From Dehalococcoidia bacterium (lineage in GTDB: Bacteria > Chloroflexota > Dehalococcoidia > Lucifugimonadales > SHYF01): a stretch of DNA of 44,605 nucleotides. Positions within the stretch are counted from its first letter, which is position 1, and each line of letters starts with the position of its first letter. The DNA is taken from assembly GCA_030651175.1 (NCBI GenBank), contig JAUSCR010000029.1:1-44605 (forward strand), in the 5' to 3' direction. This document shows, piece by piece, positions 1-44,605 of the stretch. The translations under genes were made by a program, and so were the position numbers. The notes under the pieces were generated by a model that saw nothing but the letters and a program-made list of their open reading frames with translations, was not told the DNA's origin and ran no database searches.

Positions 1-1
1 A

Positions 2-346
2 AAGCACATCGTCTATACCGCCAACTACGTCACACGGGACGACCCACGGTGGTCCAAGGGGCCAGAGGAGATTGTCCGGGACTACATTCCCCATTTGAAA
101 AAAATCAACCCTGACTTTGACGAGTCGTGGATAGAGACCTACTACGTGCACAAGGAGCCGGCCGCGCAACCTATCGTGACCATCAACTACAGTGAGAAGA
201 TGCCTTCCACCAGGACGCCCGTCAAAGGCCTGTGGCTGGCTGCCATGAGCCAGGTCTATCCGGAGGACCGCGGCACCAACTACAGCCTGAAGCTGGCTAT
301 AGAGGTGGCGCGCCAAGCGGAGGCGGAGATGGGGAAGAGTGGATAG
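2..346 (+). CDS. C-terminal fragment of an FAD/NAD(P)-dependent oxidoreductase (amine-oxidase / phytoene-desaturase-like); 5' end lies outside the window
   Basis: Frame 2 is open from base 2 (KHIVYTANYVTRDDPRWSKGPEEIVRDYIPHLKKINPDF...) to TAG at 344-346. The tail ...SQVYPEDRGTNYSLKLAIEVARQ resembles the C-terminal FAD-contact segment of this fold. Confidence 0.5.
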   Translation, partial: KHIVYTANYVTRDDPRWSKGPEEIVRDYIPHLKKINPDFDESWIETYYVHKEPAAQPIVTINYSEKMPSTRTPVKGLWLAAMSQVYPEDRGTNYSLKLAIEVARQAEAEMGKSG

Positions 347-544
347 AAACAAGAACTGTTGAACTCCCGCTTTGGCTGTCGGCCTAACCAAGTTTGAGGT
401 ACTTGCGGGGCGGAGCGTGGGAAACAATAGACAGAACCTTTGATGTGGAGCTGGCACTCCCATCAAGTAGAACAAGTAGAAACTTGGAATGCCCCACTAC
501 CAGTCAGGCTAGCGCGTCCAACGGGCGATGCTTCGTCCGGTCGG

Positions 545-1501
545 CTAGGACATCTCTCCAAGCATATATTGATGGTGTTGCAGAAACCACTGGAAGAGTG
601 ATTGCGCGGCACCTACGGCACTGCATACGTCCGTTTTTTGGTCCATAAACGGCATACTGCGATTGAGCCTGGGTACCATCAGCCGGACTACCCCGGATTT
701 CCCAGCCCGAGTCACCCTCATGCCAGGCTCGAGATACGCACGAAGGGCATGATACATCTCGTTCACGTGGTCACCCTTTCCTGCGAACTGCAAGTCCATC
801 CAGCCTTTGTACATCTTGTGACAGATTTCGACGTTGCCGGGGAGAACCACTGGCCGGAAGTAGACCCAATCCGATCTCGACGGCTTCGACGAAGGTTCCT
901 TCATAGCCAGCTCTGGTGCGAGCTCACGCGCCAATTCCCAATATTGGCGAAAGAAATCAGTGACTGGCGCATCTTCCAGTATCTGGTACCCGACGTTGCC
1001 CTTATCAATGGCCGATTTCAAGAGAGCTATTTTGTATTTGCGCCGTTCTTCCAGCACTGTTGCCTCTTGAAACCATTCCAGGACAGCCTCATAGGTAACT
1101 CGGCTGTCAAAACCTTTCGTGCTGTTATCAAGGCCAAAGTAGCGTTTTGGCGCAACGATCACGGTGCGATAGATGGCACACTCGTGACGAACTGTGTACA
1201 ACTCACCGCGCTCGCGATAGCGTTCAGCCTGTTGTGGCTGTAGATTGGCGTTGACCTTGTTCTCGATGAGCAGGCGAATTACACTGCCAGCCCCATCAAC
1301 AACCCCGACCTCTAAATCAGATTCGCCAGACGACTCCGTAACGGAACGCTGTGCATTGACGAAACCTCTGATGTCGTACTCTGTCCCTAATATTTGGGCT
1401 ATGAACCAGTGACGAAACTCGTGGGATGAAAGGAACTCTTCAAGCAACAGGAGGTCAATATCTCGCTCACAGACGCCAGCAATTGCGACTTTTGGGGTCA
1501 T
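545..1501 (-). CDS. PD-(D/E)xK nuclease superfamily protein (hypothetical)
   Basis: 318-aa ORF. The N-terminal region carries ERDIDLLLLEE ... GESDLEVGV ... IRLLIENKV, a D...E-x-K restriction-endonuclease-like signature. GC is visibly lower than in the neighbouring genes. Confidence 0.6.
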   Translation of the reverse strand: MTPKVAIAGVCERDIDLLLLEEFLSSHEFRHWFIAQILGTEYDIRGFVNAQRSVTESSGESDLEVGVVDGAGSVIRLLIENKVNANLQPQQAERYRERGELYTVRHECAIYRTVIVAPKRYFGLDNSTKGFDSRVTYEAVLEWFQEATVLEERRKYKIALLKSAIDKGNVGYQILEDAPVTDFFRQYWELARELAPELAMKEPSSKPSRSDWVYFRPVVLPGNVEICHKMYKGWMDLQFAGKGDHVNEMYHALRAYLEPGMRVTRAGKSGVVRLMVPRLNRSMPFMDQKTDVCSAVGAAQSLFQWFLQHHQYMLGEMS

Positions 1502-1545
1502 CTTCTCACCTTCAGTACTTGCACAGGATTAGCAAATGTTAGCAA

Positions 1546-1569
1546 TGGTGAGCCATAAGGGATTCGAAC
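1546..1569 (-). other. Isolated 24-nt tRNA 3'-end fragment (tRNA-Lys-like T-loop, acceptor strand and CCA); not a complete tRNA
   Basis: The reverse complement reads GTTCGAATCCCTTATGGCTCACCA: last T-stem base, T-loop TTCGAAT, 3' T-stem, 7-nt acceptor strand, discriminator A, CCA. No complementary 5' acceptor strand (GAGCCAT) or 5' T-stem occurs upstream. Confidence 0.45.
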
Positions 1570-1648
1570 TGGTGCCATCACTATACATTTGCTGACTAGG
1601 CCGGTTCAAGCACGTCACGCTCGTCAGGTTTTGCCGCCCCATAGCATA

Positions 1649-1678
1649 TTGAACCCCCTTCGGACATTGTGATATTAT
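1649..1678 (+). promoter_or_regulatory. Candidate sigma70-type promoter for the nuoE-like cluster
   Basis: TTGAAC (1649-1654), 18-nt spacer, TATTAT (1673-1678), about 40 nt upstream of the GTG start at 1718. Confidence 0.4.
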
Positions 1679-1717
1679 TCCCATACTGTCTGCCCAACCT
1701 ACCGTCAGGGAGCGCCT

Positions 1718-2215
1718 GTGACTTCTGAAAGCCAATCCCTGCGCCAGACCATCCGCCAGGCGCTGGCCACTCGCCAGAATGGCACTGTTACAGTCCTCTC
1801 CTCGCTTCTGACGGTGGAGGACACCCTTGGCTATATTCCACCCGAAGCTATCGAAGAGGTGGCGGAGCTTACTCACACCACGGTCAACGATGTCTGGGGC
1901 GTGGCTTCTTTCTACACCAACTTCCGCTTCACCCCGCCTGGGCAGCATGTGGTGGAGGTATGCTGGGGTCCCACCTGCCACCTCCTGGGTGCTCCTGCCA
2001 TTGTGAAAGCGGTACTGGACTCCCTGGGCCTGGCCGCCGATGGAGACACGCCGGATGGTGGCGTTACGTTCAAGTACAACACCTGCCTCGGCGCCTGTGC
2101 CCAGGCTCCGGTGATGGCCATAGACCACCAGCTTATGGGCAGAGCGACGCCCCAGTCAGCGAAGGAACTGGTTTCAGGCGTACGCGCCAAGCAAGTCACC
2201 GGTGCGGGCAGGTAG
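1718..2215 (+). CDS. NuoE/HoxE-type thioredoxin-like [2Fe-2S] ferredoxin subunit (NADH dehydrogenase 24-kDa family)
   Basis: 165 aa with VCWGPTCHLLGA ... YNTCLGACAQAPVMAIDHQL, the four-Cys pattern of the NuoE family. GTG start preceded by AGGGAG. Confidence 0.85.
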   Translation: MTSESQSLRQTIRQALATRQNGTVTVLSSLLTVEDTLGYIPPEAIEEVAELTHTTVNDVWGVASFYTNFRFTPPGQHVVEVCWGPTCHLLGAPAIVKAVLDSLGLAADGDTPDGGVTFKYNTCLGACAQAPVMAIDHQLMGRATPQSAKELVSGVRAKQVTGAGR

Positions 2216-2252
2216 TGTCCAAGATTAAGGCAAACTGAATATCAAGCAGCCG

Positions 2253-2413
2253 CCCTTCGACAGGCTCAGGGCGAACGGGGGTACTACTCCGCTCGTGGTG
2301 AGCTTGTCGAACCATTCGAGCGGAGTGAGGTTTCAACTTTGATGTCATGTCCCGCTCATTTCCTTCCCTTCGGCTTCGCTCAGGGTAAACTCACGGCTCA
2401 GGGTGAGCGGGAG
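2253..2413. repeat. Cluster of family-B hairpin modules filling the nuoE-nuoF spacer
   Basis: Contains TTCGACAGGCTCAGGGCGAACGG, CCGCTCGTGGTGAGCTTGTCGAACCATTCGAGCGG (2289-2333) and CCCGCTCATTTCCTTC...CTCAGGGTGAGCGGG. The same modules recur at 8861-9010, 15481-15524 and 41385-41515. Confidence 0.8.
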
Positions 2414-2463
2414 ATTTACACAGTTCTTCCGGCCAGCCTAGACTCAACCAGGACACACCCGCA

Positions 2464-4170
2464 GTGACCCAAGCCTATACAGCCCTGAAACAGAACGCCC
2501 AGGAGCGGGAGCGCCTTCTGGAAGCCCAGCCCCGTATCCGGGTGGGCACAGCCCTGTGCGGCCTTGCGGCAGGCGCTGGCGGGGTGGCTGATGCCTTTCG
2601 GAAAGAGCTGACGGCCCGGGGCGTGAAGGCGACGGTAAGCGAGGTGGGATGCCTGGGCCTCTGCTACGCCGAGCCTCTGGTTGACATAACGTTGCCAGGT
2701 GGCCCCCGTATCTTCTATGGCAACGTGACGCCGGACCAGGTGCCTGAGTTGGTGCTCTCCCACGTGGTCAGCGGGCGTCCCGTGGCGCAGCGGGCGACGG
2801 CGATGCTGGGTGGCGGGTCTGCACTTAGCATACCCGACCTGCACGACTTGCCCATGATGAAGGGGCAGGTGCGCGTTGCCTTGCGGAACGCAGGCAACAT
2901 AGACCCCACTGACATAGACCAGTACATAGCTGCCGGTGGCTACGCCGCCCTGGACAAAGCACTCAGTGAGATGACTCCCCAGCAGGTTACGGAGCAGGTA
3001 ACCGTTTCGGGGTTGAGGGGTAGGGGAGGGGCGGCCTTCCCCACGGGGACCAAGTGGCGGTTCATTGCCGGCTCGCCAGGCCCGGTGAAGTACATCCTTT
3101 GCAACTGCGAGGAGGGTGACCCCGGCGCCTTCAACGACAAAGGCATACTGGAGTCTGACCCTCACACCCTTGTCGAGGGCATGATCCTGGCGGGCTACGC
3201 CACCGGCGCCAGCAACGGCATCATATTCATCCGCCACGGGCACGAAGGCCCCATTGAGCGCAGCAGGGAGGCCCTTCGCCATGCGTATGAGGCCGGCCTT
3301 CTGGGCAAGAACATCCTGGGTAGTAGCTTCAGCTTCGAAGCAGAGGTCTCCCTGGTGGGTGAGTCGTACGTATCTGGCGAGGAGACGGCACTTATGGAGG
3401 CCGTGGAAGGTAAGCGGGCCATGCCGCGGTTTCGTCCGCCATTCCCAGCCGCTGTTGGAGCCTGGGGCAAGCCAAGCAACATCAACAACATCAAGACCTT
3501 GGCCTACGTTCCGGAGATCATAGCCAAAGGCGGTGCATGGTTCGCGGGCATTGGAACGGAACGCAGCAAGGGCACGGCCATCCTGTGCCTCTCTGGCAGC
3601 ATCCGGCGGCCTGGCATGATGGAGGTCCCCATGGGCATGACCCTGCGACACGCCCTGGAAGAGATGGCGGGAGGCGTGCCTGATGGAAGGCGACTGAAGC
3701 TGCTGCAAACGGGCGGGCCGCTGGGTGGCGTGCTCAGCGCCGACAAGCTGGACGTTGCCATGGACTTCGATGCCATGGCCCGCGCGGGGGCAATCCTGGG
3801 ATCCGGCGGCATCATCGTCGCCGACGATACCGCCTGTGCCGTGGACCTGACGCGGCTGCTGGTGGCCTTCTGCCAGTACGAGTCGTGCGGCAAGTGTTTC
3901 CCCTGCCGGCTGGGGACAACCCACATGCTGGAGATTTTGGAGCGCATATGCCGTTTCCAGGCCCAGCCAGGCGATATAGACCTGATGCGTGATATTGGGA
4001 GAAGCATGGCGGTCGGCTCCCTGTGCGGCCACGGTCAACTGGGTTTCAACCCAGTGCAGTCGGCGCTCAACTCCTTTGCGGATGAGTTCGCCGCCCATAT
4101 TCAAGAGAAGCGGTGCCCTGCTGGCGTATGTACCGGAGAGTACCTGACTCCCCAGCATTCCAGGCGATAG
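2464..4170 (+). CDS. NuoF/HoxF/FdsB-type NADH-binding FMN, [4Fe-4S] flavoprotein subunit with an N-terminal thioredoxin-like domain
   Basis: 568 aa with GLRGRGGAAFPTGTKW (FMN/NADH site), CNCEEGDPGAFNDK and ESCGKCFPCRLGT (4Fe-4S N3 site). Confidence 0.9.
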   Translation: MTQAYTALKQNAQERERLLEAQPRIRVGTALCGLAAGAGGVADAFRKELTARGVKATVSEVGCLGLCYAEPLVDITLPGGPRIFYGNVTPDQVPELVLSHVVSGRPVAQRATAMLGGGSALSIPDLHDLPMMKGQVRVALRNAGNIDPTDIDQYIAAGGYAALDKALSEMTPQQVTEQVTVSGLRGRGGAAFPTGTKWRFIAGSPGPVKYILCNCEEGDPGAFNDKGILESDPHTLVEGMILAGYATGASNGIIFIRHGHEGPIERSREALRHAYEAGLLGKNILGSSFSFEAEVSLVGESYVSGEETALMEAVEGKRAMPRFRPPFPAAVGAWGKPSNINNIKTLAYVPEIIAKGGAWFAGIGTERSKGTAILCLSGSIRRPGMMEVPMGMTLRHALEEMAGGVPDGRRLKLLQTGGPLGGVLSADKLDVAMDFDAMARAGAILGSGGIIVADDTACAVDLTRLLVAFCQYESCGKCFPCRLGTTHMLEILERICRFQAQPGDIDLMRDIGRSMAVGSLCGHGQLGFNPVQSALNSFADEFAAHIQEKRCPAGVCTGEYLTPQHSRR

Positions 4171-4176
4171 CAGGTC

Positions 4177-4313
4177 GCTGAAACAGAGGAGTCCAGAGGG
4201 GCGAAGCCCCTTTGGCAGGGGTCTGGGGGTGTCCCCCAGATATCCCTTTCACCCCCTTCCTGGCCAGGAAGGGGGCAGGGGGATGGTCGAGGAAGTTATC
4301 ATCACCCTGATAG
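4177..4313 (+). repeat. Family-A three-hairpin composite repeat, copy 1
   Basis: Head GCTGAAACAGAGGAGTCC; H1 AGGGGCGAAGCCCCT; H2 CTGGGGGTGTCCCCCAG; H3 CCCCCTTCCTGGCCAGGAAGGGGG; tail GGGGATGGTCGAGGAAGTTATCATCACCCTGA. Begins 6 nt after the nuoF-like stop. Confidence 0.9.
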
Positions 4314-7225
4314 ACCAGGAACCTCCTACGAGGGTAAACGTGACTACCGACAACCGCATAACAATAACCGTTGACGGCCAGCAGGTCCAGGCAAAGCCCG
4401 GCGCTATGGCGTTGGAGGCGGCCATGGAGGCGGGCATCTACGTTCCGTACCTCTGCTACCACACAGGCATGAAGCCATTTGCCGCCTGCCGCATGTGTGT
4501 TGTGCAGGAGGAGGTGGAGGTAGAGGTGGAGCGCGACGGCCAGAAGGTCAAGGAGAAGCAGCTCAGGCCGCCCACGGCCTCGTGCACATTGCCTGTCAGA
4601 CCTGGCCTGGTAATCAGGACAGCTACAGACTCCCTGCGCCAGTTGCAACGAGGCATTCTGGAGATGCTCATCTCGGAGCACCCCCACGGATGCCTTACCT
4701 GCCACCGCATAGAGCTTTGCGGGCCGGAGGACATCTGCCTGCGCCACGTCTCGGTAAATGACCGGTGTGTCATCTGCCCCAAGAACGAGCGGTGCGAACT
4801 GAAGGACACCGTCCGTTTCTTTGGCATGGAGTTGGAGTCGCCCCTCTCCTACAAGACCCGCGCCCTGCCCGTGGAAGAGGCCGACCCCTTCTACGACCGC
4901 GACTACAACCTGTGCATCGTCTGTGGCCGCTGCGTCCGAGTCTGCGAGGAGGTCCGCGGCGACAGCGCCATCACATTCATCGAACGGGCTGGGCAGTCGC
5001 TGGTGGGCACCTCCCGTGGCACATCCCTTTTGGAGTCGGGGTGCGAGTTCTGTGGCGCCTGCCTTGATGTATGCCCTGTGGGAGCCCTGGTGGAGCGCGA
5101 GAATAAGTGGGACAAGGCGGTGCGCGTGGAGCGCACGGTTTGTCCACACTGCCCCGTGGGTTGCCAGCTAAACCTGGAGGTAAACAAGCGGGAGAAGGTG
5201 ATACGGGCCATCCCGGAGATCAACGCCCCAGCCAACCGGGGCCAGGCCTGCTTCAAGGGGAAGTTCGGACTGGAGTACGTGAACCATGAAGACAGACTCA
5301 GGCACCCCCTCATCCGGCGCAACGGTCAGCTAGAGGCCGCCACCTGGGACGAAGCGCTATCACTCATTGCCGAGACGCTGCCCAGATACAAGGGCAGTGC
5401 CTTCGCAGCCATCGCCTCGGCCCGCAGCACCAACGAGACAGCCTATCTGTTGCAGAAGTTCGCGCGCACTGTGATGGACAGCAACAGCGTGGACGTGGAG
5501 TCCAACATCATTCCAGCCGCGAGCCGGGCGCTGGCGGAGCCTCTTGGCTACGCAGCCTCCACCAATCCCATCTGGGATTTGGAAGGAGCCAAGTGTATCC
5601 TGGCCGTGGACACCAACACCACGGAGGAGCACAACGTGGTTGGTGTACCCATCAAGCGCGCCACCAAGAAGGGCGCCAGGCTCATCGTGATAGATGCCCG
5701 CGAGGTGGAGCTGACGCGGTACGCGCATCTGTGGCTGCGCCCGCGTCCCGGCGCCACACTGACGCTCCTGGGCGGCATCCTACGATGCATACTGGAGCAG
5801 GGCCTGGCGGATCAGGCGTTCCTCCAAGAGCAGTGCGACGGCCTGGAGGGGCTGCGCGCCTCCCTGGAACCGTTCACCTTGCAGCACGTGGCCCAGGTCA
5901 CTGGCGTGCCGGAGCAGCAACTCCTGCAGGCGGCGGGTGTGTACGCCACTTCCGGTGCCTCGGCCATCCTGTACGCCCTGGACAACGTCCCCGCCGAGGC
6001 GCAGGCCGCCCAGGTACATGCTCTGGCTAACCTGGCGCTGGTTACAGGCAACGTGGGCAAACCCTCCACCGGGCTGTACGCCCTCCCTCGCGGCGCTAAC
6101 GGGCGGGGTGCCATGGACGTGGGCTGCGTGCCTGACATGCTGCCTGGATACCAGCGGCTGGATCACGAGCCTGTGCGTCAGAGGTTTGCCCAGAGTTGGG
6201 GATCCCAGCTATCGGAGCAGCCCGGCTTGGGCATTGCCGCAGCCCTTCATGCCGCCAGCGAAGGCTCCGTTAATGCGATGCTTCTGCTGGGCGATAGCGT
6301 CAGCACTACCCTCGGAGACCTGGACCAAGGGTATGAGGCCCTGGAGCGCCTGGAGTTTCTGGTGGTGCAGGACACGTTCCTGGGGCCGGCGGCCCAGCGC
6401 GCCCATGTGGTGCTGCCCGCCACCACATTCGCCGAGGAGGACGGAACCTACACCAACCTGGAACGGCGGGTGCAGCTTCTAAAGAAGGCCACATCTCCCA
6501 AGAACACCGAGGCCGAGTCCGGCTGGCAATTCCTTTGCCGGCTGGCCCGGCGCATGGGCGCCCAGGGATTTGGCTTCCAGAGCACGGCTGAGGTGTTCGA
6601 TGAAATCGCCTCCCTGGCGCCCATCTACGGCGGCATATCCCATCGCAGGCTGTTGAAAGAGGCGACCATTACACTGAGGCCCGATCCAGTCAATCCCCAG
6701 CCCACGCAGCTTCTGCACTCAGACAGGGTCTCGCGTGGCATCCAATGGCCCTGCCCGGATGCCAGTGCCCCAGGGACGCCCGTGCTGTACAGCGATGGTT
6801 TCCCAATGGGGCGCGCCAGGCTGATGCCTCTTTCGGCACCCCCAGCGGCATCTCGGCCGACCACGGAGTTTCCACTTCTCTTTGTCCCAGGCCGCGTGCT
6901 GCTCCAGGGGGAGCGCGACTCCGGCGTGGCGCGTGTTGGCGGTGTGAACCTGGTTGCGAGACAGGAGCTGGTGGAGATACATCCCCTGGATATGGCGGAG
7001 GCTGGTATACAGGATGGCGACGTGGTGGACGTGGTATTGCCAACCGGGCAGCGAATATCTGGTATGGCGTCTCTTTCCCAAAGAGCACACAGGGGCGTCG
7101 TATCTATGACCACACTCTTCGGCGAGCTGGCCACCCGCCTCCAGGCCAGCGAAGCCCCTGACCCCATGGCCCGGGTGCCCGGCCTTACAATCAGCGCGGC
7201 GCGCCTGGAGAAGGTGGCGAGGTAA
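4283..7225 (+). CDS. NuoG/FdhA-like molybdopterin-oxidoreductase-family subunit: N-terminal 2Fe-2S and 4Fe-4S domains plus an MopB-like domain that lacks the catalytic Cys/Sec
   Basis: Contains CYHTGMKPFAACRMC (2Fe-2S), HPHGCLTCH, CIVCGRCVRVC and CEFCGACLDVCP (Fe-S) and VCPHCPVGCQLN (MopB Fe-S). Collinear with FdhF through ...TNETAYLLQKFAR... and PRGANGRGAMDVG. The start is uncertain. The ATG at 4283 lies inside repeat A1. A GTG at 4340 preceded by GAGGG gives MTTDNRITITVDGQ, a typical N-terminus. The 4229 start in the ORF track is repeat read-through. Confidence 0.8.
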   Translation: MVEEVIITLIDQEPPTRVNVTTDNRITITVDGQQVQAKPGAMALEAAMEAGIYVPYLCYHTGMKPFAACRMCVVQEEVEVEVERDGQKVKEKQLRPPTASCTLPVRPGLVIRTATDSLRQLQRGILEMLISEHPHGCLTCHRIELCGPEDICLRHVSVNDRCVICPKNERCELKDTVRFFGMELESPLSYKTRALPVEEADPFYDRDYNLCIVCGRCVRVCEEVRGDSAITFIERAGQSLVGTSRGTSLLESGCEFCGACLDVCPVGALVERENKWDKAVRVERTVCPHCPVGCQLNLEVNKREKVIRAIPEINAPANRGQACFKGKFGLEYVNHEDRLRHPLIRRNGQLEAATWDEALSLIAETLPRYKGSAFAAIASARSTNETAYLLQKFARTVMDSNSVDVESNIIPAASRALAEPLGYAASTNPIWDLEGAKCILAVDTNTTEEHNVVGVPIKRATKKGARLIVIDAREVELTRYAHLWLRPRPGATLTLLGGILRCILEQGLADQAFLQEQCDGLEGLRASLEPFTLQHVAQVTGVPEQQLLQAAGVYATSGASAILYALDNVPAEAQAAQVHALANLALVTGNVGKPSTGLYALPRGANGRGAMDVGCVPDMLPGYQRLDHEPVRQRFAQSWGSQLSEQPGLGIAAALHAASEGSVNAMLLLGDSVSTTLGDLDQGYEALERLEFLVVQDTFLGPAAQRAHVVLPATTFAEEDGTYTNLERRVQLLKKATSPKNTEAESGWQFLCRLARRMGAQGFGFQSTAEVFDEIASLAPIYGGISHRRLLKEATITLRPDPVNPQPTQLLHSDRVSRGIQWPCPDASAPGTPVLYSDGFPMGRARLMPLSAPPAASRPTTEFPLLFVPGRVLLQGERDSGVARVGGVNLVARQELVEIHPLDMAEAGIQDGDVVDVVLPTGQRISGMASLSQRAHRGVVSMTTLFGELATRLQASEAPDPMARVPGLTISAARLEKVAR

Positions 7226-7229
7226 TTCC

Positions 7230-7952
7230 ATGCCACCACCTTTGCCCAAGGCCACTATCGTCCGCCGGGAGGACATCACCCAGGACCTATGGAAGATATG
7301 GTTGAAGCCGGAGATCCCCTTCAAGTTCAAGCCGGGCCAGTATTGCACCATCGGGTTTGACGATGTCGAGCGGGCCTACTCCATTGTCTCATCGCCCTAT
7401 GAAGAGCAAATAGAGCTTTTTATCGAGCTGGTGCCGCCACCCTATGGGAACATGACGCCTCTTCTATACGAGCTGGGCGTTGGGAGGCAGGTGACCTTTC
7501 GGCCCAGGGCCAAAGGGATTTTCACCCTGGACGAAAGGTACAGCACGCATCTAATGGCGTCCACCGTCACTGGCGTGGTGCCATATGTAAGTATCCTCCG
7601 CAGCTACCTCCACGACCTTAGAAGCGGCCACAGGTTTTACGTGCTTCAAGGGGCTAGCTACGCCGACGAGTTTACCTATGACAAAGAGATTCTTGAGATG
7701 GCGCATGCTCATCCTGACTTCATAGCGTATGTACCCACGGTCAGCCGGCCCAAGGAAGAGAGGAATCACGGCTGGGAAGGCGAGACGGGCAGGGTGAACA
7801 CTCTGCTAGAAAAGTACGTGGGGAAATTCGGCCTCGACCGGGACGATACGTTGATATACGCCTGCGGCCATCCAGGGATGATAGAGGATGTGAAAGCTAG
7901 AGCGACTGCCCTGGACTTCCTGGTACAAGAGGAGCGGTTCTGGAAGGACTAG
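7230..7952 (+). CDS. Ferredoxin-NADP(+) reductase-type FAD/NAD(P)-binding oxidoreductase
   Basis: 240 aa with RAYSIVSSP (the RxYS FAD motif), an NAD(P)-binding segment ASTVTGVVPYVSIL and a C-terminal YACGHPGM. Starts 4 nt after the preceding stop, with a GAGGT RBS. Confidence 0.8.
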   Translation: MPPPLPKATIVRREDITQDLWKIWLKPEIPFKFKPGQYCTIGFDDVERAYSIVSSPYEEQIELFIELVPPPYGNMTPLLYELGVGRQVTFRPRAKGIFTLDERYSTHLMASTVTGVVPYVSILRSYLHDLRSGHRFYVLQGASYADEFTYDKEILEMAHAHPDFIAYVPTVSRPKEERNHGWEGETGRVNTLLEKYVGKFGLDRDDTLIYACGHPGMIEDVKARATALDFLVQEERFWKD

Positions 7953-7955
7953 GAG

Positions 7956-8690
7956 ATGCCTGAACCACCTACCATCTTGGAACTCATACGCAACGGCACC
8001 ATGAGCGCCGAGATGGCGGCTACTTTGTGGGCCGCCGTGGACCAGCGCCTCTCCTTCGTCACGGTGGCTATACCGCGCCTGGCCGGCAAAACCACTACGA
8101 CTAACGCCATCCTGTCGCTCCTGCCGCCTGATGTGCCTGTCCACCGCCTGAGCGGAGACGAGGCGGAGATGGCCCGCCTGAAGAAGGCGGCCACGGGTGG
8201 ATACCTGGTGGTTGGCGAGTTCGCCCAGGCGCCGATACCCACATACATCTGGGGCGCGCCCGTGCGCCGTGTCTTCGACACCCTGACAGCTGGCTACTCC
8301 CTGGCGGTAGCCCTTCACGCCCGCAGCCTTCAGGAGACATTCGATGCCATCTGCCTGGGCAACGGCGTCACCGACGAGCAGGCGTCGCGCATCGGCATGA
8401 TGCTCTACATTCGCCGTTTCGGTGAGGATCCATCCAGCTTCTGGCGCCGCCTCTCAGAGGTGCATGAGATAGACCGGGTGCAAGCTGGACGACCCGCGGG
8501 CCGGCTGCTTCACCGGTGGGTGGAGAAAGACGACCGCTTCGAGTTGGTGGATGCGCCCAGGAAGGTGAGCGCCAGCCCTGCGGAGTTGGCCGCTCGGACG
8601 GCCCGCCTGAAGGACATGGTGGAGGCGCGACGCACCTCTGCTGCGAACGTGGCTAGCATGGTGGCTGAGTACCACCGGATGTCATTCTGA
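7956..8690 (+). CDS. Stand-alone PilT/VirB11-like (type II/IV secretion NTPase family) ATPase core with a degenerate Walker A
   Basis: 244 aa. ELIRNGTMSAEMAATLWAAVDQRLSFVTVAIPRLAGKTTTTNAILSLLPP resembles the P-loop region of secretion ATPases. YLVVGEF resembles Walker B and AVALHARS the His box. The last codons and the stop lie in a repeat module (GTCATTCTGAGCGCAGCGAAGAATC). Confidence 0.5.
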   Translation: MPEPPTILELIRNGTMSAEMAATLWAAVDQRLSFVTVAIPRLAGKTTTTNAILSLLPPDVPVHRLSGDEAEMARLKKAATGGYLVVGEFAQAPIPTYIWGAPVRRVFDTLTAGYSLAVALHARSLQETFDAICLGNGVTDEQASRIGMMLYIRRFGEDPSSFWRRLSEVHEIDRVQAGRPAGRLLHRWVEKDDRFELVDAPRKVSASPAELAARTARLKDMVEARRTSAANVASMVAEYHRMSF

Positions 8691-8731
8691 GCGCAGCGAA
8701 GAATCTAAAGCGTTAGGATTGACCTCGGCAG

Positions 8732-8847
8732 GCTGCCGAAAAAGAGGAGTGCAGAGGGGCGAAGCCCCTTTGCTGGGGGTCTGGGGGTATCCCCCAGATT
8801 TGTTTTCTACCCCCTTCCTGGTAGGAAGGGGGCCAGGGGTATGGTAG
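8732..8847 (+). repeat. Family-A composite repeat, copy 2
   Basis: GCTGCCGAAAAAGAGGAGTGCAGAGGGGCGAAGCCCCTTTGCTGGGGGTCTGGGGGTATCCCCCAGAT...CCCCCTTCCTGGTAGGAAGGGGG...GGTATGGTAG. Confidence 0.9.
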
Positions 8848-8860
8848 CACCGACGTGCCG

Positions 8861-9010
8861 GAGTTCAGGGCGAGCGGATTTGTTTACTCCCGCTCGTGGT
8901 GAGCTTGTCGAACCACGTGAGCGGCCTAATAATCCCGCTCACCCTGAGCCTGTCGAAGGAAATGAGCGGTCCGTTCTCATGTCACCCTGAGCGCAGCGAA
9001 GGGTCTAAGG
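8861..9010. repeat. Cluster of family-B hairpin modules
   Basis: CCCGCTCGTGGTGAGCTTGTCGAACCACGTGAGCGG, then TAATAATCCCGCTCACCCTGAGCCTGTCGAAGGAAATGAGCGG, then GTCACCCTGAGCGCAGCGAAGGGTCTAAGG. The last is a direct repeat of the 8682-8712 module. Confidence 0.8.
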
Positions 9011-9106
9011 CATCACGCCAGTCACTGGGGTCTGTCTTAGATGCTTCGGTTGTCCCGATGTATCGGGACTCCCTCAGCATGACAGCCGTTACATTGAGCG
9101 GGGCCG

Positions 9107-10090
9107 TTACTCCGCCGGCTCTTGTGTCGGCGAGGGTGACAGGGTGGGCAGCACCACCCTGGCCGCAGCCTTCTCCGCGGCGCTGATGGGGTCAACCTCG
9201 CCTCGTTCCACCGCTTGCGCCAGCTCGGCCAGTTCGCCTTCTCCCTGAAGCAGCCCTTCAATGCGAGAGTGGACCGCCCCCTCCAGGTGGGATAGGAAGG
9301 CCAGTCGCCTTCTTTCCCTGCGCCGCTTCTCTAGCTGTGACGACGAGGCCAGGAACTGCCGGTGCTGCTGGATTCGCTCATACAGCTCCGGCACCCCATC
9401 CCCTGTTTGCGCTTGCGTGGTGACCACTGGCGCCGTCCAGCCTGGCACCCGCTGCCCCAGGGAAAGCATACCCTTCAAAGCATTGACCATGGCCGCAGCG
9501 CCCTCACGGTCGGCCTTGTTCACCACAAAGATGTCGGCTGCTTCCATGAGGCCGGCCTTCATGGTCTGAATGGCGTCGCCGGCCTCCGGCACAAGCACCA
9601 CCACCACCGTATCGGCCACTGTCGTCACATCTATCTCCGACTGGCCCACGCCAGCAGTCTCCACCAGCACCATATCTTTCCCCGCCGCATCCAGAAGCTG
9701 CACCGCCCCCATGAGAGCCGCTGCAATGCCGCCCCGGCTGCCACGGCTGGCCATGCTTCTGATAAAGACGCCGTGGTCCAGGTAGTGGCGTTGCATCCGG
9801 ATCCGGTCTCCCAGAACGGCGCCGCCGGTATATGGACTGGTGGGGTCCACGGCCAGGATTCCAACCGAGCGGCCTTCCTGGCGGATGACGTAGGCCAGCG
9901 CATCCACCAGCGTGCTCTTGCCGCTGCCCGGTGGCCCGGTAACACCAACGCAGTACGACCGGCCCGTGTGCGGGGCGATGGCCTGGAGAAGCTCAGGCAC
10001 TCGAACGTCCTGCCGCTCCACCAGGGAGACCAACTGCGAAAGGGCGTGGCGGTCCCCCGCCAGCAGGCGTTGAATGAGGTCTTGAAGCAA
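9107..10090 (-). CDS. meaB: MeaB/ArgK-type G3E-family GTPase (methylmalonyl-CoA mutase-associated)
   Basis: 327 aa with GVTGPPGSGKSTLVDAL (P-loop), VLVETAGVGQSE and VVNKADREGA (the NKxD motif). TTG start with a GGAGTGGA RBS. Confidence 0.85.
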   Translation of the reverse strand: MLQDLIQRLLAGDRHALSQLVSLVERQDVRVPELLQAIAPHTGRSYCVGVTGPPGSGKSTLVDALAYVIRQEGRSVGILAVDPTSPYTGGAVLGDRIRMQRHYLDHGVFIRSMASRGSRGGIAAALMGAVQLLDAAGKDMVLVETAGVGQSEIDVTTVADTVVVVLVPEAGDAIQTMKAGLMEAADIFVVNKADREGAAAMVNALKGMLSLGQRVPGWTAPVVTTQAQTGDGVPELYERIQQHRQFLASSSQLEKRRRERRRLAFLSHLEGAVHSRIEGLLQGEGELAELAQAVERGEVDPISAAEKAAARVVLPTLSPSPTQEPAE

Positions 10091-10244
10091 TGTCCACTCC
10101 TTAGGGCGCGGCTACGAATGTAGCACCCTCAAGGAAATAGCGTCAAGGAGAGCGTCTTGCATATTTAAGAGGGGCAACAATACACTTGACGCACCAGCCA
10201 TCACTGGAGGATGATTGCGGCGATCCTGACGGCGAGGGCGGCGG

Positions 10245-10706
10245 ATGCTTCAGATTGATGACGCCATTGTTTGGAATATCGTTTTCGTCCTTTTCGGGGT
10301 CGGGGCGACCATTGTCGCCGGGGCAATGCCGATGAACCCGCGCTCGACGACACAGCGGGTAATCCAGATCGGTGCCGTACTGGTGGCGCTCCTATGCTGG
10401 CTTTCGGCGCTAGGGCTTGTGTTCCACCGAGCAATTCCGATCTGGTTCTGGCTGCTTGTTTGGTTGGCCATTGCCGTGACTATACTTTCTTTCGCAAGCA
10501 GGAGCACCACGAGCGAGTGGCTCAGAGACCAGTTGCGTTCAGCGGGCCTAGCTGCGCCTCTAGCCGCTCTCGCCTATGTTGCCGCGATTGCCCATTTTGG
10601 CACCCATTCCAAAGTTGAATTCCCTCTGTTCTTCGACGTGCCATTGGCCGTCGCGGCAGTGTTTGTTGTGGTGCTGTGGTACCAAGCCGGGCGACCCAAG
10701 AGGTAA
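10245..10706 (+). CDS. Hypothetical integral membrane protein (about 4 TM segments)
   Basis: 153-aa ORF with four long hydrophobic stretches (IVFVLFGVGATIVAGA, IGAVLVALLCWLSALGLVF, IWFWLLVWLAIAVTILSF, LAVAAVFVVVLWY). No recognisable family motif. Confidence 0.5.
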   Translation: MLQIDDAIVWNIVFVLFGVGATIVAGAMPMNPRSTTQRVIQIGAVLVALLCWLSALGLVFHRAIPIWFWLLVWLAIAVTILSFASRSTTSEWLRDQLRSAGLAAPLAALAYVAAIAHFGTHSKVEFPLFFDVPLAVAAVFVVVLWYQAGRPKR

Positions 10707-11167
10707 TGCGGAAGTCATGAAGGGGGTATGCGCTTTGCCTTCAACCGCTTGCGCTCCTCAGCCAACCGCCGGTCAGTCTCGGTCTTCGGGACCGAGAAGA
10801 CGCGGCGGGCTACGCGCTCAAACTTGCCGAAGCTACACTATTGACCATAGTTATGCTCGTTTCAGACCTCAAGCCAATGATTGCGCCTGCATTGCAATTA
10901 GGGCCAGGTAGCAATGAACCGTAACCTCGAAGAAGCTCGACGAAGTCGGCTTCCGCAAGCCCCGCACCGTGATATGATTTCAGGGCTTGTCCGCCGAAGC
11001 CCCTGCCCGTCGGGCCTTGGCAGGCGGGTCGGCGTAGGGGGGATGGCGAAGCTCCGCTTCTTGTCCCCCGCAGCTTTAGCGTAGGGGATATGAAGAATTT
11101 ACACACAGAATGAGGTAACATCTATCTTGTCGGGAGTCGCTAAGATTCAACTACGGAGGTAAGTACC

Positions 11168-12061
11168 ATGAGCCAAGCACGAGAACGCTTCAGGGCCATT
11201 CTCTCCAGGAACACCTGCACCCCTGCCGCCTCCATCTTTGACCCTCTGTCCGCCCGCATCGCCGACATGATGGAATGGGAGGCGTGCAAACTGGCCGGTT
11301 CCGTGGCGAAGGCGGCCGACATGGCTGTCCCCGACAGCGTACCGTTCACGAACATGTCTGACCTGGTAGACGTGTGCCGCCGCATCACCCGAGCCGCCAA
11401 TCTACCGCTGATAGTTGACGCCGACGACGGCGGCGCCACACCGGTGAACGTCTTTCGTACCGTTAGAGAGCTGGAGGCCGCCGGTGTATCATGCATTGAG
11501 ATCGAGGACAACCAGGTCCCACCTCGGCTGGACACGGCAGCGGGTCGGCACGCCTTGATGATCCCAAAAGAGGAGCAAGTGGGGAAGCTCAGGGCTGCGG
11601 TAGCGGCCCGCACCGATCCAACCACAGTCATTGCGGCCCGGACCACCGTCCTCGAGCAGAAGCTACCCTTGGAGGAAGCCTTGGAGCGTATCAGGGCATA
11701 CTCCCAGACAGGAGTAGACGCCATCATGCTTCCTGGAGGTAGCGTTACCCGCGCCGACGTCGAAGCCGCGCACCGGGCTACATCGCTGCCCATTATCGTC
11801 ACCACCTCACCGCCCAATCTCAGCCTCAAGGACTCTCCGTTCCTGCTGGCTCACGGGGTAAAGGTCATTTATCTGGGCGTTGGCCTAGGCCAGCCTCCTT
11901 TCGCCATGGCGGTCAAAGCCATATACGACGCCCTGAAGCACTTGAAGGATGGAGGTGCGGCAGAGGACCTGAAAGCCCGTCAGGCCAGCCCGGAGCTTAT
12001 GAGGGCAGTGATCCGGACTGACGAATTCCTGAAGTGGGAGCGCGATTACACTCCTCATTGA
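11168..12061 (+). CDS. Isocitrate lyase / PEP mutase superfamily protein (methylisocitrate-lyase- or oxaloacetate-decarboxylase-like)
   Basis: 297 aa with PLIVDADDGGATPVNVFRTVRELEAAGVSCIEIEDNQ, the metal-binding DxD and (E/K)IED barrel segments of the family. Strong GGAGGT RBS. Confidence 0.8.
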   Translation: MSQARERFRAILSRNTCTPAASIFDPLSARIADMMEWEACKLAGSVAKAADMAVPDSVPFTNMSDLVDVCRRITRAANLPLIVDADDGGATPVNVFRTVRELEAAGVSCIEIEDNQVPPRLDTAAGRHALMIPKEEQVGKLRAAVAARTDPTTVIAARTTVLEQKLPLEEALERIRAYSQTGVDAIMLPGGSVTRADVEAAHRATSLPIIVTTSPPNLSLKDSPFLLAHGVKVIYLGVGLGQPPFAMAVKAIYDALKHLKDGGAAEDLKARQASPELMRAVIRTDEFLKWERDYTPH

Positions 12062-12074
12062 TTCAGGTCATACA

Positions 12075-12145
12075 ACGTTCACAGGAGTGTCCCGCTCATG
12101 GTGGGAGCGCGTGAGCGAATTGTCATTGCGAGCAATCTGGGGCTG
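12075..12145. repeat. Short hairpin modules (family B/C type) preceding repeat A3
   Basis: CCCGCTCATGGTGGGAGCGCGTGAGCG and GTCATTGCGAGCAATC. The reverse complement of the latter (CTCGCAATGAC) occurs at 41481-41491. Confidence 0.6.
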
Positions 12146-12158
12146 GGACGCCCTAACA

Positions 12159-12368
12159 GCCTGCTGAGAAAGGGGAGTCCAGGGGGGCGAAGCCCCCTTG
12201 GCGGGGGAACTGGGGGTGTCCCCCAGGCTCAATTTCACCCCCTTCCTGGCCAGAGCTCCGACTTTGTCGAGAGTTCCGATAAATCGAGAATGCTCGACGG
12301 TAGTCGGACCTGTCCTGAGTATGGCGAAGGAAAGGGGGACAGGGGGATGGTCGAAAGAGTTGGTGTGC
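12159..12368 (+). repeat. Family-A composite repeat, copy 3, with a nested about 75-nt insertion inside hairpin H3
   Basis: Head, H1 and H2 are intact. H3 is split: CCCCCTTCCTGGCCAG [AGCTCCGACTTTGTCGAGAG...CCTGTCCTGAGTATGGCGAAG] GAAAGGGGG. Followed by the tail GGGGATGGTCGAAAGAGTT. Confidence 0.85.
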
Positions 12369-12433
12369 AACCCATCGCTACCTTGCCGGCAGCAGCGAGC
12401 TACTTATCCGAGGCCGCTGCTTCCGTGCCAGGG

Positions 12434-12811
12434 TTAGCTGGATGCGTGCCTCTTCAACGACTGATAGGCTGCGTTGATCTCCTTCATGCGTTGCTCCGCC
12501 AGCTCACGGAACTCCGGCCCCAGGTCAGCCACCTTGTCGGGATGGTACTGTTGCACCAGCCGCCGGTACGCCGCCGAGATCTCCTCCTGCGATGCGCCGG
12601 GGTGGACCCCTAGCACCTCATGAGGCGAACGGTGTCGCTGCGATGGGTTGTCCCTCGGGCCTTGCTCCTGGTTCCGTTGGTCTTGTCCCCAGGGCCCTGG
12701 ACTCCCTGTGTACGTGCCGGTACGGGCCCGCTGGGCTGCCTTCATCACCGCGCGCAGCAAGAACGCCACGATCCATCCCACGAAGATTACCAGCCCCAGG
12801 CGTTGCAACAT
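12434..12811 (-). CDS. Small membrane-anchored J-domain (DnaJ-like) protein
   Basis: C-terminal J domain [33 protein letters not shown]-terminal TM helix [18 protein letters not shown] at 12811 preceded by GGAGAGGGA. The longer 12434-13105 ORF adds only low-complexity upstream read-through. Confidence 0.7.
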
Positions 12812-13470
12812 AGTTCTGCGTCCCTCTCCAATAGCGCCTCTAGATTGTACCACCTTCCACAGGTCGAGGCTCGCGGACAAAGGATGCTGTTCTGCTTGCC
12901 ACATATGGGGCGGTACATGATTTACCGTTTCGGTTAGCTTGTATGAGCCAAGGGAACTAAAGGGGGCCTTAGAACGAGCCCAGAGGGACACTGGACCTGG
13001 CGCTCCAGATTGGTTGCATTTTGGTAAAGCCAGATTTACCATGCTCCCAACGGAATGGTCGCTATAGCCCAAGGTTAGAGAGATTATTACCCCGGAGTAG
13101 CACAAGTGTCACTTGACAGCAGTGCCTGGGACTCGTACGTTAGTTGCGGTCAATAGTAAGTCCTTCGCGGGACTATTCTGGCGGGACGGATCTGGTGACT
13201 CCCAGAGAAACCCGCACGTAGATATTCATTCAACCGCTGTCTCCTCAGAGCAGTTTCGCCGGCAGGCGCTCTGGGTAGGACAGGTGCACTGCGCGGGATA
13301 GCTTCTAGGCGTGCTTGGGCCGCCTGGGGTTCTTGATCGTTGCTAGCCGCAGCCAGCCACCAGGCTCGACGTGTTACCTTTGCCAGGGGCCAGGTGCTTG
13401 ACTCTGAGGCCATTCGGACTTGTCCATTTGTCCATCAGGTGAGTGGGTTCCGTATTGAAGCGGGGAGGTT

Positions 13471-14313
13471 TTGGCATTGAACTCCGATAAAGCAGAGCTA
13501 ACTATTATCAGCGATGGGAATATCAAGCTTGACGGCGGAGCGATGTTTGGCCAGGTGCCTAAAGTCTTGTGGGAGCAGAAAACGCTGCCCGACCGGAGGA
13601 ATAGGATATCCCTGGGGCTGAACTGCCTTCTAATCAGGAACGGCGGTCATTGTACCCTGGTAGACACTGGAGTAGGCAGCAAGGAACCCGATAAGATAAA
13701 AGACCGGTATGGCCTGGGCAGCAGCCAGTTGGCCAAGGAGCTCCGGAACCGGGGACTGACTCCCAAAGATATTACCGGGGTCATTTTGACCCACCTCCAC
13801 TTCGACCATGCCGGAGGCAGCACCCGTCTGGACCGTGCCGGTGAGGCGGTGCCCACTTTCCCCGCCGCCAAATACTATATCCAAAAAGCCGATTGGGAGG
13901 AGGCTATTTCTCCCAACGAACGGTCCAAGGGGTCCTACCACAGCGACGATTTCCTGCCCCTGGAAGAGCGAGGGCAACTGATTCTGCTGGAGGGTGACTC
14001 GGAGGTTGCCCCAGGCGTGCACGTGAGGGTCACAGGCGGTCACTCCCAAGGCCACCAGATGGTGTTGGTGAACTACGGGGGTGAGCGGGTAGCCTTCATG
14101 GGCGACCTGGTTCCAACGCCCCATCACCTCCGGTTGCCGTATGTTACCTCCTATGACCGGTTTCCTGAAGACACGCTGGAGAAAAAACGAGCCTTGCTAG
14201 AGGAGGCCGAAAGGTGCGGATGGCTTATCGTTTTTTGTCACGGCTCCAAAGAGCGTGCCGGATACATTGAACGACGGAACGGTGCGCTGAGCTTTCGTCC
14301 AGTAGAGCTATAG
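13471..14313 (+). CDS. MBL-fold metallo-hydrolase
   Basis: 280 aa with THLHFDHAGG (the HxHxDH motif) and downstream His/Asp ligands (GGHSQGH, FMGDLV). TTG start preceded by GGGGAGG. Confidence 0.8.
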   Translation: MALNSDKAELTIISDGNIKLDGGAMFGQVPKVLWEQKTLPDRRNRISLGLNCLLIRNGGHCTLVDTGVGSKEPDKIKDRYGLGSSQLAKELRNRGLTPKDITGVILTHLHFDHAGGSTRLDRAGEAVPTFPAAKYYIQKADWEEAISPNERSKGSYHSDDFLPLEERGQLILLEGDSEVAPGVHVRVTGGHSQGHQMVLVNYGGERVAFMGDLVPTPHHLRLPYVTSYDRFPEDTLEKKRALLEEAERCGWLIVFCHGSKERAGYIERRNGALSFRPVEL

Positions 14314-14468
14314 GCTGCTGAAAAAGGAAAGTCCAGAGGGGCGAAGCCCCTTTGGTGGGGGACTGGGGGTATCCCCCAGATATGCTTTTCACCCCCTTCC
14401 TGGCCAGGAAGGGGGTCATGGGGATGGTCGAAGGAGTTTTTCATCACCCTGATAAGCTGCTGAGCAGG
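14314..14468 (+). repeat. Family-A composite repeat, copy 4 (most complete copy)
   Basis: GCTGCTGAAAAAGGAAAGTCCAGAGGGGCGAAGCCCCTTTGGTGGGGGACTGGGGGTATCCCCCAGATATGCTTTTCACCCCCTTCCTGGCCAGGAAGGGGGTCATGGGGATGGTCGAAGGAGTTTTTCATCACCCTGATAAGCTGCTGAGCAGG. It fills the entire gap between the convergent MBL and mtaB genes. Confidence 0.9.
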
Positions 14469-14469
14469 A

Positions 14470-15870
14470 TCATCCAGGGGGACCACGTCGAGCGGGTCCT
14501 TCTAGTAGAGCACACTGCTGGGGCGCAACCCCGCTCCTGAAAGGATGGATTACTCTTCCCCAGACTACCTCTCTCTCCTGATGCTCCATCACCACGGGAG
14601 TGATGCGGTTGTGCAGAGGCTCTGTTGACCACGTGGCCACTCGCACATAGCTGTCAGTGAGGCCCGCCCACACCTGGTCGCCCGCCACCGAACGACTGGT
14701 TTCCCACAAAACCGGGCATATGGTGCCCATGAGCGTTTGCCGGTAGCGGCGAGCTTGCCCCCTCGCCTGAGCTAGCATTACGTCCATCCTGTGCCGCTTT
14801 TCTGGTTCTGCCACATTCAGGCTTAGGTGCGCCGCGGAGGTGCCGGGGCGCTGCGAGTATGGGAAGGCGTTTAGCCCCGAAAACTCCACATTCCGGCACA
14901 GGTCATGGGTCTCCTGGAACTGTTGCGCTGTCTCTCCAGGAAAGCCCACAATAATATCGGTGGTGATGGCGGCCCGGGCCACCCGCTGCCGGATACTTTC
15001 CGCCGCCTGAACGTACTGCCTGGGCGAGTAGCGCCGGTGCATGGCCTTCAGCACCTCCGCGGAGCCGCTCTGGAGGGGCAGGTGAAAATGCGGGCATAGC
15101 CTAGGGTTTTCCCACAGCGCCAGCAGCTCATCGCTTATCTCCTGGGGCTGTAGAGATGAGACCCGCAGCCGTGGCACTGATGTCTTCTCCAAGAGCCGCC
15201 GGATAAGGCCTGTCAAGGATGCGCCAGGGAGATCGAATCCGTAGGTACCGAGTTGCGTCCCTGTAAGCACCACCTCCTGGTAGCCTTCGGCTGCGAGACG
15301 CTGTATCTGGGCTACCAAAGCATCCGGGTGCAGGCTTCTCTCCCTGCCCCGCACCTTGGGCACTATGCAATAGGCGCAGACCTGGTTGCACCCCTCTTGT
15401 ATCTTCACCGTGGCACGCGTGTGCCCCGGAGCCGGGGCCTGTTCATGCAAAATGGTGTCTGTGGAGCGAGGCCCACTAGCAATAATCCCGCTCATCCTGA
15501 GCCTGTCGAAGGAGATGAGCGGGGCTAGGCCCACAAGCCTGTTCACCTGCTCTAAGAGATTATCCTTCTGGGTGTTGCCCAGCACCAGTCCAACCCCTTC
15601 CACCTGGGCCAGTCGCTCTGGCGCTCGCTGGGCGTAGCAGCCCGTGGCCACCAACAGCGCGCCTGGATTGGCGCGGTGCACGGCGCTCAGGGCACGGCGA
15701 GCCTTGCGGTCGGCCACGTGGGTCACCGTGCAGGTGTTGACCACGCATACGTCCGCCTGGGCTGGGTCATCCACCATCCGATACCCTGCCTCCGCAAAAC
15801 GTCGCGCCAGGGCCTGGGAGTCTGCCTGGTTGAGCTTGCAGCCGTGGGTCTCTATGTAAACGAGTGTCAT
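14470..15870 (-). CDS. mtaB: tRNA (N6-threonylcarbamoyl-A37) methylthiotransferase MtaB (radical SAM MTTase)
   Basis: N-terminal MTTase domain (TLVYIETHGCKLNQ...VVNTCTVT), radical-SAM CNQVCAYCIVP and a TRAM-like C-terminus. The preferred start, ATG 15870, forms an ATGA overlap with the upstream kinase stop. The ORF track starts at 15888. Confidence 0.85.
   Translation of the reverse strand: MTLVYIETHGCKLNQADSQALARRFAEAGYRMVDDPAQADVCVVNTCTVTHVADRKARRALSAVHRANPGALLVATGCYAQRAPERLAQVEGVGLVLGNTQKDNLLEQVNRLVGLAPLISFDRLRMSGIIASGPRSTDTILHEQAPAPGHTRATVKIQEGCNQVCAYCIVPKVRGRERSLHPDALVAQIQRLAAEGYQEVVLTGTQLGTYGFDLPGASLTGLIRRLLEKTSVPRLRVSSLQPQEISDELLALWENPRLCPHFHLPLQSGSAEVLKAMHRRYSPRQYVQAAESIRQRVARAAITTDIIVGFPGETAQQFQETHDLCRNVEFSGLNAFPYSQRPGTSAAHLSLNVAEPEKRHRMDVMLAQARGQARRYRQTLMGTICPVLWETSRSVAGDQVWAGLTDSYVRVATWSTEPLHNRITPVVMEHQEREVVWGRVIHPFRSGVAPQQCALLEGPARRGPPG
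15481..15524. repeat. Family-B hairpin module located inside the mtaB coding sequence, in frame
   Basis: AATAATCCCGCTCATCCTGAGCCTGTCGAAGGAGATGAGCGGGG matches the intergenic copy TAATAATCCCGCTCACCCTGAGCCTGTCGAAGGAAATGAGCGG at 8930-8972 with about 2 mismatches. Confidence 0.8.
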
Positions 15871-16523
15871 CGTCCTTGCCGTGTCCACCGCTGTATCTCC
15901 CTGGCCACCTTTGCTACCACTGGCTCAATGTCGCCAGAGGTATCCACCGATATATGGTCACGTTTAATTGGTTCCTGGAGCGGGCGCATCCGCTGGTACA
16001 CGCCCCAATCGGCATCGGAATGGTCCTGGCGCAAAGGCGTTTTGCCTCGTACATCCAGGCGCTGGCGGACTACCTGGGGCGGCGCTTCCACAAGCACCAA
16101 CATCATTTTGGCATTGTGCCGCTCCGCCAGCCGGTACAGTGGCTCGCGGTGGGCCTCGGCCAGGCTGGTGGCATCCAGCAGCACAGATAGTCGTTGTCCC
16201 AGCAGGAGGTCAATGACCTCATGGATTGCCTGGAACAACCTGGCGCTCTCCTTTGCGGTATGGATGGGAGATGGCGTCAGGACTTTTCGCATGGCATCGC
16301 TCTCCAGCACCGTCAGGGGCGCTTGCTGGGCCAGGCGCTGGCTGAAGTAACTTTTGCCCGTACCAGGCAGCCCGCTGACCACTACCAGCACGGTTTGAAG
16401 CATAGGCTCCGGCAGCAAGCCGTCTAAGCTTCGCAGAAGCCGCCGAGCGTCGCGGGACGCGGCTGTAGCGGCCTGCCCTTCATGGGTGGAGCGGGTATTG
16501 TGGAATCGGTTCATAGATGCCAA
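15867..16523 (-). CDS. P-loop kinase/ATPase (AAA_33 / zeta-toxin-like predicted kinase)
   Basis: 218 aa with Walker A VVSGLPGTGKSYF and an acidic LLDAT segment. Translationally coupled to mtaB. Confidence 0.6.
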   Translation of the reverse strand: MASMNRFHNTRSTHEGQAATAASRDARRLLRSLDGLLPEPMLQTVLVVVSGLPGTGKSYFSQRLAQQAPLTVLESDAMRKVLTPSPIHTAKESARLFQAIHEVIDLLLGQRLSVLLDATSLAEAHREPLYRLAERHNAKMMLVLVEAPPQVVRQRLDVRGKTPLRQDHSDADWGVYQRMRPLQEPIKRDHISVDTSGDIEPVVAKVAREIQRWTRQGR

Positions 16524-16585
16524 GCTAGTTCAAGTGTGGAGTCAATTATAGAGCATAGCCCATCCGCCTCCAAACTGGTCAGACG

Positions 16586-16614
16586 TTGAAGGTCACTACT
16601 GCATAGCCTATAAT
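16586..16614 (+). promoter_or_regulatory. Candidate sigma70-type promoter of aspS
   Basis: TTGAAG (16586-16591), 17-nt spacer, TATAAT (16609-16614), 28 nt upstream of the GTG start. Confidence 0.55.
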
Positions 16615-16642
16615 CGAAAGACGTTATGGAGGTAACAATCCT

Positions 16643-18436
16643 GTGCTGAAAACCATCGCTTGTGGCGAACTGAGAAGCAACCACGTGGGCAAAACCGTAA
16701 CCCTGGCGGGCTGGGTGCACAAACGCCGCGACCACGGCGGCCTGATATTCATTGACCTGCGCGACAGCCGGGGCCTGGTCCAAGTGGTGTTCAACCCTGA
16801 GCGGTCTCCCCAGGCTCACCAGGTGGCGGAAAACTTCCGCTCCGAGTGGGTGGTGCTGGTGGAAGGAGAGGTGGCCTTGCGACCGGCAGGCACCCTGAAC
16901 CCGCACATGCCCACGGGCGACGTCGAGGTCTACGCCTCGCGCGCCGAGGTGTTGAATCCATCCAAAACGCCCCCATTTGACATATCTGAAGACGGCCAGG
17001 TGGACGAGCTTCTCCGTATGCAATACCGCTACCTGGACCTCAGAACCGCCCGGATGCACGACAACCTGGTCCTGCGTCACCGGGTGGTGAAGTACATCCG
17101 CGACTTCCTGGATGCCCGCGGCTTCATCGAAATCGAAACCCCCATCCTTATCAAGAGCACACCCGAGGGTGCCCGCGACTACCTGGTGCCCAGCCGCATC
17201 TACCCTGGCAGCTTCTACGCCCTTCCACAGTCGCCTCAGCAGCTCAAGCAGCTACTCATGGTGGCGGGTTACGAGAAGTACTTCCAAATAGCCCGCTGCT
17301 TCCGCGACGAAGATCTTAGAGGCGACCGCCAGCCAGAGCATACCCAGCTTGACCTGGAGATGAGCTTTGTGAATGAGGAGGATGTTCTGGGTCTCATCGA
17401 GGAGCTATTCACAGACATCGTGGAGAAGGTTGCCTCCAACCGAAAACTGGTGAAACCTTTCGCACGCCTTCGCTACGACGACGTTATGGCACGCTACGGC
17501 ACCGACAAGCCCGACCTCCGTTTCGGCCTGGAGCTGGCGGACCTGACAGAGGTTGCCAAAGCTACGGAGAGCCACGTATTGCGCCAGGCCGTGGACGGTG
17601 GCGGCATAGTCAAGGGTTTTGCCGCTCCGGGCTGTGGCGGCTACTCGCGGCGCCAGGTTGATGAGCTGACCGCCTTCGCCCAGACCCGGGGAGCGCGCGG
17701 GTTGATAACCATTAGCCTGGAAGGGGAGGGGACTTCCCTGGATAGCTTGGGCATGGACCAGGTGCGCTCCACCTTAGCCAGGTTCCTCACCCTGGAGCAG
17801 GTGAAGCAGATAGCGCAGCGCACTAAAGCCAAGCCAGGCGACCTTATACTCATCGTGGCCGGCCCCGCCAAAGTGGCCAACACTGCCCTCTCGCAGCTCC
17901 GCAATGAAATTGGGCAGCGGCTAAAGCTGACCGACCCCACCCAGATGGTCTTTGCGTTCGTCACCGACTTCCCGCTATTTGCCTGGAACGAAGAGACCAA
18001 AGCGTGGGAGCCTGAGCATCACCTGTTCACCGCCCCCGCCGAGGAGCATTGGCCCCTGCTGGAAACCGATCCTGGCAGCATGAGGGCCAGGCACTACGAC
18101 CTGGTATGCAACGGCATGGAGCTGGCCAGTGGAAGCATCCGGAACCACAATAGAGAGAAGCAGGAGCGCATCATGCGGTTCCTGGGATATACGTCTGAGC
18201 AGATAGAAGATAGGTTCGGCCAGTTGCTGGGCGCTCTGGAGTACGGAGCGCCGCCTCACGGCGGCATCGCGCCAGGCATTGACCGGTTCCTGTATCTCCT
18301 GTCGGACCACGCTGACTCCATCAGGGATGTCATTGCCTTTCCCAAGACCCAGAACGCCGTGGACCCATTGTTCCATACACCTGCCCCGGTCACTCCTGAG
18401 CACCTGCGGGAGTTGCACATTCGCATTGAGGAATAG
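16643..18436 (+). CDS. aspS: Aspartate--tRNA ligase (bacterial type)
   Basis: 597 aa with an N-terminal OB fold (VTLAGWVHKRRDHGGLIFIDLRD), class II motifs (FRDEDLRGDRQPEHTQLDLE, GSIRNH, GGIAPGIDR) and the bacterial GAD insertion domain. Confidence 0.95.
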   Translation: MLKTIACGELRSNHVGKTVTLAGWVHKRRDHGGLIFIDLRDSRGLVQVVFNPERSPQAHQVAENFRSEWVVLVEGEVALRPAGTLNPHMPTGDVEVYASRAEVLNPSKTPPFDISEDGQVDELLRMQYRYLDLRTARMHDNLVLRHRVVKYIRDFLDARGFIEIETPILIKSTPEGARDYLVPSRIYPGSFYALPQSPQQLKQLLMVAGYEKYFQIARCFRDEDLRGDRQPEHTQLDLEMSFVNEEDVLGLIEELFTDIVEKVASNRKLVKPFARLRYDDVMARYGTDKPDLRFGLELADLTEVAKATESHVLRQAVDGGGIVKGFAAPGCGGYSRRQVDELTAFAQTRGARGLITISLEGEGTSLDSLGMDQVRSTLARFLTLEQVKQIAQRTKAKPGDLILIVAGPAKVANTALSQLRNEIGQRLKLTDPTQMVFAFVTDFPLFAWNEETKAWEPEHHLFTAPAEEHWPLLETDPGSMRARHYDLVCNGMELASGSIRNHNREKQERIMRFLGYTSEQIEDRFGQLLGALEYGAPPHGGIAPGIDRFLYLLSDHADSIRDVIAFPKTQNAVDPLFHTPAPVTPEHLRELHIRIEE

Positions 18437-18488
18437 CAGAAACAGGTTATGGTTGCTTGGCAGGAATGTCCAGTCCTCCGACTAGGTG

Positions 18489-18633
18489 GCTGCTGAGAAA
18501 TGGGAGTCCAGATGGGCGAAGCCCCGGAGCTCCGACAGGTCGAGAGTCTCGACGAAGTCGGACCTGCCCTGAACGAAGTGAAGGGGTGGGGGTCTGGGGG
18601 ATGGTCGTAGATGTTTTTCGTCACCCTGACAGG
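18489..18633 (+). repeat. Family-A composite repeat, copy 5 (rearranged: extra modules inserted after H1; H3 missing)
   Basis: GCTGCTGAGAAATGGGAGTCCAGATGGGCGAAGCCCC, then [GGAGCTCCGACAGGTCGAGAGTCTCGACGAAGTCGGACCTGCCCTGAACGAAGTGAAGG], then GGTGGGGGTCTGGGGGATGGTCGTAGATGTTTTTCGTCACCCTGA. Confidence 0.8.
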
Positions 18634-18659
18634 ATGGTTACTCCAACCTGCATGCGTCA

Positions 18660-18668
18660 TGCTATAAT
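18660..18668 (+). promoter_or_regulatory. Candidate extended -10 promoter element upstream of tig
   Basis: TGCTATAAT (TGn plus TATAAT) at 18660-18668. No good -35 element is seen. Confidence 0.35.
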
Positions 18669-18755
18669 TTCATTTTGAGAACAGCGGCGGGCACAATAGC
18701 CTCCGCCTGCAAGAACGGCACCCCTGGTGCCACTTTTCGTTGAGTGGAGCGTTAG

Positions 18756-20120
18756 TTGAAGATTACAAGAGAAGACCTTCCCCAGCGTGAAGTCCTGCTG
18801 AATATCGAGGTAGAAGCGGATGACCTGGTCCCCTATATGGACCGTGCCTACCAGCGGGTGGTGCAGCGGGTCAACATCCCAGGGTTCCGCAAGGGCAAGG
18901 CCCCGCGGGCCGTGCTAGAACGGTTCGTGGGCCATGAAGCCCTTCTGGATGAGGCGGTGGACTTCCTGGTTCCAGAGCTGGTGGAGCGGGCCGTCAAGCA
19001 GGAGCAAATAGAGCAGGGTGGCATCCCCAGCGTTGAGGTGGTGCAGAAAGACCCGGTTACACTCAAGGCCACCGTTCCCCTGGCTCCCAAGGTGTTGCTG
19101 GACGCCTACCGCGACATTCGGGTCGAGCCGGAGGCCGTGGAGGTGGCGGAGCAAGAGGTGGAGACGACCCTCCAGCGGCTACGCTCGGAGCTAGCCCCCT
19201 GGGAACCAGTTGAGCGCCCCGTAGCCGAGGGCGACCAGGCAACCCTGGACGTGCGGGCGCTGGTGGGCAAGAGGGAGGTGGCCAACCAGAAGGGTGTGGT
19301 CTACTCGGTCGCTCTGGACAATCCCAACCCCGTACTCGGCTTTGCCCAGGCGCTAATAGGAGCGCAGGCGGAGGAACGCAAGGAGTTTACCCTCCCTGTT
19401 CCGGATAACTACGTGGACCGCAGGCTGGCTGGCGGCGAGTGCCTGTTTCAGGTCGCCGTTCACCAGGTGAAGGAGAAGCGCCTTCCAGACCTGAATGACG
19501 AGTTCGCCAAGGGCGTTGGCGAAGGTTTCGACACCCTGGAAGCGCTGAAGCAACAAGTACGCACCGATATACTTGCCCAGAAGGAGCGAGATGTCCGGCT
19601 CAGGTATCAGGAGAAGGTGGTCGAGGAGTTAGTGGCCAGGACCAATGTGGAGCTATCTCCCATGCTGGTCGAACACGAGGCCGCCCATCTCCTGTCGGAC
19701 GAACAGGAAGCGTTGAAACGCCAGCAGGTCAGCGTGGAAGATTACCTCCGAACAGCGGGCAGGAGCGAGGAGCAACATGTGGAGGAGGCCCGCGCCGCAG
19801 CCACACAAAGGTTGACCCGCTCCTACGCTCTGCTCAAGGTGGCTGAGCTGGAGGGGTTGAGCGCCGCGCCTGAGGAGGTAGAGAAAGACCTCAACTCCCT
19901 GCTGGAAAGCGCGGGGCCCCAGGCCAGCGCATTGCGCCGGAGTTTGGATACCGTAGAGGGCCGTGCATCCATGACGCGGGGGGTTCTCAATCGCAAGGTG
20001 ATGGACAGGCTTGTGCAGATTGCCAGGGGGGAAAACCCTGGCTCAGGGGAGGCCGCCCCTCAAGAGGCGGCGCAAGATGAAAGTTCAGGAGGGACGCAAG
20101 ATGCTGGAACTGCCGGATAG
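18756..20120 (+). CDS. tig: Trigger factor (ribosome-associated chaperone / PPIase)
   Basis: 454 aa. N-terminal ribosome-binding motif [18 protein letters not shown], followed by PPIase-like and C-terminal arm regions. Located upstream of clpP-clpX, as in many bacteria. Confidence 0.9.
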
Positions 20121-20733
20121 GTTCAAGAACATCATTCCAATGGTCGTTGAAAGCTCATCGCGAGGCGAGCGTGCCTTTGACATATACTCCTTGCTTCTCA
20201 GGGAGCGCATCGTGTTCCTGGGCACCGCCATTACCGATCCCGTGGCCAACCTGGTTATGGCACAGCTACTCTACCTGGAGCGGGAGGACCCGGAGAAGGA
20301 CATCAACCTGTATGTCAACAGCCCAGGAGGCGTCATCAGCTCCGGCCTGGCTATCTACGACACCATGCAACTGATTCGCCCCAACGTCTCCACCATCTGC
20401 GTGGGCATGGCTGCCAGCATGGCCACTGTGCTGCTGTCCGCCGGCGCCAGGGGCAAACGGTACGCATTGCCCAACGCCACCGTACACATGCACCAGCCCA
20501 TGGGCGGTGCTCAGGGCCAGGCTGCGGACATAGAGATCGCAGCCCGCGAGATACTAAGGCTCCAGGACAGAATCCGCACCATACTGTCCGAACATACAGG
20601 CCAGCCGTACGAGAAGATCGCCCGCGACAGCGACCGTGACTACTACCTGAATGCGGAGCAGGCCAAAGAGTATGGCCTTGTGGACGAAATCTTGACTAGC
20701 AAACAGGTTCCGGCGGAGATCAAGGGGACATAG
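20101..20733 (+). CDS. clpP: ATP-dependent Clp protease proteolytic subunit
   Basis: [30 protein letters not shown], catalytic GMAASMA (Ser) and HMHQP (His). ATG 20101 is preceded by AGGAGGGA. The 20011 start in the ORF track would run inside tig. Confidence 0.9.
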
Positions 20734-20861
20734 CTAGAGGGTGGTTTCAAGAATCGCCTTACGCACGGGTGGGGAACATGCTAACAGCGAGAGCCTGGCC
20801 TGATTACACCGAAGGAGTTCATGTCTGGCGTCTAAGGGGGTATTCTGGCTTTGCACAAGAA

Positions 20862-20997
20862 TCCAGGAGGATACAAGGAACCAAGGTTCCTTGTCGGGGG
20901 TTTGGGGGTGTCCCCCAAGAACCTCTTCTTCCCCCCTCTCCCTTGCCAAGGGAGAGAGGGGGACTGAGGGGGTAAGGGTTGGGGGGTGGGGTAGCAC
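20862..20997 (+). repeat. Family-A composite repeat, copy 6 (variant subfamily with different H1 and H3 stems)
   Basis: H1' CAAGGAACCAAGGTTCCTTG; H2 TTGGGGGTGTCCCCCAA; H3' CCCCTCTCCCTTGCCAAGGGAGAGAGGGG. Module order and spacing match the canonical copies. Confidence 0.75.
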
Positions 20998-21083
20998 CCC
21001 GCGGCATCGAGCGCGGGCTGTCAACAGACCCGAGTAGCTTCTGGGAGGCTGATGCAGTGAACACTCTGGGCAAAGGTGGCCGG

Positions 21084-22364
21084 ATGGACATCCACTGCTC
21101 CTTCTGTGGCAAGGCACAGGCGCAGGTAAAGCAGCTCATCGCCGGGCAGAACAAGGCTTTCATATGCGATGAGTGCATAGCCCTCTGCCAGCAGATCGTC
21201 GCCGATCAGGCAGAAGCCAGGCCCGTGCCCGCATCGGCTGCCAAGCCCGCCCGTCTGCCAGTACCCAGAGAAGTCAACCGCTTGCTGGGTGAGTACGTCA
21301 TCGGCCAAGAGCGGGCCAAGAAAACACTCAGCGTGGCCGTGTACAACCACTACAAGCGGATAACCCAGACCGGCCACTCCGCCGACGTAGAGGTACAAAA
21401 AAGCAACGTGCTCCTCATTGGCCCCACAGGGTCCGGGAAAACCCTCCTGGCCCAAACCCTCGCCCGCATCCTGGACGTGCCGTTCTGCATCTCCGACGCC
21501 ACCTCCCTGACAGAGGCGGGGTACGTCGGCGAAGATGTGGAGAACATTCTCCTCCGTCTCATCCAGGCTGCCGACTACGACATCCCCAGGGCGGAGCGGG
21601 GCATAATCTACCTGGACGAGATCGACAAGATAGCCCGCAAGGGTCCCAACCCTTCCATCACCCGGGATGTATCAGGCGAAGGCGTGCAGCAGGGCCTGCT
21701 CAAGATCATTGAGGGCACCATAGCCAACGTGCCGCCTCAGGGAGGCCGGAAGCACCCCCAGCAGGAGTTCATCAAAATCCAGACGGAAGGCATACTCTTT
21801 ATCTGTGGCGGAAGCTTTGAAGGGTTGGACAAGATCATTGAGAAGCGCGTCTCCTGGGGCAAGCGCTCCCTGGGATTCCGTGCCCAAGGGTCTGAAGAGC
21901 AGGAGGATGACGTTGCAGAGGTCCTGAAGTTAGTCTCCACAGACGACCTCCTTCAGTACGGGTTCATTCCAGAGCTGATAGGACGCCTTCCCGTAATGGT
22001 GACCCTGGAACCGCTAGACAAGGCGGCGCTGGTCCAGGTGCTCACGGAGCCAAAGAACGCCCTGGTCAAGCAGTACCGGCACCTGCTCAGCCTGGACGGC
22101 GTGGCCCTAGAGTTCACCCCCGCCGGCCTGGACGCCGTGGCGGAGGAGGCGCTCAAGCGCAAGACCGGCGCCAGGGCGTTGCGCACCATCATTGAAGAGA
22201 CACTCCTGGATGTCATGTTCGAGCTGCCATCACTCCAGGGCGTTGAGCGGTGCGTCATAGATGCGGATACCATCCGTGAAAAGAAGCGGCCCACCCTGCT
22301 CACCGCATCCGGCCAGCCGCTGGAAGACTGGTCAGCCTCCCAGCAAAAACGGGAGGTCGCGTAA
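21084..22364 (+). CDS. clpX: ATP-dependent Clp protease ATP-binding subunit ClpX
   Basis: Zinc finger [31 protein letters not shown], Walker [16 protein letters not shown], Walker [10 protein letters not shown] and a sensor region. ATG 21084 is preferred. The upstream extension from 20979 is repeat read-through. Confidence 0.95.
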
Positions 22365-22415
22365 GGGCGGCTGGTGTGCCAGGGACATCCTGGACTCCCT
22401 CAGAATGACATAAAA

Positions 22416-22453
22416 AGAGGAAGGCCCCTGGAAATTTCCAGGGGCCTTCCTCT
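22416..22453. terminator. Strong GC-rich hairpin; bidirectional terminator candidate between clpX (+) and the tRNA (-)
   Basis: AGAGGAAGGCCCCTGG AAATTT CCAGGGGCCTTCCTCT: a 16-bp perfect stem flanked by an A-run on the 5' side. Confidence 0.7.
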
Positions 22454-22462
22454 GTGCAATCC

Positions 22463-22537
22463 TGGTAGCGGGGGCAGGACTCGAACCTGCGACCTTCGGG
22501 TTATGAGCCCGACGAGCTGCCACTGCTCCACCCCGCG
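22463..22537 (-). tRNA. Initiator tRNA-fMet (anticodon CAT), CCA encoded
   Basis: The reverse complement CGCGGGGTGGAGCAGTGGCAGCTCGTCGGGCTCATAACCCGAAGGTCGCAGGTTCGAGTCCTGCCCCCGCTACCA is 75 nt. It has an unpaired 1:72 position (C-U) and three consecutive G:C pairs closing the anticodon stem. It is nearly identical in the 5' half to E. coli tRNA-fMet. Confidence 0.9.
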
Positions 22538-22548
22538 ATGATGAGATG

Positions 22549-22670
22549 GCCCTCATCCCCCTGCCCTCTTCTCCATGCGGAGAAGGGAGAGAGAACGGAT
22601 CTGGGGGATACCCCCAGACCCCCACCAGAATCCCGACCAGTCGGGACTCTGGACTCCCCCAGGGAGGAGG
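22549..22670 (-). repeat. Family-A composite repeat, copy 7 (reverse orientation, variant stems)
   Basis: The plus strand reads H3'' CCCTCTTCTCCATGCGGAGAAGGGA, H2 CTGGGGGATACCCCCAG, H1'' AGAATCCCGACCAGTCGGGACTCT, then GGACTCCC (reverse complement of the head GGGAGTCC). Lies between the 23S trailer and the tRNA-fMet. Confidence 0.75.
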
Positions 22671-22671
22671 T

Positions 22672-22728
22672 TTCACGCTATTACAAGGGAACATTTGGGA
22701 ACTGCAATGTTCTGTACGAGACTTAATG
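22672..22728 (-). other. 23S rRNA 3' trailer half of the processing stalk
   Basis: The reverse complement of 22672-22728 (CACATTAAGTCTCGTACAGAACATTGCAGTTCCCAAATGTTCCCTTGT...) matches plus-strand 25747-25806 almost base for base. Most differences would be G-U pairs in the RNA. Confidence 0.75.
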
Positions 22729-25746
<3,018 letters not shown>

Positions 25747-25806
25747 ACACTAAGGCTCGGACAGAACCTTGCACTATTTCCCCAAATATTCCCTTGTTAA
25801 AGTACA
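25747..25806 (-). other. 23S rRNA 5' leader half of the processing stalk
   Basis: Complementary to 22672-22728 (see that feature). The helix encloses only the 23S gene. Confidence 0.75.
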
Positions 25807-25916
25807 AGAAGCGGCGGCCAGGTTTCCCAGGCCGCCGCCTTGGATATCACTGGCCGATGCTCCTACGTTCAGGTCTGGAAGCTCACCAAAGACACTCTCC
25901 TTTAACCTGCCTTGGT

Positions 25917-25946
25917 ACTATACCAAGCCAGCACACCCCTAGTCAA
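25917..25946 (-). promoter_or_regulatory. Candidate sigma70-type promoter for the 23S rRNA - tRNA-fMet unit
   Basis: The minus strand reads TTGACT (25946-25941), 18-nt spacer, TATAGT (25922-25917), about 170 nt upstream of the mature 23S 5' end. Confidence 0.5.
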
Positions 25947-26032
25947 GGGGGTATACCCACCAATCATCCGTCCCGTTTGCGTCGCATGGGCGGGGACGAA
26001 TGACGTTGAGTATGCCCCGCTCCTCCATGCCC

Positions 26033-26061
26033 TTGACCCTCCGCTGTCGCCTCCATATAAT
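26033..26061 (+). promoter_or_regulatory. Near-consensus sigma70-type promoter for the comD/comE-like genes
   Basis: TTGACC (26033-26038), 17-nt spacer, TATAAT (26056-26061), about 90 nt upstream of ATG 26155. Divergent from the rRNA promoter. Confidence 0.6.
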
Positions 26062-26154
26062 GCGCTCTGACGGCCCGGTATTCGAGCCCAGGGCATTGCC
26101 TACCCTTGATTGGAGGCCAACCCCTGGGAATAGGGAAGCGTAACAGGAGGGCAT

Positions 26155-26706
26155 ATGACCTCTCAGCAAGCAATCCTCAGTCCCGCAGCGATGATCCAAG
26201 AGTTCAAGAAGAACGGCGTCACCCACGTGGTATGCCTGCCCGACAGCGAAACCAACTATCTGTACGAGATGATGGAGGCCGATCCTAGCCTGGACATTGT
26301 GCCTGTGGCCCGGGAGGGCGAGACTATGGCCATAGCCGCTGGCCTCCTCGTGGGAGGCAAGCTTCCCGTCTGCCTCATCCAGAACACCGGCATGCTTGAG
26401 TCCGGCGACTCCATACGGGGGCTGGCGCTGGACCTAAACCTTCCTATGGTGCTAATAATCGGCTACCGAGGCTGGACTCGCCACGGTGTCACCCCTGACT
26501 CTGCGGCACGCTTCACGGAGCCATTCTTGCAGGCTTTGAACATAAACTACTACCTGGTGGAAACCGACGAAGATGCGCCTCGCATCTCCACCGCCTTCCA
26601 GGAAGCCAAGGCCAACAACCGCCCAGTGGCAGTGCTCATAGGCGATGAGTACCACGGGTTTAACCGGCCAACTGAGTGGCCGGCTAGACCCAAAGGAAGA
26701 GGCTAG
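26155..26706 (+). CDS. Sulfopyruvate/phosphonopyruvate decarboxylase alpha-subunit-like protein (TPP enzyme N-terminal pyrimidine-binding domain)
   Basis: 183 aa. GVTHVVCLPDSETNYLYE...VPVAREGETMAIAAGLLVGGKLPVCLIQNTGMLESGD is typical of ComD / Ppd N-terminal halves. AGGAGG RBS. Confidence 0.75.
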   Translation: MTSQQAILSPAAMIQEFKKNGVTHVVCLPDSETNYLYEMMEADPSLDIVPVAREGETMAIAAGLLVGGKLPVCLIQNTGMLESGDSIRGLALDLNLPMVLIIGYRGWTRHGVTPDSAARFTEPFLQALNINYYLVETDEDAPRISTAFQEAKANNRPVAVLIGDEYHGFNRPTEWPARPKGRG

Positions 26707-26841
26707 CCCAATCGCACACCCGTAGAAAAAGTTTTGTCGCTCCAGGCGGGAGGTGGAAGCGACAGGAGGAGCGGGCCTACACGTAGTATTACCCTTTGCC
26801 ACCACCAAGCGGATAGCGTCAAGTCAAGAGGAGGTTGAACC

Positions 26842-27423
26842 ATGATAAACCAGCGAGACATGATGGCAGTCCTGAACAAGCACCGCGGCAATGCCGTAGT
26901 GATCCCTACCATGAGCGCCGGCGCAGCGTGGCTGGATTCTAGCCACCTACCGGCACGTGATGTAGCCATTAGCGGAGCCATGGGAAAGGCCTCCTCTTTC
27001 GCCTTGGGAGTGGCCTTGTCCAGGCCCGACCTCAAGGTCATCATAATGGACGGCGATGGCAGCCTGGAAATGAACCTGGGATCCATGGCCACCATTGCTG
27101 GGAAGCATCCTGAGAACTTCTACCATTTCGTCCTGGAGAACGGCGTGTACGCCATTACTGGGGGCCAGCCTATTCCTGCCTCAGGCACAATTTCCTTCTC
27201 TAAGATAGCCCTGGGTGCGGGATACGCTGCGGCCTACGAGTTCGACGAGTTGGAGGATTTCAGCCTGCGCATCGGGGACATCCTGAAGCAGAAAGGCCCC
27301 GTCTTCGTGACCGTCAAGGTCGTGCCAGAAATCCAGAACGAGCCCATAGGTCGCAGGCCCAGGGGCACTGGCCGCACCATCCAAGTGGCCATGCGCGATC
27401 TGCATGAGTCCCTGAAATCGTGA
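26842..27423 (+). CDS. Sulfopyruvate/phosphonopyruvate decarboxylase beta-subunit-like protein, copy 1 (TPP diphosphate-binding domain)
   Basis: 193 aa with GAMGKASSFALGVAL...VIIMDGDGSLEMNLGSMATIA (the GDG-x(24-27)-N TPP motif region). GAGGAGG RBS. Confidence 0.75.
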   Translation: MINQRDMMAVLNKHRGNAVVIPTMSAGAAWLDSSHLPARDVAISGAMGKASSFALGVALSRPDLKVIIMDGDGSLEMNLGSMATIAGKHPENFYHFVLENGVYAITGGQPIPASGTISFSKIALGAGYAAAYEFDELEDFSLRIGDILKQKGPVFVTVKVVPEIQNEPIGRRPRGTGRTIQVAMRDLHESLKS

Positions 27424-27474
27424 TACCCAGCCCCATAGGTTCGCCGCCAGAGATTTCCGAATCGCCTCTTGCAG

Positions 27475-27658
27475 GTTGCGGAAAAGGGAAGTCCAGAGGG
27501 GCGAAGCCCCGGAGCCTGCCCTGAGCAAAGCCGAATGGGTGGGGGTCCGGGGGTATCCCCCAGATATAACTTTTGCCCCCTTCCTGGCCAGGCCTGTCCT
27601 GAGTAGGCCGAAGGAACTGGGCCAGGGGGATGGTCGAAAGAGTTCTTCATCACCCTGC
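27475..27658 (+). repeat. Family-A composite repeat, copy 8 (with two extra CCTG(Y)CCTGAG...GCCGAAGG modules)
   Basis: Head and H1, then [GGAGCCTGCCCTGAGCAAAGCCGAATGGG], H2 CCGGGGGTATCCCCCAG, H3 left arm CCCCCTTCCTGGCCAGG, [CCTGTCCTGAGTAGGCCGAAGG], then the tail GGGGGATGGTCGAAAGAGTTCTTCATCACCCTG. Confidence 0.85.
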
Positions 27659-27669
27659 TAAGGATAACT

Positions 27670-28233
27670 ATGATTCCATCGCTGGAAGCAGTCAAAGCCA
27701 TTCATGCCCACCGCCAGAAGGCCCTGGTGGTGGCCACCATGACCGCCCGCGAGGAGTGGGACGCCATTTCCCAGGACCGCTCGCTGGACTTCCCGCTGTT
27801 TGGCTGCATGGGCAAGGCCTCCTCCTTTGGACTGGGCCTTGCGCTGGCGCAGCCAAAGCGGAAGGTGCTGGTGATAGACGGCGACGGCAGCCTGCTGATG
27901 AACCTGGGTTCGCTGGCAACGGTGGCCAACAAAGCGCCGGCCAACTACTACCACTTTGTCTTTGAAGACGGCGTATACACCACCACGGGTGGCCAGCCCA
28001 TACCGGCGGCAGGCAAGGTATCCTTTGCCGGCATGGCCCGGGCCGCTGGGTACGCCGCAGCCTACGAGTTCGATAATCTAGAGGAACTGGTGACCGAGGT
28101 AGGACGCATCCTTCAGCAACAAGGCCCCGTGTTGGTCTGCCTGAAGGTGCGCCACGGGGAGATACCCAAGTCTGCGCCTCGCACCATCCAGCAAGCGGTC
28201 AAGGAGCTGCGAGATCTGCTGGCGAGAGCGTGA
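27670..28233 (+). CDS. Sulfopyruvate/phosphonopyruvate decarboxylase beta-subunit-like protein, copy 2 (tandem paralogue)
   Basis: 187 aa with GCMGKASSFGLGLAL...VLVIDGDGSLLMNLGSLATVA...GYAAAYEF. Roughly half the residues are identical to the 26842-27423 product over the full length. Confidence 0.75.
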   Translation: MIPSLEAVKAIHAHRQKALVVATMTAREEWDAISQDRSLDFPLFGCMGKASSFGLGLALAQPKRKVLVIDGDGSLLMNLGSLATVANKAPANYYHFVFEDGVYTTTGGQPIPAAGKVSFAGMARAAGYAAAYEFDNLEELVTEVGRILQQQGPVLVCLKVRHGEIPKSAPRTIQQAVKELRDLLARA

Positions 28234-28364
28234 CGGGGCCGCTAGCTTAGCGATGAACAGGCATCAGCTTTGTAAGAGCCGCACGGGTAGGACTGCGAGT
28301 TCATAGGCCCCGCAATGGTTCATCCGTGGAATCTCAAGATACGCGTATCAGATGCCACCCCGCC

Positions 28365-29348
28365 CTAAAACCCCGGCGGCGTGTCCACCGGCGTCACCCA
28401 ACCCTCCAACCGCTGTCCACGGCGCAGCGCGGCAAACTGCAAATCCTTGCCAACGCTTCCGCCCGTCAGCAGCCGGTGAACATGGTCTATGGTGGGAGTC
28501 GGCTGGCCATCAAGCTGGATGAGGAGGTCGCCCTGCTGGATGCCCGCCTTCTCCGCTGGACCGCCCGACGCCACGGCGGAGATGAGAACACCGCTCTGCT
28601 GGCCGTCCACTCCTCCGCCTAGCTGCCCCTGCCCGTTGGCGGGTTGCAAGCGCATCGTCTGGGCGGCGATGCCCAGGTATCCGCGAGAGACATGTCCCTG
28701 CTTCATGAGGGCTGTGCTCACCCACTTGGCCGTGTTGATGGGCACGGAGAAACATATCCCCTGAGCGTGCTGGATTACGGCTGTGTTCATGCCTATGACA
28801 TGGCCCAGGGTGTTGACCAGTGGCCCGCCGCTGCTGCCGGGGTTCAACGCCGCATCCGTCTGGATAATGTTGTCTATCAGCCGCCCTGTCTGGCTGCGCA
28901 GGGACCTTCCCAGGGCGCTCACAACGCCCGCCGTGACTGTGGCCTGAAGTCCGAACGGATTGCCGATGGCTATTACAAGCTCGCCGACCCGCAGGGCGTC
29001 GGAGTCCCCCAGATCAAGCATTGGAAGGCCCGACGCGCCCACCCGCAACACAGCGATGTCGGTATCAGGGTCGTCGCCCACCACCTCGGCCCCGTAGGTA
29101 GCGCCGTTGGGAAAGGCCACATCCAGATGGGGCATCCCGTGAGCAACGTGGCTGTTAGTCAAGACGAAGCCATCGGGAGCAATGACGAAGCCGGAAGCGG
29201 AGCCCTGGAGCTGCCAGGGTTCATGGCCACGACGGCGCGGAGGCTCCTGGCGCTGAAAGTTGATGCTCACCACCCCCGCCCCCACCCGCTCCACCAGGTC
29301 GGCCAGCGCCTGCGAGTAGGCCCGTAGAACCTCTCTTCCTTCCTGCAT
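28365..29348 (-). CDS. HtrA/DegP-family trypsin-like serine protease with a C-terminal PDZ domain
   Basis: Catalytic triad contexts TNSHVAHG, DTDIAVLRV and NPGSSGGPLVN. PDZ segment GVLISAVASGGPAEKAGIQQGDLLIQLDG. ATG 29348 (CAGGAGTA RBS) is preferred over 29444. Confidence 0.85.
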   Translation of the reverse strand: MQEGREVLRAYSQALADLVERVGAGVVSINFQRQEPPRRRGHEPWQLQGSASGFVIAPDGFVLTNSHVAHGMPHLDVAFPNGATYGAEVVGDDPDTDIAVLRVGASGLPMLDLGDSDALRVGELVIAIGNPFGLQATVTAGVVSALGRSLRSQTGRLIDNIIQTDAALNPGSSGGPLVNTLGHVIGMNTAVIQHAQGICFSVPINTAKWVSTALMKQGHVSRGYLGIAAQTMRLQPANGQGQLGGGVDGQQSGVLISAVASGGPAEKAGIQQGDLLIQLDGQPTPTIDHVHRLLTGGSVGKDLQFAALRRGQRLEGWVTPVDTPPGF

Positions 29349-29440
29349 GCGGTACTCCTGGCAGGTTGCTGAACCCCGACACGTCGTGGCGACTATCCCC
29401 TGTGCCAGTTCCTGGGGGCTTGTCCCAAAAGAGCTTGACC

Positions 29441-29553
29441 TCACCCCCTGTGTCCCCCTCTCCGCGTCGGAGAGGGGGAGTTTTGAATCTGGGGGATACC
29501 CCCAGACCCCCAGAGGGAACCGAGGTTCCCTGCACCCTCCTGACTTTTCAGGC
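29441..29553 (-). repeat. Family-A composite repeat, copy 9 (reverse orientation, variant stems)
   Basis: The plus strand reads H3' CCCCCTCTCCGCGTCGGAGAGGGGG, H2 CTGGGGGATACCCCCAG, H1' GAGGGAACCGAGGTTCCCTG. Begins 8 nt downstream of the jag stop. Confidence 0.75.
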
Positions 29554-29561
29554 GGCTCCGC

Positions 29562-30206
29562 CTACCGCTGTCCCTTGCCCAGCCTTACGGTTATCTTCCT
29601 GCCCTGGCCCTCGCCGGTGCTCTCAGTGGTAACGTAAGGGTGATTGGCCAGAGCCATGTGAATTATCCTTCGTTCTGACGCCGACATAGGCTCCAACGTG
29701 ACAGACCGGCCGCTGGACACCACCCGCTCGGCTACGCGGCTGGCCAGGGTCTGGAGGGCCTGGCTGCGTCGTTCCTTGTATTGCTCCACGTCTATGATCA
29801 CGGGGAGATGTCCCCGGCTCTTCTGATTGAGGACCAGATTTACCAGGAACTGGAACGCATTGAGCGTTTCACCCCGCTTGCCTATAAGCAGGCCGGAGTC
29901 CTCGCCATCAATGTCAATGGTGGGCCCGATCTCTGCGTCGCCAGAGGAACGGACGGTAGCCACGGCGGACACTTCAAGGTGCGAAAGCACAGTGTTGACC
30001 GCTTCTATGGCCTGAGAGGCCAGACTTTCGGTAGGCGAGAGCCGAGTTACCCGGACCCTGGCATCCTCACCACCTATGCCAAAGAAGCCCGGGCGGCCCT
30101 GGCTAACTACCTCGATGGCGACTTCCGCGCGTTCGGCGTCGAGCTCCTTTAGGGCGAGTTCGACGGCTTCCTCTAGTGTCTTGGCGCTCATCTCTACTTT
30201 GTCCAT
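29562..30206 (-). CDS. jag: Jag/KhpB-type RNA-binding protein (Jag_N, KH and R3H domains)
   Basis: 214 aa with an R3H region, LEPMSASERRIIHMALANHPYVTTESTGEG. Position immediately after yidC is conserved. GAGGAGA RBS 9 nt upstream of ATG 30206. Confidence 0.85.
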   Translation of the reverse strand: MDKVEMSAKTLEEAVELALKELDAERAEVAIEVVSQGRPGFFGIGGEDARVRVTRLSPTESLASQAIEAVNTVLSHLEVSAVATVRSSGDAEIGPTIDIDGEDSGLLIGKRGETLNAFQFLVNLVLNQKSRGHLPVIIDVEQYKERRSQALQTLASRVAERVVSSGRSVTLEPMSASERRIIHMALANHPYVTTESTGEGQGRKITVRLGKGQR

Positions 30207-31029
30207 TGCTCACTGTCTCCTCGTCTTGGGTAGAATCTGGGTTATCTTGAGCTGCGCCCACGCCCGCAGCCACGGCAACTGGTTTGGTTCGGGAAGGTAT
30301 AAGGCCTGCCCAGCCCGTTACAAAGTACTGGATAACTATGCCAATAAGGTTGGATACGAACCAGTAGATCGGCAGTCCACTGGGCAATGTAAGTGTGAAG
30401 AAACCGAACATGAAAGGCATCATCCAAAGCATCATCTGGTTGGTGGAGCGTTGGCGAGGGTCCGCGGACAGCGGCGTGCTCATTTTTTGCATTACCCACA
30501 TGGACGCGCCTACCAGGAAAGCAACTGCATAGTTCAGTGGAGGTGCGCCTGGGGTCGAAAGGTCCAAACCCAGGAACATGCTATTCAAAGGCACAACCTT
30601 GTGAACCACGGGTATCCAAGAGTAGAGATGGCTGGCAAGGCCCGCCAGAGACTCCGGGTTGGTGGGAAGCACCTGGACTATAGCCAGGTAAAGGCCAATC
30701 CATATTGGGAACTGGATCACCATCGGGCCCAGACACCCAATGGGGTTCACCCCTGCTTCCTTGTAAAGACGCATTGTCTCCTGAGAGAGGCGCGCCTTGT
30801 CTTTGGCATACCGTTTCTGTGCGGCCTGAAGCTTGGGCTGGATCGCCGACATCTTCTGGGTGGAGCGTATCTGTCGCAGGGCCAGGGGCAGTGTAACCAG
30901 ACGTATAAGAATCGTGAACAGTATGATGGTTATGCCGAAGTTGCGGCCGGTCACTGCGTACAACAGCACCAGCCCATTCAACATGGGGTCGAATATCAGT
31001 CCATTCCAAAGCAGCGAGATGAATTCCAT
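30103..31029 (-). CDS. yidC: Membrane protein insertase YidC (short, Oxa1-like form)
   Basis: 308 aa with FGITIILFTILIRLVTLPL, QPKLQAAQKRYAKDK, YKEAGVNP and SGLPIYWFVSNLIGIVIQY, plus a basic C-terminal tail. The 3' end overlaps jag by 104 nt. Confidence 0.9.
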   Translation of the reverse strand: MEFISLLWNGLIFDPMLNGLVLLYAVTGRNFGITIILFTILIRLVTLPLALRQIRSTQKMSAIQPKLQAAQKRYAKDKARLSQETMRLYKEAGVNPIGCLGPMVIQFPIWIGLYLAIVQVLPTNPESLAGLASHLYSWIPVVHKVVPLNSMFLGLDLSTPGAPPLNYAVAFLVGASMWVMQKMSTPLSADPRQRSTNQMMLWMMPFMFGFFTLTLPSGLPIYWFVSNLIGIVIQYFVTGWAGLIPSRTKPVAVAAGVGAAQDNPDSTQDEETVSNGQSRDERQDTRGSRRTRPKGARRRTRGSRHRGS

Positions 31030-31045
31030 GAGTTTTAGCCTGGCC

Positions 31046-32137
31046 CTACTCTTTTGTGACGGTACTGATCTCCCACACCTTCTCCTGTCTACCTGTCACC
31101 CGCCAGGCCCACACCCTATTGTCCATGGCATTGATGTAGACTATCCCATCCCGGGCCGTCAGCGGCGCTCTGACCTGCGCCCCAACATTGAAACTACTGA
31201 CCTGCGCCCCCGTCTCGGCGGAAAGGACCTGAATGAAGCCGGCGTCCGAGGTGACAACTATCTTGTCTCCCACCAGCACAGGAGCAGAAATGGTGGAGCT
31301 ACCCAGGCTAAACTCCCACCGCTTGGCGCCGCTTCTCATATCCAGGGCATACACCTTGCCATCCGTGGCGGCGGCGTAAACACGCTTGCCGTCTGTGACC
31401 GGATTGCTCCAGAACCAGGCACTCCCCTGAAAGCGCCACGCCTCTTTGCCCGTGGCGGCGTCCACGGCGTAGAAGACGCGATCAAAGGAGCCAAAGAACA
31501 CCTTGCCATCCGCAACCAGGGGTGATGCGACTATGGCTCCACCTGCCTCAAAAGGGGCTGACCACTTGGGCTTCCCATTGGCCAGGGAGAGCGCATAGAC
31601 GTGGTGGCCCAAGGAACCCACGTATACTGTGTCCCCCACCACTGTGGGCGTGGACCACACCATGCCTTCTGTCGCGAACTCCCACTCCTGTACGCCCTTA
31701 TCTTTCAGTAGTGCCCTCAAATGTTTATCTGAGGAGCCGAAGATAACCAGGTCGCCGGCCACAGTGGGTCCGCCGACTATCTGGCCGATCTTGCTCTCAT
31801 CCTGAGGATACTGCCACCGCTTATTGAGGTTCGTTGCGTCCAGGGCGTATAGCTTGCCCTGGTAGTCCCCCACGAACAGAATGCCATCGGCCAGCGCAGG
31901 AGTACCGTAGATACCCTTCAGCGACTCCTTCTCATCAGCAGGGAAACTGACCCGCCGGTTTCCTGTGGTAGCGTCCATGGCAAGCAGCTTGCCCTCCCGG
32001 GAGCCCAGATACACCGTCTCGCCGGAAACCAGAGGCGCTGCCCAACCCCCCGTGGCGGCAAACTGGCTACTACCTATGCAACCTACGAGGAGTAACGAGC
32101 TAAAGGCTACCAAAAGAAGCAGAGAGGATGCTTTCAT
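31046..32137 (-). CDS. PQQ-like (BamB-type) beta-propeller repeat lipoprotein
   Basis: 363 aa. Lipoprotein signal MKASSLLLLVAFSSLLLVGC (lipobox LVGC). Repeated ...G.VY.GS.DG.LYALDA.TG...W.. blades. Confidence 0.75.
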   Translation of the reverse strand: MKASSLLLLVAFSSLLLVGCIGSSQFAATGGWAAPLVSGETVYLGSREGKLLAMDATTGNRRVSFPADEKESLKGIYGTPALADGILFVGDYQGKLYALDATNLNKRWQYPQDESKIGQIVGGPTVAGDLVIFGSSDKHLRALLKDKGVQEWEFATEGMVWSTPTVVGDTVYVGSLGHHVYALSLANGKPKWSAPFEAGGAIVASPLVADGKVFFGSFDRVFYAVDAATGKEAWRFQGSAWFWSNPVTDGKRVYAAATDGKVYALDMRSGAKRWEFSLGSSTISAPVLVGDKIVVTSDAGFIQVLSAETGAQVSSFNVGAQVRAPLTARDGIVYINAMDNRVWAWRVTGRQEKVWEISTVTKE

Positions 32138-32219
32138 TTACACCTGCGTACAAAATGGGATTGCCTTACAAACCGGCCATCCCCATGTTCTTTCTAGCAA
32201 TGACGCTCCAGGAAACTCT

Positions 32220-32519
32220 TCACGCTACCGAACAGTTTTCCCCAATAGCCAGGTCTTCAGGGTCTATGGAGCTGTTAACCTGAGCACCCGGACGGGGAAG
32301 GTGTTCCAGATTGGGGACAGGATCATAGCCGGAACCTCCCAGAGGCCGGCAACGCGCAAGCCGCCGCAACGCCAGCCAACCACCCTTCCAAACACCGTAG
32401 CGCAGGACAGCTTCATAGGCGTAGTCAGAACAGGTGGGTGAGTAGCGACACGCGGCGGGCCAGTAGGGTGAAAACGCCCGTTGGTACAACCGAATAAGGG
32501 CAAGAGCAGGCTGCTTCAT
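32220..32519 (-). CDS. yidD: Membrane protein insertion efficiency factor YidD
   Basis: [62 protein letters not shown] is the YidD signature. ATG 32519 forms an ATGA overlap with the rnpA stop. Confidence 0.9.
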
Positions 32520-32788
32520 TCGGATTCCTTCATATCGTCGCACAGCACCCGTGCCCTCCGCAGCAGTTCGTACGCAGCTCCCTGCGCCTGATTGAAGTCT
32601 GCCTGAGCCACTGGCCCGCGAGCAATGAACACCATGTCCCAGCCATCCTGCAAATCCGCCTGGCGAACGACCTCTCTTAGTCTACGTTTCACGCGGTTCC
32701 GTATCACAGCGTTGCCCACCCGCTTGCTAATGGAGAATCCTACCCGGCTGGTGGGCATCCCATTTGGCCGCGCCTTCAGCACTAGCAA
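32516..32788 (-). CDS. rnpA: Ribonuclease P protein component. These are the minimal coordinates from TTG 32788; the true start is probably upstream at a non-canonical codon.
   Basis: [27 protein letters not shown] is the RnpA RNR motif. The in-frame upstream sequence (to 32923) encodes RLRKRADFQVLLSEGKSWANR, the conserved RnpA N-terminus. It contains no ATG, GTG or TTG. Only CTG 32911 and ATA 32878 are available as near-cognate starts. Confidence 0.8.
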
Positions 32789-32915
32789 CCGGTTGGCCCA
32801 ACTCTTGCCTTCACTCAGAAGAACCTGAAAGTCTGCCCTCTTCCTGAGCCGGCGGTCTTGGCCCCAAGGGTGGCGTATGGATGGGTGGGAGGCACGCTGT
32901 ACGGGACGCAGCGGA

Positions 32916-33053
32916 CTATACCGTCAGCCGGTGCCGACCCTTAAAGCGCCTTCGGTGCAGCACCTCACGCCCTCCTGCGGTCTGCATTCGGGAGCGAAAG
33001 CCGTGCACGCGTGCTCGATGGCGTCTGTGGGGTTGGTAGGTTCGCTTAGGCAT
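32916..33053 (-). CDS. rpmH: 50S ribosomal protein L34
   Basis: Hand-translated 45-aa ORF, absent from the ORF track because it is under 60 aa: [45 protein letters not shown]. It has the classic L34 pattern and the classic position upstream of rnpA. Confidence 0.9.
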
Positions 33054-33077
33054 CTACGTAACTTGTCCAGTGCAGCC

Positions 33078-33106
33078 ATTATACGTAGCCGCCTTCGGAG
33101 TGTCAA
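33078..33106 (-). promoter_or_regulatory. Perfect-consensus sigma70 promoter of the rpmH-rnpA-yidD operon
   Basis: The minus strand reads TTGACA (33106-33101), 17-nt spacer, TATAAT (33083-33078), 24 nt upstream of the rpmH ATG. Confidence 0.7.
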
Positions 33107-33231
33107 ACGGGCCATCATCCCAGTTTGGGCAGGTTATATGGACACCTGAGCGACAGTAGCGCCAAGAGGGCGTTAGAGGTAACATCTTGTGCAAAGCTGG
33201 TTGGAACCAGAAGCCATCCTAGGTAAGTGCC

Positions 33232-33966
33232 ATGCCACGCCCAGACAAAAAAGCGAGAATTGACCTGCTGCTGGTGGAACGCGGCCAGGCGGAGAGCCAG
33301 CAGCGGGCCCAGGCTCTCTTAATGGCTGGACAGGTCACGGTGGACGGCCGCCTGGTGGATAAGGCAGGTGCCCTGGTCAGCCGAGGCGCCAAAGTGGAAG
33401 TGGAGATGCCGCCGCTCTACGTAGGCCGGGGCGGCATCAAGCTAGCCCACGCTCTTCAGACGTTCGCCTTGAAGGTGGAAGGGGCGACAGCGTTAGACGT
33501 AGGATCCTCCACGGGCGGCTTCACCGATTGCCTCCTTCAGCACGGCGCTTCCCGTGTCTACGCATTGGACGTGGGCTATGGCCAACTCGACCTGCGTCTG
33601 CGGCAGGACCTCAGAGTCGTAGTGAAGGAGCGGGTGAACGCCCGATACTCATTTGAACTGCCTGAGATGGTAGACCTGGCCACTGTGGACGTCTCCTTCA
33701 TCTCGCTGGCCAAGGTGTTGCCTTCGGTGGCGGAACACGTGAAGAGCGGCGGGCACATGATAGTTTTGGCGAAGCCCCAATTCGAGGCGCAACGCCGCCA
33801 GGTGGGCAAAGGGGGCGTGGTGCGCGACCCCGCCATCCATGCGGATGTGTTGGCGCGGCTGATTGTGTGGGCCACGCACCACCGTTTCAGGCTGCGGGGA
33901 TTGACGCCCTCGCCCTTGCTGGGAGACGCAGGCAACCGGGAGTTCTTCTTGCTGCTGGAGACATAG
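33232..33966 (+). CDS. tlyA: TlyA-family rRNA (cytidine-2'-O)-methyltransferase (S4 and FtsJ-like domains)
   Basis: 244 aa. S4 domain RIDLLLVERGQAESQQRAQALLMAGQVTVDGRLVDKAG. SAM motif ALDVGSSTGGFTDCLLQHGA. C-terminal GNREFFLL. Confidence 0.9.
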   Translation: MPRPDKKARIDLLLVERGQAESQQRAQALLMAGQVTVDGRLVDKAGALVSRGAKVEVEMPPLYVGRGGIKLAHALQTFALKVEGATALDVGSSTGGFTDCLLQHGASRVYALDVGYGQLDLRLRQDLRVVVKERVNARYSFELPEMVDLATVDVSFISLAKVLPSVAEHVKSGGHMIVLAKPQFEAQRRQVGKGGVVRDPAIHADVLARLIVWATHHRFRLRGLTPSPLLGDAGNREFFLLLET

Positions 33967-33972
33967 CAGGGC

Positions 33973-34106
33973 GATGAACAACTCCCTCGACCATCCCCCT
34001 GGCCCCCTTCCTGGCCAGGAAGGGGGGTGAGAAGTATATCTGGGAGATACCCCCAGTCCCCCACCAAAGGGGCTTCGCCCCTCTGGACTCCGATTTTTGA
34101 GCAGCC
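33973..34106 (-). repeat. Family-A composite repeat, copy 10 (reverse orientation, canonical stems)
   Basis: The plus strand reads the reverse complement of the tail (CCTCGACCATCCCC), H3 CCCCCTTCCTGGCCAGGAAGGGGGG, H2 CTGGGAGATACCCCCAG, H1 AGGGGCTTCGCCCCT, then GGACTCC and TTTTTGAGCAGCC. This is the only copy opposed to the upstream gene. Confidence 0.9.
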
Positions 34107-34113
34107 GGTTCGT

Positions 34114-34142
34114 TTGACCCTCCATGAATGGCGGGGTATAAT
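34114..34142 (+). promoter_or_regulatory. Near-consensus sigma70-type promoter of purF
   Basis: TTGACC (34114-34119), 17-nt spacer, TATAAT (34137-34142), 28 nt upstream of the TTG start at 34171. Confidence 0.6.
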
Positions 34143-34170
34143 AATCACGCAATTTGCCCGGGGGTGATGT

Positions 34171-35613
34171 TTGACGCCGTTTGCAGAACCCCAAAAAAGG
34201 GCGGAGACGGTGGAAGACGACTCCCTCCACGAGGCCTGTGGCATAGTCGGCGTGTATGCTCCAGGGCAGAACGTAGCCCAGGTCGCTTTCTACGGCCTCT
34301 ACGCCTTGCAGCATCGAGGCCAGGAGAGCGCGGGAATTGCTACAGCCACGGGCAAACGCATCCACCACTACACATCCATGGGCCTGGTGTCCCAGGCGTT
34401 CCGCGAAAGCGACCTGAAGCGCCTGGAAGGGCACATCGCCATAGGCCACACGCGCTACTCCACTACCGGGTCCACCCGTATCCAGAACGCCCAGCCTATT
34501 ATGGTACGCAACGGTGAAACTGAGCTGGCCCTGGCCCATAACGGCAACGTCATCAACGCCCAGGAGCTCCGCAGAGAGCTAAGCGAAATGGGCTGCAACT
34601 TCACCTCCAGCACCGACTCGGAGGTCCTGGCCTGCCTTCTGGCCTACGCGCCCAGCGAGGAGTGGCCAGAAAAGGTCGGCTACATGATGCGCCGAGCACG
34701 AGGGGCCTACTCCCTGGCGGTCTTGACGAAGGACACCCTCGTGGGCATTCGCGACCCATACGGCGTCCGCCCCCTCTGCCTGGGCAAGCTGGACGGCGGC
34801 TGGGTTATCGCGTCGGAGAGCTGCGCCCTGGACCACCTGGGTGCCCAGTATTTGCGCGAGGTGGACCCAGGCGAAACCGTTATCATAGATGAGAGGGGCC
34901 TCACCTCCGTGCCATATCGTGGCGAGCTTCCTCCTCCGGCTCCCTGCGTTTTCGAGTACATCTACTTCGCCCGCCCGGATAGCCTTTTGGGGGGCAATCT
35001 GACATACCTGTCCCGTCGAGCCATGGGCAGGCAGCTTGCTCGGGAGCACCCGGTAGAGGCGGACGTAGTTATTGGTATTCCTGATTCGGCTACAGCCGCC
35101 GCCGTGGGCTTCGCCCAGGAGTCCGGCATTCCCTACAGCGATGGCCTGGTGAGGAACCGGTACGTGGGCCGCACGTTCATTGAACCTGACCAGCGGTTCC
35201 GGGAGCTGGGCGTTCGGATGAAGTTCAACCCTCTGCCAGAGGTGATCAGCGGCAAACGCGTCGTGATTGTGGACGACAGCATAGTCCGGGGCACCACAAC
35301 CCCCCATGTGGTGGGCATGGTGCGCAAGGCCGGCGCTACGGAAATACACATGCGCGTCTGCGCGCCGCCTATCCGTTTCCCTTGCCATTTCGGTGTGGAC
35401 ATGGCCACCCGGCGGGAGCTCATAGCCGCCAACATGACTATCGATGAGATACGCCAGTTCATCGGCGCCGACAGCCTGGGCTACCTGAGCGTGGAGGGAT
35501 TGCTGAAGACCGTAGGGAGTAATGGCAACACCTTCTGCTCCGCCTGCTTCACCGGCAAGTACCCCATCCCCGTGCAACTGGAAATGGACAAGCTGGCCCT
35601 GGAGCGTCCGTAA
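34171..35613 (+). CDS. purF: Amidophosphoribosyltransferase (glutamine PRPP amidotransferase) with an N-terminal propeptide
   Basis: 480 aa with the Ntn catalytic ...HEACGIVGVY, the PRTase motif VVIVDDSIVRGTT and C-terminal Cys residues (CSACFTGKYP) consistent with the [4Fe-4S] type. Confidence 0.95.
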   Translation: MTPFAEPQKRAETVEDDSLHEACGIVGVYAPGQNVAQVAFYGLYALQHRGQESAGIATATGKRIHHYTSMGLVSQAFRESDLKRLEGHIAIGHTRYSTTGSTRIQNAQPIMVRNGETELALAHNGNVINAQELRRELSEMGCNFTSSTDSEVLACLLAYAPSEEWPEKVGYMMRRARGAYSLAVLTKDTLVGIRDPYGVRPLCLGKLDGGWVIASESCALDHLGAQYLREVDPGETVIIDERGLTSVPYRGELPPPAPCVFEYIYFARPDSLLGGNLTYLSRRAMGRQLAREHPVEADVVIGIPDSATAAAVGFAQESGIPYSDGLVRNRYVGRTFIEPDQRFRELGVRMKFNPLPEVISGKRVVIVDDSIVRGTTTPHVVGMVRKAGATEIHMRVCAPPIRFPCHFGVDMATRRELIAANMTIDEIRQFIGADSLGYLSVEGLLKTVGSNGNTFCSACFTGKYPIPVQLEMDKLALERP

Positions 35614-35660
35614 AAGCTATCTCTTTCCCATGCATGGAGTGCCGCACCATCCTTGAATCA

Positions 35661-35806
35661 GGGTGCAGGGGGCGAAGCCCCCGCTGGGGGTCTGGGGTCC
35701 GATGATGCTCTGCTCATCGAGATGCCGACTCCGTCGAGCGCCGACCTTGTCGAGCGTCCTCGACGGAGTCGGCATCTCGACAAAGCCGGAGGTATCCCCC
35801 AGATCC
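35661..35806 (+). repeat. Family-A composite repeat, copy 11 (H1 plus a split H2 carrying a nested long palindrome; no H3)
   Basis: H1 GGGGGCGAAGCCCCC. H2 left arm TCTGGGGT at 35691-35698 and right arm GGTATCCCCCAGAT at 35790-35803. Between them is a perfect 22-bp inverted repeat, 35717-35738 / 35759-35780. Confidence 0.8.
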
Positions 35807-35824
35807 TTATTTCTCATTGCCTGA

Positions 35825-35853
35825 TTGCAGCGCCCACGCGCTATGGGTATACT
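35825..35853 (+). promoter_or_regulatory. Candidate promoter of the vapBC module
   Basis: TTGCAG (35825-35830), 17-nt spacer, TATACT (35848-35853), 34 nt upstream of ATG 35888. Confidence 0.5.
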
Positions 35854-35887
35854 TTGTGTGAAATATTGTGGGACACGAGGTAATGAG

Positions 35888-36139
35888 ATGCGAACCCACC
35901 TTATCCTCCCAGAAGAGATGGTAAAGGAAGTAGACGCTTTGGTCGGGAAGCGTAAACGGAGCCAATTTGTGGGGGAAGCGGTGCGGGAGAAGCTGAGGCG
36001 AGAGAATCTACTGGCGGCTCTGGCGGCGACGGCAGGTATCCTCTCTGCTGAGGATTATCCCGAATGGGCTACTTCTGAAGAGGTCGCTGCTTGGGTGCAT
36101 GACATGCGCCAGCGGGATGACGAACGTTTGGAGAGGTGA
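35888..36139 (+). CDS. vapB: Ribbon-helix-helix (CopG/VapB-like) antitoxin
   Basis: 83 aa. N-terminus MRTHLILPEEMVKEVDALVGKRKRSQFVGEAVREKL is a typical RHH beta-strand plus helix. Sits immediately upstream of a PIN gene. The start at 35825 in the ORF track is unlikely because it lacks an RBS. Confidence 0.75.
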   Translation: MRTHLILPEEMVKEVDALVGKRKRSQFVGEAVREKLRRENLLAALAATAGILSAEDYPEWATSEEVAAWVHDMRQRDDERLER

Positions 36140-36143
36140 AGCA

Positions 36144-36530
36144 GTGACTCAGTACCTTCTGGACACTACAGCCATCGTCGACCATCTTCGCGGACGGCGA
36201 AGTGTAATTGACTTGCTGACCTCTCTAGGGCAAGCCGGTCATCGGCTTGGCGTCTGTTGCATCAGCATTGCAGAAGCGTACGCTGGCCTTCGTCCGCAGG
36301 ATAGGGCCAAGGCCGACCTTCTCATTCACGGTTTGGAATTCTCCAACATTAGCAGCGAGGCCGCCAAAACCGCTGGTAGGCTAAGATATGACTGGGCCAG
36401 GAGTGGAGTGACCCTACATATCACCGACGCCTTAATTGCCTCGGTAGCTATTGAAGAAAGGGCTACCTTGATTACTGCCAATGTGAAAGATTTCCCCATG
36501 CAAGAAGTTCATATCATGCCCCAACCTTAA
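36144..36530 (+). CDS. vapC: PIN-domain ribonuclease toxin (VapC family)
   Basis: YLLDTTAIVDHL (first acidic residue), ISIAEAYAG and HITDALIASVA (further conserved acidic/Thr positions). GTG 36144 is preceded by GGAGAGG. The alternative ATG 36117 would overlap vapB. Confidence 0.8.
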   Translation: MTQYLLDTTAIVDHLRGRRSVIDLLTSLGQAGHRLGVCCISIAEAYAGLRPQDRAKADLLIHGLEFSNISSEAAKTAGRLRYDWARSGVTLHITDALIASVAIEERATLITANVKDFPMQEVHIMPQP

Positions 36531-36567
36531 TGAATGCTTGCGGACATAACTTCAAGGAAGCTACGTT

Positions 36568-37563
36568 ATGACCACCTACCGCGCCGCCGGCGTTGACCTG
36601 GACGCAGCGGCTCACGTCAAGGAACTGTTCAAGCCCCACGTGCGCTCCACCTTTGGCCCACAGGTGCTGGGCGACATTGGCTTCTTCGGCGGGCTGTTCC
36701 ACTTGCAGGGGTACCGCGACCCCGTGCTGGTGGCGACTACCGACGGCGTTGGCACCAAGGTGAAGCTGGCCATCTGGATGGACCGGTTCGACACCCTGGG
36801 CTACGACGTGGTCAACCAGAGTGTCAACGATGTCCTGGCCACAGGCGCTAGGCCCCTGTTCTTTCTGGACTACATCGCCGTGGAGACGCTGGTGCCCCAC
36901 CAGATGGAGGCCATCGTCAAGAGCATCGCCGAGGCGTGCCGCCAGGTGGGATGCGCGCTCCTGGGCGGCGAGACGGCCCAGATGCGCGGCGTCTACCTCC
37001 CAGGCACCTTTGACCTGGCGGGATTCATGGTAGGAGCGGCGGAGCGGGACAAGCTGCTGGACCCTTCCACCGTGCGGGAAGGGGATACCCTCTTGGCCCT
37101 GCCATCCAGCGGGCTGCACACCAACGGCTACTCCCTGGTGCGCGCCGCCTTCGGCCTGGAAGAGGACCAATCTTCGCTGAAGGCGTACCATCGGGAGCTG
37201 GGCCGCACCCTGGGTGAGGCGTTGCTGGAGCCGCACCGGGCCTACTGGCCGCTGCTAGAACCCGTGCTGCCCCTCATAAAGACCATGGCCCACATCACCG
37301 GCGGAGGCCTGTCTGACAACCTGGCGCGGGCCATGCCCAAGGGGCTGGCGGGCCACATAGACCGCGGCTCTTGGGAGGTGCCTGCGATTTTCCGTATAAT
37401 CCAGGAGCGAGGCGAGATACCAGACCAGGAGATGGAGCGCGTGTTCAATATGGGCGTGGGCATGGTGCTGATGTGTGCTCCGGAGCACGCCGCAGAGGTG
37501 CGACGCCTGCTCCCGCAGGCGTGGGTGGTGGGGGAGGTGGTAAGTGTGTCCGCCCATGTTTGA
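36568..37563 (+). CDS. purM: Phosphoribosylformylglycinamidine cyclo-ligase (AIR synthetase)
   Basis: 331 aa with TYRAAGVDLDAA, LVATTDGVGTKVKLA, GYDVVNQSVNDVLATGARPLFFLDY and GGETAQM. Confidence 0.95.
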   Translation: MTTYRAAGVDLDAAAHVKELFKPHVRSTFGPQVLGDIGFFGGLFHLQGYRDPVLVATTDGVGTKVKLAIWMDRFDTLGYDVVNQSVNDVLATGARPLFFLDYIAVETLVPHQMEAIVKSIAEACRQVGCALLGGETAQMRGVYLPGTFDLAGFMVGAAERDKLLDPSTVREGDTLLALPSSGLHTNGYSLVRAAFGLEEDQSSLKAYHRELGRTLGEALLEPHRAYWPLLEPVLPLIKTMAHITGGGLSDNLARAMPKGLAGHIDRGSWEVPAIFRIIQERGEIPDQEMERVFNMGVGMVLMCAPEHAAEVRRLLPQAWVVGEVVSVSAHV

Positions 37564-37591
37564 CACTGTAAGCTTGAGAAAGAGATAGGGA

Positions 37592-38467
37592 ATGCCAACT
37601 CATCCACTTGCCGAGGTTTTCGGGTTTCCCACTGACAACCTCTCGAGAGAGGCGGCCAGATACCGGAGGAGTAAACTTTGCCCGTTCAACAACAAGGTGC
37701 CAAACTGCACAAAGGACAAAGCTAACGATCCTCTCGGAGTATGTAGCATTTACGATGACGATGAGGTTGTAATCACCTGTCCGATCAGGTTTCGCCAGGA
37801 ATGGATCATTGCAGAAGATGCCGCCACTTTCCTCTTTCCTGCTGGGGCAACATGGACCTCGTTGACCGAAGTTCGGCTGAAGGACAAATACGGGAAGACT
37901 GCTGGCAACATTGACATTGTGTTGGTGGCCTACAACGATCAGGGGCGAGTTGTTGACTTCGGCGCGCTTGAAATACAAGGTGTCTACATTACTGGCAATG
38001 TACGCCGTCCTTTCCAGCACTACATGGAGGATCCAGCTAGACGTAGTAACATGGATTGGACGCAGCAAACAAACTACCCGCGCCCAGACTATCTTTCATC
38101 GTCTCGAAAGCGGCTCGCTCCGCAGTTGATCTACAAGGGGGGCATCCTCAACGCATGGAACAAGAAAATAGCAGTGGCGCTCAATAGAGGATTTTACGAC
38201 ACCCTTCCGGTACTAGAAGAAACTGATGAAGCAGGGGCGGATATAGCCTGGCTAATCTATGACTTGAGACGAGACGGCAGACAAAACAGATACCTACTCC
38301 ACCACCACAAAACAGTTTACACTCAGTTTGAAGCTTCTCTCAACCTGATCACCAGATCGGAACCAGGAGAACAGCAAGACTTTATCGATCAGCTTCAGAA
38401 TAAGCTTGATGATAAGCTAGAAGGCGAAAATCCCCCAGATGCACCAACGATAGACATCCTTCTATAG
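37592..38467 (+). CDS. NotI-family (PD-(D/E)xK fold, N-terminal Cys4 metal site) type II restriction endonuclease
   Basis: 291 aa. LAEVFGFP...CPFNNKVPNCTKDKANDPLGVCSIYDDDEVVITCPIRF gives four Cys in the NotI-like arrangement. Nuclease core NIDIVLV...FGALEIQGVY. Markedly lower GC than the flanks and adjacent to a methylase. Confidence 0.65.
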   Translation: MPTHPLAEVFGFPTDNLSREAARYRRSKLCPFNNKVPNCTKDKANDPLGVCSIYDDDEVVITCPIRFRQEWIIAEDAATFLFPAGATWTSLTEVRLKDKYGKTAGNIDIVLVAYNDQGRVVDFGALEIQGVYITGNVRRPFQHYMEDPARRSNMDWTQQTNYPRPDYLSSSRKRLAPQLIYKGGILNAWNKKIAVALNRGFYDTLPVLEETDEAGADIAWLIYDLRRDGRQNRYLLHHHKTVYTQFEASLNLITRSEPGEQQDFIDQLQNKLDDKLEGENPPDAPTIDILL

Positions 38468-38478
38468 GCTATAAATCA

Positions 38479-39384
38479 ATGGTTCAACTATCTCTTCCCA
38501 GTTACCAAGAAAACGAAAGCATTGTGAACGTGGCCTCTGTGCCACAGCGCAGTCCATTCCGCTATCCAGGCGGCAAAACTTGGCTAGTTCCACATATCCG
38601 AAAATGGCTTATCAGCCGCCCGACCAAACCAAGCGAACTGATAGAACCTTTTGCTGGCGGCGCTATTGTTGGTCTGACAGTCGCCTTTGAAAACCTAGCC
38701 CAGGTGGTCACTCTGGTAGAGTTGGATGATGAGGTAGCAGCTCTGTGGAAAACTATTCTCGCAGGCGACGTAGAATGGTTGACCCATAGGATCACCACGT
38801 TTGATGTCAATCCAGAATCCGTCCAGGTAGAGTTGGTCAAGACCAACCTTGATAAGAAAGATAAAGCCTTCCAAACACTTCTACGAAACAGGGTCAACCA
38901 CGGCGGAATCATGGCTCCTGGAAGCGGAGTTATCAAATACGGAGAAAACGGGAAAGGAATAAAGTCGCGCTGGTATCCTGACACATTGAAAAAGCGCATT
39001 CTCCGAATAGTAGCCATCAAGGACAGGATACGGTTTATCGAAGGCGATGGGCTGGAGGTGTTGAAGGAGAATGCACAACGCTCGGATGCCGTGTTTTTCA
39101 TAGATCCTCCTTATACTGCGGCGGGCAAGAAAGCGGGGACACGACTCTATCGGCACCACAAACTAGACCACGAAGAGTTATTCAGAATCGCCGAAACACT
39201 CACTGGTGACTTTTTGATGACCTACGATAATACGGAAGATGTGCAGATATTAGCCCAGCGGCATGGCTTCGATACGCGGGCGATTCCAATGAAGAACACA
39301 CACCATGCAAAGATGACCGAGCTTCTCATAAGTCGTAATCTGGACTGGGCACGAGAGGAGTTTTCCGTTGAAAGCACTAATTAG
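38479..39384 (+). CDS. Dam-like (D12 class, alpha group) N6-adenine DNA methyltransferase
   Basis: 301 aa with FRYPGGKTWL (motif X-like), EPFAGGAIVGL (SAM-binding FxGxG) and the catalytic FFIDPPY. Lower GC. The last 17 nt overlap the purH start. Confidence 0.8.
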   Translation: MVQLSLPSYQENESIVNVASVPQRSPFRYPGGKTWLVPHIRKWLISRPTKPSELIEPFAGGAIVGLTVAFENLAQVVTLVELDDEVAALWKTILAGDVEWLTHRITTFDVNPESVQVELVKTNLDKKDKAFQTLLRNRVNHGGIMAPGSGVIKYGENGKGIKSRWYPDTLKKRILRIVAIKDRIRFIEGDGLEVLKENAQRSDAVFFIDPPYTAAGKKAGTRLYRHHKLDHEELFRIAETLTGDFLMTYDNTEDVQILAQRHGFDTRAIPMKNTHHAKMTELLISRNLDWAREEFSVESTN

Positions 39385-40894
39385 CGTCTACGACAAGACC
39401 GGCGTTGTGGAGTTCGCGCGGGGCCTGGTCGGCCTGGGCTACGAGCTGGTAAGTACAGGCGGCACCTACAGCGAACTTGCCAAGGCCAAGCTGTCCGTCC
39501 AGCAGGTGTCCGACCTCACCGGCTTCCCGGAGATCATGGGTGGACGGGTCAAGACACTCCACCCCAAAATCCACGGTGGCATCCTGGCACGGCGTGAGAA
39601 CGTGGGAGACCGCGCAGAGCTGACCAAGCACGGAATAGACACCATTGACCTGGTGGCAGGCAACCTGTACCCCTTCCGGGAGACGGTTCGCAAGGCTGGC
39701 GTCACCCTGGAAGATGCCCTGGAAAACATTGACATTGGCGGCCCCAGCTTCATACGAGCGGCGGCCAAGAACTTCCCCCACGTTGTGGTCGTGGTGGAAC
39801 CCGCGGACTATTCGTCGGTAGTGGAGAGACTGCGCGCCGGCTCACTGAGCATGAATGACCGCCAGCGCCTGGCCCGCAAGGCATTCCAGCACGTGGCCCT
39901 CTACGACACTGCCATCGCCCACTACCTATCCAGCGCCGAGACCTCGGTATTCCCGCAAGAGTTGACCTTCGGCCTGGAGAAGCTGTACGAGACCCGCTAC
40001 GGCGAGAACCCGCACCAGAAGGGCGCCCTCTACGCCCCGGTGACCGGCGCGTGGGGCATGACCGCTGCCCGGCAGCTCCAGGGACAGGAGATGTCATTCA
40101 ACAACTGGGTGGATGCCAGCGCCGCCTGGGCCGCTGTCCAGGAGTTCAAGGAACCAGCCGTCGCCGTCATCAAGCACACCAACCCCTGCGGCCTGGCCAT
40201 ACACCAGGACATAGCTGAGGCCTATCGCCGCGCCTACCAGGGCGACCCAGTATCCGCCTATGGTGGCATCGTCTCCTTCAACAGGACGGTCACGGAAGAG
40301 GCGGCGAAGGCTCTGTCACCGATCTTTTATGAGGTGGTGATAGCGCCAGACTTCCAGGCCGAGGCGCTGGCTGTGCTCAAGCGAAAGCGCAACCTGCGAG
40401 TGCTGGCTGTCCCCGATGTCCAACGCCTGCCCGGGACCCGACTGGATGTCCGGCAGGTCGTGGGCGGCCTCCTGGTGCAGACCCCCGACGAGCTTGAGGA
40501 AAACCCTGCCGCCTGGAAGGTTGTGACGGAACGCCATCCCACACCACAGCAGTTAGAGGACATGGCCTTTGCCTGGAAGGTCTGCAAACACGTGAAGTCC
40601 AACGCCATCGTCATTGCCAGGGACAATAGGCTGCTGGGCATGGGCGCGGGCCAGCCCAACCGGGTGACCAGCGTGCGGCTGGCGGCCCAGGCAGCCGGGG
40701 AACATGCGCAGGGTGCAGTGCTGGCCTCGGACGCCATGTTCCCATTCGCCGACAACGTGGAGGCCGCAGCAGCCGCGGGCGTCAGCGCTGTGGTCCAGCC
40801 TGGCGGCTCCATACGGGACGAAGAGGTCATAGCCGCCGCCGACAAGCTGGGGCTGGCAATGGTGTTCACCGGGGTGCGGCATTTCAGGCATTAG
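39368..40894 (+). CDS. purH: Bifunctional AICAR transformylase / IMP cyclohydrolase
   Basis: 508 aa with KALISVYDKTGVVEFARGL, GGRVKTLHPKIHGGIL, IDLVAGNLYPF, HTNPCG and GMGAGQPNRV. TTG start preceded by GAGAGGAG. Confidence 0.95.
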   Translation: MKALISVYDKTGVVEFARGLVGLGYELVSTGGTYSELAKAKLSVQQVSDLTGFPEIMGGRVKTLHPKIHGGILARRENVGDRAELTKHGIDTIDLVAGNLYPFRETVRKAGVTLEDALENIDIGGPSFIRAAAKNFPHVVVVVEPADYSSVVERLRAGSLSMNDRQRLARKAFQHVALYDTAIAHYLSSAETSVFPQELTFGLEKLYETRYGENPHQKGALYAPVTGAWGMTAARQLQGQEMSFNNWVDASAAWAAVQEFKEPAVAVIKHTNPCGLAIHQDIAEAYRRAYQGDPVSAYGGIVSFNRTVTEEAAKALSPIFYEVVIAPDFQAEALAVLKRKRNLRVLAVPDVQRLPGTRLDVRQVVGGLLVQTPDELEENPAAWKVVTERHPTPQQLEDMAFAWKVCKHVKSNAIVIARDNRLLGMGAGQPNRVTSVRLAAQAAGEHAQGAVLASDAMFPFADNVEAAAAAGVSAVVQPGGSIRDEEVIAAADKLGLAMVFTGVRHFRH

Positions 40895-40985
40895 GGCAAG
40901 AGGGCCGAAGGCTGATGTTCTTGGGGTTCTAATCCTGACGGAGCACGACGCGAGCGGCCCACCAATTCATACTTAGGAGCGTGTT

Positions 40986-41378
40986 ATGACCAAGCAGTTC
41001 ATCAACCCTGACTCCCTTTCCCGGCCCGCGGGCTACACCCACGTGGTGAAGGCGGGCAACCTTGTGTTCATAGCCGGGCAGGTGGGAGTGGACGGGAACG
41101 GTAGCGTGGCAGGCGGAGACGTGCTGGCCCAGGCCCGGCAGGTGCTGGCCAATCTGGATGCGGCCATAAAGGCGGCAGGAGGCTCCAAGAAAGACATAAT
41201 GTCCATCACCATGTACGTGGTGGACACGGTGAGCCGGGACCAGATGCCCGCCCTGCGTGCGATGCGGGGCGAGTTCTTCGGCGACAGGCCGCCTGCATCT
41301 ACCCTGGTATTCGTGTCAGGCCTGGCCCGCCCGGAGCTGCTGATAGAGATCGAGGCCAGGGCGGTGGTGGGGGAGTAG
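40986..41378 (+). CDS. ridA: RidA/YjgF/UK114-family reactive-intermediate deaminase
   Basis: 130 aa with GNLVFIAGQVGVD, QARQVLANLDAAIKAAG and PASTLVFVSGLARPELLIEIEA. Confidence 0.85.
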   Translation: MTKQFINPDSLSRPAGYTHVVKAGNLVFIAGQVGVDGNGSVAGGDVLAQARQVLANLDAAIKAAGGSKKDIMSITMYVVDTVSRDQMPALRAMRGEFFGDRPPASTLVFVSGLARPELLIEIEARAVVGE

Positions 41379-41384
41379 ACCTCG

Positions 41385-41515
41385 CTTATGCGGTTCGACA
41401 GGCTCAGAGCTTGTGAACAAGTCCTGGACTCGGCTTGCGAGGAAACCCCACCCCAGATTGCCACGCCCCGATGAATCGGGGCTCGCAATGACGGTTCCCT
41501 CACAAGCTCTCACCA
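41385..41515. repeat. Cluster of family-B/C/D hairpin modules
   Basis: TTCGACAGGCTCAG (as at 2257); AGCTTGTGAA...TCACAAGCT outer inverted repeat; GCCCCGATGAATCGGGGC hairpin (compare GTCCCGATGTATCGGGAC at 9051-9068); CTCGCAATGAC (reverse complement of the 12122 module). Confidence 0.7.
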
Positions 41516-41530
41516 TGAGTGGGAAGTAAC

Positions 41531-42418
41531 ATGACCACGCCGCTGCCGCAAGCCAAAGGTTCCGGTCCCATAGCCAAGCTGCGTCTGCTGCTGGCCTCAA
41601 TACGCTTCGAACACTCCTTATTCGCTCTGCCCTTCGCCTACATGGGCATGGTGCTGGCGGCAAGGGGCCTGCCCACATGGTGGCAGCTTCTGTGGATCAC
41701 CGTGGCTATGGTGGCGGCCCGCACCCTGGCCATGAGCGCCAACCGAGTCATAGACATTCGACAGGACCGGCTGAACCCTCGCACAGCATCCCGCGCGCTG
41801 GTCACAGGCGCTCTGAATAGGAAGGAGATGGTGGCCATGGCCACCGTATCTCTGGCGGTCTTTGTTATTGCCGCGGGCATGCTGAACACCCTGGCCCTGG
41901 CGCTGGCGCCGGTGGCCGCTGTGGCGGTGGTGGGCTACTCCTACGTGAAGCGGTTTACCTGGCTTACCCATTTTGCCCTGGGCTGGGCCGATGCCATAGC
42001 CCCTGCCGGGGGATGGATAGGCGTCAGCGGCACATTGCCTTTGGAGGGAGTGGTGCTGGCCTTCGCCGTGGCCATGTGGGTGGGCGGGTTCGACCTTTTC
42101 TACGCCTGCCAGGACATCGAGTTCGACCGTACTCATGGAGTCCACTCCATTCCGCGGCGGTTCGGGCCTGGAATGGCCTTCTGGGTGGCCCGGGCCATGC
42201 ACCTGGCCACATCTCTGTCGCTGCTGGCCCTGGGGCTGTGGATGGGACTTGGCTTCCCCTACTACGTAGGCTGGGCGCTGGCTTCTGCGCTGCTTATCTA
42301 CGAGCACACCATCATATCGCCCAGAGACCTCTCCCGGTTGAACACCGCCTTTTTCAATGTCAATGGGTACATCGGAGTGGTGGTGTTAGCGTTTGCCCTG
42401 GTGGCTCTGTACGTATAG
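41531..42418 (+). CDS. UbiA-family aromatic prenyltransferase (4-hydroxybenzoate / naphthoate polyprenyltransferase-like)
   Basis: Multi-TM protein with the NRVIDIRQDRLNPRT (NxxxDxxxD) motif and a second Asp-rich motif, YACQDIEFD. ATG 41531 is preferred over the GTG at 41519. Confidence 0.8.
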   Translation: MTTPLPQAKGSGPIAKLRLLLASIRFEHSLFALPFAYMGMVLAARGLPTWWQLLWITVAMVAARTLAMSANRVIDIRQDRLNPRTASRALVTGALNRKEMVAMATVSLAVFVIAAGMLNTLALALAPVAAVAVVGYSYVKRFTWLTHFALGWADAIAPAGGWIGVSGTLPLEGVVLAFAVAMWVGGFDLFYACQDIEFDRTHGVHSIPRRFGPGMAFWVARAMHLATSLSLLALGLWMGLGFPYYVGWALASALLIYEHTIISPRDLSRLNTAFFNVNGYIGVVVLAFALVALYV

Positions 42419-42484
42419 CTGGAAACGGGCCAAGCCGGGACTTCTGGTATACTAACCCTCACTATCCTGGAGTAGCTGCGGCTT

Positions 42485-43177
42485 ATGTACAACGTTTTGC
42501 TGATAACTGCCGAAAGAGAGCCCAATGCTGCGCTCCTTCAGAGGCTGGCGGAGGAGGAAATCTCTTATACCCTTGCCTCCAACATGGAATCGCTGCCAGA
42601 CACCGGTCCTGCTAGCTCCCTGGACGCGGTCTTAGTAGACCTGGGTACGGACGATCGGAGTACGCTGCTTCCAGCGGCGGAGCGATGCCAGGGGCTTCAC
42701 CTGCCCCTACTTTGCGGCCTACCAGTTGACCGCCTGGCCAAGTACACCACCTCCTGGGGCGCTGCCGACTTCTTTGTTGTGCCTCCTGTCGCGGGCGAAG
42801 TTACCGCCAGGATCCGGCAGGCCAGACAACGCGCCAGCCCGGATGTGGTAGAGGAGGGAGAGAACATTGAGGCGGGGGACTTGCGCATCAACCTGGACAG
42901 GTACGAGGTGTTCAACCGAGGGAAAAAGGTTCTCTTGACATTCAAAGAGTACCAGCTCCTCTGCACCCTGGCCTCCAACCCTGGGCGTGTCTTTACCAGA
43001 GAGCAACTGCTGAACCAGATATGGGAGTACGACTACTTTGGGGGCACCCGTACGGTGGATGTCCACGTAAGGCGGTTGCGTAGCAAGATTGAAGACACCG
43101 GCCTGACCTACATTGAGACTGTGTGGAACGTAGGGTATCGGTTCCGTCCCCAGGATGCGCCAGCCCGGCAGGCATAG
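42485..43177 (+). CDS. Orphan OmpR/PhoB-family response regulator with an atypical receiver domain (GlnR-like)
   Basis: The C-terminal winged helix (LTFKEYQLLCTLASNPGRVFTREQLLNQIWEYDYFGGTRTVDVHVRRLRSKIE...VWNVGYRF) closely resembles, as recalled from memory, actinobacterial GlnR. The receiver lacks the N-terminal acidic pair (LLITAERE). It has V where the conserved Lys is expected (ADFFVVPP). No histidine kinase is adjacent. Confidence 0.65.
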   Translation: MYNVLLITAEREPNAALLQRLAEEEISYTLASNMESLPDTGPASSLDAVLVDLGTDDRSTLLPAAERCQGLHLPLLCGLPVDRLAKYTTSWGAADFFVVPPVAGEVTARIRQARQRASPDVVEEGENIEAGDLRINLDRYEVFNRGKKVLLTFKEYQLLCTLASNPGRVFTREQLLNQIWEYDYFGGTRTVDVHVRRLRSKIEDTGLTYIETVWNVGYRFRPQDAPARQA

Positions 43178-43209
43178 CCCGGCCAGGCTCCGCACCTATT
43201 GTGATTCTT

Positions 43210-43247
43210 GTAACAAGTAGTTAACCTCTCCGCAACATGCCGGTAAC
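43210..43247 (+). promoter_or_regulatory. Four 11-bp-phased pentamer direct repeats (GTAAC / TTAAC / GCAAC / GTAAC) upstream of amt; candidate response-regulator binding array
   Basis: GTAAC 43210-43214, n6, TTAAC 43221-43225, n6, GCAAC 43232-43236, n6, GTAAC 43243-43247. Lies in the 160-nt gap between the regulator and amt. Confidence 0.45.
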
Positions 43248-43337
43248 ACTTGGCATTCAAACTAACCCCCATACCATATTCATGGACTGGGAAACGGGAG
43301 GTAGCTATGCTTACCTGTTACCAGAAGGGAGTGAGAT

Positions 43338-44605
43338 ATGATTGACACCGGCGACAATGCTTGGATTCTGACTTCGTCGGCGATGGTGCTCTTGATGACG
43401 CCTGGCCTAGCCTTTTTCTACGCTGGGCTGGCAGGACGCACCAACGTCGTGGCCACCATCATGCACAGCTTCATAATAGTGGCGCTGATAAGCGTTGTGT
43501 GGGTCTTGTGGGGATACAGCCTGGCCTTTGGGCCGGACCTCGGCCACATTATCGGCAACTTTAGCTGGTTCGGCCTGAAAGACGTGGGCGTAGACCCCAA
43601 CACCGACTACGCTGGCACCATCCCTCATCTTACATTCATGTCCTTCCAGATGATGTTCGCAATCATCACACCTGCCCTGGTCACCGGCGCGCTGGTGGGA
43701 CGGCTCAAGTTCAGGACATTCCTGGTGTTCATTGTCCTTTGGTCAACGTTGGTATATGTACCCATAGCCCACTGGGTCTGGGGAATCGGTGGCTGGCTGG
43801 GCAACTTGAACCTCATTGGGCTTGGAGTCGACCCGGCAAACATACCGGCGGGCTACGCCAACAAGGCACTGGACTACGCCGGCGGCACAGTTGTCCACAT
43901 TAGCTCTGGTGTCAGCGCCCTGGCTGCGGCCCTGGTGTTGGGGAAGCGGCGCAGCTTTGGGCAAGAGCCGGATGTGCCGCACAACATCCCCTTTGTGGTG
44001 TTGGGTGTGGGCCTTCTCTGGTTCGGTTGGTTCGGCTTCAACGCTGGCAGCGCGCTGGCCGCCAATGGCGCTGCCGCCAACGCCTTCGTCACCACCAATA
44101 CTGCCGCTGCTGCCGCTGCTCTTGCATGGATGACCATGAGCTGGTGGCGGGGGGGTGCCCCCAGCCTGGTTGGGGCCGCCTCCGGCGCCGTGGTAGGCCT
44201 GGTGGCCATTACCCCCGCCGCCGGGTGGGTATCGCCAATGTCTGCCATTCTCATCGGCATAGGAGCGGGGGTATTCTGCTACCTGGCTGCCCGGCTGCGC
44301 CAACGGGCGAAAGTGGACGATTCTCTGGATGTGTGGGCGTGTCACGGTGTCGGTGGAACATGGGGCGCTCTGGCCACGGGCCTGTTTGCAACCGCGGCCG
44401 TAGGTGGAGTGAATGGCCTTTTCTACGGGAACCCCGGCCAGTTGGTGAACCAGATTGTGGCCGTGTTAGCTAGCTGGGTCTGGGCCTTTGTGGTAACCTT
44501 CATCATTCTCAAAGTATTGGACAAGACAATGGGGCTTCGCGTTTCAGAGCAGCAAGAGGCTGTGGGGCTGGACATCAGCCAGCACGGCGAACCGGCCTAC
44601 ACACC
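43338..44605 (+). CDS. amt: Ammonium transporter (Amt family), 3' end outside the window
   Basis: Hand-translated; absent from the ORF track because no stop is reached. N-terminus MIDTGDNAWILTSSAMVLLMTPGLAFFYAGL... Near the end: ...DDSLDVWACHGVGGTWGALATGLFA...GLRVSEQQEAVGLDISQHGEPAY. GGGAGTGAG RBS. Confidence 0.9.
   Translation, partial: MIDTGDNAWILTSSAMVLLMTPGLAFFYAGLAGRTNVVATIMHSFIIVALISVVWVLWGYSLAFGPDLGHIIGNFSWFGLKDVGVDPNTDYAGTIPHLTFMSFQMMFAIITPALVTGALVGRLKFRTFLVFIVLWSTLVYVPIAHWVWGIGGWLGNLNLIGLGVDPANIPAGYANKALDYAGGTVVHISSGVSALAAALVLGKRRSFGQEPDVPHNIPFVVLGVGLLWFGWFGFNAGSALAANGAAANAFVTTNTAAAAAALAWMTMSWWRGGAPSLVGAASGAVVGLVAITPAAGWVSPMSAILIGIGAGVFCYLAARLRQRAKVDDSLDVWACHGVGGTWGALATGLFATAAVGGVNGLFYGNPGQLVNQIVAVLASWVWAFVVTFIILKVLDKTMGLRVSEQQEAVGLDISQHGEPAYT

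Follow-up and report, generated by a model that had tools for sequence, protein, structure and literature searches.

The 44,605-nt stretch of DNA analysed here (the window) carries a repeat family, family A, for which a preliminary description had reported eleven copies, and all eleven of the reported stretches are present where they had been placed. A covariance model (R1), built from three window copies and seven copies from other genomes and run with filters off, recovered ten of the eleven on the strands previously assigned, with E values from 6e-37 to 3e-7; its scan of the whole window found no copy beyond those ten. The eleventh stretch is a fragment, and an eleven-copy family is thus borne out. 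The canonical copy lies at 14308–14454 on the plus strand (154 bits with R1). Its left end contains the stop codon of a metallo-beta-lactamase gene (14311–14313), and 15 nt downstream lies the end of a convergent radical-SAM gene. Reading from the left, it consists of a terminal inverted repeat at 14308–14325 (CTATAGGCTGCTGAAAAA; family consensus TAGCAGGCTGCTGAAAAA), hairpin H1 at 14333–14355 (CCAGAGGGGC-GAA-GCCCCTTTGG, ten pairs including one G·T wobble), a G5 run with hairpin H2 at 14357–14379 (CTGGGGG-TAT-CCCCCAG, the best-conserved segment of the family), hairpin H3 at 14392–14415 (CCCCCTTCCT-GGCC-AGGAAGGGGG) and the right terminal inverted repeat at 14437–14454 (TTTTTCATCACCCTGATA), all on the plus strand.

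Two further type A copies are full length. The first (4168–4312, plus strand, 143 bits) lies between a nuoF-like gene (2464–4170) and a gene for a NuoG/FdhA-type molybdopterin oxidoreductase, as identified by Pfam; it opens with TAG, which serves as the nuoF stop codon (4168–4170), and ATAG stands at both flanks. The second (33964–34111, minus strand, 139 bits) stands alone in running against two same-strand neighbours, tlyA and purF, and its right-end TAG, read on the plus strand, is the tlyA stop codon (33964–33966). The copies had been called intergenic without exception, and so they are, save that these two and the canonical copy share a stop codon with a flanking gene. The plus-strand copy at 8726–8860 (110 bits) has lost its 3′ end after GGGGTATGGTAG and sits between a 244-aa gene (plus) and the MeaB gene (minus), with other small repeats nearby. 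Three plus-strand copies carry nested inserts: at 12154–12377 (93 bits), between a PEP-mutase-like gene (plus) and a DnaJ-domain gene (minus; both by Pfam), about 75 nt of nested palindromic repeats lie inside H3; at 18483–18631 (36.5 bits), downstream of the aspS stop codon and ahead of the conserved promoter region of tig, such repeats replace H2 and H3; and at 27469–27660 (84 bits) there are two extra modules, the copy lying between two TPP_enzyme_C genes and stopping 9 nt short of the second gene's start codon. Some gene names in the preliminary description were wrong, in that the gene preceding 8726 matches nothing in Pfam and the supposed comE-like gene encodes a TPP_enzyme_C protein. 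The copies at 20848–20992 (plus, 55.7 bits; clpP–clpX spacer), 22549–22669 (minus, 65.9 bits; A′-like, between the 23S rRNA 3′ end and tRNA-fMet and co-oriented with both) and 29428–29558 (minus, 53 bits) belong to a sister subfamily, A′, in which H1, H3 and the ends differ. The last of these is co-oriented with both flanking genes, jag (29562–30206, minus) and an HtrA-like protease gene (28365–29444, minus). The fragment after purF (35661–35806, plus) retains H1, the G5 run and an H2 whose loop is split by a palindromic repeat of about 85 nt; it has no H3, tail or recognisable ends and gives only weak R1 sub-matches. Elsewhere in the window, a textbook terminator lies at 22416–22453.

Measured against dinucleotide-preserving shuffles of the window, the core GGGGNNYYGGGGGTRTCCCCCAR has nine matches with none expected, the head plus H1 motif seven with 0.01 expected, and the tail GGGGATGGTCGNAG, at up to two mismatches, seven (six of them inside copies) with 1.9 expected. 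The unit is non-coding, about 147 nt long and bounded by 18-nt inverted repeats, TAGCAGGCTGCTGAAAAA...TTTTTCAnCACCCTGCTA, 17 of whose 18 bases match in the consensus. The three hairpins of the layout first proposed are upheld, but its "head" and "tail" capture these inverted repeats only in part, the true start lying 6–9 nt further upstream, at TAGCAGG. The terminal helix is 76% paired over 110 copies. Subfamilies A, A′ and C have the H1-G5-H2-H3 layout in common despite different ends, and the conserved part of the family is internal, contrary to most MITE families. One variant has a canonical G-quadruplex motif in place of H3 and the tail.

Beyond the window, R1 yields 110 matches in at least 40 species-level Chloroflexota genomes, mostly from uncultured Dehalococcoidia and Chloroflexia; Dictyobacter aurantiacus S27 is a cultured carrier. 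Carriage by phages is not appreciable, as viral contigs gave 22 core matches but only two weak R1 matches, and core matches in Actinomycetota are lone hairpins in numbers close to the chance estimate for high-G+C DNA. With the gathering score as threshold, no copy matches any Rfam model, the Chloroflexi-1 motif included. Relaxing the threshold to E ≤ 10 adds three overlaps of chance level, with SCARNA20, mir-4433 and mir-4716, all in the copy at 20848–20992 and far below gathering (E 2.4–7.3). The Rfam result rules out a known ribozyme or riboswitch. The family thus belongs to no Rfam family, a point the preliminary description had left to be checked there and in the literature, and we found no published description of the sequence or of MITEs in Chloroflexi/Chloroflexota.

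Comparison with relatives indicates mobility. At 75–90% protein identity, the same sites are empty, hold another element or hold a decayed copy. In one relative (L142, NuoF 90% identical) the nuoF–fdhA spacer is 10 nt long and equals the window flanks minus the element and one ATAG. Two others (L117 and L118) have an empty clpP–clpX spacer of 14 nt, no element at the aspS–tig site and no family A copy in 42.6 kb; a third (L141) has no copy in 21.7 kb, whilst the clpP–clpX spacer of a fourth (L116) holds a different nested pair, an A′ element inside an A element. Density thus differs widely among relatives, the extremes being no copy in 42 kb and 11 copies in 45 kb.

The likely means of movement came from metagenomic data. 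Seven stretches of 1291–1383 bp are bounded by TAGCAGGSTGCTGAAAAA...TTTTTCAGCASCCTGCTA, the same ends as family A, and all six that include flanking sequence have C|TAG...CTA|G. Five of the seven yield an intact transposase ORF of about 364 aa; the two of these that were scanned score 269 and 262 bits with NCBIfam NF033581 (IS5 family), above its cutoff of 140, and one run against Pfam contains DUF772 and DDE_Tnp_1. Other short elements have the same ends and unrelated interiors, and on one contig (L216) such an element occurs together with a family A copy. No insertion sequence with these ends was found in the window, in 114 Chloroflexota stretches or on any contig known as Chloroflexota: every end-like motif in the window and the 114 stretches belongs to a short copy, and a scan for inverted repeats of at least 14 nt spaced 0.7–2.6 kb apart returned only pairs of short copies. 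ORF scans of the window likewise found no transposase or RAYT gene, as had been noted before. An IS256-family transposase encoded next to the syntenic site of L141 was considered as a partner and rejected, its ends being unrelated. An IS5-family enzyme is the candidate partner in this lineage, as judged from end identity. Judged by its sequence, family A is a MITE: it is below about 300 bp, non-coding and present in many dispersed copies, with 18-nt terminal inverted repeats, NTAN flanking repeats, filled and empty sites, nesting, and ends shared with elements that encode IS5 transposases. We propose that an IS5-family DDE transposase moves it in trans by way of the 18-nt inverted ends, (TAG)CAGGCTGCTGAAAAA.

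Nearly all type A copies have TA at both ends. The flanking 4-mers, of NTAN type, are identical in 8 of 77 copies where 1.4 are expected (p < 2e-4), the identical pairs including the rare ATAG/ATAG, TTAG/TTAG and CTGG/CTGG; those of most copies mismatch at one position. The empty site in L142 fits duplication of either ATAG or TA, and we infer a target duplication of 2 or 4 bp. For IS5 itself, insertion takes place at YTAR with a 4-bp duplication. Since the transposase found is of the IS5 family and rare 4-mers match at both flanks, an IS5/YTAR model appears preferable to an IS630/TA model for family A. Stop-codon overlap is as frequent at the left end (17 of 70 copies) as at the right (6 of 25), close to 24% in both cases, and copies abut or overlap stop codons because the element ends read TAG. 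The copies had been described as lying just past a gene end. That placement follows from TA targeting; in roughly one gene-adjacent copy in four, a terminal TAG, at one end of the element or the other, is also the gene's stop codon. Insertion would occur at TA-centred NTAN sites, mostly CTAG or CTAA, with duplication of the site, and such sites would be concentrated at stop codons and in spacers in these genomes of roughly 60% G+C. As the junction would read TAG in both orientations, insertion on a stop codon would leave the gene intact, and stop-codon targeting would bring copies to the ends of genes or directly behind them, in many cases within operons.

Among copies between same-strand genes, 49 are co-oriented with the genes and 10 opposed (p = 3e-7). 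Without the window copies the count is 44 to 9, so that orientation follows transcription beyond the window as well. The figure of 10 of 11 first given for the window had the direction right but the strength too high, because three copies have convergent neighbours, one of which must be co-oriented in any case; the informative same-strand count is 7:1. Each larger subfamily has the bias (10:2, 15:3, 7:1 and 13:5), as do copies exactly on stop codons (17 co-oriented, 6 opposed). The gene caller behind these counts recovered 35 of 36 official gene calls at two test loci. Over 14 kb of the window, the copies change orientation four times in step with the direction of the genes around them, which excludes a replication-linked bias. 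Selection on the transcript is the most likely source of the bias. Insertion itself is probably without orientation. Between same-strand genes, copies that are transcribed with the G-rich strand as sense would then be retained about five times as often as the others, which would reflect selection on the element's effect within the mRNA. The C-rich antisense form may be harmful, for instance if it loaded Rho, hid ribosome-binding sites or paired with sense copies in other transcripts; alternatively, the compact three-hairpin sense form may be harmless or mildly protective. The reading we favour, at a probability of about 0.78, is that family A is a MITE of about 147 bp moved by an IS5-family transposase, with TA and stop-codon targeting, whose sense copies are retained by selection at the level of the transcript.

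Hairpin covariation and an excess of G·U on the sense strand agree with selection on the transcript. In the alignment of copies 88.6% of cells are paired, as against 70.5% in shuffles, and 43 of 46 pairs have changes on both sides; H1 (95% paired) and H3 (97% paired) each covary at ten of ten pairs, although these counts overstate the independent support because the alignment was fitted to the structure and the copies are related. Over H1–H3 the sense strand has 95 G·U against 35 A·C. Both strands fold stably (z-scores −2.2 and −3.9), and H2 is nearly invariant even among copies outside the search-pattern selection. The conserved interior across subfamilies and the invariant H2 suggest selection on something beyond transposition. 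It is conceivable, if rather unlikely, that the selected unit is the internal H1-G5-H2-H3-G5 module, a phylum-wide sense RNA or G-rich non-template DNA structure that rides on several IS5-type ends and has been co-opted to process, protect or tune polycistronic mRNAs.

The same observations, namely the sense bias, the compensatory changes with the G·U excess, the invariance of H2 and the stable folds, also favour an RNA element that the host selects at the 3′ ends of its mRNAs, where it would terminate transcription or block 3′ exonucleases in the manner of REP/BIME, and that has spread through function and not by selfish transposition. The terminator role proposed earlier is not borne out: the 10 nt after H2 contain a mean of 3.9 T, with the longest run mostly 1–3, and copies lie within the likely operons nuoF–fdhA, clpP–clpX and 23S–tRNA, where termination would be harmful. 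No U-tract was found directly after any hairpin; scans of the copies gave only three weak terminator-like calls, at H2, and no promoter-like site. Furthermore, single copies are not conserved among the relatives, density swings widely between them, 10 of 110 copies occupy divergent promoter spacers, and the ends match an IS5-family element, all of which makes a host RNA element quite improbable.

An insertion mechanism that is itself oriented had been offered as the other explanation of the bias. It would work through the transposase or through some transcription- or replication-coupled host factor, and it fits the similar strength of the bias across all subfamilies and in copies exactly on stop codons. 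We regard it as very unlikely: near-identical inverted ends and a palindromic CTAG target give a DDE transposase no obvious orientation cue, stop-codon overlap is equal at the two ends, and the four orientation switches rule out replication coupling. Spread of a REP/BIME-type element by a RAYT (an IS200/IS605-like tyrosine transposase) through single-stranded DNA hairpins can be set aside, for in spite of GC-rich hairpins, with the very stable GCGAAGC motif in H1, and a modular mosaic build with nested small palindromes, family A has no GTAG or CGTC tag beside a 20–40-nt palindrome, no RAYT gene among the window ORFs, terminal inverted repeats and TA-centred flanking repeats that REPs lack, empty and nested sites, and the ends of IS5-family elements, so that the earlier analogy fails.

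Family A is new, though of a kind already known, the bacterial MITE. A repeat that litters many Chloroflexota genomes, breaks metagenome assemblies where its copies lie and can seed false ORFs now has a name and a model, and it shows how a TA-targeting element can settle on stop codons without gene damage in a G+C-rich genome. With a 5:1 sense bias, at least 40 species and symmetric ends, the copies form an unusually clean natural data set on structured G-rich inserts in bacterial transcripts by orientation, and Dictyobacter aurantiacus S27 makes the orientation question testable.

Amongst known systems, REP/BIME elements of enterobacteria and pseudomonads are likewise high-copy, mosaic intergenic palindromes in 3′ untranslated and intercistronic regions, but REPs are single palindromes of 20–40 nt with a GTAG or CGTC tag, RAYT-dependent and without terminal inverted repeats or target duplications (PMC3733652, PMC2817692). 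The ERIC/IRU elements of enterobacteria and Yersinia are 127-bp MITEs that are co-transcribed, fold into stable RNA and affect the neighbouring mRNA according to orientation (PMC2229807). Like family A, they are short, encode nothing, lie between genes and have inverted ends with terminal TA; there is no sequence relation, and family A is G+C-rich, has three separate hairpins where ERIC/IRU has one long stem, occurs in Chloroflexota, and has an orientation effect that is inferred from counts. RUP of Streptococcus pneumoniae and the Correia/NEMIS elements of Neisseria are, like family A, TA-inserting MITEs with a transposase family assigned through ends that match a full-length IS, in the case of RUP IS630-Spn1 (PMC2229807). 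They are A+T-rich with IS630-type or unknown transposases, whereas the full-length elements that match family A encode an IS5-family enzyme (NF033581), and the flanks of family A are consistent with a 4-bp duplication of YTAR-like type. The 1.3-kb IS5-type elements share identical 18-nt ends and the same flanks with family A, which differs in having no coding capacity and an interior unrelated apart from the ends. In eukaryotes, the IS5 relatives PIF/Harbinger gave rise to the Tourist MITEs.

All eleven repeat stretches that the preliminary description claimed for the window are present. The conserved core GGGGNNYYGGGGGTRTCCCCCAR is matched nine times in the window and never in shuffled sequence, and the head together with hairpin H1 seven times against 0.01 expected. 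R1, a covariance model of family A trained on three window copies and seven from other genomes, recovered ten of the eleven when searched without filters (E values 6e-37 to 3e-7), on the strands originally assigned, and found no further family A copy in the window, which is one whole NCBI contig (44,605 nt) from a Dehalococcoidia MAG. The eleventh, 35661–35806, is a fragment with H1, the G5 run and an H2 loop split by a palindromic insert of about 85 nt. Named by their start coordinates, copies 4168, 14308 and 33964 are complete type A units free of nested inserts; 8726 is also type A and lacks inserts, with a truncated 3′ end; 12154, 18483 and 27469 are type A with small palindromic repeats nested inside; and 20848, 22549 and 29428 belong to a sister subfamily, A′, in which H1, H3 and the ends differ.

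The uninterrupted copies from the window and other genomes align with a mean identity of 84% over a unit of about 147 nt. This comprises, in order, the left end TAGCAGGCTGCTGAAAAA, an A/G-rich spacer, H1 (CCAGAGGGGC-GAA-GCCCCTTTGG), a first G5 run, H2 (TCTGGGGG-TRT-CCCCCAGA), an A+T-rich, G-poor linker, H3 (CCCCCTTCCT-GGCC-AGGAAGGGGG), a second G5 run with GATGGTCGAAAGG, and the right end TTTTTCAnCACCCTGCTA, which is an inverted repeat of the left end at 17 of 18 positions. The ‘head’ and ‘tail’ described earlier are the inner portions of these inverted ends. In the model-fitted alignment 88.6% of cells are paired, compared with 70.5% after shuffling and 47–57% with partners slid, and changes on both sides are seen in 43 of the 46 pairs, with all four helices contributing, in an alignment that is fitted to the structure and made of related copies. 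H2 hardly varies, and shows compensatory changes at its base, also in 25 ‘bystander’ copies that fell outside the search-pattern selection, whilst across subfamilies the ends, H1 and H3 vary and the layout stays constant. Family A folds stably on both strands. On the G-rich strand of H1–H3, G·U pairs number 95 against 35 A·C mismatches (28 of the former from a single column, again in a structure-fitted alignment of related copies), an excess which suggests that this strand is the one read, whether as RNA or as single-stranded DNA.

The core pattern occurs in more than 114 stretches of the species-representative genome set, nearly all from Chloroflexota, with carriers among the Dehalococcoidia, Chloroflexia and Herpetosiphonaceae, and also in culture (Dictyobacter aurantiacus S27); the viral contigs searched carry hardly any. 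A 3.28-Mb Dehalococcoidia chromosome, OZ252215.1, and CAWKAJ01 are among the carrier genomes. Across the window and about 40 assemblies with the core pattern, R1 found 110 copies at E ≤ 1e-6. A few lone GGGGGTCTGGGGGTGTCCCCCAG hairpins in Actinomycetota (Streptomyces, Actinomadura and an Actinomycetota MAG; L043, L051, L083, L091, L110, L115), three of them followed by AAAGYACAG or AATGCACAG, were rejected as family members, their number being close to the chance estimate for high-G+C DNA. One variant keeps H1-G5-H2 and has H3 and the tail replaced by GGGCGGGYGGGTGGGAA, a canonical G-quadruplex motif (the GGGCGGGYGGGTGGG variant; L005, L016, L017, L020, L025, L035, L071, L072, L076, L078, L087, L109, L114). 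Ten of its 13 copies outside genes lie upstream of a co-oriented gene and six in divergent spacers, and the genes that follow the variant are mutually unrelated. Rfam holds no matching family: even with the limit relaxed to E ≤ 10, copies are overlapped only by three chance-level microRNA/scaRNA matches, all in 20848–20992. No description of the repeat was found in the literature. The family is real and was previously uncatalogued.

Comparison with relatives reveals both filled and empty sites. In L142, whose NuoF is 90% identical, the nuoF–fdhA spacer is 10 nt, exactly the window spacing minus the element and one ATAG. In L117 and L118 (ClpX 75% identical) the clpP–clpX spacer is 14 nt and 42.6 kb contain no copy, and in L116, an 89% relative, that spacer is occupied by a different copy, of type A, whose H3 harbours a nested A′ copy. 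In L141, also an 89% relative, all that lies at the nuoF stop codon is a decayed insert, and R1 matches nothing in 21.7 kb. Given such empty, decayed or differently filled sites, individual copies are young or short-lived relative to species divergence. The L141 counterpart of the spacer holding window copy 8726–8860 and its small repeats contains an IS256-family transposase gene (PF00872, 16385–17596), indicating that the spacer collects insertions; the ends of that element are unrelated to family A, and it was rejected as a partner.

As first reported, the window has no transposase or RAYT gene, none appearing in Pfam scans of all its main ORFs. We scanned metagenomes for the left end followed by any interior other than that of the MITE. 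Seven stretches of 1291–1383 bp are bounded by the family A ends (CAGGSTGNTGAAAAA), all six full-length-element stretches with flanking sequence show C|TAG...CTA|G flanks, and five of the seven yield an intact transposase ORF of about 364 aa. The two transposases scanned both match NCBIfam NF033581 (IS5 family; 269 and 262 bits, cutoff 140), and a Pfam search with one of them identified DUF772 and DDE_Tnp_1. Since no full-length IS5-type element was found on any contig with family A, it is from the identity of the ends that we infer an IS5-type partner transposase for this lineage. The scan also returned many further short elements with the same ends and unrelated interiors, one on the same contig as a family A copy (L216). 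Those of 100–200 nt with TAGCAGGSTGNTGAAAAA ends come from soil and sediment metagenomes (L143, L154, L164, L174, L183, L195, L216, L217, L235, L244, L254, L259). This IS5-type end set has thus given rise to several MITE families.

The flanks of type A copies read Y|TAG CAGG...CCTG CTA|R. The flanking 4-mers are identical on both sides in 8 of 77 copies (1.4 expected) and include the rare ATAG, TTAG and CTGG, a pattern that fits duplication of a 4-bp NTAN target by an element whose ends are CAGG/CCTG, although the duplication may instead be the 2-bp TA. Because the junction reads TAG, the element end can serve as the neighbour's stop codon. It does so in 17 of the 70 copies whose upstream gene is co-oriented and in 6 of the 25 that have a convergent gene at their other end (24% each), and in three of the four window type A copies without nested inserts (4168–4170, 14311–14313 and 33964–33966). 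This accounts for the position just past a gene end, noted in the preliminary description, with no need for a function.

Most of the gene names first given were confirmed by Pfam, and two were corrected. Window copies between same-strand neighbours are co-oriented with them in seven cases (nuoF–fdhA, aspS–tig, clpP–clpX, 23S–tRNA-fMet, TPP–TPP, jag–htrA, and purF and the next gene) and opposed in one (tlyA–purF); 8726, 12154 and 14308 lie between convergent genes and are uninformative. Between 20.8 and 35.7 kb the copies flip four times with local gene direction, so orientation follows transcription rather than replication. Several lie within likely operons, and one, located in the rRNA transcript, precedes a textbook terminator (22416–22453). 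There, 23S rRNA (22729–25745, minus strand) is followed by the copy, tRNA-fMet (22463–22537, minus strand) and the terminator, a perfect 17-bp hairpin with a T-run; no 5S rRNA gene was found across the whole window, with Rfam even at E ≤ 10. At 26155–28233 a TPP_enzyme_N gene precedes a tandem pair of TPP_enzyme_C genes (about 190 aa each); the family A copy between the two stops 9 nt short of the second start codon.

Palindromic GAGCTCCGAC...GTCGAG...CTCGAC...GTCGGACC repeats nested in three copies (12230–12330, 18525–18580 and 35695–35785; in the H2 loop in one case) are a separate small repeat family inserting into hairpins. Two more small families, CCCGCTCAYCCTGAGCCTGTCGAAGGARATGAGCGG and ATGTCAYYCTGAGCGCAGCGAAGRRTCTAARGC, occur at 2282–2323, 8883–8969 and 15481–15522, and at 8679–8711 and 8979–9011; related ‘CCTGAGCGAAGCCGAAGG’ modules lie inside family A copies in the window and many other MAGs. 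Directly after the fragment 35661–35806, a PIN-domain gene (36099–36530) and a small overlapping upstream ORF (35825–36139) are probably a toxin–antitoxin pair. Between purM-like and purH genes, 37592–39384 encodes a NotI-like restriction endonuclease (PF12183) and a D12 adenine methyltransferase, with G+C down to 0.48, and looks like an acquired restriction–modification cassette.

The reported orientation bias holds well beyond the window. With genes called by a simple self-trained codon model, which recovered 35 of 36 official calls at two test loci, 49 of the 110 copies are co-oriented with same-strand genes and 10 opposed (p = 3e-7), or 44 and 9 without the window; convergent spacers account for 13 more, divergent spacers for 10 and gene interiors for two. 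By larger subfamily the ratios are 10:2 for A, 15:3 for C, 7:1 for A′ and 13:5 for the others. Oriented insertion could produce such a bias, but a DDE transposase would have no evident orientation cue, given the symmetric ends, the palindromic preferred target and the equal stop-codon overlap at both ends, so the bias more probably arises from selection after insertion. The proposal that the hairpins act as classical terminators finds no support, as no U-tract follows any of them. The analogy with REP/BIME elements does not hold either: family A is a Chloroflexota MITE family of IS5 type, unusual in that its internal three-hairpin module is conserved across subfamilies with different ends and in its 5:1 bias to the sense orientation, two features which both suggest that the transcript form matters, any function as RNA being putative.

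Follow-up and report, generated by a model that had tools for sequence, protein, structure and literature searches.

Rickettsia palindromic elements (RPEs) are described, in the passages of the literature cited here, as abundant palindromic repeats that lie in frame within unrelated housekeeping genes (Ogata et al. 2000, 2002; PMC10969869, PMC3733652). According to the same passages they measure ~100-150 bp, encode conserved peptides and occur only in Rickettsia and Wolbachia, which are alpha-proteobacterial endosymbionts. Intragenic copies are also known among the GTAG- and CGTC-tagged REPs, with genes for replication and repair as frequent hosts (Di Nocera, De Gregorio and Rocco 2013, PMC3733652). 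Template switching, for its part, is known to have inverted the loops of rRNA and miRNA hairpins in a single event (Monttinen and Loytynoja 2022, PMC8794818). Here we describe a 45-nt palindromic insert within the mtaB gene of a Dehalococcoidia bacterium, which we consider quite likely to be a selfish, REP-like element that is tolerated in the disordered linker between two domains, and not an exapted peptide.

The window, by which we mean the whole stretch of DNA that was analysed (44,605 nucleotides), carries the host gene on its minus strand:

14470-15888, minus strand: mtaB coding sequence, 472 codons, GTG start, intact and uninterrupted
15577-15861, minus strand: N-terminal MTTase (UPF0004) domain, residues 10-104 (Pfam PF00919, E = 4.1e-26)
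14899-15405, minus strand: radical-SAM domain, residues 162-330 (Pfam PF04055, E = 1.5e-22)
15367-15390, minus strand: CxxxCxxC motif (CNQVCAYC), with C167, C171 and C174

To assign the product we used its score against the MtaB equivalog, the UPF0004, radical-SAM and TRAM-like architecture, the three N-terminal cysteines and the CxxxCxxC motif. The score against TIGR01579 is 399.3 bits, above the curated cut-off of 357, and both the architecture and the cysteines fit, which identifies the gene, at the level of sequence, as that of MtaB, the tRNA ms2t6A methylthiotransferase. Among 70 homologues, C167, C171, C174, C53 and C84 are invariant and C17 is nearly so. The solved structures nearest in sequence are those of MiaB and RimO. 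An AlphaFold2 model built with the 70-homologue alignment has a mean pLDDT of 85.5 and a pTM of 0.84, and its best Foldseek matches, with TM scores of 0.77-0.85, are 9a6d, a model of Bacillus subtilis MtaB, and 7mjv-7mjz, crystal structures of MiaB. In this model a helix (residues 105-119) closes the N-terminal domain and a strand (158-162) begins the radical-SAM barrel; between them, residues 125-152 have a pLDDT below 50. Outside the linker, dN/dS is 0.20-0.29 for all pairs of the alleles described below, with or without the insert, at dS values of up to 0.57, and judging by these ratios mtaB is under purifying selection. The gene upstream of mtaB encodes a KTI12/AAA_33 kinase on every contig compared, and a metallo-beta-lactamase gene lies downstream in the window and in L034/L035, the records that run past mtaB. 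We also observed a C-terminal tail of ~22 residues (PFRSGVAPQQCALLEGPARRGPPG, residues 452-472, window 14470-14540) with a pLDDT below 50. This tail is found in P0004, P0005 and P0121 as well, is missing from more distant homologues, and stops just upstream of a family-A repeat at 14308-14456; it may be a read-through extension.

For 30 related genomes, of which two are congeneric and the others belong to the same order, the best MtaB match per genome was taken, and 24 full-length orthologues were aligned. All 24, including that of the same-genus genome G001 (77-80% identical), have a gap of exactly 15 residues opposite LAPLISFDRLRMSGI, and the segment is missing both from repeat-rich genomes and from genomes without the repeat family. 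This gap, together with a codon comparison with the empty sites of L002 and L051 (see below), sets the limits of the insert to within a few bases, the linker being variable. The insert and its parts are:

15481-15525, minus strand: inserted segment, 45 nt, residues 122-136 (APLISFDRLRMSGII)
15487-15523: core 37-nt hairpin module, from its fold and an nhmmer match (47.4 bits, E = 2.7e-12)
15487-15496 and 15514-15523: the two hairpin arms, CCCGCTCATC and GATGAGCGGG
15497-15513: hairpin loop, 17 nt (CTGAGCCTGTCGAAGGA)

In the AlphaFold2 model the insert begins directly after helix 105-119 and lies mostly inside the low-confidence linker 125-152. The hairpin in the mRNA has a 10-bp stem and a 17-nt loop; the 81-nt stretch around it has a folding energy of -33.9 kcal/mol (z = -1.5), which is unexceptional for its composition. 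For the insert-bearing MtaB, the predicted junction tryptic peptides are LVGLAPLISFDR and MSGIIASGPR.

These results bear out most of what a sequence-only reading of the window had proposed. The 44-nt module that it placed at 15481-15524 is present as written and lies, as it said, within an uninterrupted mtaB frame, the coding sequence listed above. Its minus-strand translation, ...LAPLISFDRLRMSGIIA..., is correct, with CNQVCAYC 32 residues downstream, and the frame is indeed kept without a stop in a gene with the dN/dS given above. What it estimated as about 15-20 extra residues is exactly 15 (45 nt) in comparison with the 24 orthologues, and the interdomain linker in which it put them is the variable stretch between the MTTase and radical-SAM domains. 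The hairpin that it saw in the mRNA is formed by the stem and loop just described, with ordinary stability. It had suggested an orthologue alignment, which gives a lineage-specific insertion missing in 24 of 24, and a structural model, which has the insert start after the helix and run into the low-confidence loop. A segment of the same length in repeat-free orthologues, which it had named as counter-evidence, was seen in none of the 24.

In the window's genome (G000) the mtaB copy is bracketed by a perfect 8-bp direct repeat, AGGCCCAC, at 15469-15476 and 15527-15534. We considered this repeat and the flanking CTAG motifs as a target-site duplication, such as accompanies the terminal inverted repeats of a MITE, and rejected them as a signature of one. 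Neither feature is conserved in other carriers, the direct repeat not being kept in L031, L032 and L034, and neither deletion is a multiple of three; excising 58 nt, the element plus one copy of AGGCCCAC (base count by hand), would break the frame. The bracketing is probably a coincidence.

The module belongs to a high-copy family. With up to 3 mismatches allowed, the 17-nt core of the module, CCTGAGCCTGTCGAAGG, was counted 5 times in the window, where 0.22 are expected and where none of 100 shuffles reached 5. In the 2.48-Mb genome there are 103 occurrences at up to 2 mismatches, compared with 2 for a reversed control. With an nhmmer profile made from 85 full hairpins (consensus CCGCTCAyCCTGAGCyTGTCGAAGGrrATGAGCGG), 176 copies of the 37-nt hairpin were found in this 2.48-Mb assembly, which consists of 199 contigs and is 97.8% complete with 5.6% contamination. 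Further copies in the window are:

8928-8969, plus strand: intergenic sister copy of family D7, 95% identical to the mtaB copy over 42 nt (nhmmer, 49.0 bits), which is the near-identity that the sequence-only reading had reported
8883-8924, plus strand: neighbouring intergenic module, sub-type GGTGAGC...GAACC, oriented like 8928-8969
2253-2323: another intergenic pair of modules of the family, from core-motif, repeat and nhmmer searches

Neighbouring loops within 70 nt of each other are inverted in 50 cases (RF 30, FR 20) and in the same orientation in 4 (FF 3, RR 1), with a module spacing of 44-46 nt in the pairs. The intergenic pair at 8883-8972 is one of the only 3 FF pairs in the genome, as against 50 inverted ones, and may itself have been produced by loop inversion.

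Both within the genome and across the order, the 17-nt loop is the best-conserved part of the module, while the stems vary among sub-families (CCGCTCA…, CCGTTCG…). Of the 31 genomes of the order, 21 have the loop motif CCTGAGCYTGTCGAAGG, in 2 to 222 copies (222 in G025) with controls at 0-1; the core motif was not found in the other 10. That the loop is better conserved than the stem suggests a sequence-specific recognition factor. Four of the six reading frames of the module are free of stops, and the module with its spacer measures 44-46 nt; on each strand, two of the three frames of the 45-nt unit thus form an open cassette of 15 codons. Searching the window with Rfam 15 gave no match to the module, only 23S rRNA and one tRNA. 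No Y1/RAYT gene (PF01797) was matched in the 97.8%-complete, fragmented G000 assembly, while 6 of 14 control genomes did have matches, and no more than 4 of 85 copies have GTAG, CTAC, CGTC or GACG within 10 nt of an end. Literature searches with the motif (CTGTCGAAGG, TTCGACAGGCTC, TTCGACAAGCTC) found no paper describing it and, among the matches listed, only unrelated primers; a search on Dehalococcoidia repeats gave nothing relevant among the matches listed.

The scan of other coding sequences that the sequence-only reading had proposed yielded in-frame repeats in three further genes. Candidates were drawn from an ORF scan over the 176 copies and from wider motif and k-mer scans, which added uvrC and priA, and the genes were compared with those of five related genomes. 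In the ORF census of the 176 copies, only those in mtaB and alaS lie deep inside ORFs that have domain or orthologue support. The inserts on other contigs of G000 are:

C116, 13733-13810: alaS, +81 nt (27 codons), two modules of the super-family, ...PDSARGSTGSPRTDYGSVRPELVEG...
C89, 7936-7991: priA, +48 nt, a CTCCGAC…GTCGGAC module that G001 does not have
C198, ~9600-9760: uvrC, ~50-60 extra residues

The alaS modules read …TTCGACAGGCTCACCACGAACGG…CCGTTCGCCCTGAGCTTGTCGAAGGGCG…, and the 81 nt are missing from G001 and the other compared genomes. Part of the uvrC stretch resembles, by eye, the ~145-bp family A repeats (D1-D3) plus a CCTGAGCCTGCCGAAGG module; the stretch is common to G001 (89% identity) and missing in three other families of the order. 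Both the alaS insert (81 nt) and that of priA (48 nt) are exact multiples of three, and those of alaS, priA and uvrC are all free of stops. The VEG codons of the alaS module align with a native VEG of the empty allele, possibly a trace of junction microhomology. Separately, the AlaRS proteins of G000 (C116) and G001 carry an extra segment of ~108 residues (query residues 140-247) that is not obviously repeat-derived and is missing in G008 and G010, from two of three other families, with matches on both sides.

Several other candidates were discarded. ORFs that overlap module copies on C32, C68, C97, C142, C160 and C17 have no Pfam domain, and on C37 the true gene begins downstream of the repeat; none of these was accepted as an intragenic insertion. 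In a census of high-copy 12-mers within long ORFs, paralogous protein motifs and read-through ORFs lying upstream drowned out most of the signal; used to pick candidates, it yielded priA. Apparent hits in trpF-like, aroC-like and other genes appear, from the ORF translations alone, to lie upstream of the true start.

Four closer relatives of the window's MtaB were found in a large protein collection, and their contigs were compared at the codon level. The insert sits at the same codon in five contigs from other samples (L031, L032/L033 and L034/L035), and the site was found in four states:

G000 (the window) and L032 (P0003, 87% identical): forward form, CCCGCTCATC-TCCTTCGACAGGCTCAG-GATGAGCGGG
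L031 (P0002, 91% identical) and a second contig (P0121): the same arms, with the loop, CTGAGCCTGTCGAAGGA, as the exact reverse complement
L034/L035 (P0004): both hairpin ends kept, with 96 nt extra in the loop
L002 (P0005, that is, G001) and L051 (P0013): empty, with a Pro/Arg-Glu dipeptide as in the outgroups

All insert-bearing alleles stay in frame. The asymmetric 3' flank (xTTATTGCY AGT) keeps both its sequence and its side in L031, and therefore the loop was inverted in place; we rejected a separate insertion in the opposite orientation because the flank would then be 5'. Minute hairpin inversions occur in chloroplast spacers. Here the inversion recodes the peptide PLISFDRLRMSG to PLILSLSKEMSG (SFDRLR to LSLSKE) without a stop, and the sister alleles differ at 6 of 12 positions of the peptide. 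The extra DNA of L034/L035 is 88-90% identical over 109-122 nt to a composite repeat of G000 (C112:15974-16095 and C111:13098-13206), which at C112 also separates the two halves of a module. This match therefore indicates that a second repeat landed in the loop of the first, adding 32 codons.

A tree of mtaB was made without the linker columns, P0013 being represented by a partial sequence. Its topology is (P0004,((P0001,P0002),(P0003,(P0005,P0013)))), with support of 100/99 for the six-member clade, 99/97 for the five-member clade and 100/100 for P0001+P0002. P0003, which has the forward form, branches outside P0001+P0002, and the empty P0005 and P0013 are nested among the carriers. The inversion is well placed in this tree: it occurred in the P0002 lineage once that had parted from the one leading to the window (dS 0.125). 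A tree that keeps the four carriers in a single clade is worse by 15 log-likelihood units (AU p = 0.012), a result to be taken only as an indication because the group was named after the tree had been seen and because of the partial P0013; a tree with P0001-P0003 as a clade is not rejected (p = 0.14). If the carriers are not one clade, a single gain needs a later clean loss or recombination, the alternative being two hits at the site. Three histories thus remain: an old gain followed by clean loss, two hits at the same site, and exchange of alleles by recombination.

Our preferred explanation is that a non-autonomous REP-like module, a 37-nt hairpin with ~8 nt of spacer (45 nt), was inserted in the unstructured linker of MtaB by a mobility mechanism that we infer for the family. 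A unit of 15 codons, with four stop-free frames out of six, would have left the gene open and the enzyme working, so that the insertion was not purged. Its 15 residues would be a passenger loop and not an adapted part of the enzyme, a neutrality suggested by their variability. After its arrival the hairpin would have behaved as other copies of the family do. In one sister lineage the loop was inverted in place, most likely by a replication template switch or by recombination between the 10-bp arms, and in another a second repeat of ~96 nt landed in it. The outcomes observed are all stop-free multiples of three, since any other would have put mtaB out of action. The same data can be read in another way, in which the site is a hot spot that received the module in two separate events, one in the P0004 lineage and one in the P0001-P0003 lineage, with identical orientation and frame, and P0005 and P0013 never had it. 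The position of these two empty alleles inside the carriers, with the AU test rejecting carrier monophyly (p = 0.012), and the outgroup Pro/Arg-Glu dipeptide that their sites retain would fit this reading, and different REPs are found at about the same recB site in two Xanthomonas species (PMC3733652). On the other hand, L034 and G000 share an identical 3' junction (GAGCGGGATTATTGCT) and the same frame, for which common descent is the easier explanation, and the tested group has the weaknesses already given, its definition after the tree was seen and the partial P0013. We therefore regard independent insertion as a tentative alternative, on balance unlikely.

The sequence-only reading had left open whether the element was tolerated or exapted. 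Of these, tolerance is supported and exaptation is not, in view of the inverted loop, the split by 32 residues and the absence of the insert from two nested lineages. Exaptation would mean that the loop has a role in the enzyme, such as contact with tRNA or a partner, or that the hairpin acts in the mRNA or DNA; possible variants are a translational pause between the Fe-S domains and a binding site for a factor that recognises the conserved loop. It is true that the insert has been retained across a dS of ~0.5, that the peptide varies among three alleles whose hairpin arms are preserved, and that the loop motif is conserved in 21 of 31 genomes of the order. However, the peptide reads SFDRLR in one sister and LSLSKE in the other, is interrupted by 32 residues in P0004 and lies in a region of low model confidence, and the insert is missing from two nested lineages as well as from every other orthologue. 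For the peptide, then, exaptation is unlikely because the residues of the sisters differ, one allele is interrupted and nested lineages are without the insert. As for the nucleic acid, G000 and L032 differ at 1 of 37 nt where ~4.4 differences are expected from their gene-wide nucleotide identity of 88.1%, which is not significant (Poisson tail ~0.07, by hand), and the mRNA fold is not unusually stable. Exaptation in any of these forms is therefore improbable in our view, and none of the measurements calls for a role of the nucleic acid. A more elaborate proposal, that nucleic-acid selection keeps the hairpin, that the order-wide loop is the recognition site of a factor, that intragenic copies act in cis and that the inversion is a reversible switch, we hold to be highly improbable. 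If it were true, the copies could act by, for example, ribosome pausing between the Fe-S domains or DNA marking, and inversion of the loop would toggle the polarity of the site together with six residues of MtaB. That the repeat was misassembled into mtaB, or that the gene is a pseudogene, is scarcely credible. The assembly is fragmented (199 contigs) and has 5.6% contamination, but the five contigs from other samples carry this insertion at the identical codon, and the ORF is intact, scores above the MtaB equivalog cut-off and has a dN/dS of 0.2-0.29. What is more, the 10-bp arms are far below the k-mer lengths typical of assembly, which are much longer than 10 bp. A tolerated REP-like insertion thus remains the reading that we favour.

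Compared with known systems, the mtaB insert is like the RPEs in being a copy of an abundant palindromic repeat that is found in frame in unrelated housekeeping genes and adds a loop compatible with the fold. By their published descriptions the RPEs are set apart from it: here the unit is 45 nt (with a 37-nt hairpin), the motif is another one, and the hosts, by the names of the homologues, are Chloroflexota. The intragenic share is also different, ~1% of the copies here and, in the cited passages on RPEs, nearly half. The likeness is thus one of behaviour only. The GTAG/CGTC REPs are likewise short stem-loops that are mostly extragenic, often form inverted dimers and lie within genes in a minority of cases, and the presence of inserts in the replication-restart gene priA and the excision-repair gene uvrC, besides mtaB and alaS, echoes the replication and repair bias of intragenic REPs (PMC3733652). 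Unlike them, the present family has no end tag (at most 4 of 85 copies), and its long 17-nt loop is its most conserved part. It resembles the REP/REPIN elements that have a Y1 (RAYT) transposase in size, in palindromic shape, in high copy number and in its inverted doublets (50 vs 4). It is, as they are, a high-copy palindrome mostly outside genes and arranged in inverted doublets; it differs in that neither a cognate Y1 transposase gene in the assembly nor a GTAG cleavage motif was found, and its mobility is putative.

The inverted allele is like the template-switch inversions in having an exactly reverse-complemented loop between unchanged inverted arms. Those cases mostly concern 4-8-nt loops of rRNA or non-coding DNA, whereas here a 17-nt loop lies in a coding frame and six residues are recoded; a non-exhaustive literature search found no report of a 17-nt loop inversion inside a reading frame. 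For annotation, segments of this type should not be taken for frameshifts or gene breaks, and the inserts should be masked when mtaB, alaS, priA and uvrC of this clade are aligned or used for trees. The alleles of mtaB form a natural series at a single codon position, with empty, filled, loop-inverted and doubly filled states, in which the element appears to be still evolving inside a constrained gene and one event of the template-switch type would recode six residues. Protein-coding palindromes, described from Rickettsia, Wolbachia and the REP-rich Proteobacteria, are thereby extended to Chloroflexota of groundwater, where the unit is far smaller. The kind of insertion is already known from the RPEs and the intragenic REPs; what is new is the repeat family, the phylum and the allelic series.

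Follow-up and report, generated by a model that had tools for sequence, protein, structure and literature searches.

The approximately 145-bp repeat of this Dehalococcoidia genome belongs to a superfamily of ~140- to 150-bp non-autonomous transposable elements (MITEs) of uncultured Dehalococcoidia, and three divergent copies are almost certainly members of sister families within it. Our overall explanation, to which we give a probability of about 0.6, is that these are MITE sister families whose one-strand fold is selected, most likely in read-through transcripts.

A superfamily of elements built around a common hairpin

Counted by the H2 core (at most two mismatches), the superfamily has at least 239 copies in the 2.48-Mb MAG of this groundwater bacterium; nine cores lie in the window, the whole 44,605-nucleotide stretch analyzed here, where 0.01 would be expected. 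As copies were ascertained through H2, its apparent conservation is inflated. The core was found across many Dehalococcoidia MAGs, with 0 to 186 copies among the genomes of one order, and no Rfam family matched the repeat. An element consists, in order, of a terminal inverted repeat, H1, a G5 run, H2 (CTGGGGGTRTCCCCCAG), a linker, H3, a second G5 run and a terminal inverted repeat. Its single strand folds into a four-way junction, with the terminal inverted repeats, seen in the alignments, pairing as the closing stem. Canonical H1 is a 10-bp stem, CCAGAGGGGC-gaa-GCCCCTTTGG, with one G.T wobble, longer than the stems written in the first-pass annotation. The gap from the 3' end of H1 to H2 is 7 to 9 nt in 157 of 231 copies genome-wide, and hairpin scores are 22 for H1 and 30 for H3, compared with 13 and 15 in shuffles.

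The terminal inverted repeats of family A are ~18 bp long, and insertion is at YTAR sites (YTAR-CAGG...CCTG-YTAR). Canonical copies lie at 4167 to 4313 (+; ATAG-CAGG...CCTG-ATAG; H2 at 4223 to 4239) and at 14307 to 14455 (+; H2 at 14363 to 14379), the latter nearly filling the spacer between convergent genes. A nested palindrome alters the right end of the copy at 8727 to 8872 (+; H2 at 8781 to 8797; bounds approximate), and a family-A' copy with H2 at 12210 to 12226 (+) carries a nested insertion in its H3 loop. The copy at 27468 to 27661 (+; H2 at 27547 to 27563) has a ~26-bp nested module after H1 and inside H3; genome-wide, such a module is nested at one or the other of these places in dozens of copies. 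Alone among the copies of the window, the one at 33960 to 34115 (-; H2 at 34040 to 34056; bounds approximate) runs opposite to its flanking genes.

The three divergent copies lie where the first-pass annotation had placed them, and all keep the module order and spacing, as it had noted; the order is H1, 7 nt, H2, 9 to 13 nt and H3, with arms that differ yet are self-complementary. The copy at 20862 to 20997 (+; outer bounds uncertain) represents a rare sister family, type E, with three copies in the genome (its relatives are C126_10255 and C199_574). Its H1 (ACAAGGAACC-aa-GGTTCCTTGT; 20873 to 20894, +) lies 7 nt upstream of H2 (TTGGGGGTGTCCCCCAA; 20902 to 20918, +), and its H3 (CCCCCTCTCCCTTG / CAAGGGAGAGAGGGGG; ~20931 to 20962, +) has one bulge. 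H2 had been described as kept in all three copies; in the type E copy it differs from the canonical sequence at three positions, the closing pair having changed in a compensatory manner from C-G to T-A.

The second copy, at 22549 to 22670 (-), lies between a 23S rRNA gene (22729 to 25745, -) and a tRNA gene (22466 to 22537, -) and is co-oriented with both. Its D-type H1 (CCAGAGTCCCGAC-tg-GTCGGGATTCTGG, that is, CCAGAG-TCCCGAC-tg-GTCGGGA-TTCTGG; 22625 to 22652, -) is separated by a 7-nt spacer from H2 (CTGGGGGTATCCCCCAG; 22601 to 22617, -), and H3 is a variant (CCCTTCTCCG-ca-TGGAGAAGAGGG; 22564 to 22587, -). Type D has 13 copies in the genome. Its H1 joins the stem base of family A to a tip, the palindrome CCCGAC-N-GTCGGG, that occurs 104 times genome-wide in many contexts; here a self-complementary module that already existed has replaced a whole block.

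At the third locus a copy is present as annotated (29441 to 29553), but the element extends over ~29418 to 29558 (-) and is a complete family-B MITE with terminal inverted repeats, which have diverged from the consensus; it adjoins an A-type right-end remnant. On the same strand lie H1 (GCAGGGAACC-tc-GGTTCCCTC; ~29513 to 29533), a 7-nt spacer, H2 (CTGGGGGTATCCCCCAG; 29489 to 29505) and H3 ((T)CCCCCTCTCCG-acg-CGGAGAGGGGG(A), also written TCCCCCTCTCCG-acg-CGGAGAGGGGGA; 29453 to 29479). Family B comprises at least 36 copies with their own terminal repeats (consensus GGCGTTGTCTCAAAAGTC / GACTTTTGGGACAAGGC) and 9-bp target duplications. Direct repeats of at least 7 bp (mode, 9 bp) were detected at 27 of 40 elements with readable flanks (43 hits), compared with ~2% when flanks were re-paired, and a B element inserted in H3 of an A copy duplicated the target CCAGGAAGG. 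The three copies had been interpreted as family-A variants that arose by compensatory point substitution; the termini and 9-bp duplications of B, the palindrome tip of D and the three copies of E identify sister families instead. Left and right arm types assort as A+A (56), B+B (24), D+A (8), B+A (4) and C+A (2), and the two halves recombine around the common H2 core.

Covariation and conservation of the hairpins

Sequence itself is conserved in H2 and the G-runs, whereas in H1 and H3 conservation is confined to the hairpin form. For H1 and H3, the earlier proposal that structure rather than sequence is selected is the best reading; it does not extend to H2 and the G-runs. An alignment of 49 distinct A-like rows, taken from 3 genomes, has two-sided changes at 6 of its 17 pairs; these amount to 16 cells compared with 1.7 in shuffles (0/500 reached the observed value) and 0 to 4 in slid controls, which gives the covariation statistical support. 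Of the two-sided changes tallied within families, 28 restore a Watson-Crick pair and 3 fail to do so. Single-pair swaps that restore Watson-Crick pairing occur at five positions in H1 and one in H2. The joint change of the H1 and H3 arms, also noted at first pass, is borne out by folding: cognate arms reach -20.0 kcal/mol compared with -7.3 for swapped arms in the 13 classes of H1, and -20.8 compared with -10.6 in the 11 classes of H3, values reached by 0/200,000 permutations for either hairpin. Other Chloroflexota MAGs contributed 113 copies with 41 and 45 distinct arm pairs, and the gap between H1 and H2 there is 7 to 8 nt in 49 of 54 copies. In one genome, G040, the termini, H1 and H2 are kept and H3 is swapped for other hairpins, which co-vary too (ATCCGCC/GGCGGAT, ATCCCC/GGGGAT and ATCCTTC/GAAGGAT).

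The arms covary by two routes: within a family, stepwise compensatory substitution, and between families and between genomes, exchange of a whole stem for a different module that is likewise self-complementary. Compensatory substitution as first invoked therefore holds within families, but the D-type H1 took the second route. Compensated states are multi-copy (for example, GC in 6 copies and 2 haplotypes, A-T to G-C in 7 copies and 3 haplotypes), whereas almost every mismatched state is a singleton. The G.T wobble of H1 is retained in 89 of 112 copies and has turned to G-C in 12 separate haplotypes. Divergence is 0 to 5% in stems and G-runs, 10 to 30% in terminal repeats and up to 60% in the linker. 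Mismatches at the level of copies are balanced (43 G.T and 34 A.C, with 11 and 12 in H2). We consider it highly probable that the structure is under selection. Since mismatches are balanced, compensated variants occur in several copies, most disrupting changes are singletons and orthologous copies decay, this selection on one-strand folding would act mainly on element lineages that are still multiplying or being retained and not on every copy.

Mobility, decay and orientation

Empty sites of family A in sister species are clean and hold a single 4-mer (for example, CTAG[..]CTAG compared with CTAT, and TTAG[..]CTAG compared with TTAA). At the about six orthologous loci compared, copies in same-genus species are absent, have given way to a different family or lack a hairpin, with flanking genes 83 to 96% identical; H1, H3 or half of H2 is lost in one species or another. 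The copy at 4167 to 4313 has orthologues in G001 and G002 that have decayed differently, and that at 14307 to 14455 has no counterpart in G001, where the orthologous spacer is 63 bp long. The G001 spacer orthologous to the 22549-to-22670 locus is 82 bp long and retains only an H3-like hairpin. The family-B element at 29418 to 29558 is missing from G001, whose orthologous spacer has 38 nt, and in G002 an A/D-type element occupies the place.

Among IS5-family groups, IS903 makes a 9-bp duplication and IS5/IS427 use YTAR/TA. The duplication lengths of families B and A and the YTAR target presumably match the IS903 and IS5/IS427 groups, and the family-B terminus GGCGTTGTCTCAAAAGTCAG resembles what we take to be the IS903 end, a lead only. 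No insertion sequence or other autonomous partner whose termini match turned up in this draft genome or the sister genomes examined. This draft genome has no IS630-type or Y1 transposase, only one truncated DDE_Tnp_1 open reading frame, and the RAYT link suggested at first pass led nowhere, with no Y1/RAYT transposase in this or other repeat-rich genomes. With no partner transposase found, we infer how the elements move from their ends alone.

In spacers between same-direction genes, as called with a crude codon-usage caller, 114 copies are co-oriented and 30 anti-oriented (p = 1e-12), which points to an effect at the transcript level. Even where the neighboring genes run against the regional majority (28:7) or against the GC skew (38:18), co-orientation persists; usage of tandem, convergent and divergent spacers is near background. 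Downstream of H2, a T-rich tail is present in 48/102 family-A copies, 11/11 family-C copies and 0 antisense copies. Family B has such a tail in 1/28 copies yet is equally co-oriented (16:3), so termination cannot be the general reason. The mismatches have no strand asymmetry and thus do not support RNA-specific selection on individual copies. We put RNA as the relevant molecule at slightly less than even odds. Given that copies follow the direction of flanking genes 4:1, read-through transcripts are the most likely place for the fold to matter. The hairpins could serve at the 3' end, where they would stabilize or end the mRNA; H2 with its T-rich tail is terminator-like in families A and C; and folding insertions in sense orientation would be tolerated or useful.

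Alternative explanations and related repeat families

The hairpins might be needed in DNA, with H1, H2 and H3 extruding as single-strand hairpins or cruciforms recognized by the transposition machinery or a host factor, so that only copies with intact stems are mobilized and the orientation bias arises secondarily, for instance because replication or transcription exposes one strand. The better conservation of stems and G-runs than of terminal repeats, an H2 sequence conserved as in a protein-binding palindrome, the multiplication of compensated variants and the balance of G.T and A.C mismatches fit this, and hairpin-preserving changes are common in the REPIN/RAYT precedent (PMC3116915). We consider it unlikely, however: 9-bp and TA/YTAR target duplications and terminal inverted repeats mark DDE transposases, which act on double-stranded ends, no repeat-rich genome has a Y1/RAYT gene, and orientation tracks local gene direction even against regional majority or skew. 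Less likely still is an origin without structural selection, in which independent small palindromic modules, self-complementary by construction, insert or recombine and template switching in quasi-palindromes copies arm changes. The 104 copies of the D-type tip elsewhere, the ~26-bp nested module, the insertion of B elements in H3 of A elements, the H3 exchanges of G040 and the repeated conversion of the H1 wobble to G-C all agree with it, but it leaves unexplained why some hairpin always lies exactly 7 to 8 nt before H2, the Watson-Crick-restoring single-pair swaps, the persistence of the wobble, a stem variability 5 to 10 times below that of the linkers, and the biased orientation.

Strong co-orientation with genes, strong conservation of stems among paralogues, the copy within the rRNA-tRNA transcription unit and the presence of the core in many Dehalococcoidia MAGs could also suggest domesticated, host-beneficial structured RNAs, each under purifying selection, maybe as a regulon-wide 3'-UTR or intergenic riboregulator, terminator or processing site. 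This is improbable in view of the loss, family exchange or hairpin loss of orthologous copies within a genus, the 0-to-186 range of copy number in one order, the lack of an Rfam match and mismatch types that carry no RNA signature. Chance proximity of unrelated palindromes to H2, the refuting scenario named in the first-pass annotation, has nothing for it except that high G+C favors short palindromes; it is excluded by the covariation, the conserved 7-nt spacing, the shared G-runs, the homologous termini and tails, the dozens of copies per type, and the permutations and shuffles, none of which reached the observed values. A selected one-strand fold of MITE sister families is the reading that we retain.

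The BIMEs of Escherichia coli and the Correia/ERIC elements are mosaic palindromic units of intergenic spacers with orientation-dependent effects on mRNA stability, attenuation or cleavage, and Correia elements duplicate TA. The present elements share the mosaic build, the intergenic location and, with Correia, the TA duplication; they have no sequence similarity to those families, evidence of the IHF or RNase III type belongs to those families only, and any such function of the present elements would be putative. Closest among known repeats are bcr1, the REPINs and the BOX, RUP and SPRITE repeats. In the Bacillus cereus group, the bcr1 repeat summarized by Delihas in 2011 is ~155 bp long, interspersed, not conserved in distribution between related strains, flanked by short (5-bp) direct repeats and transcribed, and its cruciform-like multi-stem fold is kept by compensatory base-pair changes, although some copies seem structure-less (PMC3184786). 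Our elements resemble it in size, interspersion, patchy distribution, flanking direct repeats, compensatory changes and loss of structure in some copies. They differ in that their duplications are TA/YTAR or 9 bp, transcription has been shown for bcr1 only, the sequences are unrelated, and the present sister families have a common invariant central hairpin and exchange side hairpins. REPINs and REP elements, which RAYTs mobilize, are high-copy extragenic palindromic repeats with conserved ends and a variable spacer that must still pair, folding possibly as ssDNA or mRNA (Bertels and Rainey 2011, PMC3116915; PMC3733652). All of these traits recur here, but our elements lack a GTAG or CGTC tag and a RAYT/Y1 transposase in their genomes, have target duplications and classical terminal inverted repeats, and form three local hairpins instead of one long doublet hairpin. 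The pneumococcal BOX, RUP and SPRITE repeats (Croucher et al. 2011) are modular and MITE-like, with terminal repeats that pair in the predicted RNA fold, an orientation that mirrors coding bias, enrichment downstream of genes, and a terminator-like SPRITE (PMC3049150). The modular build, pairing termini, gene-matched orientation, one terminator-like family and, perhaps, downstream enrichment are common to both. The present elements belong to a different phylum, have different sequences and two target-duplication classes with one common core, and exchange side hairpins for other hairpins where BOX varies in the number of boxB modules. Hairpin-preserving change in side stems is thus real in these Dehalococcoidia elements but is already known from other bacterial repeat families.

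Architecture and distribution of the repeat

The three variant copies, at 20862-20997 (plus strand, H2 at 20902), 22549-22670 (minus strand, H2 at 22601) and 29441-29553 (minus strand, H2 at 29489), lie where the first-pass annotation had placed them and keep the order that it had given, namely hairpin H1, a spacer, the shared core hairpin H2, a linker and hairpin H3. In each of these copies, as in canonical (family A) ones, a gap of 7 nt separates the 3' end of H1 from H2, and H3 starts 9 to 13 nt past H2. The stems described for these copies are present, but the lengths given for them were too short; the canonical H1 is CCAGAGGGGC-gaa-GCCCCTTTGG. H2 of the copy at 20862 reads TTGGGGGTGTCCCCCAA, its closing C-G pair having changed to T-A, a compensatory change.

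With up to two mismatches allowed, the H2 core has 9 matches in the window, compared with 0.01 expected, and 239 in the genome (2.48 Mb, 199 contigs). The gap between H1 and H2 is 7 to 9 nt in 157 of 231 copies genome-wide, and a second gap class of 37 nt is due to a nested module. Hairpin scores are 22 at the position of H1 and 30 at that of H3, compared with 13 and 15 in shuffled segments. The elements are approximately 140 to 150 bp long, non-coding, dispersed and present in high copy number. In the single-stranded fold of the consensus elements (z-scores of -4.4 to -6.2), the terminal repeats pair with each other as a closing stem, and the three hairpins form as well. Copies are also found at contig ends at several places in the genome (for example, C19:1, C2:69, C170 and C171). 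The assembly has probably been fragmented by the repeat, and the copy number is therefore a lower bound.

No copy matches a family of Rfam 15 at gathering score; the only matches in the window are to 23S rRNA and one tRNA, with none to 5S or 16S rRNA genes. The 23S rRNA gene, a repeat and the tRNA gene follow one another in this order at 22466-25745. A degenerate copy at 18437-18592, in which the 5' arm of H2 is joined straight to the G-run that follows H3 (GGTGGGGGTCTGGGGGATGGTCG), looks as if it had been deleted between two G5 runs. Its orthologue in G001, one of two sister species of the same genus (G001 and G002), carries the H2 variant CTGTGGG-gtgg-CCCACAG, with a compensatory change from G-C to T-A.

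The distribution of the core within the order is patchy; five genomes have 186, 87, 81, 79 and 35 copies, and most have none. The GTDB genomes that carry it are almost all uncultured Chloroflexota/Dehalococcoidia MAGs, recovered from groundwater, lakes and sediments. Three Streptomyces genomes (L131, L150 and L168) have one exact 23-nt core match each, and these probably reflect chance in high-G+C DNA.

Termini, target sites and mobility

Alignments anchored on H2 display sharp boundaries and terminal inverted repeats. The latter are TAGCAGGCTGCTGAAAAAG and the reverse complement of TAGCAGGGTGATGAAAAAC in family A, GGCGTTGTCTCAAAAGTC and the reverse complement of GCCTTGTCCCAAAAGTC in family B, and TAGAGGCTATTCCGAAA in family C. 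The layouts are (C)TAG-CAGGCTGCTGAAAAAGG ... GTTTTTCATCACCCTG-CTA(G) for family A, GGCGTTGTCTCAAAAGTCAGG ... GGTCAAGGACTTTTGGGACAAGGC for family B and TAGAGGCTATTCCGAAA ... TTTCGGAATAGCTCCTA for family C, and the terminal motif pairs are TAGCAGGSTG...CASCCTGCTA in family A and GGCGTTGTCTCAAAAGTC...GACTTTTGGGACAAGGC in family B.

Direct repeats of at least 7 bp flank 27 of the 40 family-B elements with readable flanks (of 43 matches), compared with about 2% when flanks were re-paired, and their modal length is 9 bp. One B copy has inserted into H3 of an A copy and duplicated CCAGGAAGG, a target also used in G002. Family A has YTAR at both ends (CTAG/CTAG in 36 of 132), and its target duplication is TA or the YTAR 4-mer, i.e., 2 or 4 bp. 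When the joined flanks of 26 A copies, all other than those of the window, were used as queries, contiguous matches were obtained in G001 and G002. Clean empty sites were found for C20:11615, C169:16258 and C164:142, with a single 4-mer where the source genome has 4-mer, element and 4-mer (CTAT versus CTAG[..]CTAG; TTAA versus TTAG[..]CTAG; CCTAT versus CTAA[..]CTAT). The window's own copies have no clean empty site in the sister species, which are about 15% diverged and have the same spacers occupied by other family members. Families A and B represent genuine insertions that differ in their target duplications (TA or a 4-mer in A, 9 bp in B), and they are MITEs. The short size, dispersed copies, terminal inverted repeats, target duplications and empty sites of such non-autonomous DDE-type elements are all present.

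Several further features of these insertions can be described. The H3 of A-type elements has repeatedly received family-B insertions in its 3' arm, with duplication of C(C/G)CAGGAAGG (e.g., C159:6753), and such insertions arose independently in two species (the G002 case is L030, on G002:C90). Two chimeras of the source genome, C45:4969 and C80:8107, combine a B left half with an A right half and are flanked by direct repeats of 14 to 23 bp, unlike either parent family. At 25 of 82 left ends and at 14 of 82 right ends of family-A elements, an ORF of 100 codons or more runs into the element and takes its stop codon from the terminal TAG (window examples, 4167-4170 and 14307-14313); neighbouring offsets give 0 to 2 such cases. 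These counts indicate that insertion at YTAR often hits and regenerates TAG stop codons.

An autonomous IS with the same termini was not found in the source genome (G000), which is weak evidence of absence, as IS copies may be lost from a draft MAG. In a scan for terminal-repeat pairs 1 to 3 kb apart, all pairs enclosed ordinary genes. IS630-type transposases (PF13358) are absent from the genome, DDE_Tnp_1 (PF01609) is represented by one truncated ORF at a contig end whose ends do not match, and an IS630-like element of G001 has ends unrelated to the repeats. The first-pass annotation had raised a possible link to RAYT genes. This lead fails, as the RAYT/Y1 transposase (PF01797) had no matches in the six genomes searched (G000, G001, G002, G020, G034 and G040), and a RAYT/REP reading was rejected. 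The build of the elements also differs from that of REPs and REPINs. The latter are palindromes of 20 to 40 bp that are tagged with GTAG or CGTC and duplicate no target, whereas the present elements measure about 145 bp, end in terminal inverted repeats and are flanked by target duplications.

Families, mosaics and covariation of the stems

When left and right arms were clustered separately, the left arms fell into A (77, plus 46 with a nested module of about 26 bp), B (36), D (13), C (10), A' (7) and small classes, and the right arms into A (102, plus 31 nested), B (28), C (11) and others. The halves combine as A+A (56), B+B (24), B+A (4), D+A (8) and C+A (2). Left and right halves thus assort, and the families are therefore mosaics recombined around a shared core. 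The nested module, GGAGCCTG(C/T)CCTGAG-N4-6-GCCGAAGG, occurs in family-A elements in the window (27480-27640) and genome-wide. In 46 copies it directly follows H1, and in 31 it lies within the H3 loop; its strict pattern has 23 matches on one strand and 17 on the other.

The three copies had been taken for variants of family A whose H1 and H3 arms changed by compensatory substitution. Their arms have instead changed as blocks at the level of families or modules, in sister MITE families. The copy with H2 at 29489 is an ordinary family-B element with a true span of about 29418-29558, beside an A-type right-end remnant; at this locus G001 has a 38-nt empty spacer and G002 an A/D-type element. The copy with H2 at 22601 has a D-type H1, in which the family-A stem base CCAGAG/CTCTGG is retained and the tip is now CCCGAC-N-GTCGGG. 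This palindrome has 104 genomic occurrences, in many other contexts, and the D-type tip is a block replacement by a ready-made palindrome, not the result of stepwise substitution. The copy with H2 at 20902 is one of three E-type copies, another of which joins an E left half to an A right half; in the spacer corresponding to 20862, G002 has a B element lodged in H3 of an A element. Exchange of a hairpin is also seen in G040, a genome of another family in the order, whose copies (loci L031-L050) retain A-type termini, H1 and H2 and have H3 swapped for two small hairpins, ATCCGCC-gya-GGCGGAT or ATCCCC-gaa-GGGGAT followed by AACCCCC-ttga-GGGGGTT. These replacement hairpins co-vary (ATCCGCC/GGCGGAT, ATCCCC/GGGGAT and ATCCTTC/GAAGGAT).

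Compensatory change of a stepwise kind, which does not account for the arms of the three copies, is found within families. Here 28 two-sided changes restore a Watson-Crick pair and 3 do not, along with 148 one-sided changes over about 4,400 pair observations. Pairs are swapped at H1 positions 1 (C-G to G-C and T-A), 5 (A-T to G-C), 6, 7, 8 and 10, and at H2 position 1. RNAalifold did not recover H1 from a plain MAFFT alignment of all types because stems of unequal length were misaligned, and we therefore used an ungapped class for the main count, together with arm-swap tests that require no alignment. This class has 48 columns and 49 distinct rows of A-like H1+H2 sequence, taken from three genomes. 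Two-sided changes occur in 6 of its 17 pairs and in 16 cells, compared with 1.4 pairs and 1.7 cells in shuffles (0 of 500), and the covariation score is 0.122 compared with 0.080 (0 of 500); slid controls gave 0 to 4 two-sided cells, both kinds of null being built without a tree. Among 13 classes of H1, own arms pair at -20.0 kcal/mol and arms of another class at -7.3; the values for 11 classes of H3 are -20.8 and -10.6, and 0 of 200,000 permutations attained the observed total. The 113 copies from other MAGs have 41 and 45 distinct arm pairs, with an H1-to-H2 gap of 7 to 8 nt in 49 of 54 copies. The covariation is real both within and between families. The excess of pair-preserving changes over shuffled and slid controls bears out the first-pass annotation on this point, and selection on structure, as it had proposed, is the best reading for H1 and H3. 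H2 and both G5 runs, unlike H1 and H3, are conserved in sequence.

Orientation, level of selection and meaning

With genes called by a crude codon-usage caller, copies in spacers between genes of the same direction are co-oriented rather than anti-oriented with these genes in a ratio of 114:30 (p = 1e-12). The bias is seen in family A (40:9), in family A with the nested module (25:5) and in family B (16:3). Replication strand as the sole cause was rejected, as the bias is also seen beside genes that run against the regional gene majority (28:7) and beside genes that run against the GC skew (38:18); orientation thus follows transcription, and not only replication. A sequence pattern resembling a terminator, defined as H2 with 5 or more T in 8 nt, occurs in the sense direction in 48 of 102 family-A, 11 of 11 family-C and 1 of 28 family-B copies, and in the antisense direction in none of these families and in 2 of 59 unclassified copies. 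Copy-level mismatches display no strand asymmetry (G.T 43 versus A.C 34 overall; 11 versus 12 in H2), and so provide no direct RNA signature; the fold-based count is biased by an inherited G.T wobble in H1, and the within-family count is cleaner. In the groundwater metagenome from which the MAG derives, the window is present in DNA runs, and RNA runs match only the conserved part of the 23S rRNA gene.

Among the 56 A+A copies, stems and G-runs are off consensus in 0 to 5% of copies per site (the figure for H2 is inflated because copies were ascertained through H2), compared with 10 to 30% for the terminal repeats and up to 60% for the H2-H3 linker. Compensated states are multi-copy and mismatched states almost all singletons. 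At orthologous sites (coding identity, 83 to 96%), H1 has been lost in G002 and H3 with half of H2 in G001, and other sites have no copy or have a different family member in its place. In G001, the spacer between the 23S rRNA and tRNA genes measures 82 bp and retains only an H3-like hairpin. Such decay and loss, and the occurrence of mismatched states as singletons, leave selection on every copy unsupported. The pattern fits selection on lineages that are still multiplying or retained, rather than purifying selection on each copy. We consider it unlikely, at roughly one chance in seven, that the three-hairpin core (G-run, H2 and flanking hairpins) is a portable functional cargo, which might either end or insulate transcripts or be recognised by an undescribed mobilisation system that reads structure. 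Such a cargo would have been captured and exchanged by at least two MITE vehicles that differ in mechanism (TA/YTAR versus 9 bp) and spread through many families of uncultured Dehalococcoidia, with selection on its fold and not on the transposon ends.

Compensatory change in interspersed repeats is itself a known principle, already established for REPINs, in which it is "common" (PMC3116915), and for bcr1, a transcribed repeat of about 155 bp whose fold is kept by such changes (PMC3184786). The BOX, RUP and SPRITE repeats of pneumococci have a modular build and reflect coding bias, and they may serve as terminators (PMC3049150). Of some interest in the present repeats are the single invariant core common to elements of two target-duplication classes, the better conservation of hairpins than of transposon ends and the frequent insertion exactly at TAG stop codons. 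No report of MITEs in Dehalococcoidia was found in the literature searched. These results describe a very abundant MITE superfamily, undescribed in that literature, in an order known only from metagenomes, and the best-conserved parts of this superfamily are its hairpins and not its transposon ends. For annotation, its copies break MAG assemblies, extend or create false ORF starts, and provide the TAG stop of about a quarter of adjacent ORF ends. The 4:1 co-orientation and the exchangeable hairpins together make a natural test set for how such repeats come to be filtered out, or co-opted as 3' structures of mRNA, in organisms with uncharacterised terminators.

Follow-up and report, generated by a model that had tools for sequence, protein, structure and literature searches.

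Between purM and purH of a Dehalococcoidia bacterium (GCA_030651175.1, contig JAUSCR010000029.1; the window analysed here is the whole stretch of 44,605 nucleotides) lie two genes whose base composition differs clearly from that of the purine genes around them. The locus raises the question of what these genes encode, how they came to lie there and which DNA site they act on. We consider it highly probable that they represent an orthodox two-gene type II restriction-modification (R-M) module, which was horizontally acquired and lodged between purM and purH of the purF-purM-purH operon.

The endonuclease and the methylase

Using the sequence of the window, we confirmed both reading frames and the originally predicted drop in GC content. 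The segment 37541-39355 has a GC content of 0.491, the lowest among 856 sliding intervals of 1815 bp (contig mean 0.598, sd 0.027). At third codon positions, GC is 0.531 in the endonuclease gene and 0.520 in the methylase gene, compared with 0.840 in purM, 0.798 in purH and 0.769 in purF. The features of the locus are the following.

36568..37563, + strand: purM (AIR synthase), left flank (TIGR00878, 1.7e-107)
37541..39355, + strand: horizontally acquired segment of about 1815 bp, missing from the empty sites of the relatives L007 and L008 (GC 0.491 and comparison with relatives)
37592..38467, + strand: predicted NotI-family PD-(D/E)XK type II restriction endonuclease, 291 aa (PF12183, 1.3e-61)
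38438..38467, + strand: final 30 nt of the endonuclease reading frame, DAPTIDILL and stop, 100% identical as non-coding DNA in the relative L001
38479..39384, + strand: predicted alpha-type (D12 class) N6-adenine DNA methyltransferase, 301 aa (PF02086, 3.8e-13)
39356..39384, + strand: native purH leader and first purH codons, which form the methylase C-terminal tail REEFSVESTN and stop in another frame (alignment with empty-site and other relatives, L007 sequence)
39368..40894, + strand: purH (AICAR formyltransferase / IMP cyclohydrolase), right flank, TTG start (NF002049, 1.7e-222)

The adjacent purF|purM junction carries another inserted module of the addiction type, VapBC.

The first protein was originally assigned to the NotI family, and a profile search agrees: it matches PF12183 with 208.5 bits (cut-off 22; E 1.3e-61) over model positions 5-237 of 238. 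Of the NotI hallmarks that had been named, EVFGF (residues 8-12), LEIQ (residues 126-129) and a Cys4 cluster are all present, while the predicted x8/x12/x12 spacing of the cysteines has to be corrected to C30-x8-C39-x11-C51-x11-C63. Neither these four cysteines nor the putative catalytic residues D108, E127 and Q129 vary among 43 close homologues and 10 divergent ones from plasmids. With a length of 291 aa, which is the modal length among its homologues, the protein is full length, and an alignment of homologues demonstrated that the DAPTIDILL tail is native to the family. In PADLOC it matches a generic type II REase model only (2.2e-8).

To reach NotI, the Pfam model or a profile of wider scope is required; neither a pairwise phmmer search nor a profile made from the 43 close homologues retrieved NotI from the PDB. 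With a broad profile built from the close homologues and from plasmid homologues of 27-58% identity, NotI was the sole PDB match (3bvq, E 1.1e-6). In this alignment the cysteines correspond to TCPF, CVK, GVCVV and VCPNR of NotI, and D108, E127 and Q129 to FDWTL and LEIQ. A Foldseek search with a predicted structure points in the same direction, with NotI as the sole significant structural neighbour (3c25_A/B and 3bvq_A/B, E 1.6e-7 to 2.1e-6, probability 1.00; next match E 0.24), the model itself being of moderate quality (pLDDT 65.6, Cys4 domain poorly modelled, TM 0.41-0.47 to NotI). It has been described that NotI carries an Fe-Cys4 motif and has a Q variant of the active site (Pingoud 2014 review, PMC4081073). 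The protein from the window resembles NotI (3BVQ/3C25, PF12183) in the PD-(D/E)XK core with Q in place of K (D...E-x-Q) and, residue by residue, in the N-terminal Cys4 motif and the AE(F/V)FG(H/F) N-terminus, so that its cysteines are the equivalent of the NotI metal-binding motif and a putative metal site. It differs from NotI in its low identity of about 14%, in its length (291 aa versus 383 aa) and in having an N6-adenine methylase as partner.

The second protein matches PF02086 with 50.2 bits (cut-off 22; 3.8e-13), as well as the adenine methyltransferase structure 7m6b (7.6e-6). The motifs FRYPGGK, FAGG and DPPY that had identified it as a D12-class N6-adenine methylase were found again; EPFAGG (FxGxG, residues 56-61) precedes DPPY (residues 209-212), and both are invariant in 37 homologues. 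PADLOC gave PD-Lambda-5_B as the best match (2.8e-43), and several generic type II MTase models matched too. An orthologue of Dam, methylating GATC, was considered and rejected: the protein scores below the NCBIfam cut-offs (TIGR00571, 43.1 versus 114.85 bits; NF008152, 17.4 versus 441 bits) and is Dam-like in class only. No special avoidance of GATC was found in host DNA.

With both families matched and the pair conserved, the original description as a type II R-M cassette holds. In such a module the methylase would use S-adenosylmethionine to methylate adenine at N6 in each strand of a short site, probably a palindrome, and would thereby protect the host DNA. The endonuclease, presumably a homodimer whose N-terminal domain binds metal through Cys4 and whose active site is D108...E127-x-Q129, would cut the same site when it is unmethylated, for example in incoming phage or plasmid DNA. 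Both proteins are predicted to be active, judging from their intact conserved residues only. Since the two genes are co-directional with the purF-purM-purH operon, are separated by short spacers (purM-endonuclease 28 nt, endonuclease-methylase 11 nt, methylase-purH -17 nt) and show neither a predicted terminator between purM and purH nor an evident promoter of their own, read-through from the pur operon would most likely account for their transcription. This co-transcription is deduced from spacing alone. The cassette has no controller protein gene and the endonuclease gene precedes the methylase gene, and we counted these two points against an orthodox module, as they leave its safe establishment in a host hard to explain.

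The pair is anything but rare. Homologues of the endonuclease number more than 6000 across phyla, and of 80 metagenomic loci with the methylase, about 46 have an endonuclease gene as its immediate upstream neighbour. The same order with tight spacing was found among unrelated housekeeping genes in L004, L011, L013, L098, L101 and L107, and homologues of 65-75% identity occur in unrelated contexts in Cyanobacteria, Armatimonadota, Planctomycetota and on Thermus plasmids. The RefSeq database already names a NotI-family endonuclease beside a 'DNA adenine methylase' on plasmids of Thermus brockianus, Aeromonas and Variovorax. The T. brockianus plasmid pTbrSNM4-1c (NZ_AP025595.1) has the same gene order, the tight spacing and the same methylase class, and its endonuclease is 58% identical over 98% of the length; the Aeromonas and Variovorax plasmids carry more distant pairs of the same kind. 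These annotated pairs are plasmid-borne and adjoin a tyrosine recombinase or transposase, whereas the pair in the window is chromosomal and located in a biosynthetic operon. Viral carriage was limited to four IMG/VR contigs and one weak phage match, so that viruses are not an obvious vehicle. The cassette is thus an ordinary member of a very widespread and already annotated family, and the 'new specificity' that had been put forward as its noteworthy novelty does not stand as such, given that this combination is found thousands of times in different phyla.

Insertion at the purM|purH slot and its later history

Sequence comparison with relatives proves an insertion between purM and purH, as had been proposed. 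In L007, whose purM is 90% identical, purM is followed by a 175-nt spacer and purH, and in L008 purM and purH are separated by about 45 nt; the cassette is absent from both of these Dehalococcoidia genomes. The left discontinuity lies at 37540/37541, and blastn breakpoints against L001, L006, L007 and L008 fall at 37540-37542. The switch in composition that had been placed after the purM stop is real and extreme; judged by homology, its left border needs a small correction to 23 nt upstream of that stop. Because the homology of purM to all relatives ends at 37540, the last seven purM codons are lineage-specific, and they are different in every relative. The right discontinuity is at about 39355/39356, within the purH leader. 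The TTG start of purH at 39368 matches the position of the ATG or TTG start in the same four relatives, which confirms the predicted overlap of 17 nt with the methylase gene. This overlap arises from the native purH leader and first codons being read in another frame as the methylase tail, and purH would now start within the 3'-terminal part of the methylase gene.

As originally noted, there is no trace of an integrase or of flanking direct repeats: within 10 kb we found no integrase, transposase or tRNA, and the search for target-site duplications and terminal repeats returned only chance-level short repeats, none of them at both borders. Previous work has shown that R-M gene complexes behave as mobile units that are inserted at gene boundaries or in operon-like structures (Furuta, Abe & Kobayashi 2010, PMC2853133). 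The cassette resembles the units of that study in being a small unit placed exactly between two conserved genes, in having relatives with an empty site and in the substitution of alleles at the locus, and differs from them in lacking a long target duplication and flanking inverted repeats. It falls into their large 'other indel' or 'substitution' classes.

The slot is variable among the relatives. In L006 it is occupied by an aldo/keto reductase gene. The L001 lineage has kept the methylase (89% identical protein) and has a HEPN-like Ymh gene in place of the endonuclease. In L001-L003, solely 37541-38437 has no homologous counterpart, and the last 30 nt of the endonuclease gene are still present at 100% identity; in L001 they are non-coding DNA between the Ymh gene and the methylase gene. 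We read this stretch as the scar of a replacement, in which the Ymh gene later displaced the endonuclease gene of the L001 lineage and left the methylase behind. A recurrent Ymh and methylase module was also considered and rejected, as Ymh is absent from the 80 methylase loci and its closest relative adjoins a HicB-like antitoxin gene.

Between the window and L001, differences at third codon positions amount to 18.6% in the methylase gene, 18.5% in purM and 21.6% in purH. By this comparison the methylase has co-diverged with purM and purH since the split from the L001 lineage, and the cassette entered before that split. It is thus not very recent. Amino-acid-changing differences affect 34 of 295 codons in the methylase gene, 14 of 324 in purM and 33 of 509 in purH, and the excess in the methylase could reflect relaxed constraint. 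Of the single simple insertion that had been envisaged, the insertion remains and the simplicity does not, with a cassette that predates the split and a slot that varies.

The recognition site and other readings of the locus

The site of NotI, GCGGCCGC, contains no adenine. As the partner in the window is an N6-adenine methylase, the site of this pair must contain adenine and should not be GCGGCCGC. This earlier argument is reasonable, and a difference from the NotI site is supported indirectly by 22 GCGGCCGC sites in host DNA beside intact homologues (14 of 62 loci), which show no special avoidance (O/E 0.66 versus 0.58 in controls). The search for under-represented palindromes, based on 20-kb flanks and of low power, gave two weak candidates, AGATCT and GTCGAC, neither of which replicates. 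For AGATCT, O/E is 0.42 (z -3.8, bootstrap interval 0.26-0.57) across 568 kb of DNA from hosts whose endonuclease is intact, compared with 1.06 where the host lacks the endonuclease and 0.74 where the gene has decayed. In an independent set, AGATCT was observed 8 times with 9.8 expected and GTCGAC 2 times with 21.3 expected. Both are depleted within the cassettes, alongside several other sites. After clustering by sequence there was no clade-specific palindrome pattern, and in a wider scan of interrupted palindromes AGATCT was, at the noise level of that scan, not the top outlier. The most depleted adenine-containing palindromes of the window itself are CAGCTG, CTGCAG and GTCGAC. A bolder reading would be that the target of this NotI-fold subfamily is a 6-bp palindrome with adenine that has so far not been connected with the NotI fold, AGATCT and GTCGAC being the weak candidates, and that the purM|purH slot records a stepwise conversion from R-M to methylase plus HEPN toxin via the replacement of the endonuclease by Ymh with its 30-nt scar. 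We regard this combination as unlikely.

If the endonuclease were a true NotI isoschizomer, a cytosine methylase elsewhere would provide its protection, and the adenine methylase beside it would have no relation to it. Membership in the NotI family speaks for this, and the window holds no GCGGCCGC site where 2.2 are expected, a count that is uninformative. The conserved adjacency of endonuclease and methylase across phyla argues against it, as do the sites counted above, which are avoided no more than in controls, and the low identity to NotI; moreover, other branches of the NotI family that have C5 methylases as partners share only 27-32% identity with this endonuclease. We give this reading the least credence of all. 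Hardly more credible is an assignment of the cassette to PD-lambda-5-like defence rather than to classical R-M pairs. Vassallo et al. 2022 (PMC9519451) describe PD-lambda-5 of E. coli as a compacted system resembling RM+Abi, and its methylase component is the top PADLOC match of our methylase; for PD-lambda-5 an mrr-deficient host was needed. However, the methylase is matched by generic type II models as well, and the partner protein is unrelated, with no PD-Lambda-5_A match and a generic REase match only; as the A component is missing, we rejected membership in this system.

That the two genes are ancient, vertically inherited residents of the pur operon, with no insertion and a GC content lowered by functional constraint, is equally remote. 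The co-divergence of the methylase with purM and purH would fit, but the empty sites in L007 and L008 and the different cargo in L006 already contradict it, as do the 65-75% identical homologues in unrelated contexts of several phyla and a GC3 about 0.27 below that of the neighbours. Somewhat less improbable, though still very unlikely, is an inactive relic of an endonuclease beside a solitary ('orphan') methylase with, for example, a regulatory role, the locus no longer being a working restriction system. Decay of the endonuclease is common in the family (among 80 methylase loci, about 8 have only fragments and about 10 have none), and the sister lineage L001 has lost it. About 18 metagenomic loci, together with L001-L003, have a solitary methylase of this kind, their endonuclease having been replaced, reduced to fragments or lost. 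In contrast, the endonuclease in the window is intact, with its modal length and with every residue that is invariant among the 43 close and 10 divergent homologues, which speaks against a relic.

What the locus contributes

As an R-M system the pair is routine, its family being huge and both genes being already named in RefSeq. What deserves attention is a series of natural alleles found in a single intergenic slot of an essential operon, comprising the empty site, endonuclease with methylase, Ymh with methylase, and the aldo/keto reductase. Such a series dates the insertion relative to speciation and shows directly that a locus can exchange its endonuclease gene and still retain the methylase. 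It is also an example of how selfish modules of two genes establish themselves in the very small spaces within housekeeping operons without a recombinase. If true, the Ymh swap may be a natural intermediate towards defence modules of the 'RM+Abi' type. Cultured carriers of the pair exist, among them Thermus brockianus SNM4-1 and several filamentous cyanobacteria such as Oscillatoria princeps RMCB-10, Aerosakkonema sp. BLCC-F183 and Argonema galeatum, in which the recognition site of this subfamily, if not yet in REBASE, would be easy to determine.

An insertion at the purM|purH junction

On this 44.6-kb contig of a Dehalococcoidia MAG, the restriction-modification (R-M) cassette is arranged with its neighbours as follows:

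36568-37563, + strand, purM (TIGR00878, 1.7e-107)
37592-38467, + strand, endonuclease ORF, 291 aa
38479-39384, + strand, methylase ORF, 301 aa
39368-40894, + strand, purH (NF002049, 1.7e-222)

Both cassette proteins are present in NCBI at 100% identity, as 'NotI family restriction endonuclease' and 'DNA adenine methylase'. The low GC content described in the original prediction was confirmed. The segment 37541-39355 has a GC content of 0.491, the minimum among 856 same-size sliding windows on the contig (mean 0.598, sd 0.027), and the GC3 of the two genes is depressed (0.531 and 0.520, versus 0.769 for purF, 0.840 for purM and 0.798 for purH). The cassette is of horizontal origin. The predicted 17-nt overlap of the methylase with purH is real, the purH start position being kept in four relatives, and the ten C-terminal codons of the methylase (REEFSVESTN*) are the native ribosome-binding region and first codons of purH.

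Using a purM scan of GTDB species genomes and look-ups of the closest methylase homologue, we found relatives' loci (L-numbers) that, window included, are of four kinds. The junction is empty in L007 (purM 90% identical, 1.07-Mb contig), where purF and purM are followed by a 175-nt spacer and purH, as well as in L008 (purM 55% identical), with about 45 nt between purM and purH; these empty sites bear out the proposed insertion. L006, whose purM is 93% identical to that of the window, carries a high-GC aldo/keto reductase gene there (7058-8011; PF00248, 5e-64), and the junction therefore takes non-defence cargo as well. In L001, L002 and L003, three independent assemblies with a methylase 89% identical to that of the window, the endonuclease is replaced by a 268-aa HEPN-like 'Hypoth_Ymh' protein preceding the methylase (PF09509/TIGR02391; L001 5088-5999). 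In every comparison, homology ends at window 37540-37542 and restarts at 39356-39368, or at 38438 for L001.

As noted earlier for integrases and flanking repeats, the insert ends bear neither direct nor inverted repeats, and the DNA within 10 kb of the cassette has no integrase, transposase or tRNA. Documented R-M insertions include ones at gene boundaries and within operon-like structures (Furuta et al. 2010, PMC2853133), and the cassette, lacking border repeats, fits the large class of R-M indels and substitutions that show no target duplication (PMC2853133).

A long hairpin repeat (GTCATTCTGAGCGAAGCGAAGAATC followed by an inverted copy) lies in the empty spacer of L007, at 7009-7097. One arm recurs at window 8681-8705 with 1 mismatch (chance expectation 0) and may belong to a dispersed palindromic repeat family of the clade.

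Identity and prevalence of the R-M pair

The endonuclease matches Pfam NotI (PF12183) with 208.5 bits (E 1.3e-61) and near-complete model coverage. NotI in the PDB was not reached from it by pairwise phmmer or by a profile of 43 close homologues; a broad profile, built from close homologues and plasmid homologues of 27-58% identity, had NotI (3bvq/3c25) as its sole PDB match (E 1.1e-6). In this alignment the AEVFGF N-terminus stands opposite NotI IAEFFGH, the four cysteines opposite TCPF/CVK/GVCVV/VCPNR, D108 opposite FDWTL and E127-x-Q129 opposite LEIQ. All of these elements are invariant within the endonuclease family, the catalytic and metal-binding residues thus being conserved. NotI has been described with an Fe-Cys4 motif and a Q-for-K active-site variant (Pingoud et al. 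2014, PMC4081073). Foldseek with an AlphaFold2 model (pLDDT 65.6; Cys4 domain modelled poorly) gave NotI as the only significant neighbour (E 1.6e-7, probability 1.00, next match E 0.24), at a TM of 0.41-0.47 and 14% identity. Pfam match, broad profile and structural neighbour together bear out the predicted NotI-family membership. The motifs reported at first are present, but their cysteine spacing was wrong and is actually C-x8-C-x11-C-x11-C.

The partner is indeed a D12-class N6-adenine methylase, as judged from PF02086 (3.8e-13) and the motif order, in which FxGxG precedes DPPY. It scores far below the curated Dam cut-offs, and its nearest solved structure is the adenine methylase 7m6b (7.6e-6). 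In PADLOC, PD-Lambda-5_B was the top model for the methylase (2.8e-43), several generic type II methylase models matched as well, and the endonuclease had no PD-Lambda-5_A match. The published description of PD-lambda-5 goes no further than calling it a compacted RM+Abi-like system (PMC9519451).

The original prediction was correct as to family, class and insertion, and the cassette belongs to a known, abundant kind of R-M system. More than 6000 endonuclease homologues were found, the best 120 all being 64-88% identical, in Chloroflexota, Cyanobacteria, Armatimonadota, Planctomycetota, Omnitrophota and others; methylase homologues are likewise abundant across a broad range of phyla. The order endonuclease-methylase, with near-zero spacing, recurs amid unrelated housekeeping genes. 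Since NotI-family endonucleases adjoin adenine methylases on RefSeq plasmids of Thermus brockianus (58% identity), Aeromonas and Variovorax, the pairing of a NotI-fold enzyme with an m6A methylase is already known and not new. Other NotI-family branches on RefSeq plasmids neighbour a cytosine-C5 methylase (Sedimenticola, Paraburkholderia, Xanthomonas).

Among 80 metagenomic methylase loci, a full endonuclease lies directly upstream in about 46, fragments only in about 8, and none in about 10 (those with enough flanking DNA). This pattern is the usual R-M life cycle, with decay to solitary methylases. Intact methylases with nothing but endonuclease fragments upstream occur in L032, L033, L036, L066, L069, L073, L077 and L078, which represent independent endonuclease decay that left the methylase solitary.

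The two genes are convergent in L091 (9623-11344), with the endonuclease on the other strand and downstream of the methylase; its usual position is upstream on the same strand. In L011 (9829-13206; 5.2-Mb genome) a 1125-aa Eco57I/MmeI-like type IIG gene directly follows the cassette, forming a small defence cluster. In L100, L102, L103, L104 and L106 (about 10880-11760), gene calls give only a 215-222-aa ORF with no Pfam match after the endonuclease; tblastn finds that this stretch encodes a nearly complete methylase homologue, covering residues 1-292 in L100 and 11-292 in the other four at ~59-62% identity. The short calls may be due to start-codon choice or a frameshift in long-read assemblies.

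Age of the cassette and replacement of the endonuclease

At third codon positions, window and L001 differ by 18.6% in the methylase, 18.5% in purM, 21.6% in purH and 27.2% in purF. The methylase diverged alongside its neighbours, and the cassette therefore entered once, before the two lineages separated. Its GC3 is 0.52-0.53 in both, indicating no amelioration since the split.

The difference between window and L001 is confined to 37541-38437. Directly after the Ymh stop codon, ahead of the methylase start, L001 still has the final 30 nt of the endonuclease ORF unchanged (100% identity; GATGCACCAACGATAGACATCCTTCTATAG, DAPTIDILL*), a tail native to the endonuclease family. This remnant shows that in the L001 lineage the R-M cassette is older than Ymh, which took the place of the endonuclease gene, the methylase being retained. 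Ymh is a HEPN-superfamily family noted in R-M operons (PMC3710099). The L001 type is rare (93 matches) and does not occur at 80 other methylase loci, and a HicB-like antitoxin gene adjoins its closest relative; the Ymh-methylase adjacency looks like a one-off event, not a recurring module.

The preceding junction, purF|purM, is also occupied:

35698-36574, VapB-like/VapC toxin-antitoxin pair, ORFs 35825-36139 and 36099-36530 (PIN, PF01850, 9.3e-12)

This region is low in GC (0.54, GC3 0.54) and absent from L007 and L008, where purM directly follows purF. Two addiction-type modules thus fill successive intergenic gaps of one operon. The L001 VapC is only 50% identical to that of the window and the vapB region 85% identical at the DNA level; this suggests that the VapC toxin gene was also exchanged. 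The allelic series at purM|purH and the neighbouring VapBC insertion are what the present analysis adds.

Expression and recognition site

With spacers of 28 and 11 nt, no predicted terminator and only a promoter match at chance level, the cassette is probably transcribed via read-through of the pur operon. Translation of purH may be coupled to the methylase. By analogy with type IIP systems, the methylase would modify the N6-adenine of both strands of a palindromic site with AdoMet as donor, an endonuclease dimer would cut unmodified sites with Mg2+, and post-segregational killing would make the pair resist loss. The promoter match, sigma-70-like (TTGGGA-18-TATAAT, 10/12), lies in the 3' part of purM (37371-37400), ~190 nt before the endonuclease gene begins; the region has three such matches versus 1.8 by chance.

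An adenine methylase is unable to protect GCGGCCGC, the NotI site. Of 62 host loci with an intact homologue, 14 contain such sites next to it, 22 altogether, and avoidance is no stronger than in controls (O/E 0.66 versus 0.58); the window has 0 versus 2.2 expected, which is not informative. Since the site is neither protectable nor specially avoided, a recognition site different from that of NotI is supported indirectly. To that extent the proposed new specificity is supported, but its novelty was overstated, such pairs being already known.

The clearest contrast in palindrome avoidance within the discovery set was that of AGATCT, with an O/E of 0.42 for intact, 0.74 for decayed and 1.06 for absent endonuclease (z -3.8). 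It was not replicated on fresh loci (8 observed versus 9.8 expected), and GTCGAC was depleted there (2 versus 21.3). We found no clade structure accounting for this discrepancy, and a broader pattern scan of palindrome avoidance had large noise. The cassettes themselves avoid AGATCT, GTCGAC and several further sites, and the window's own avoidance profile points to CAGCTG, CTGCAG and GTCGAC.
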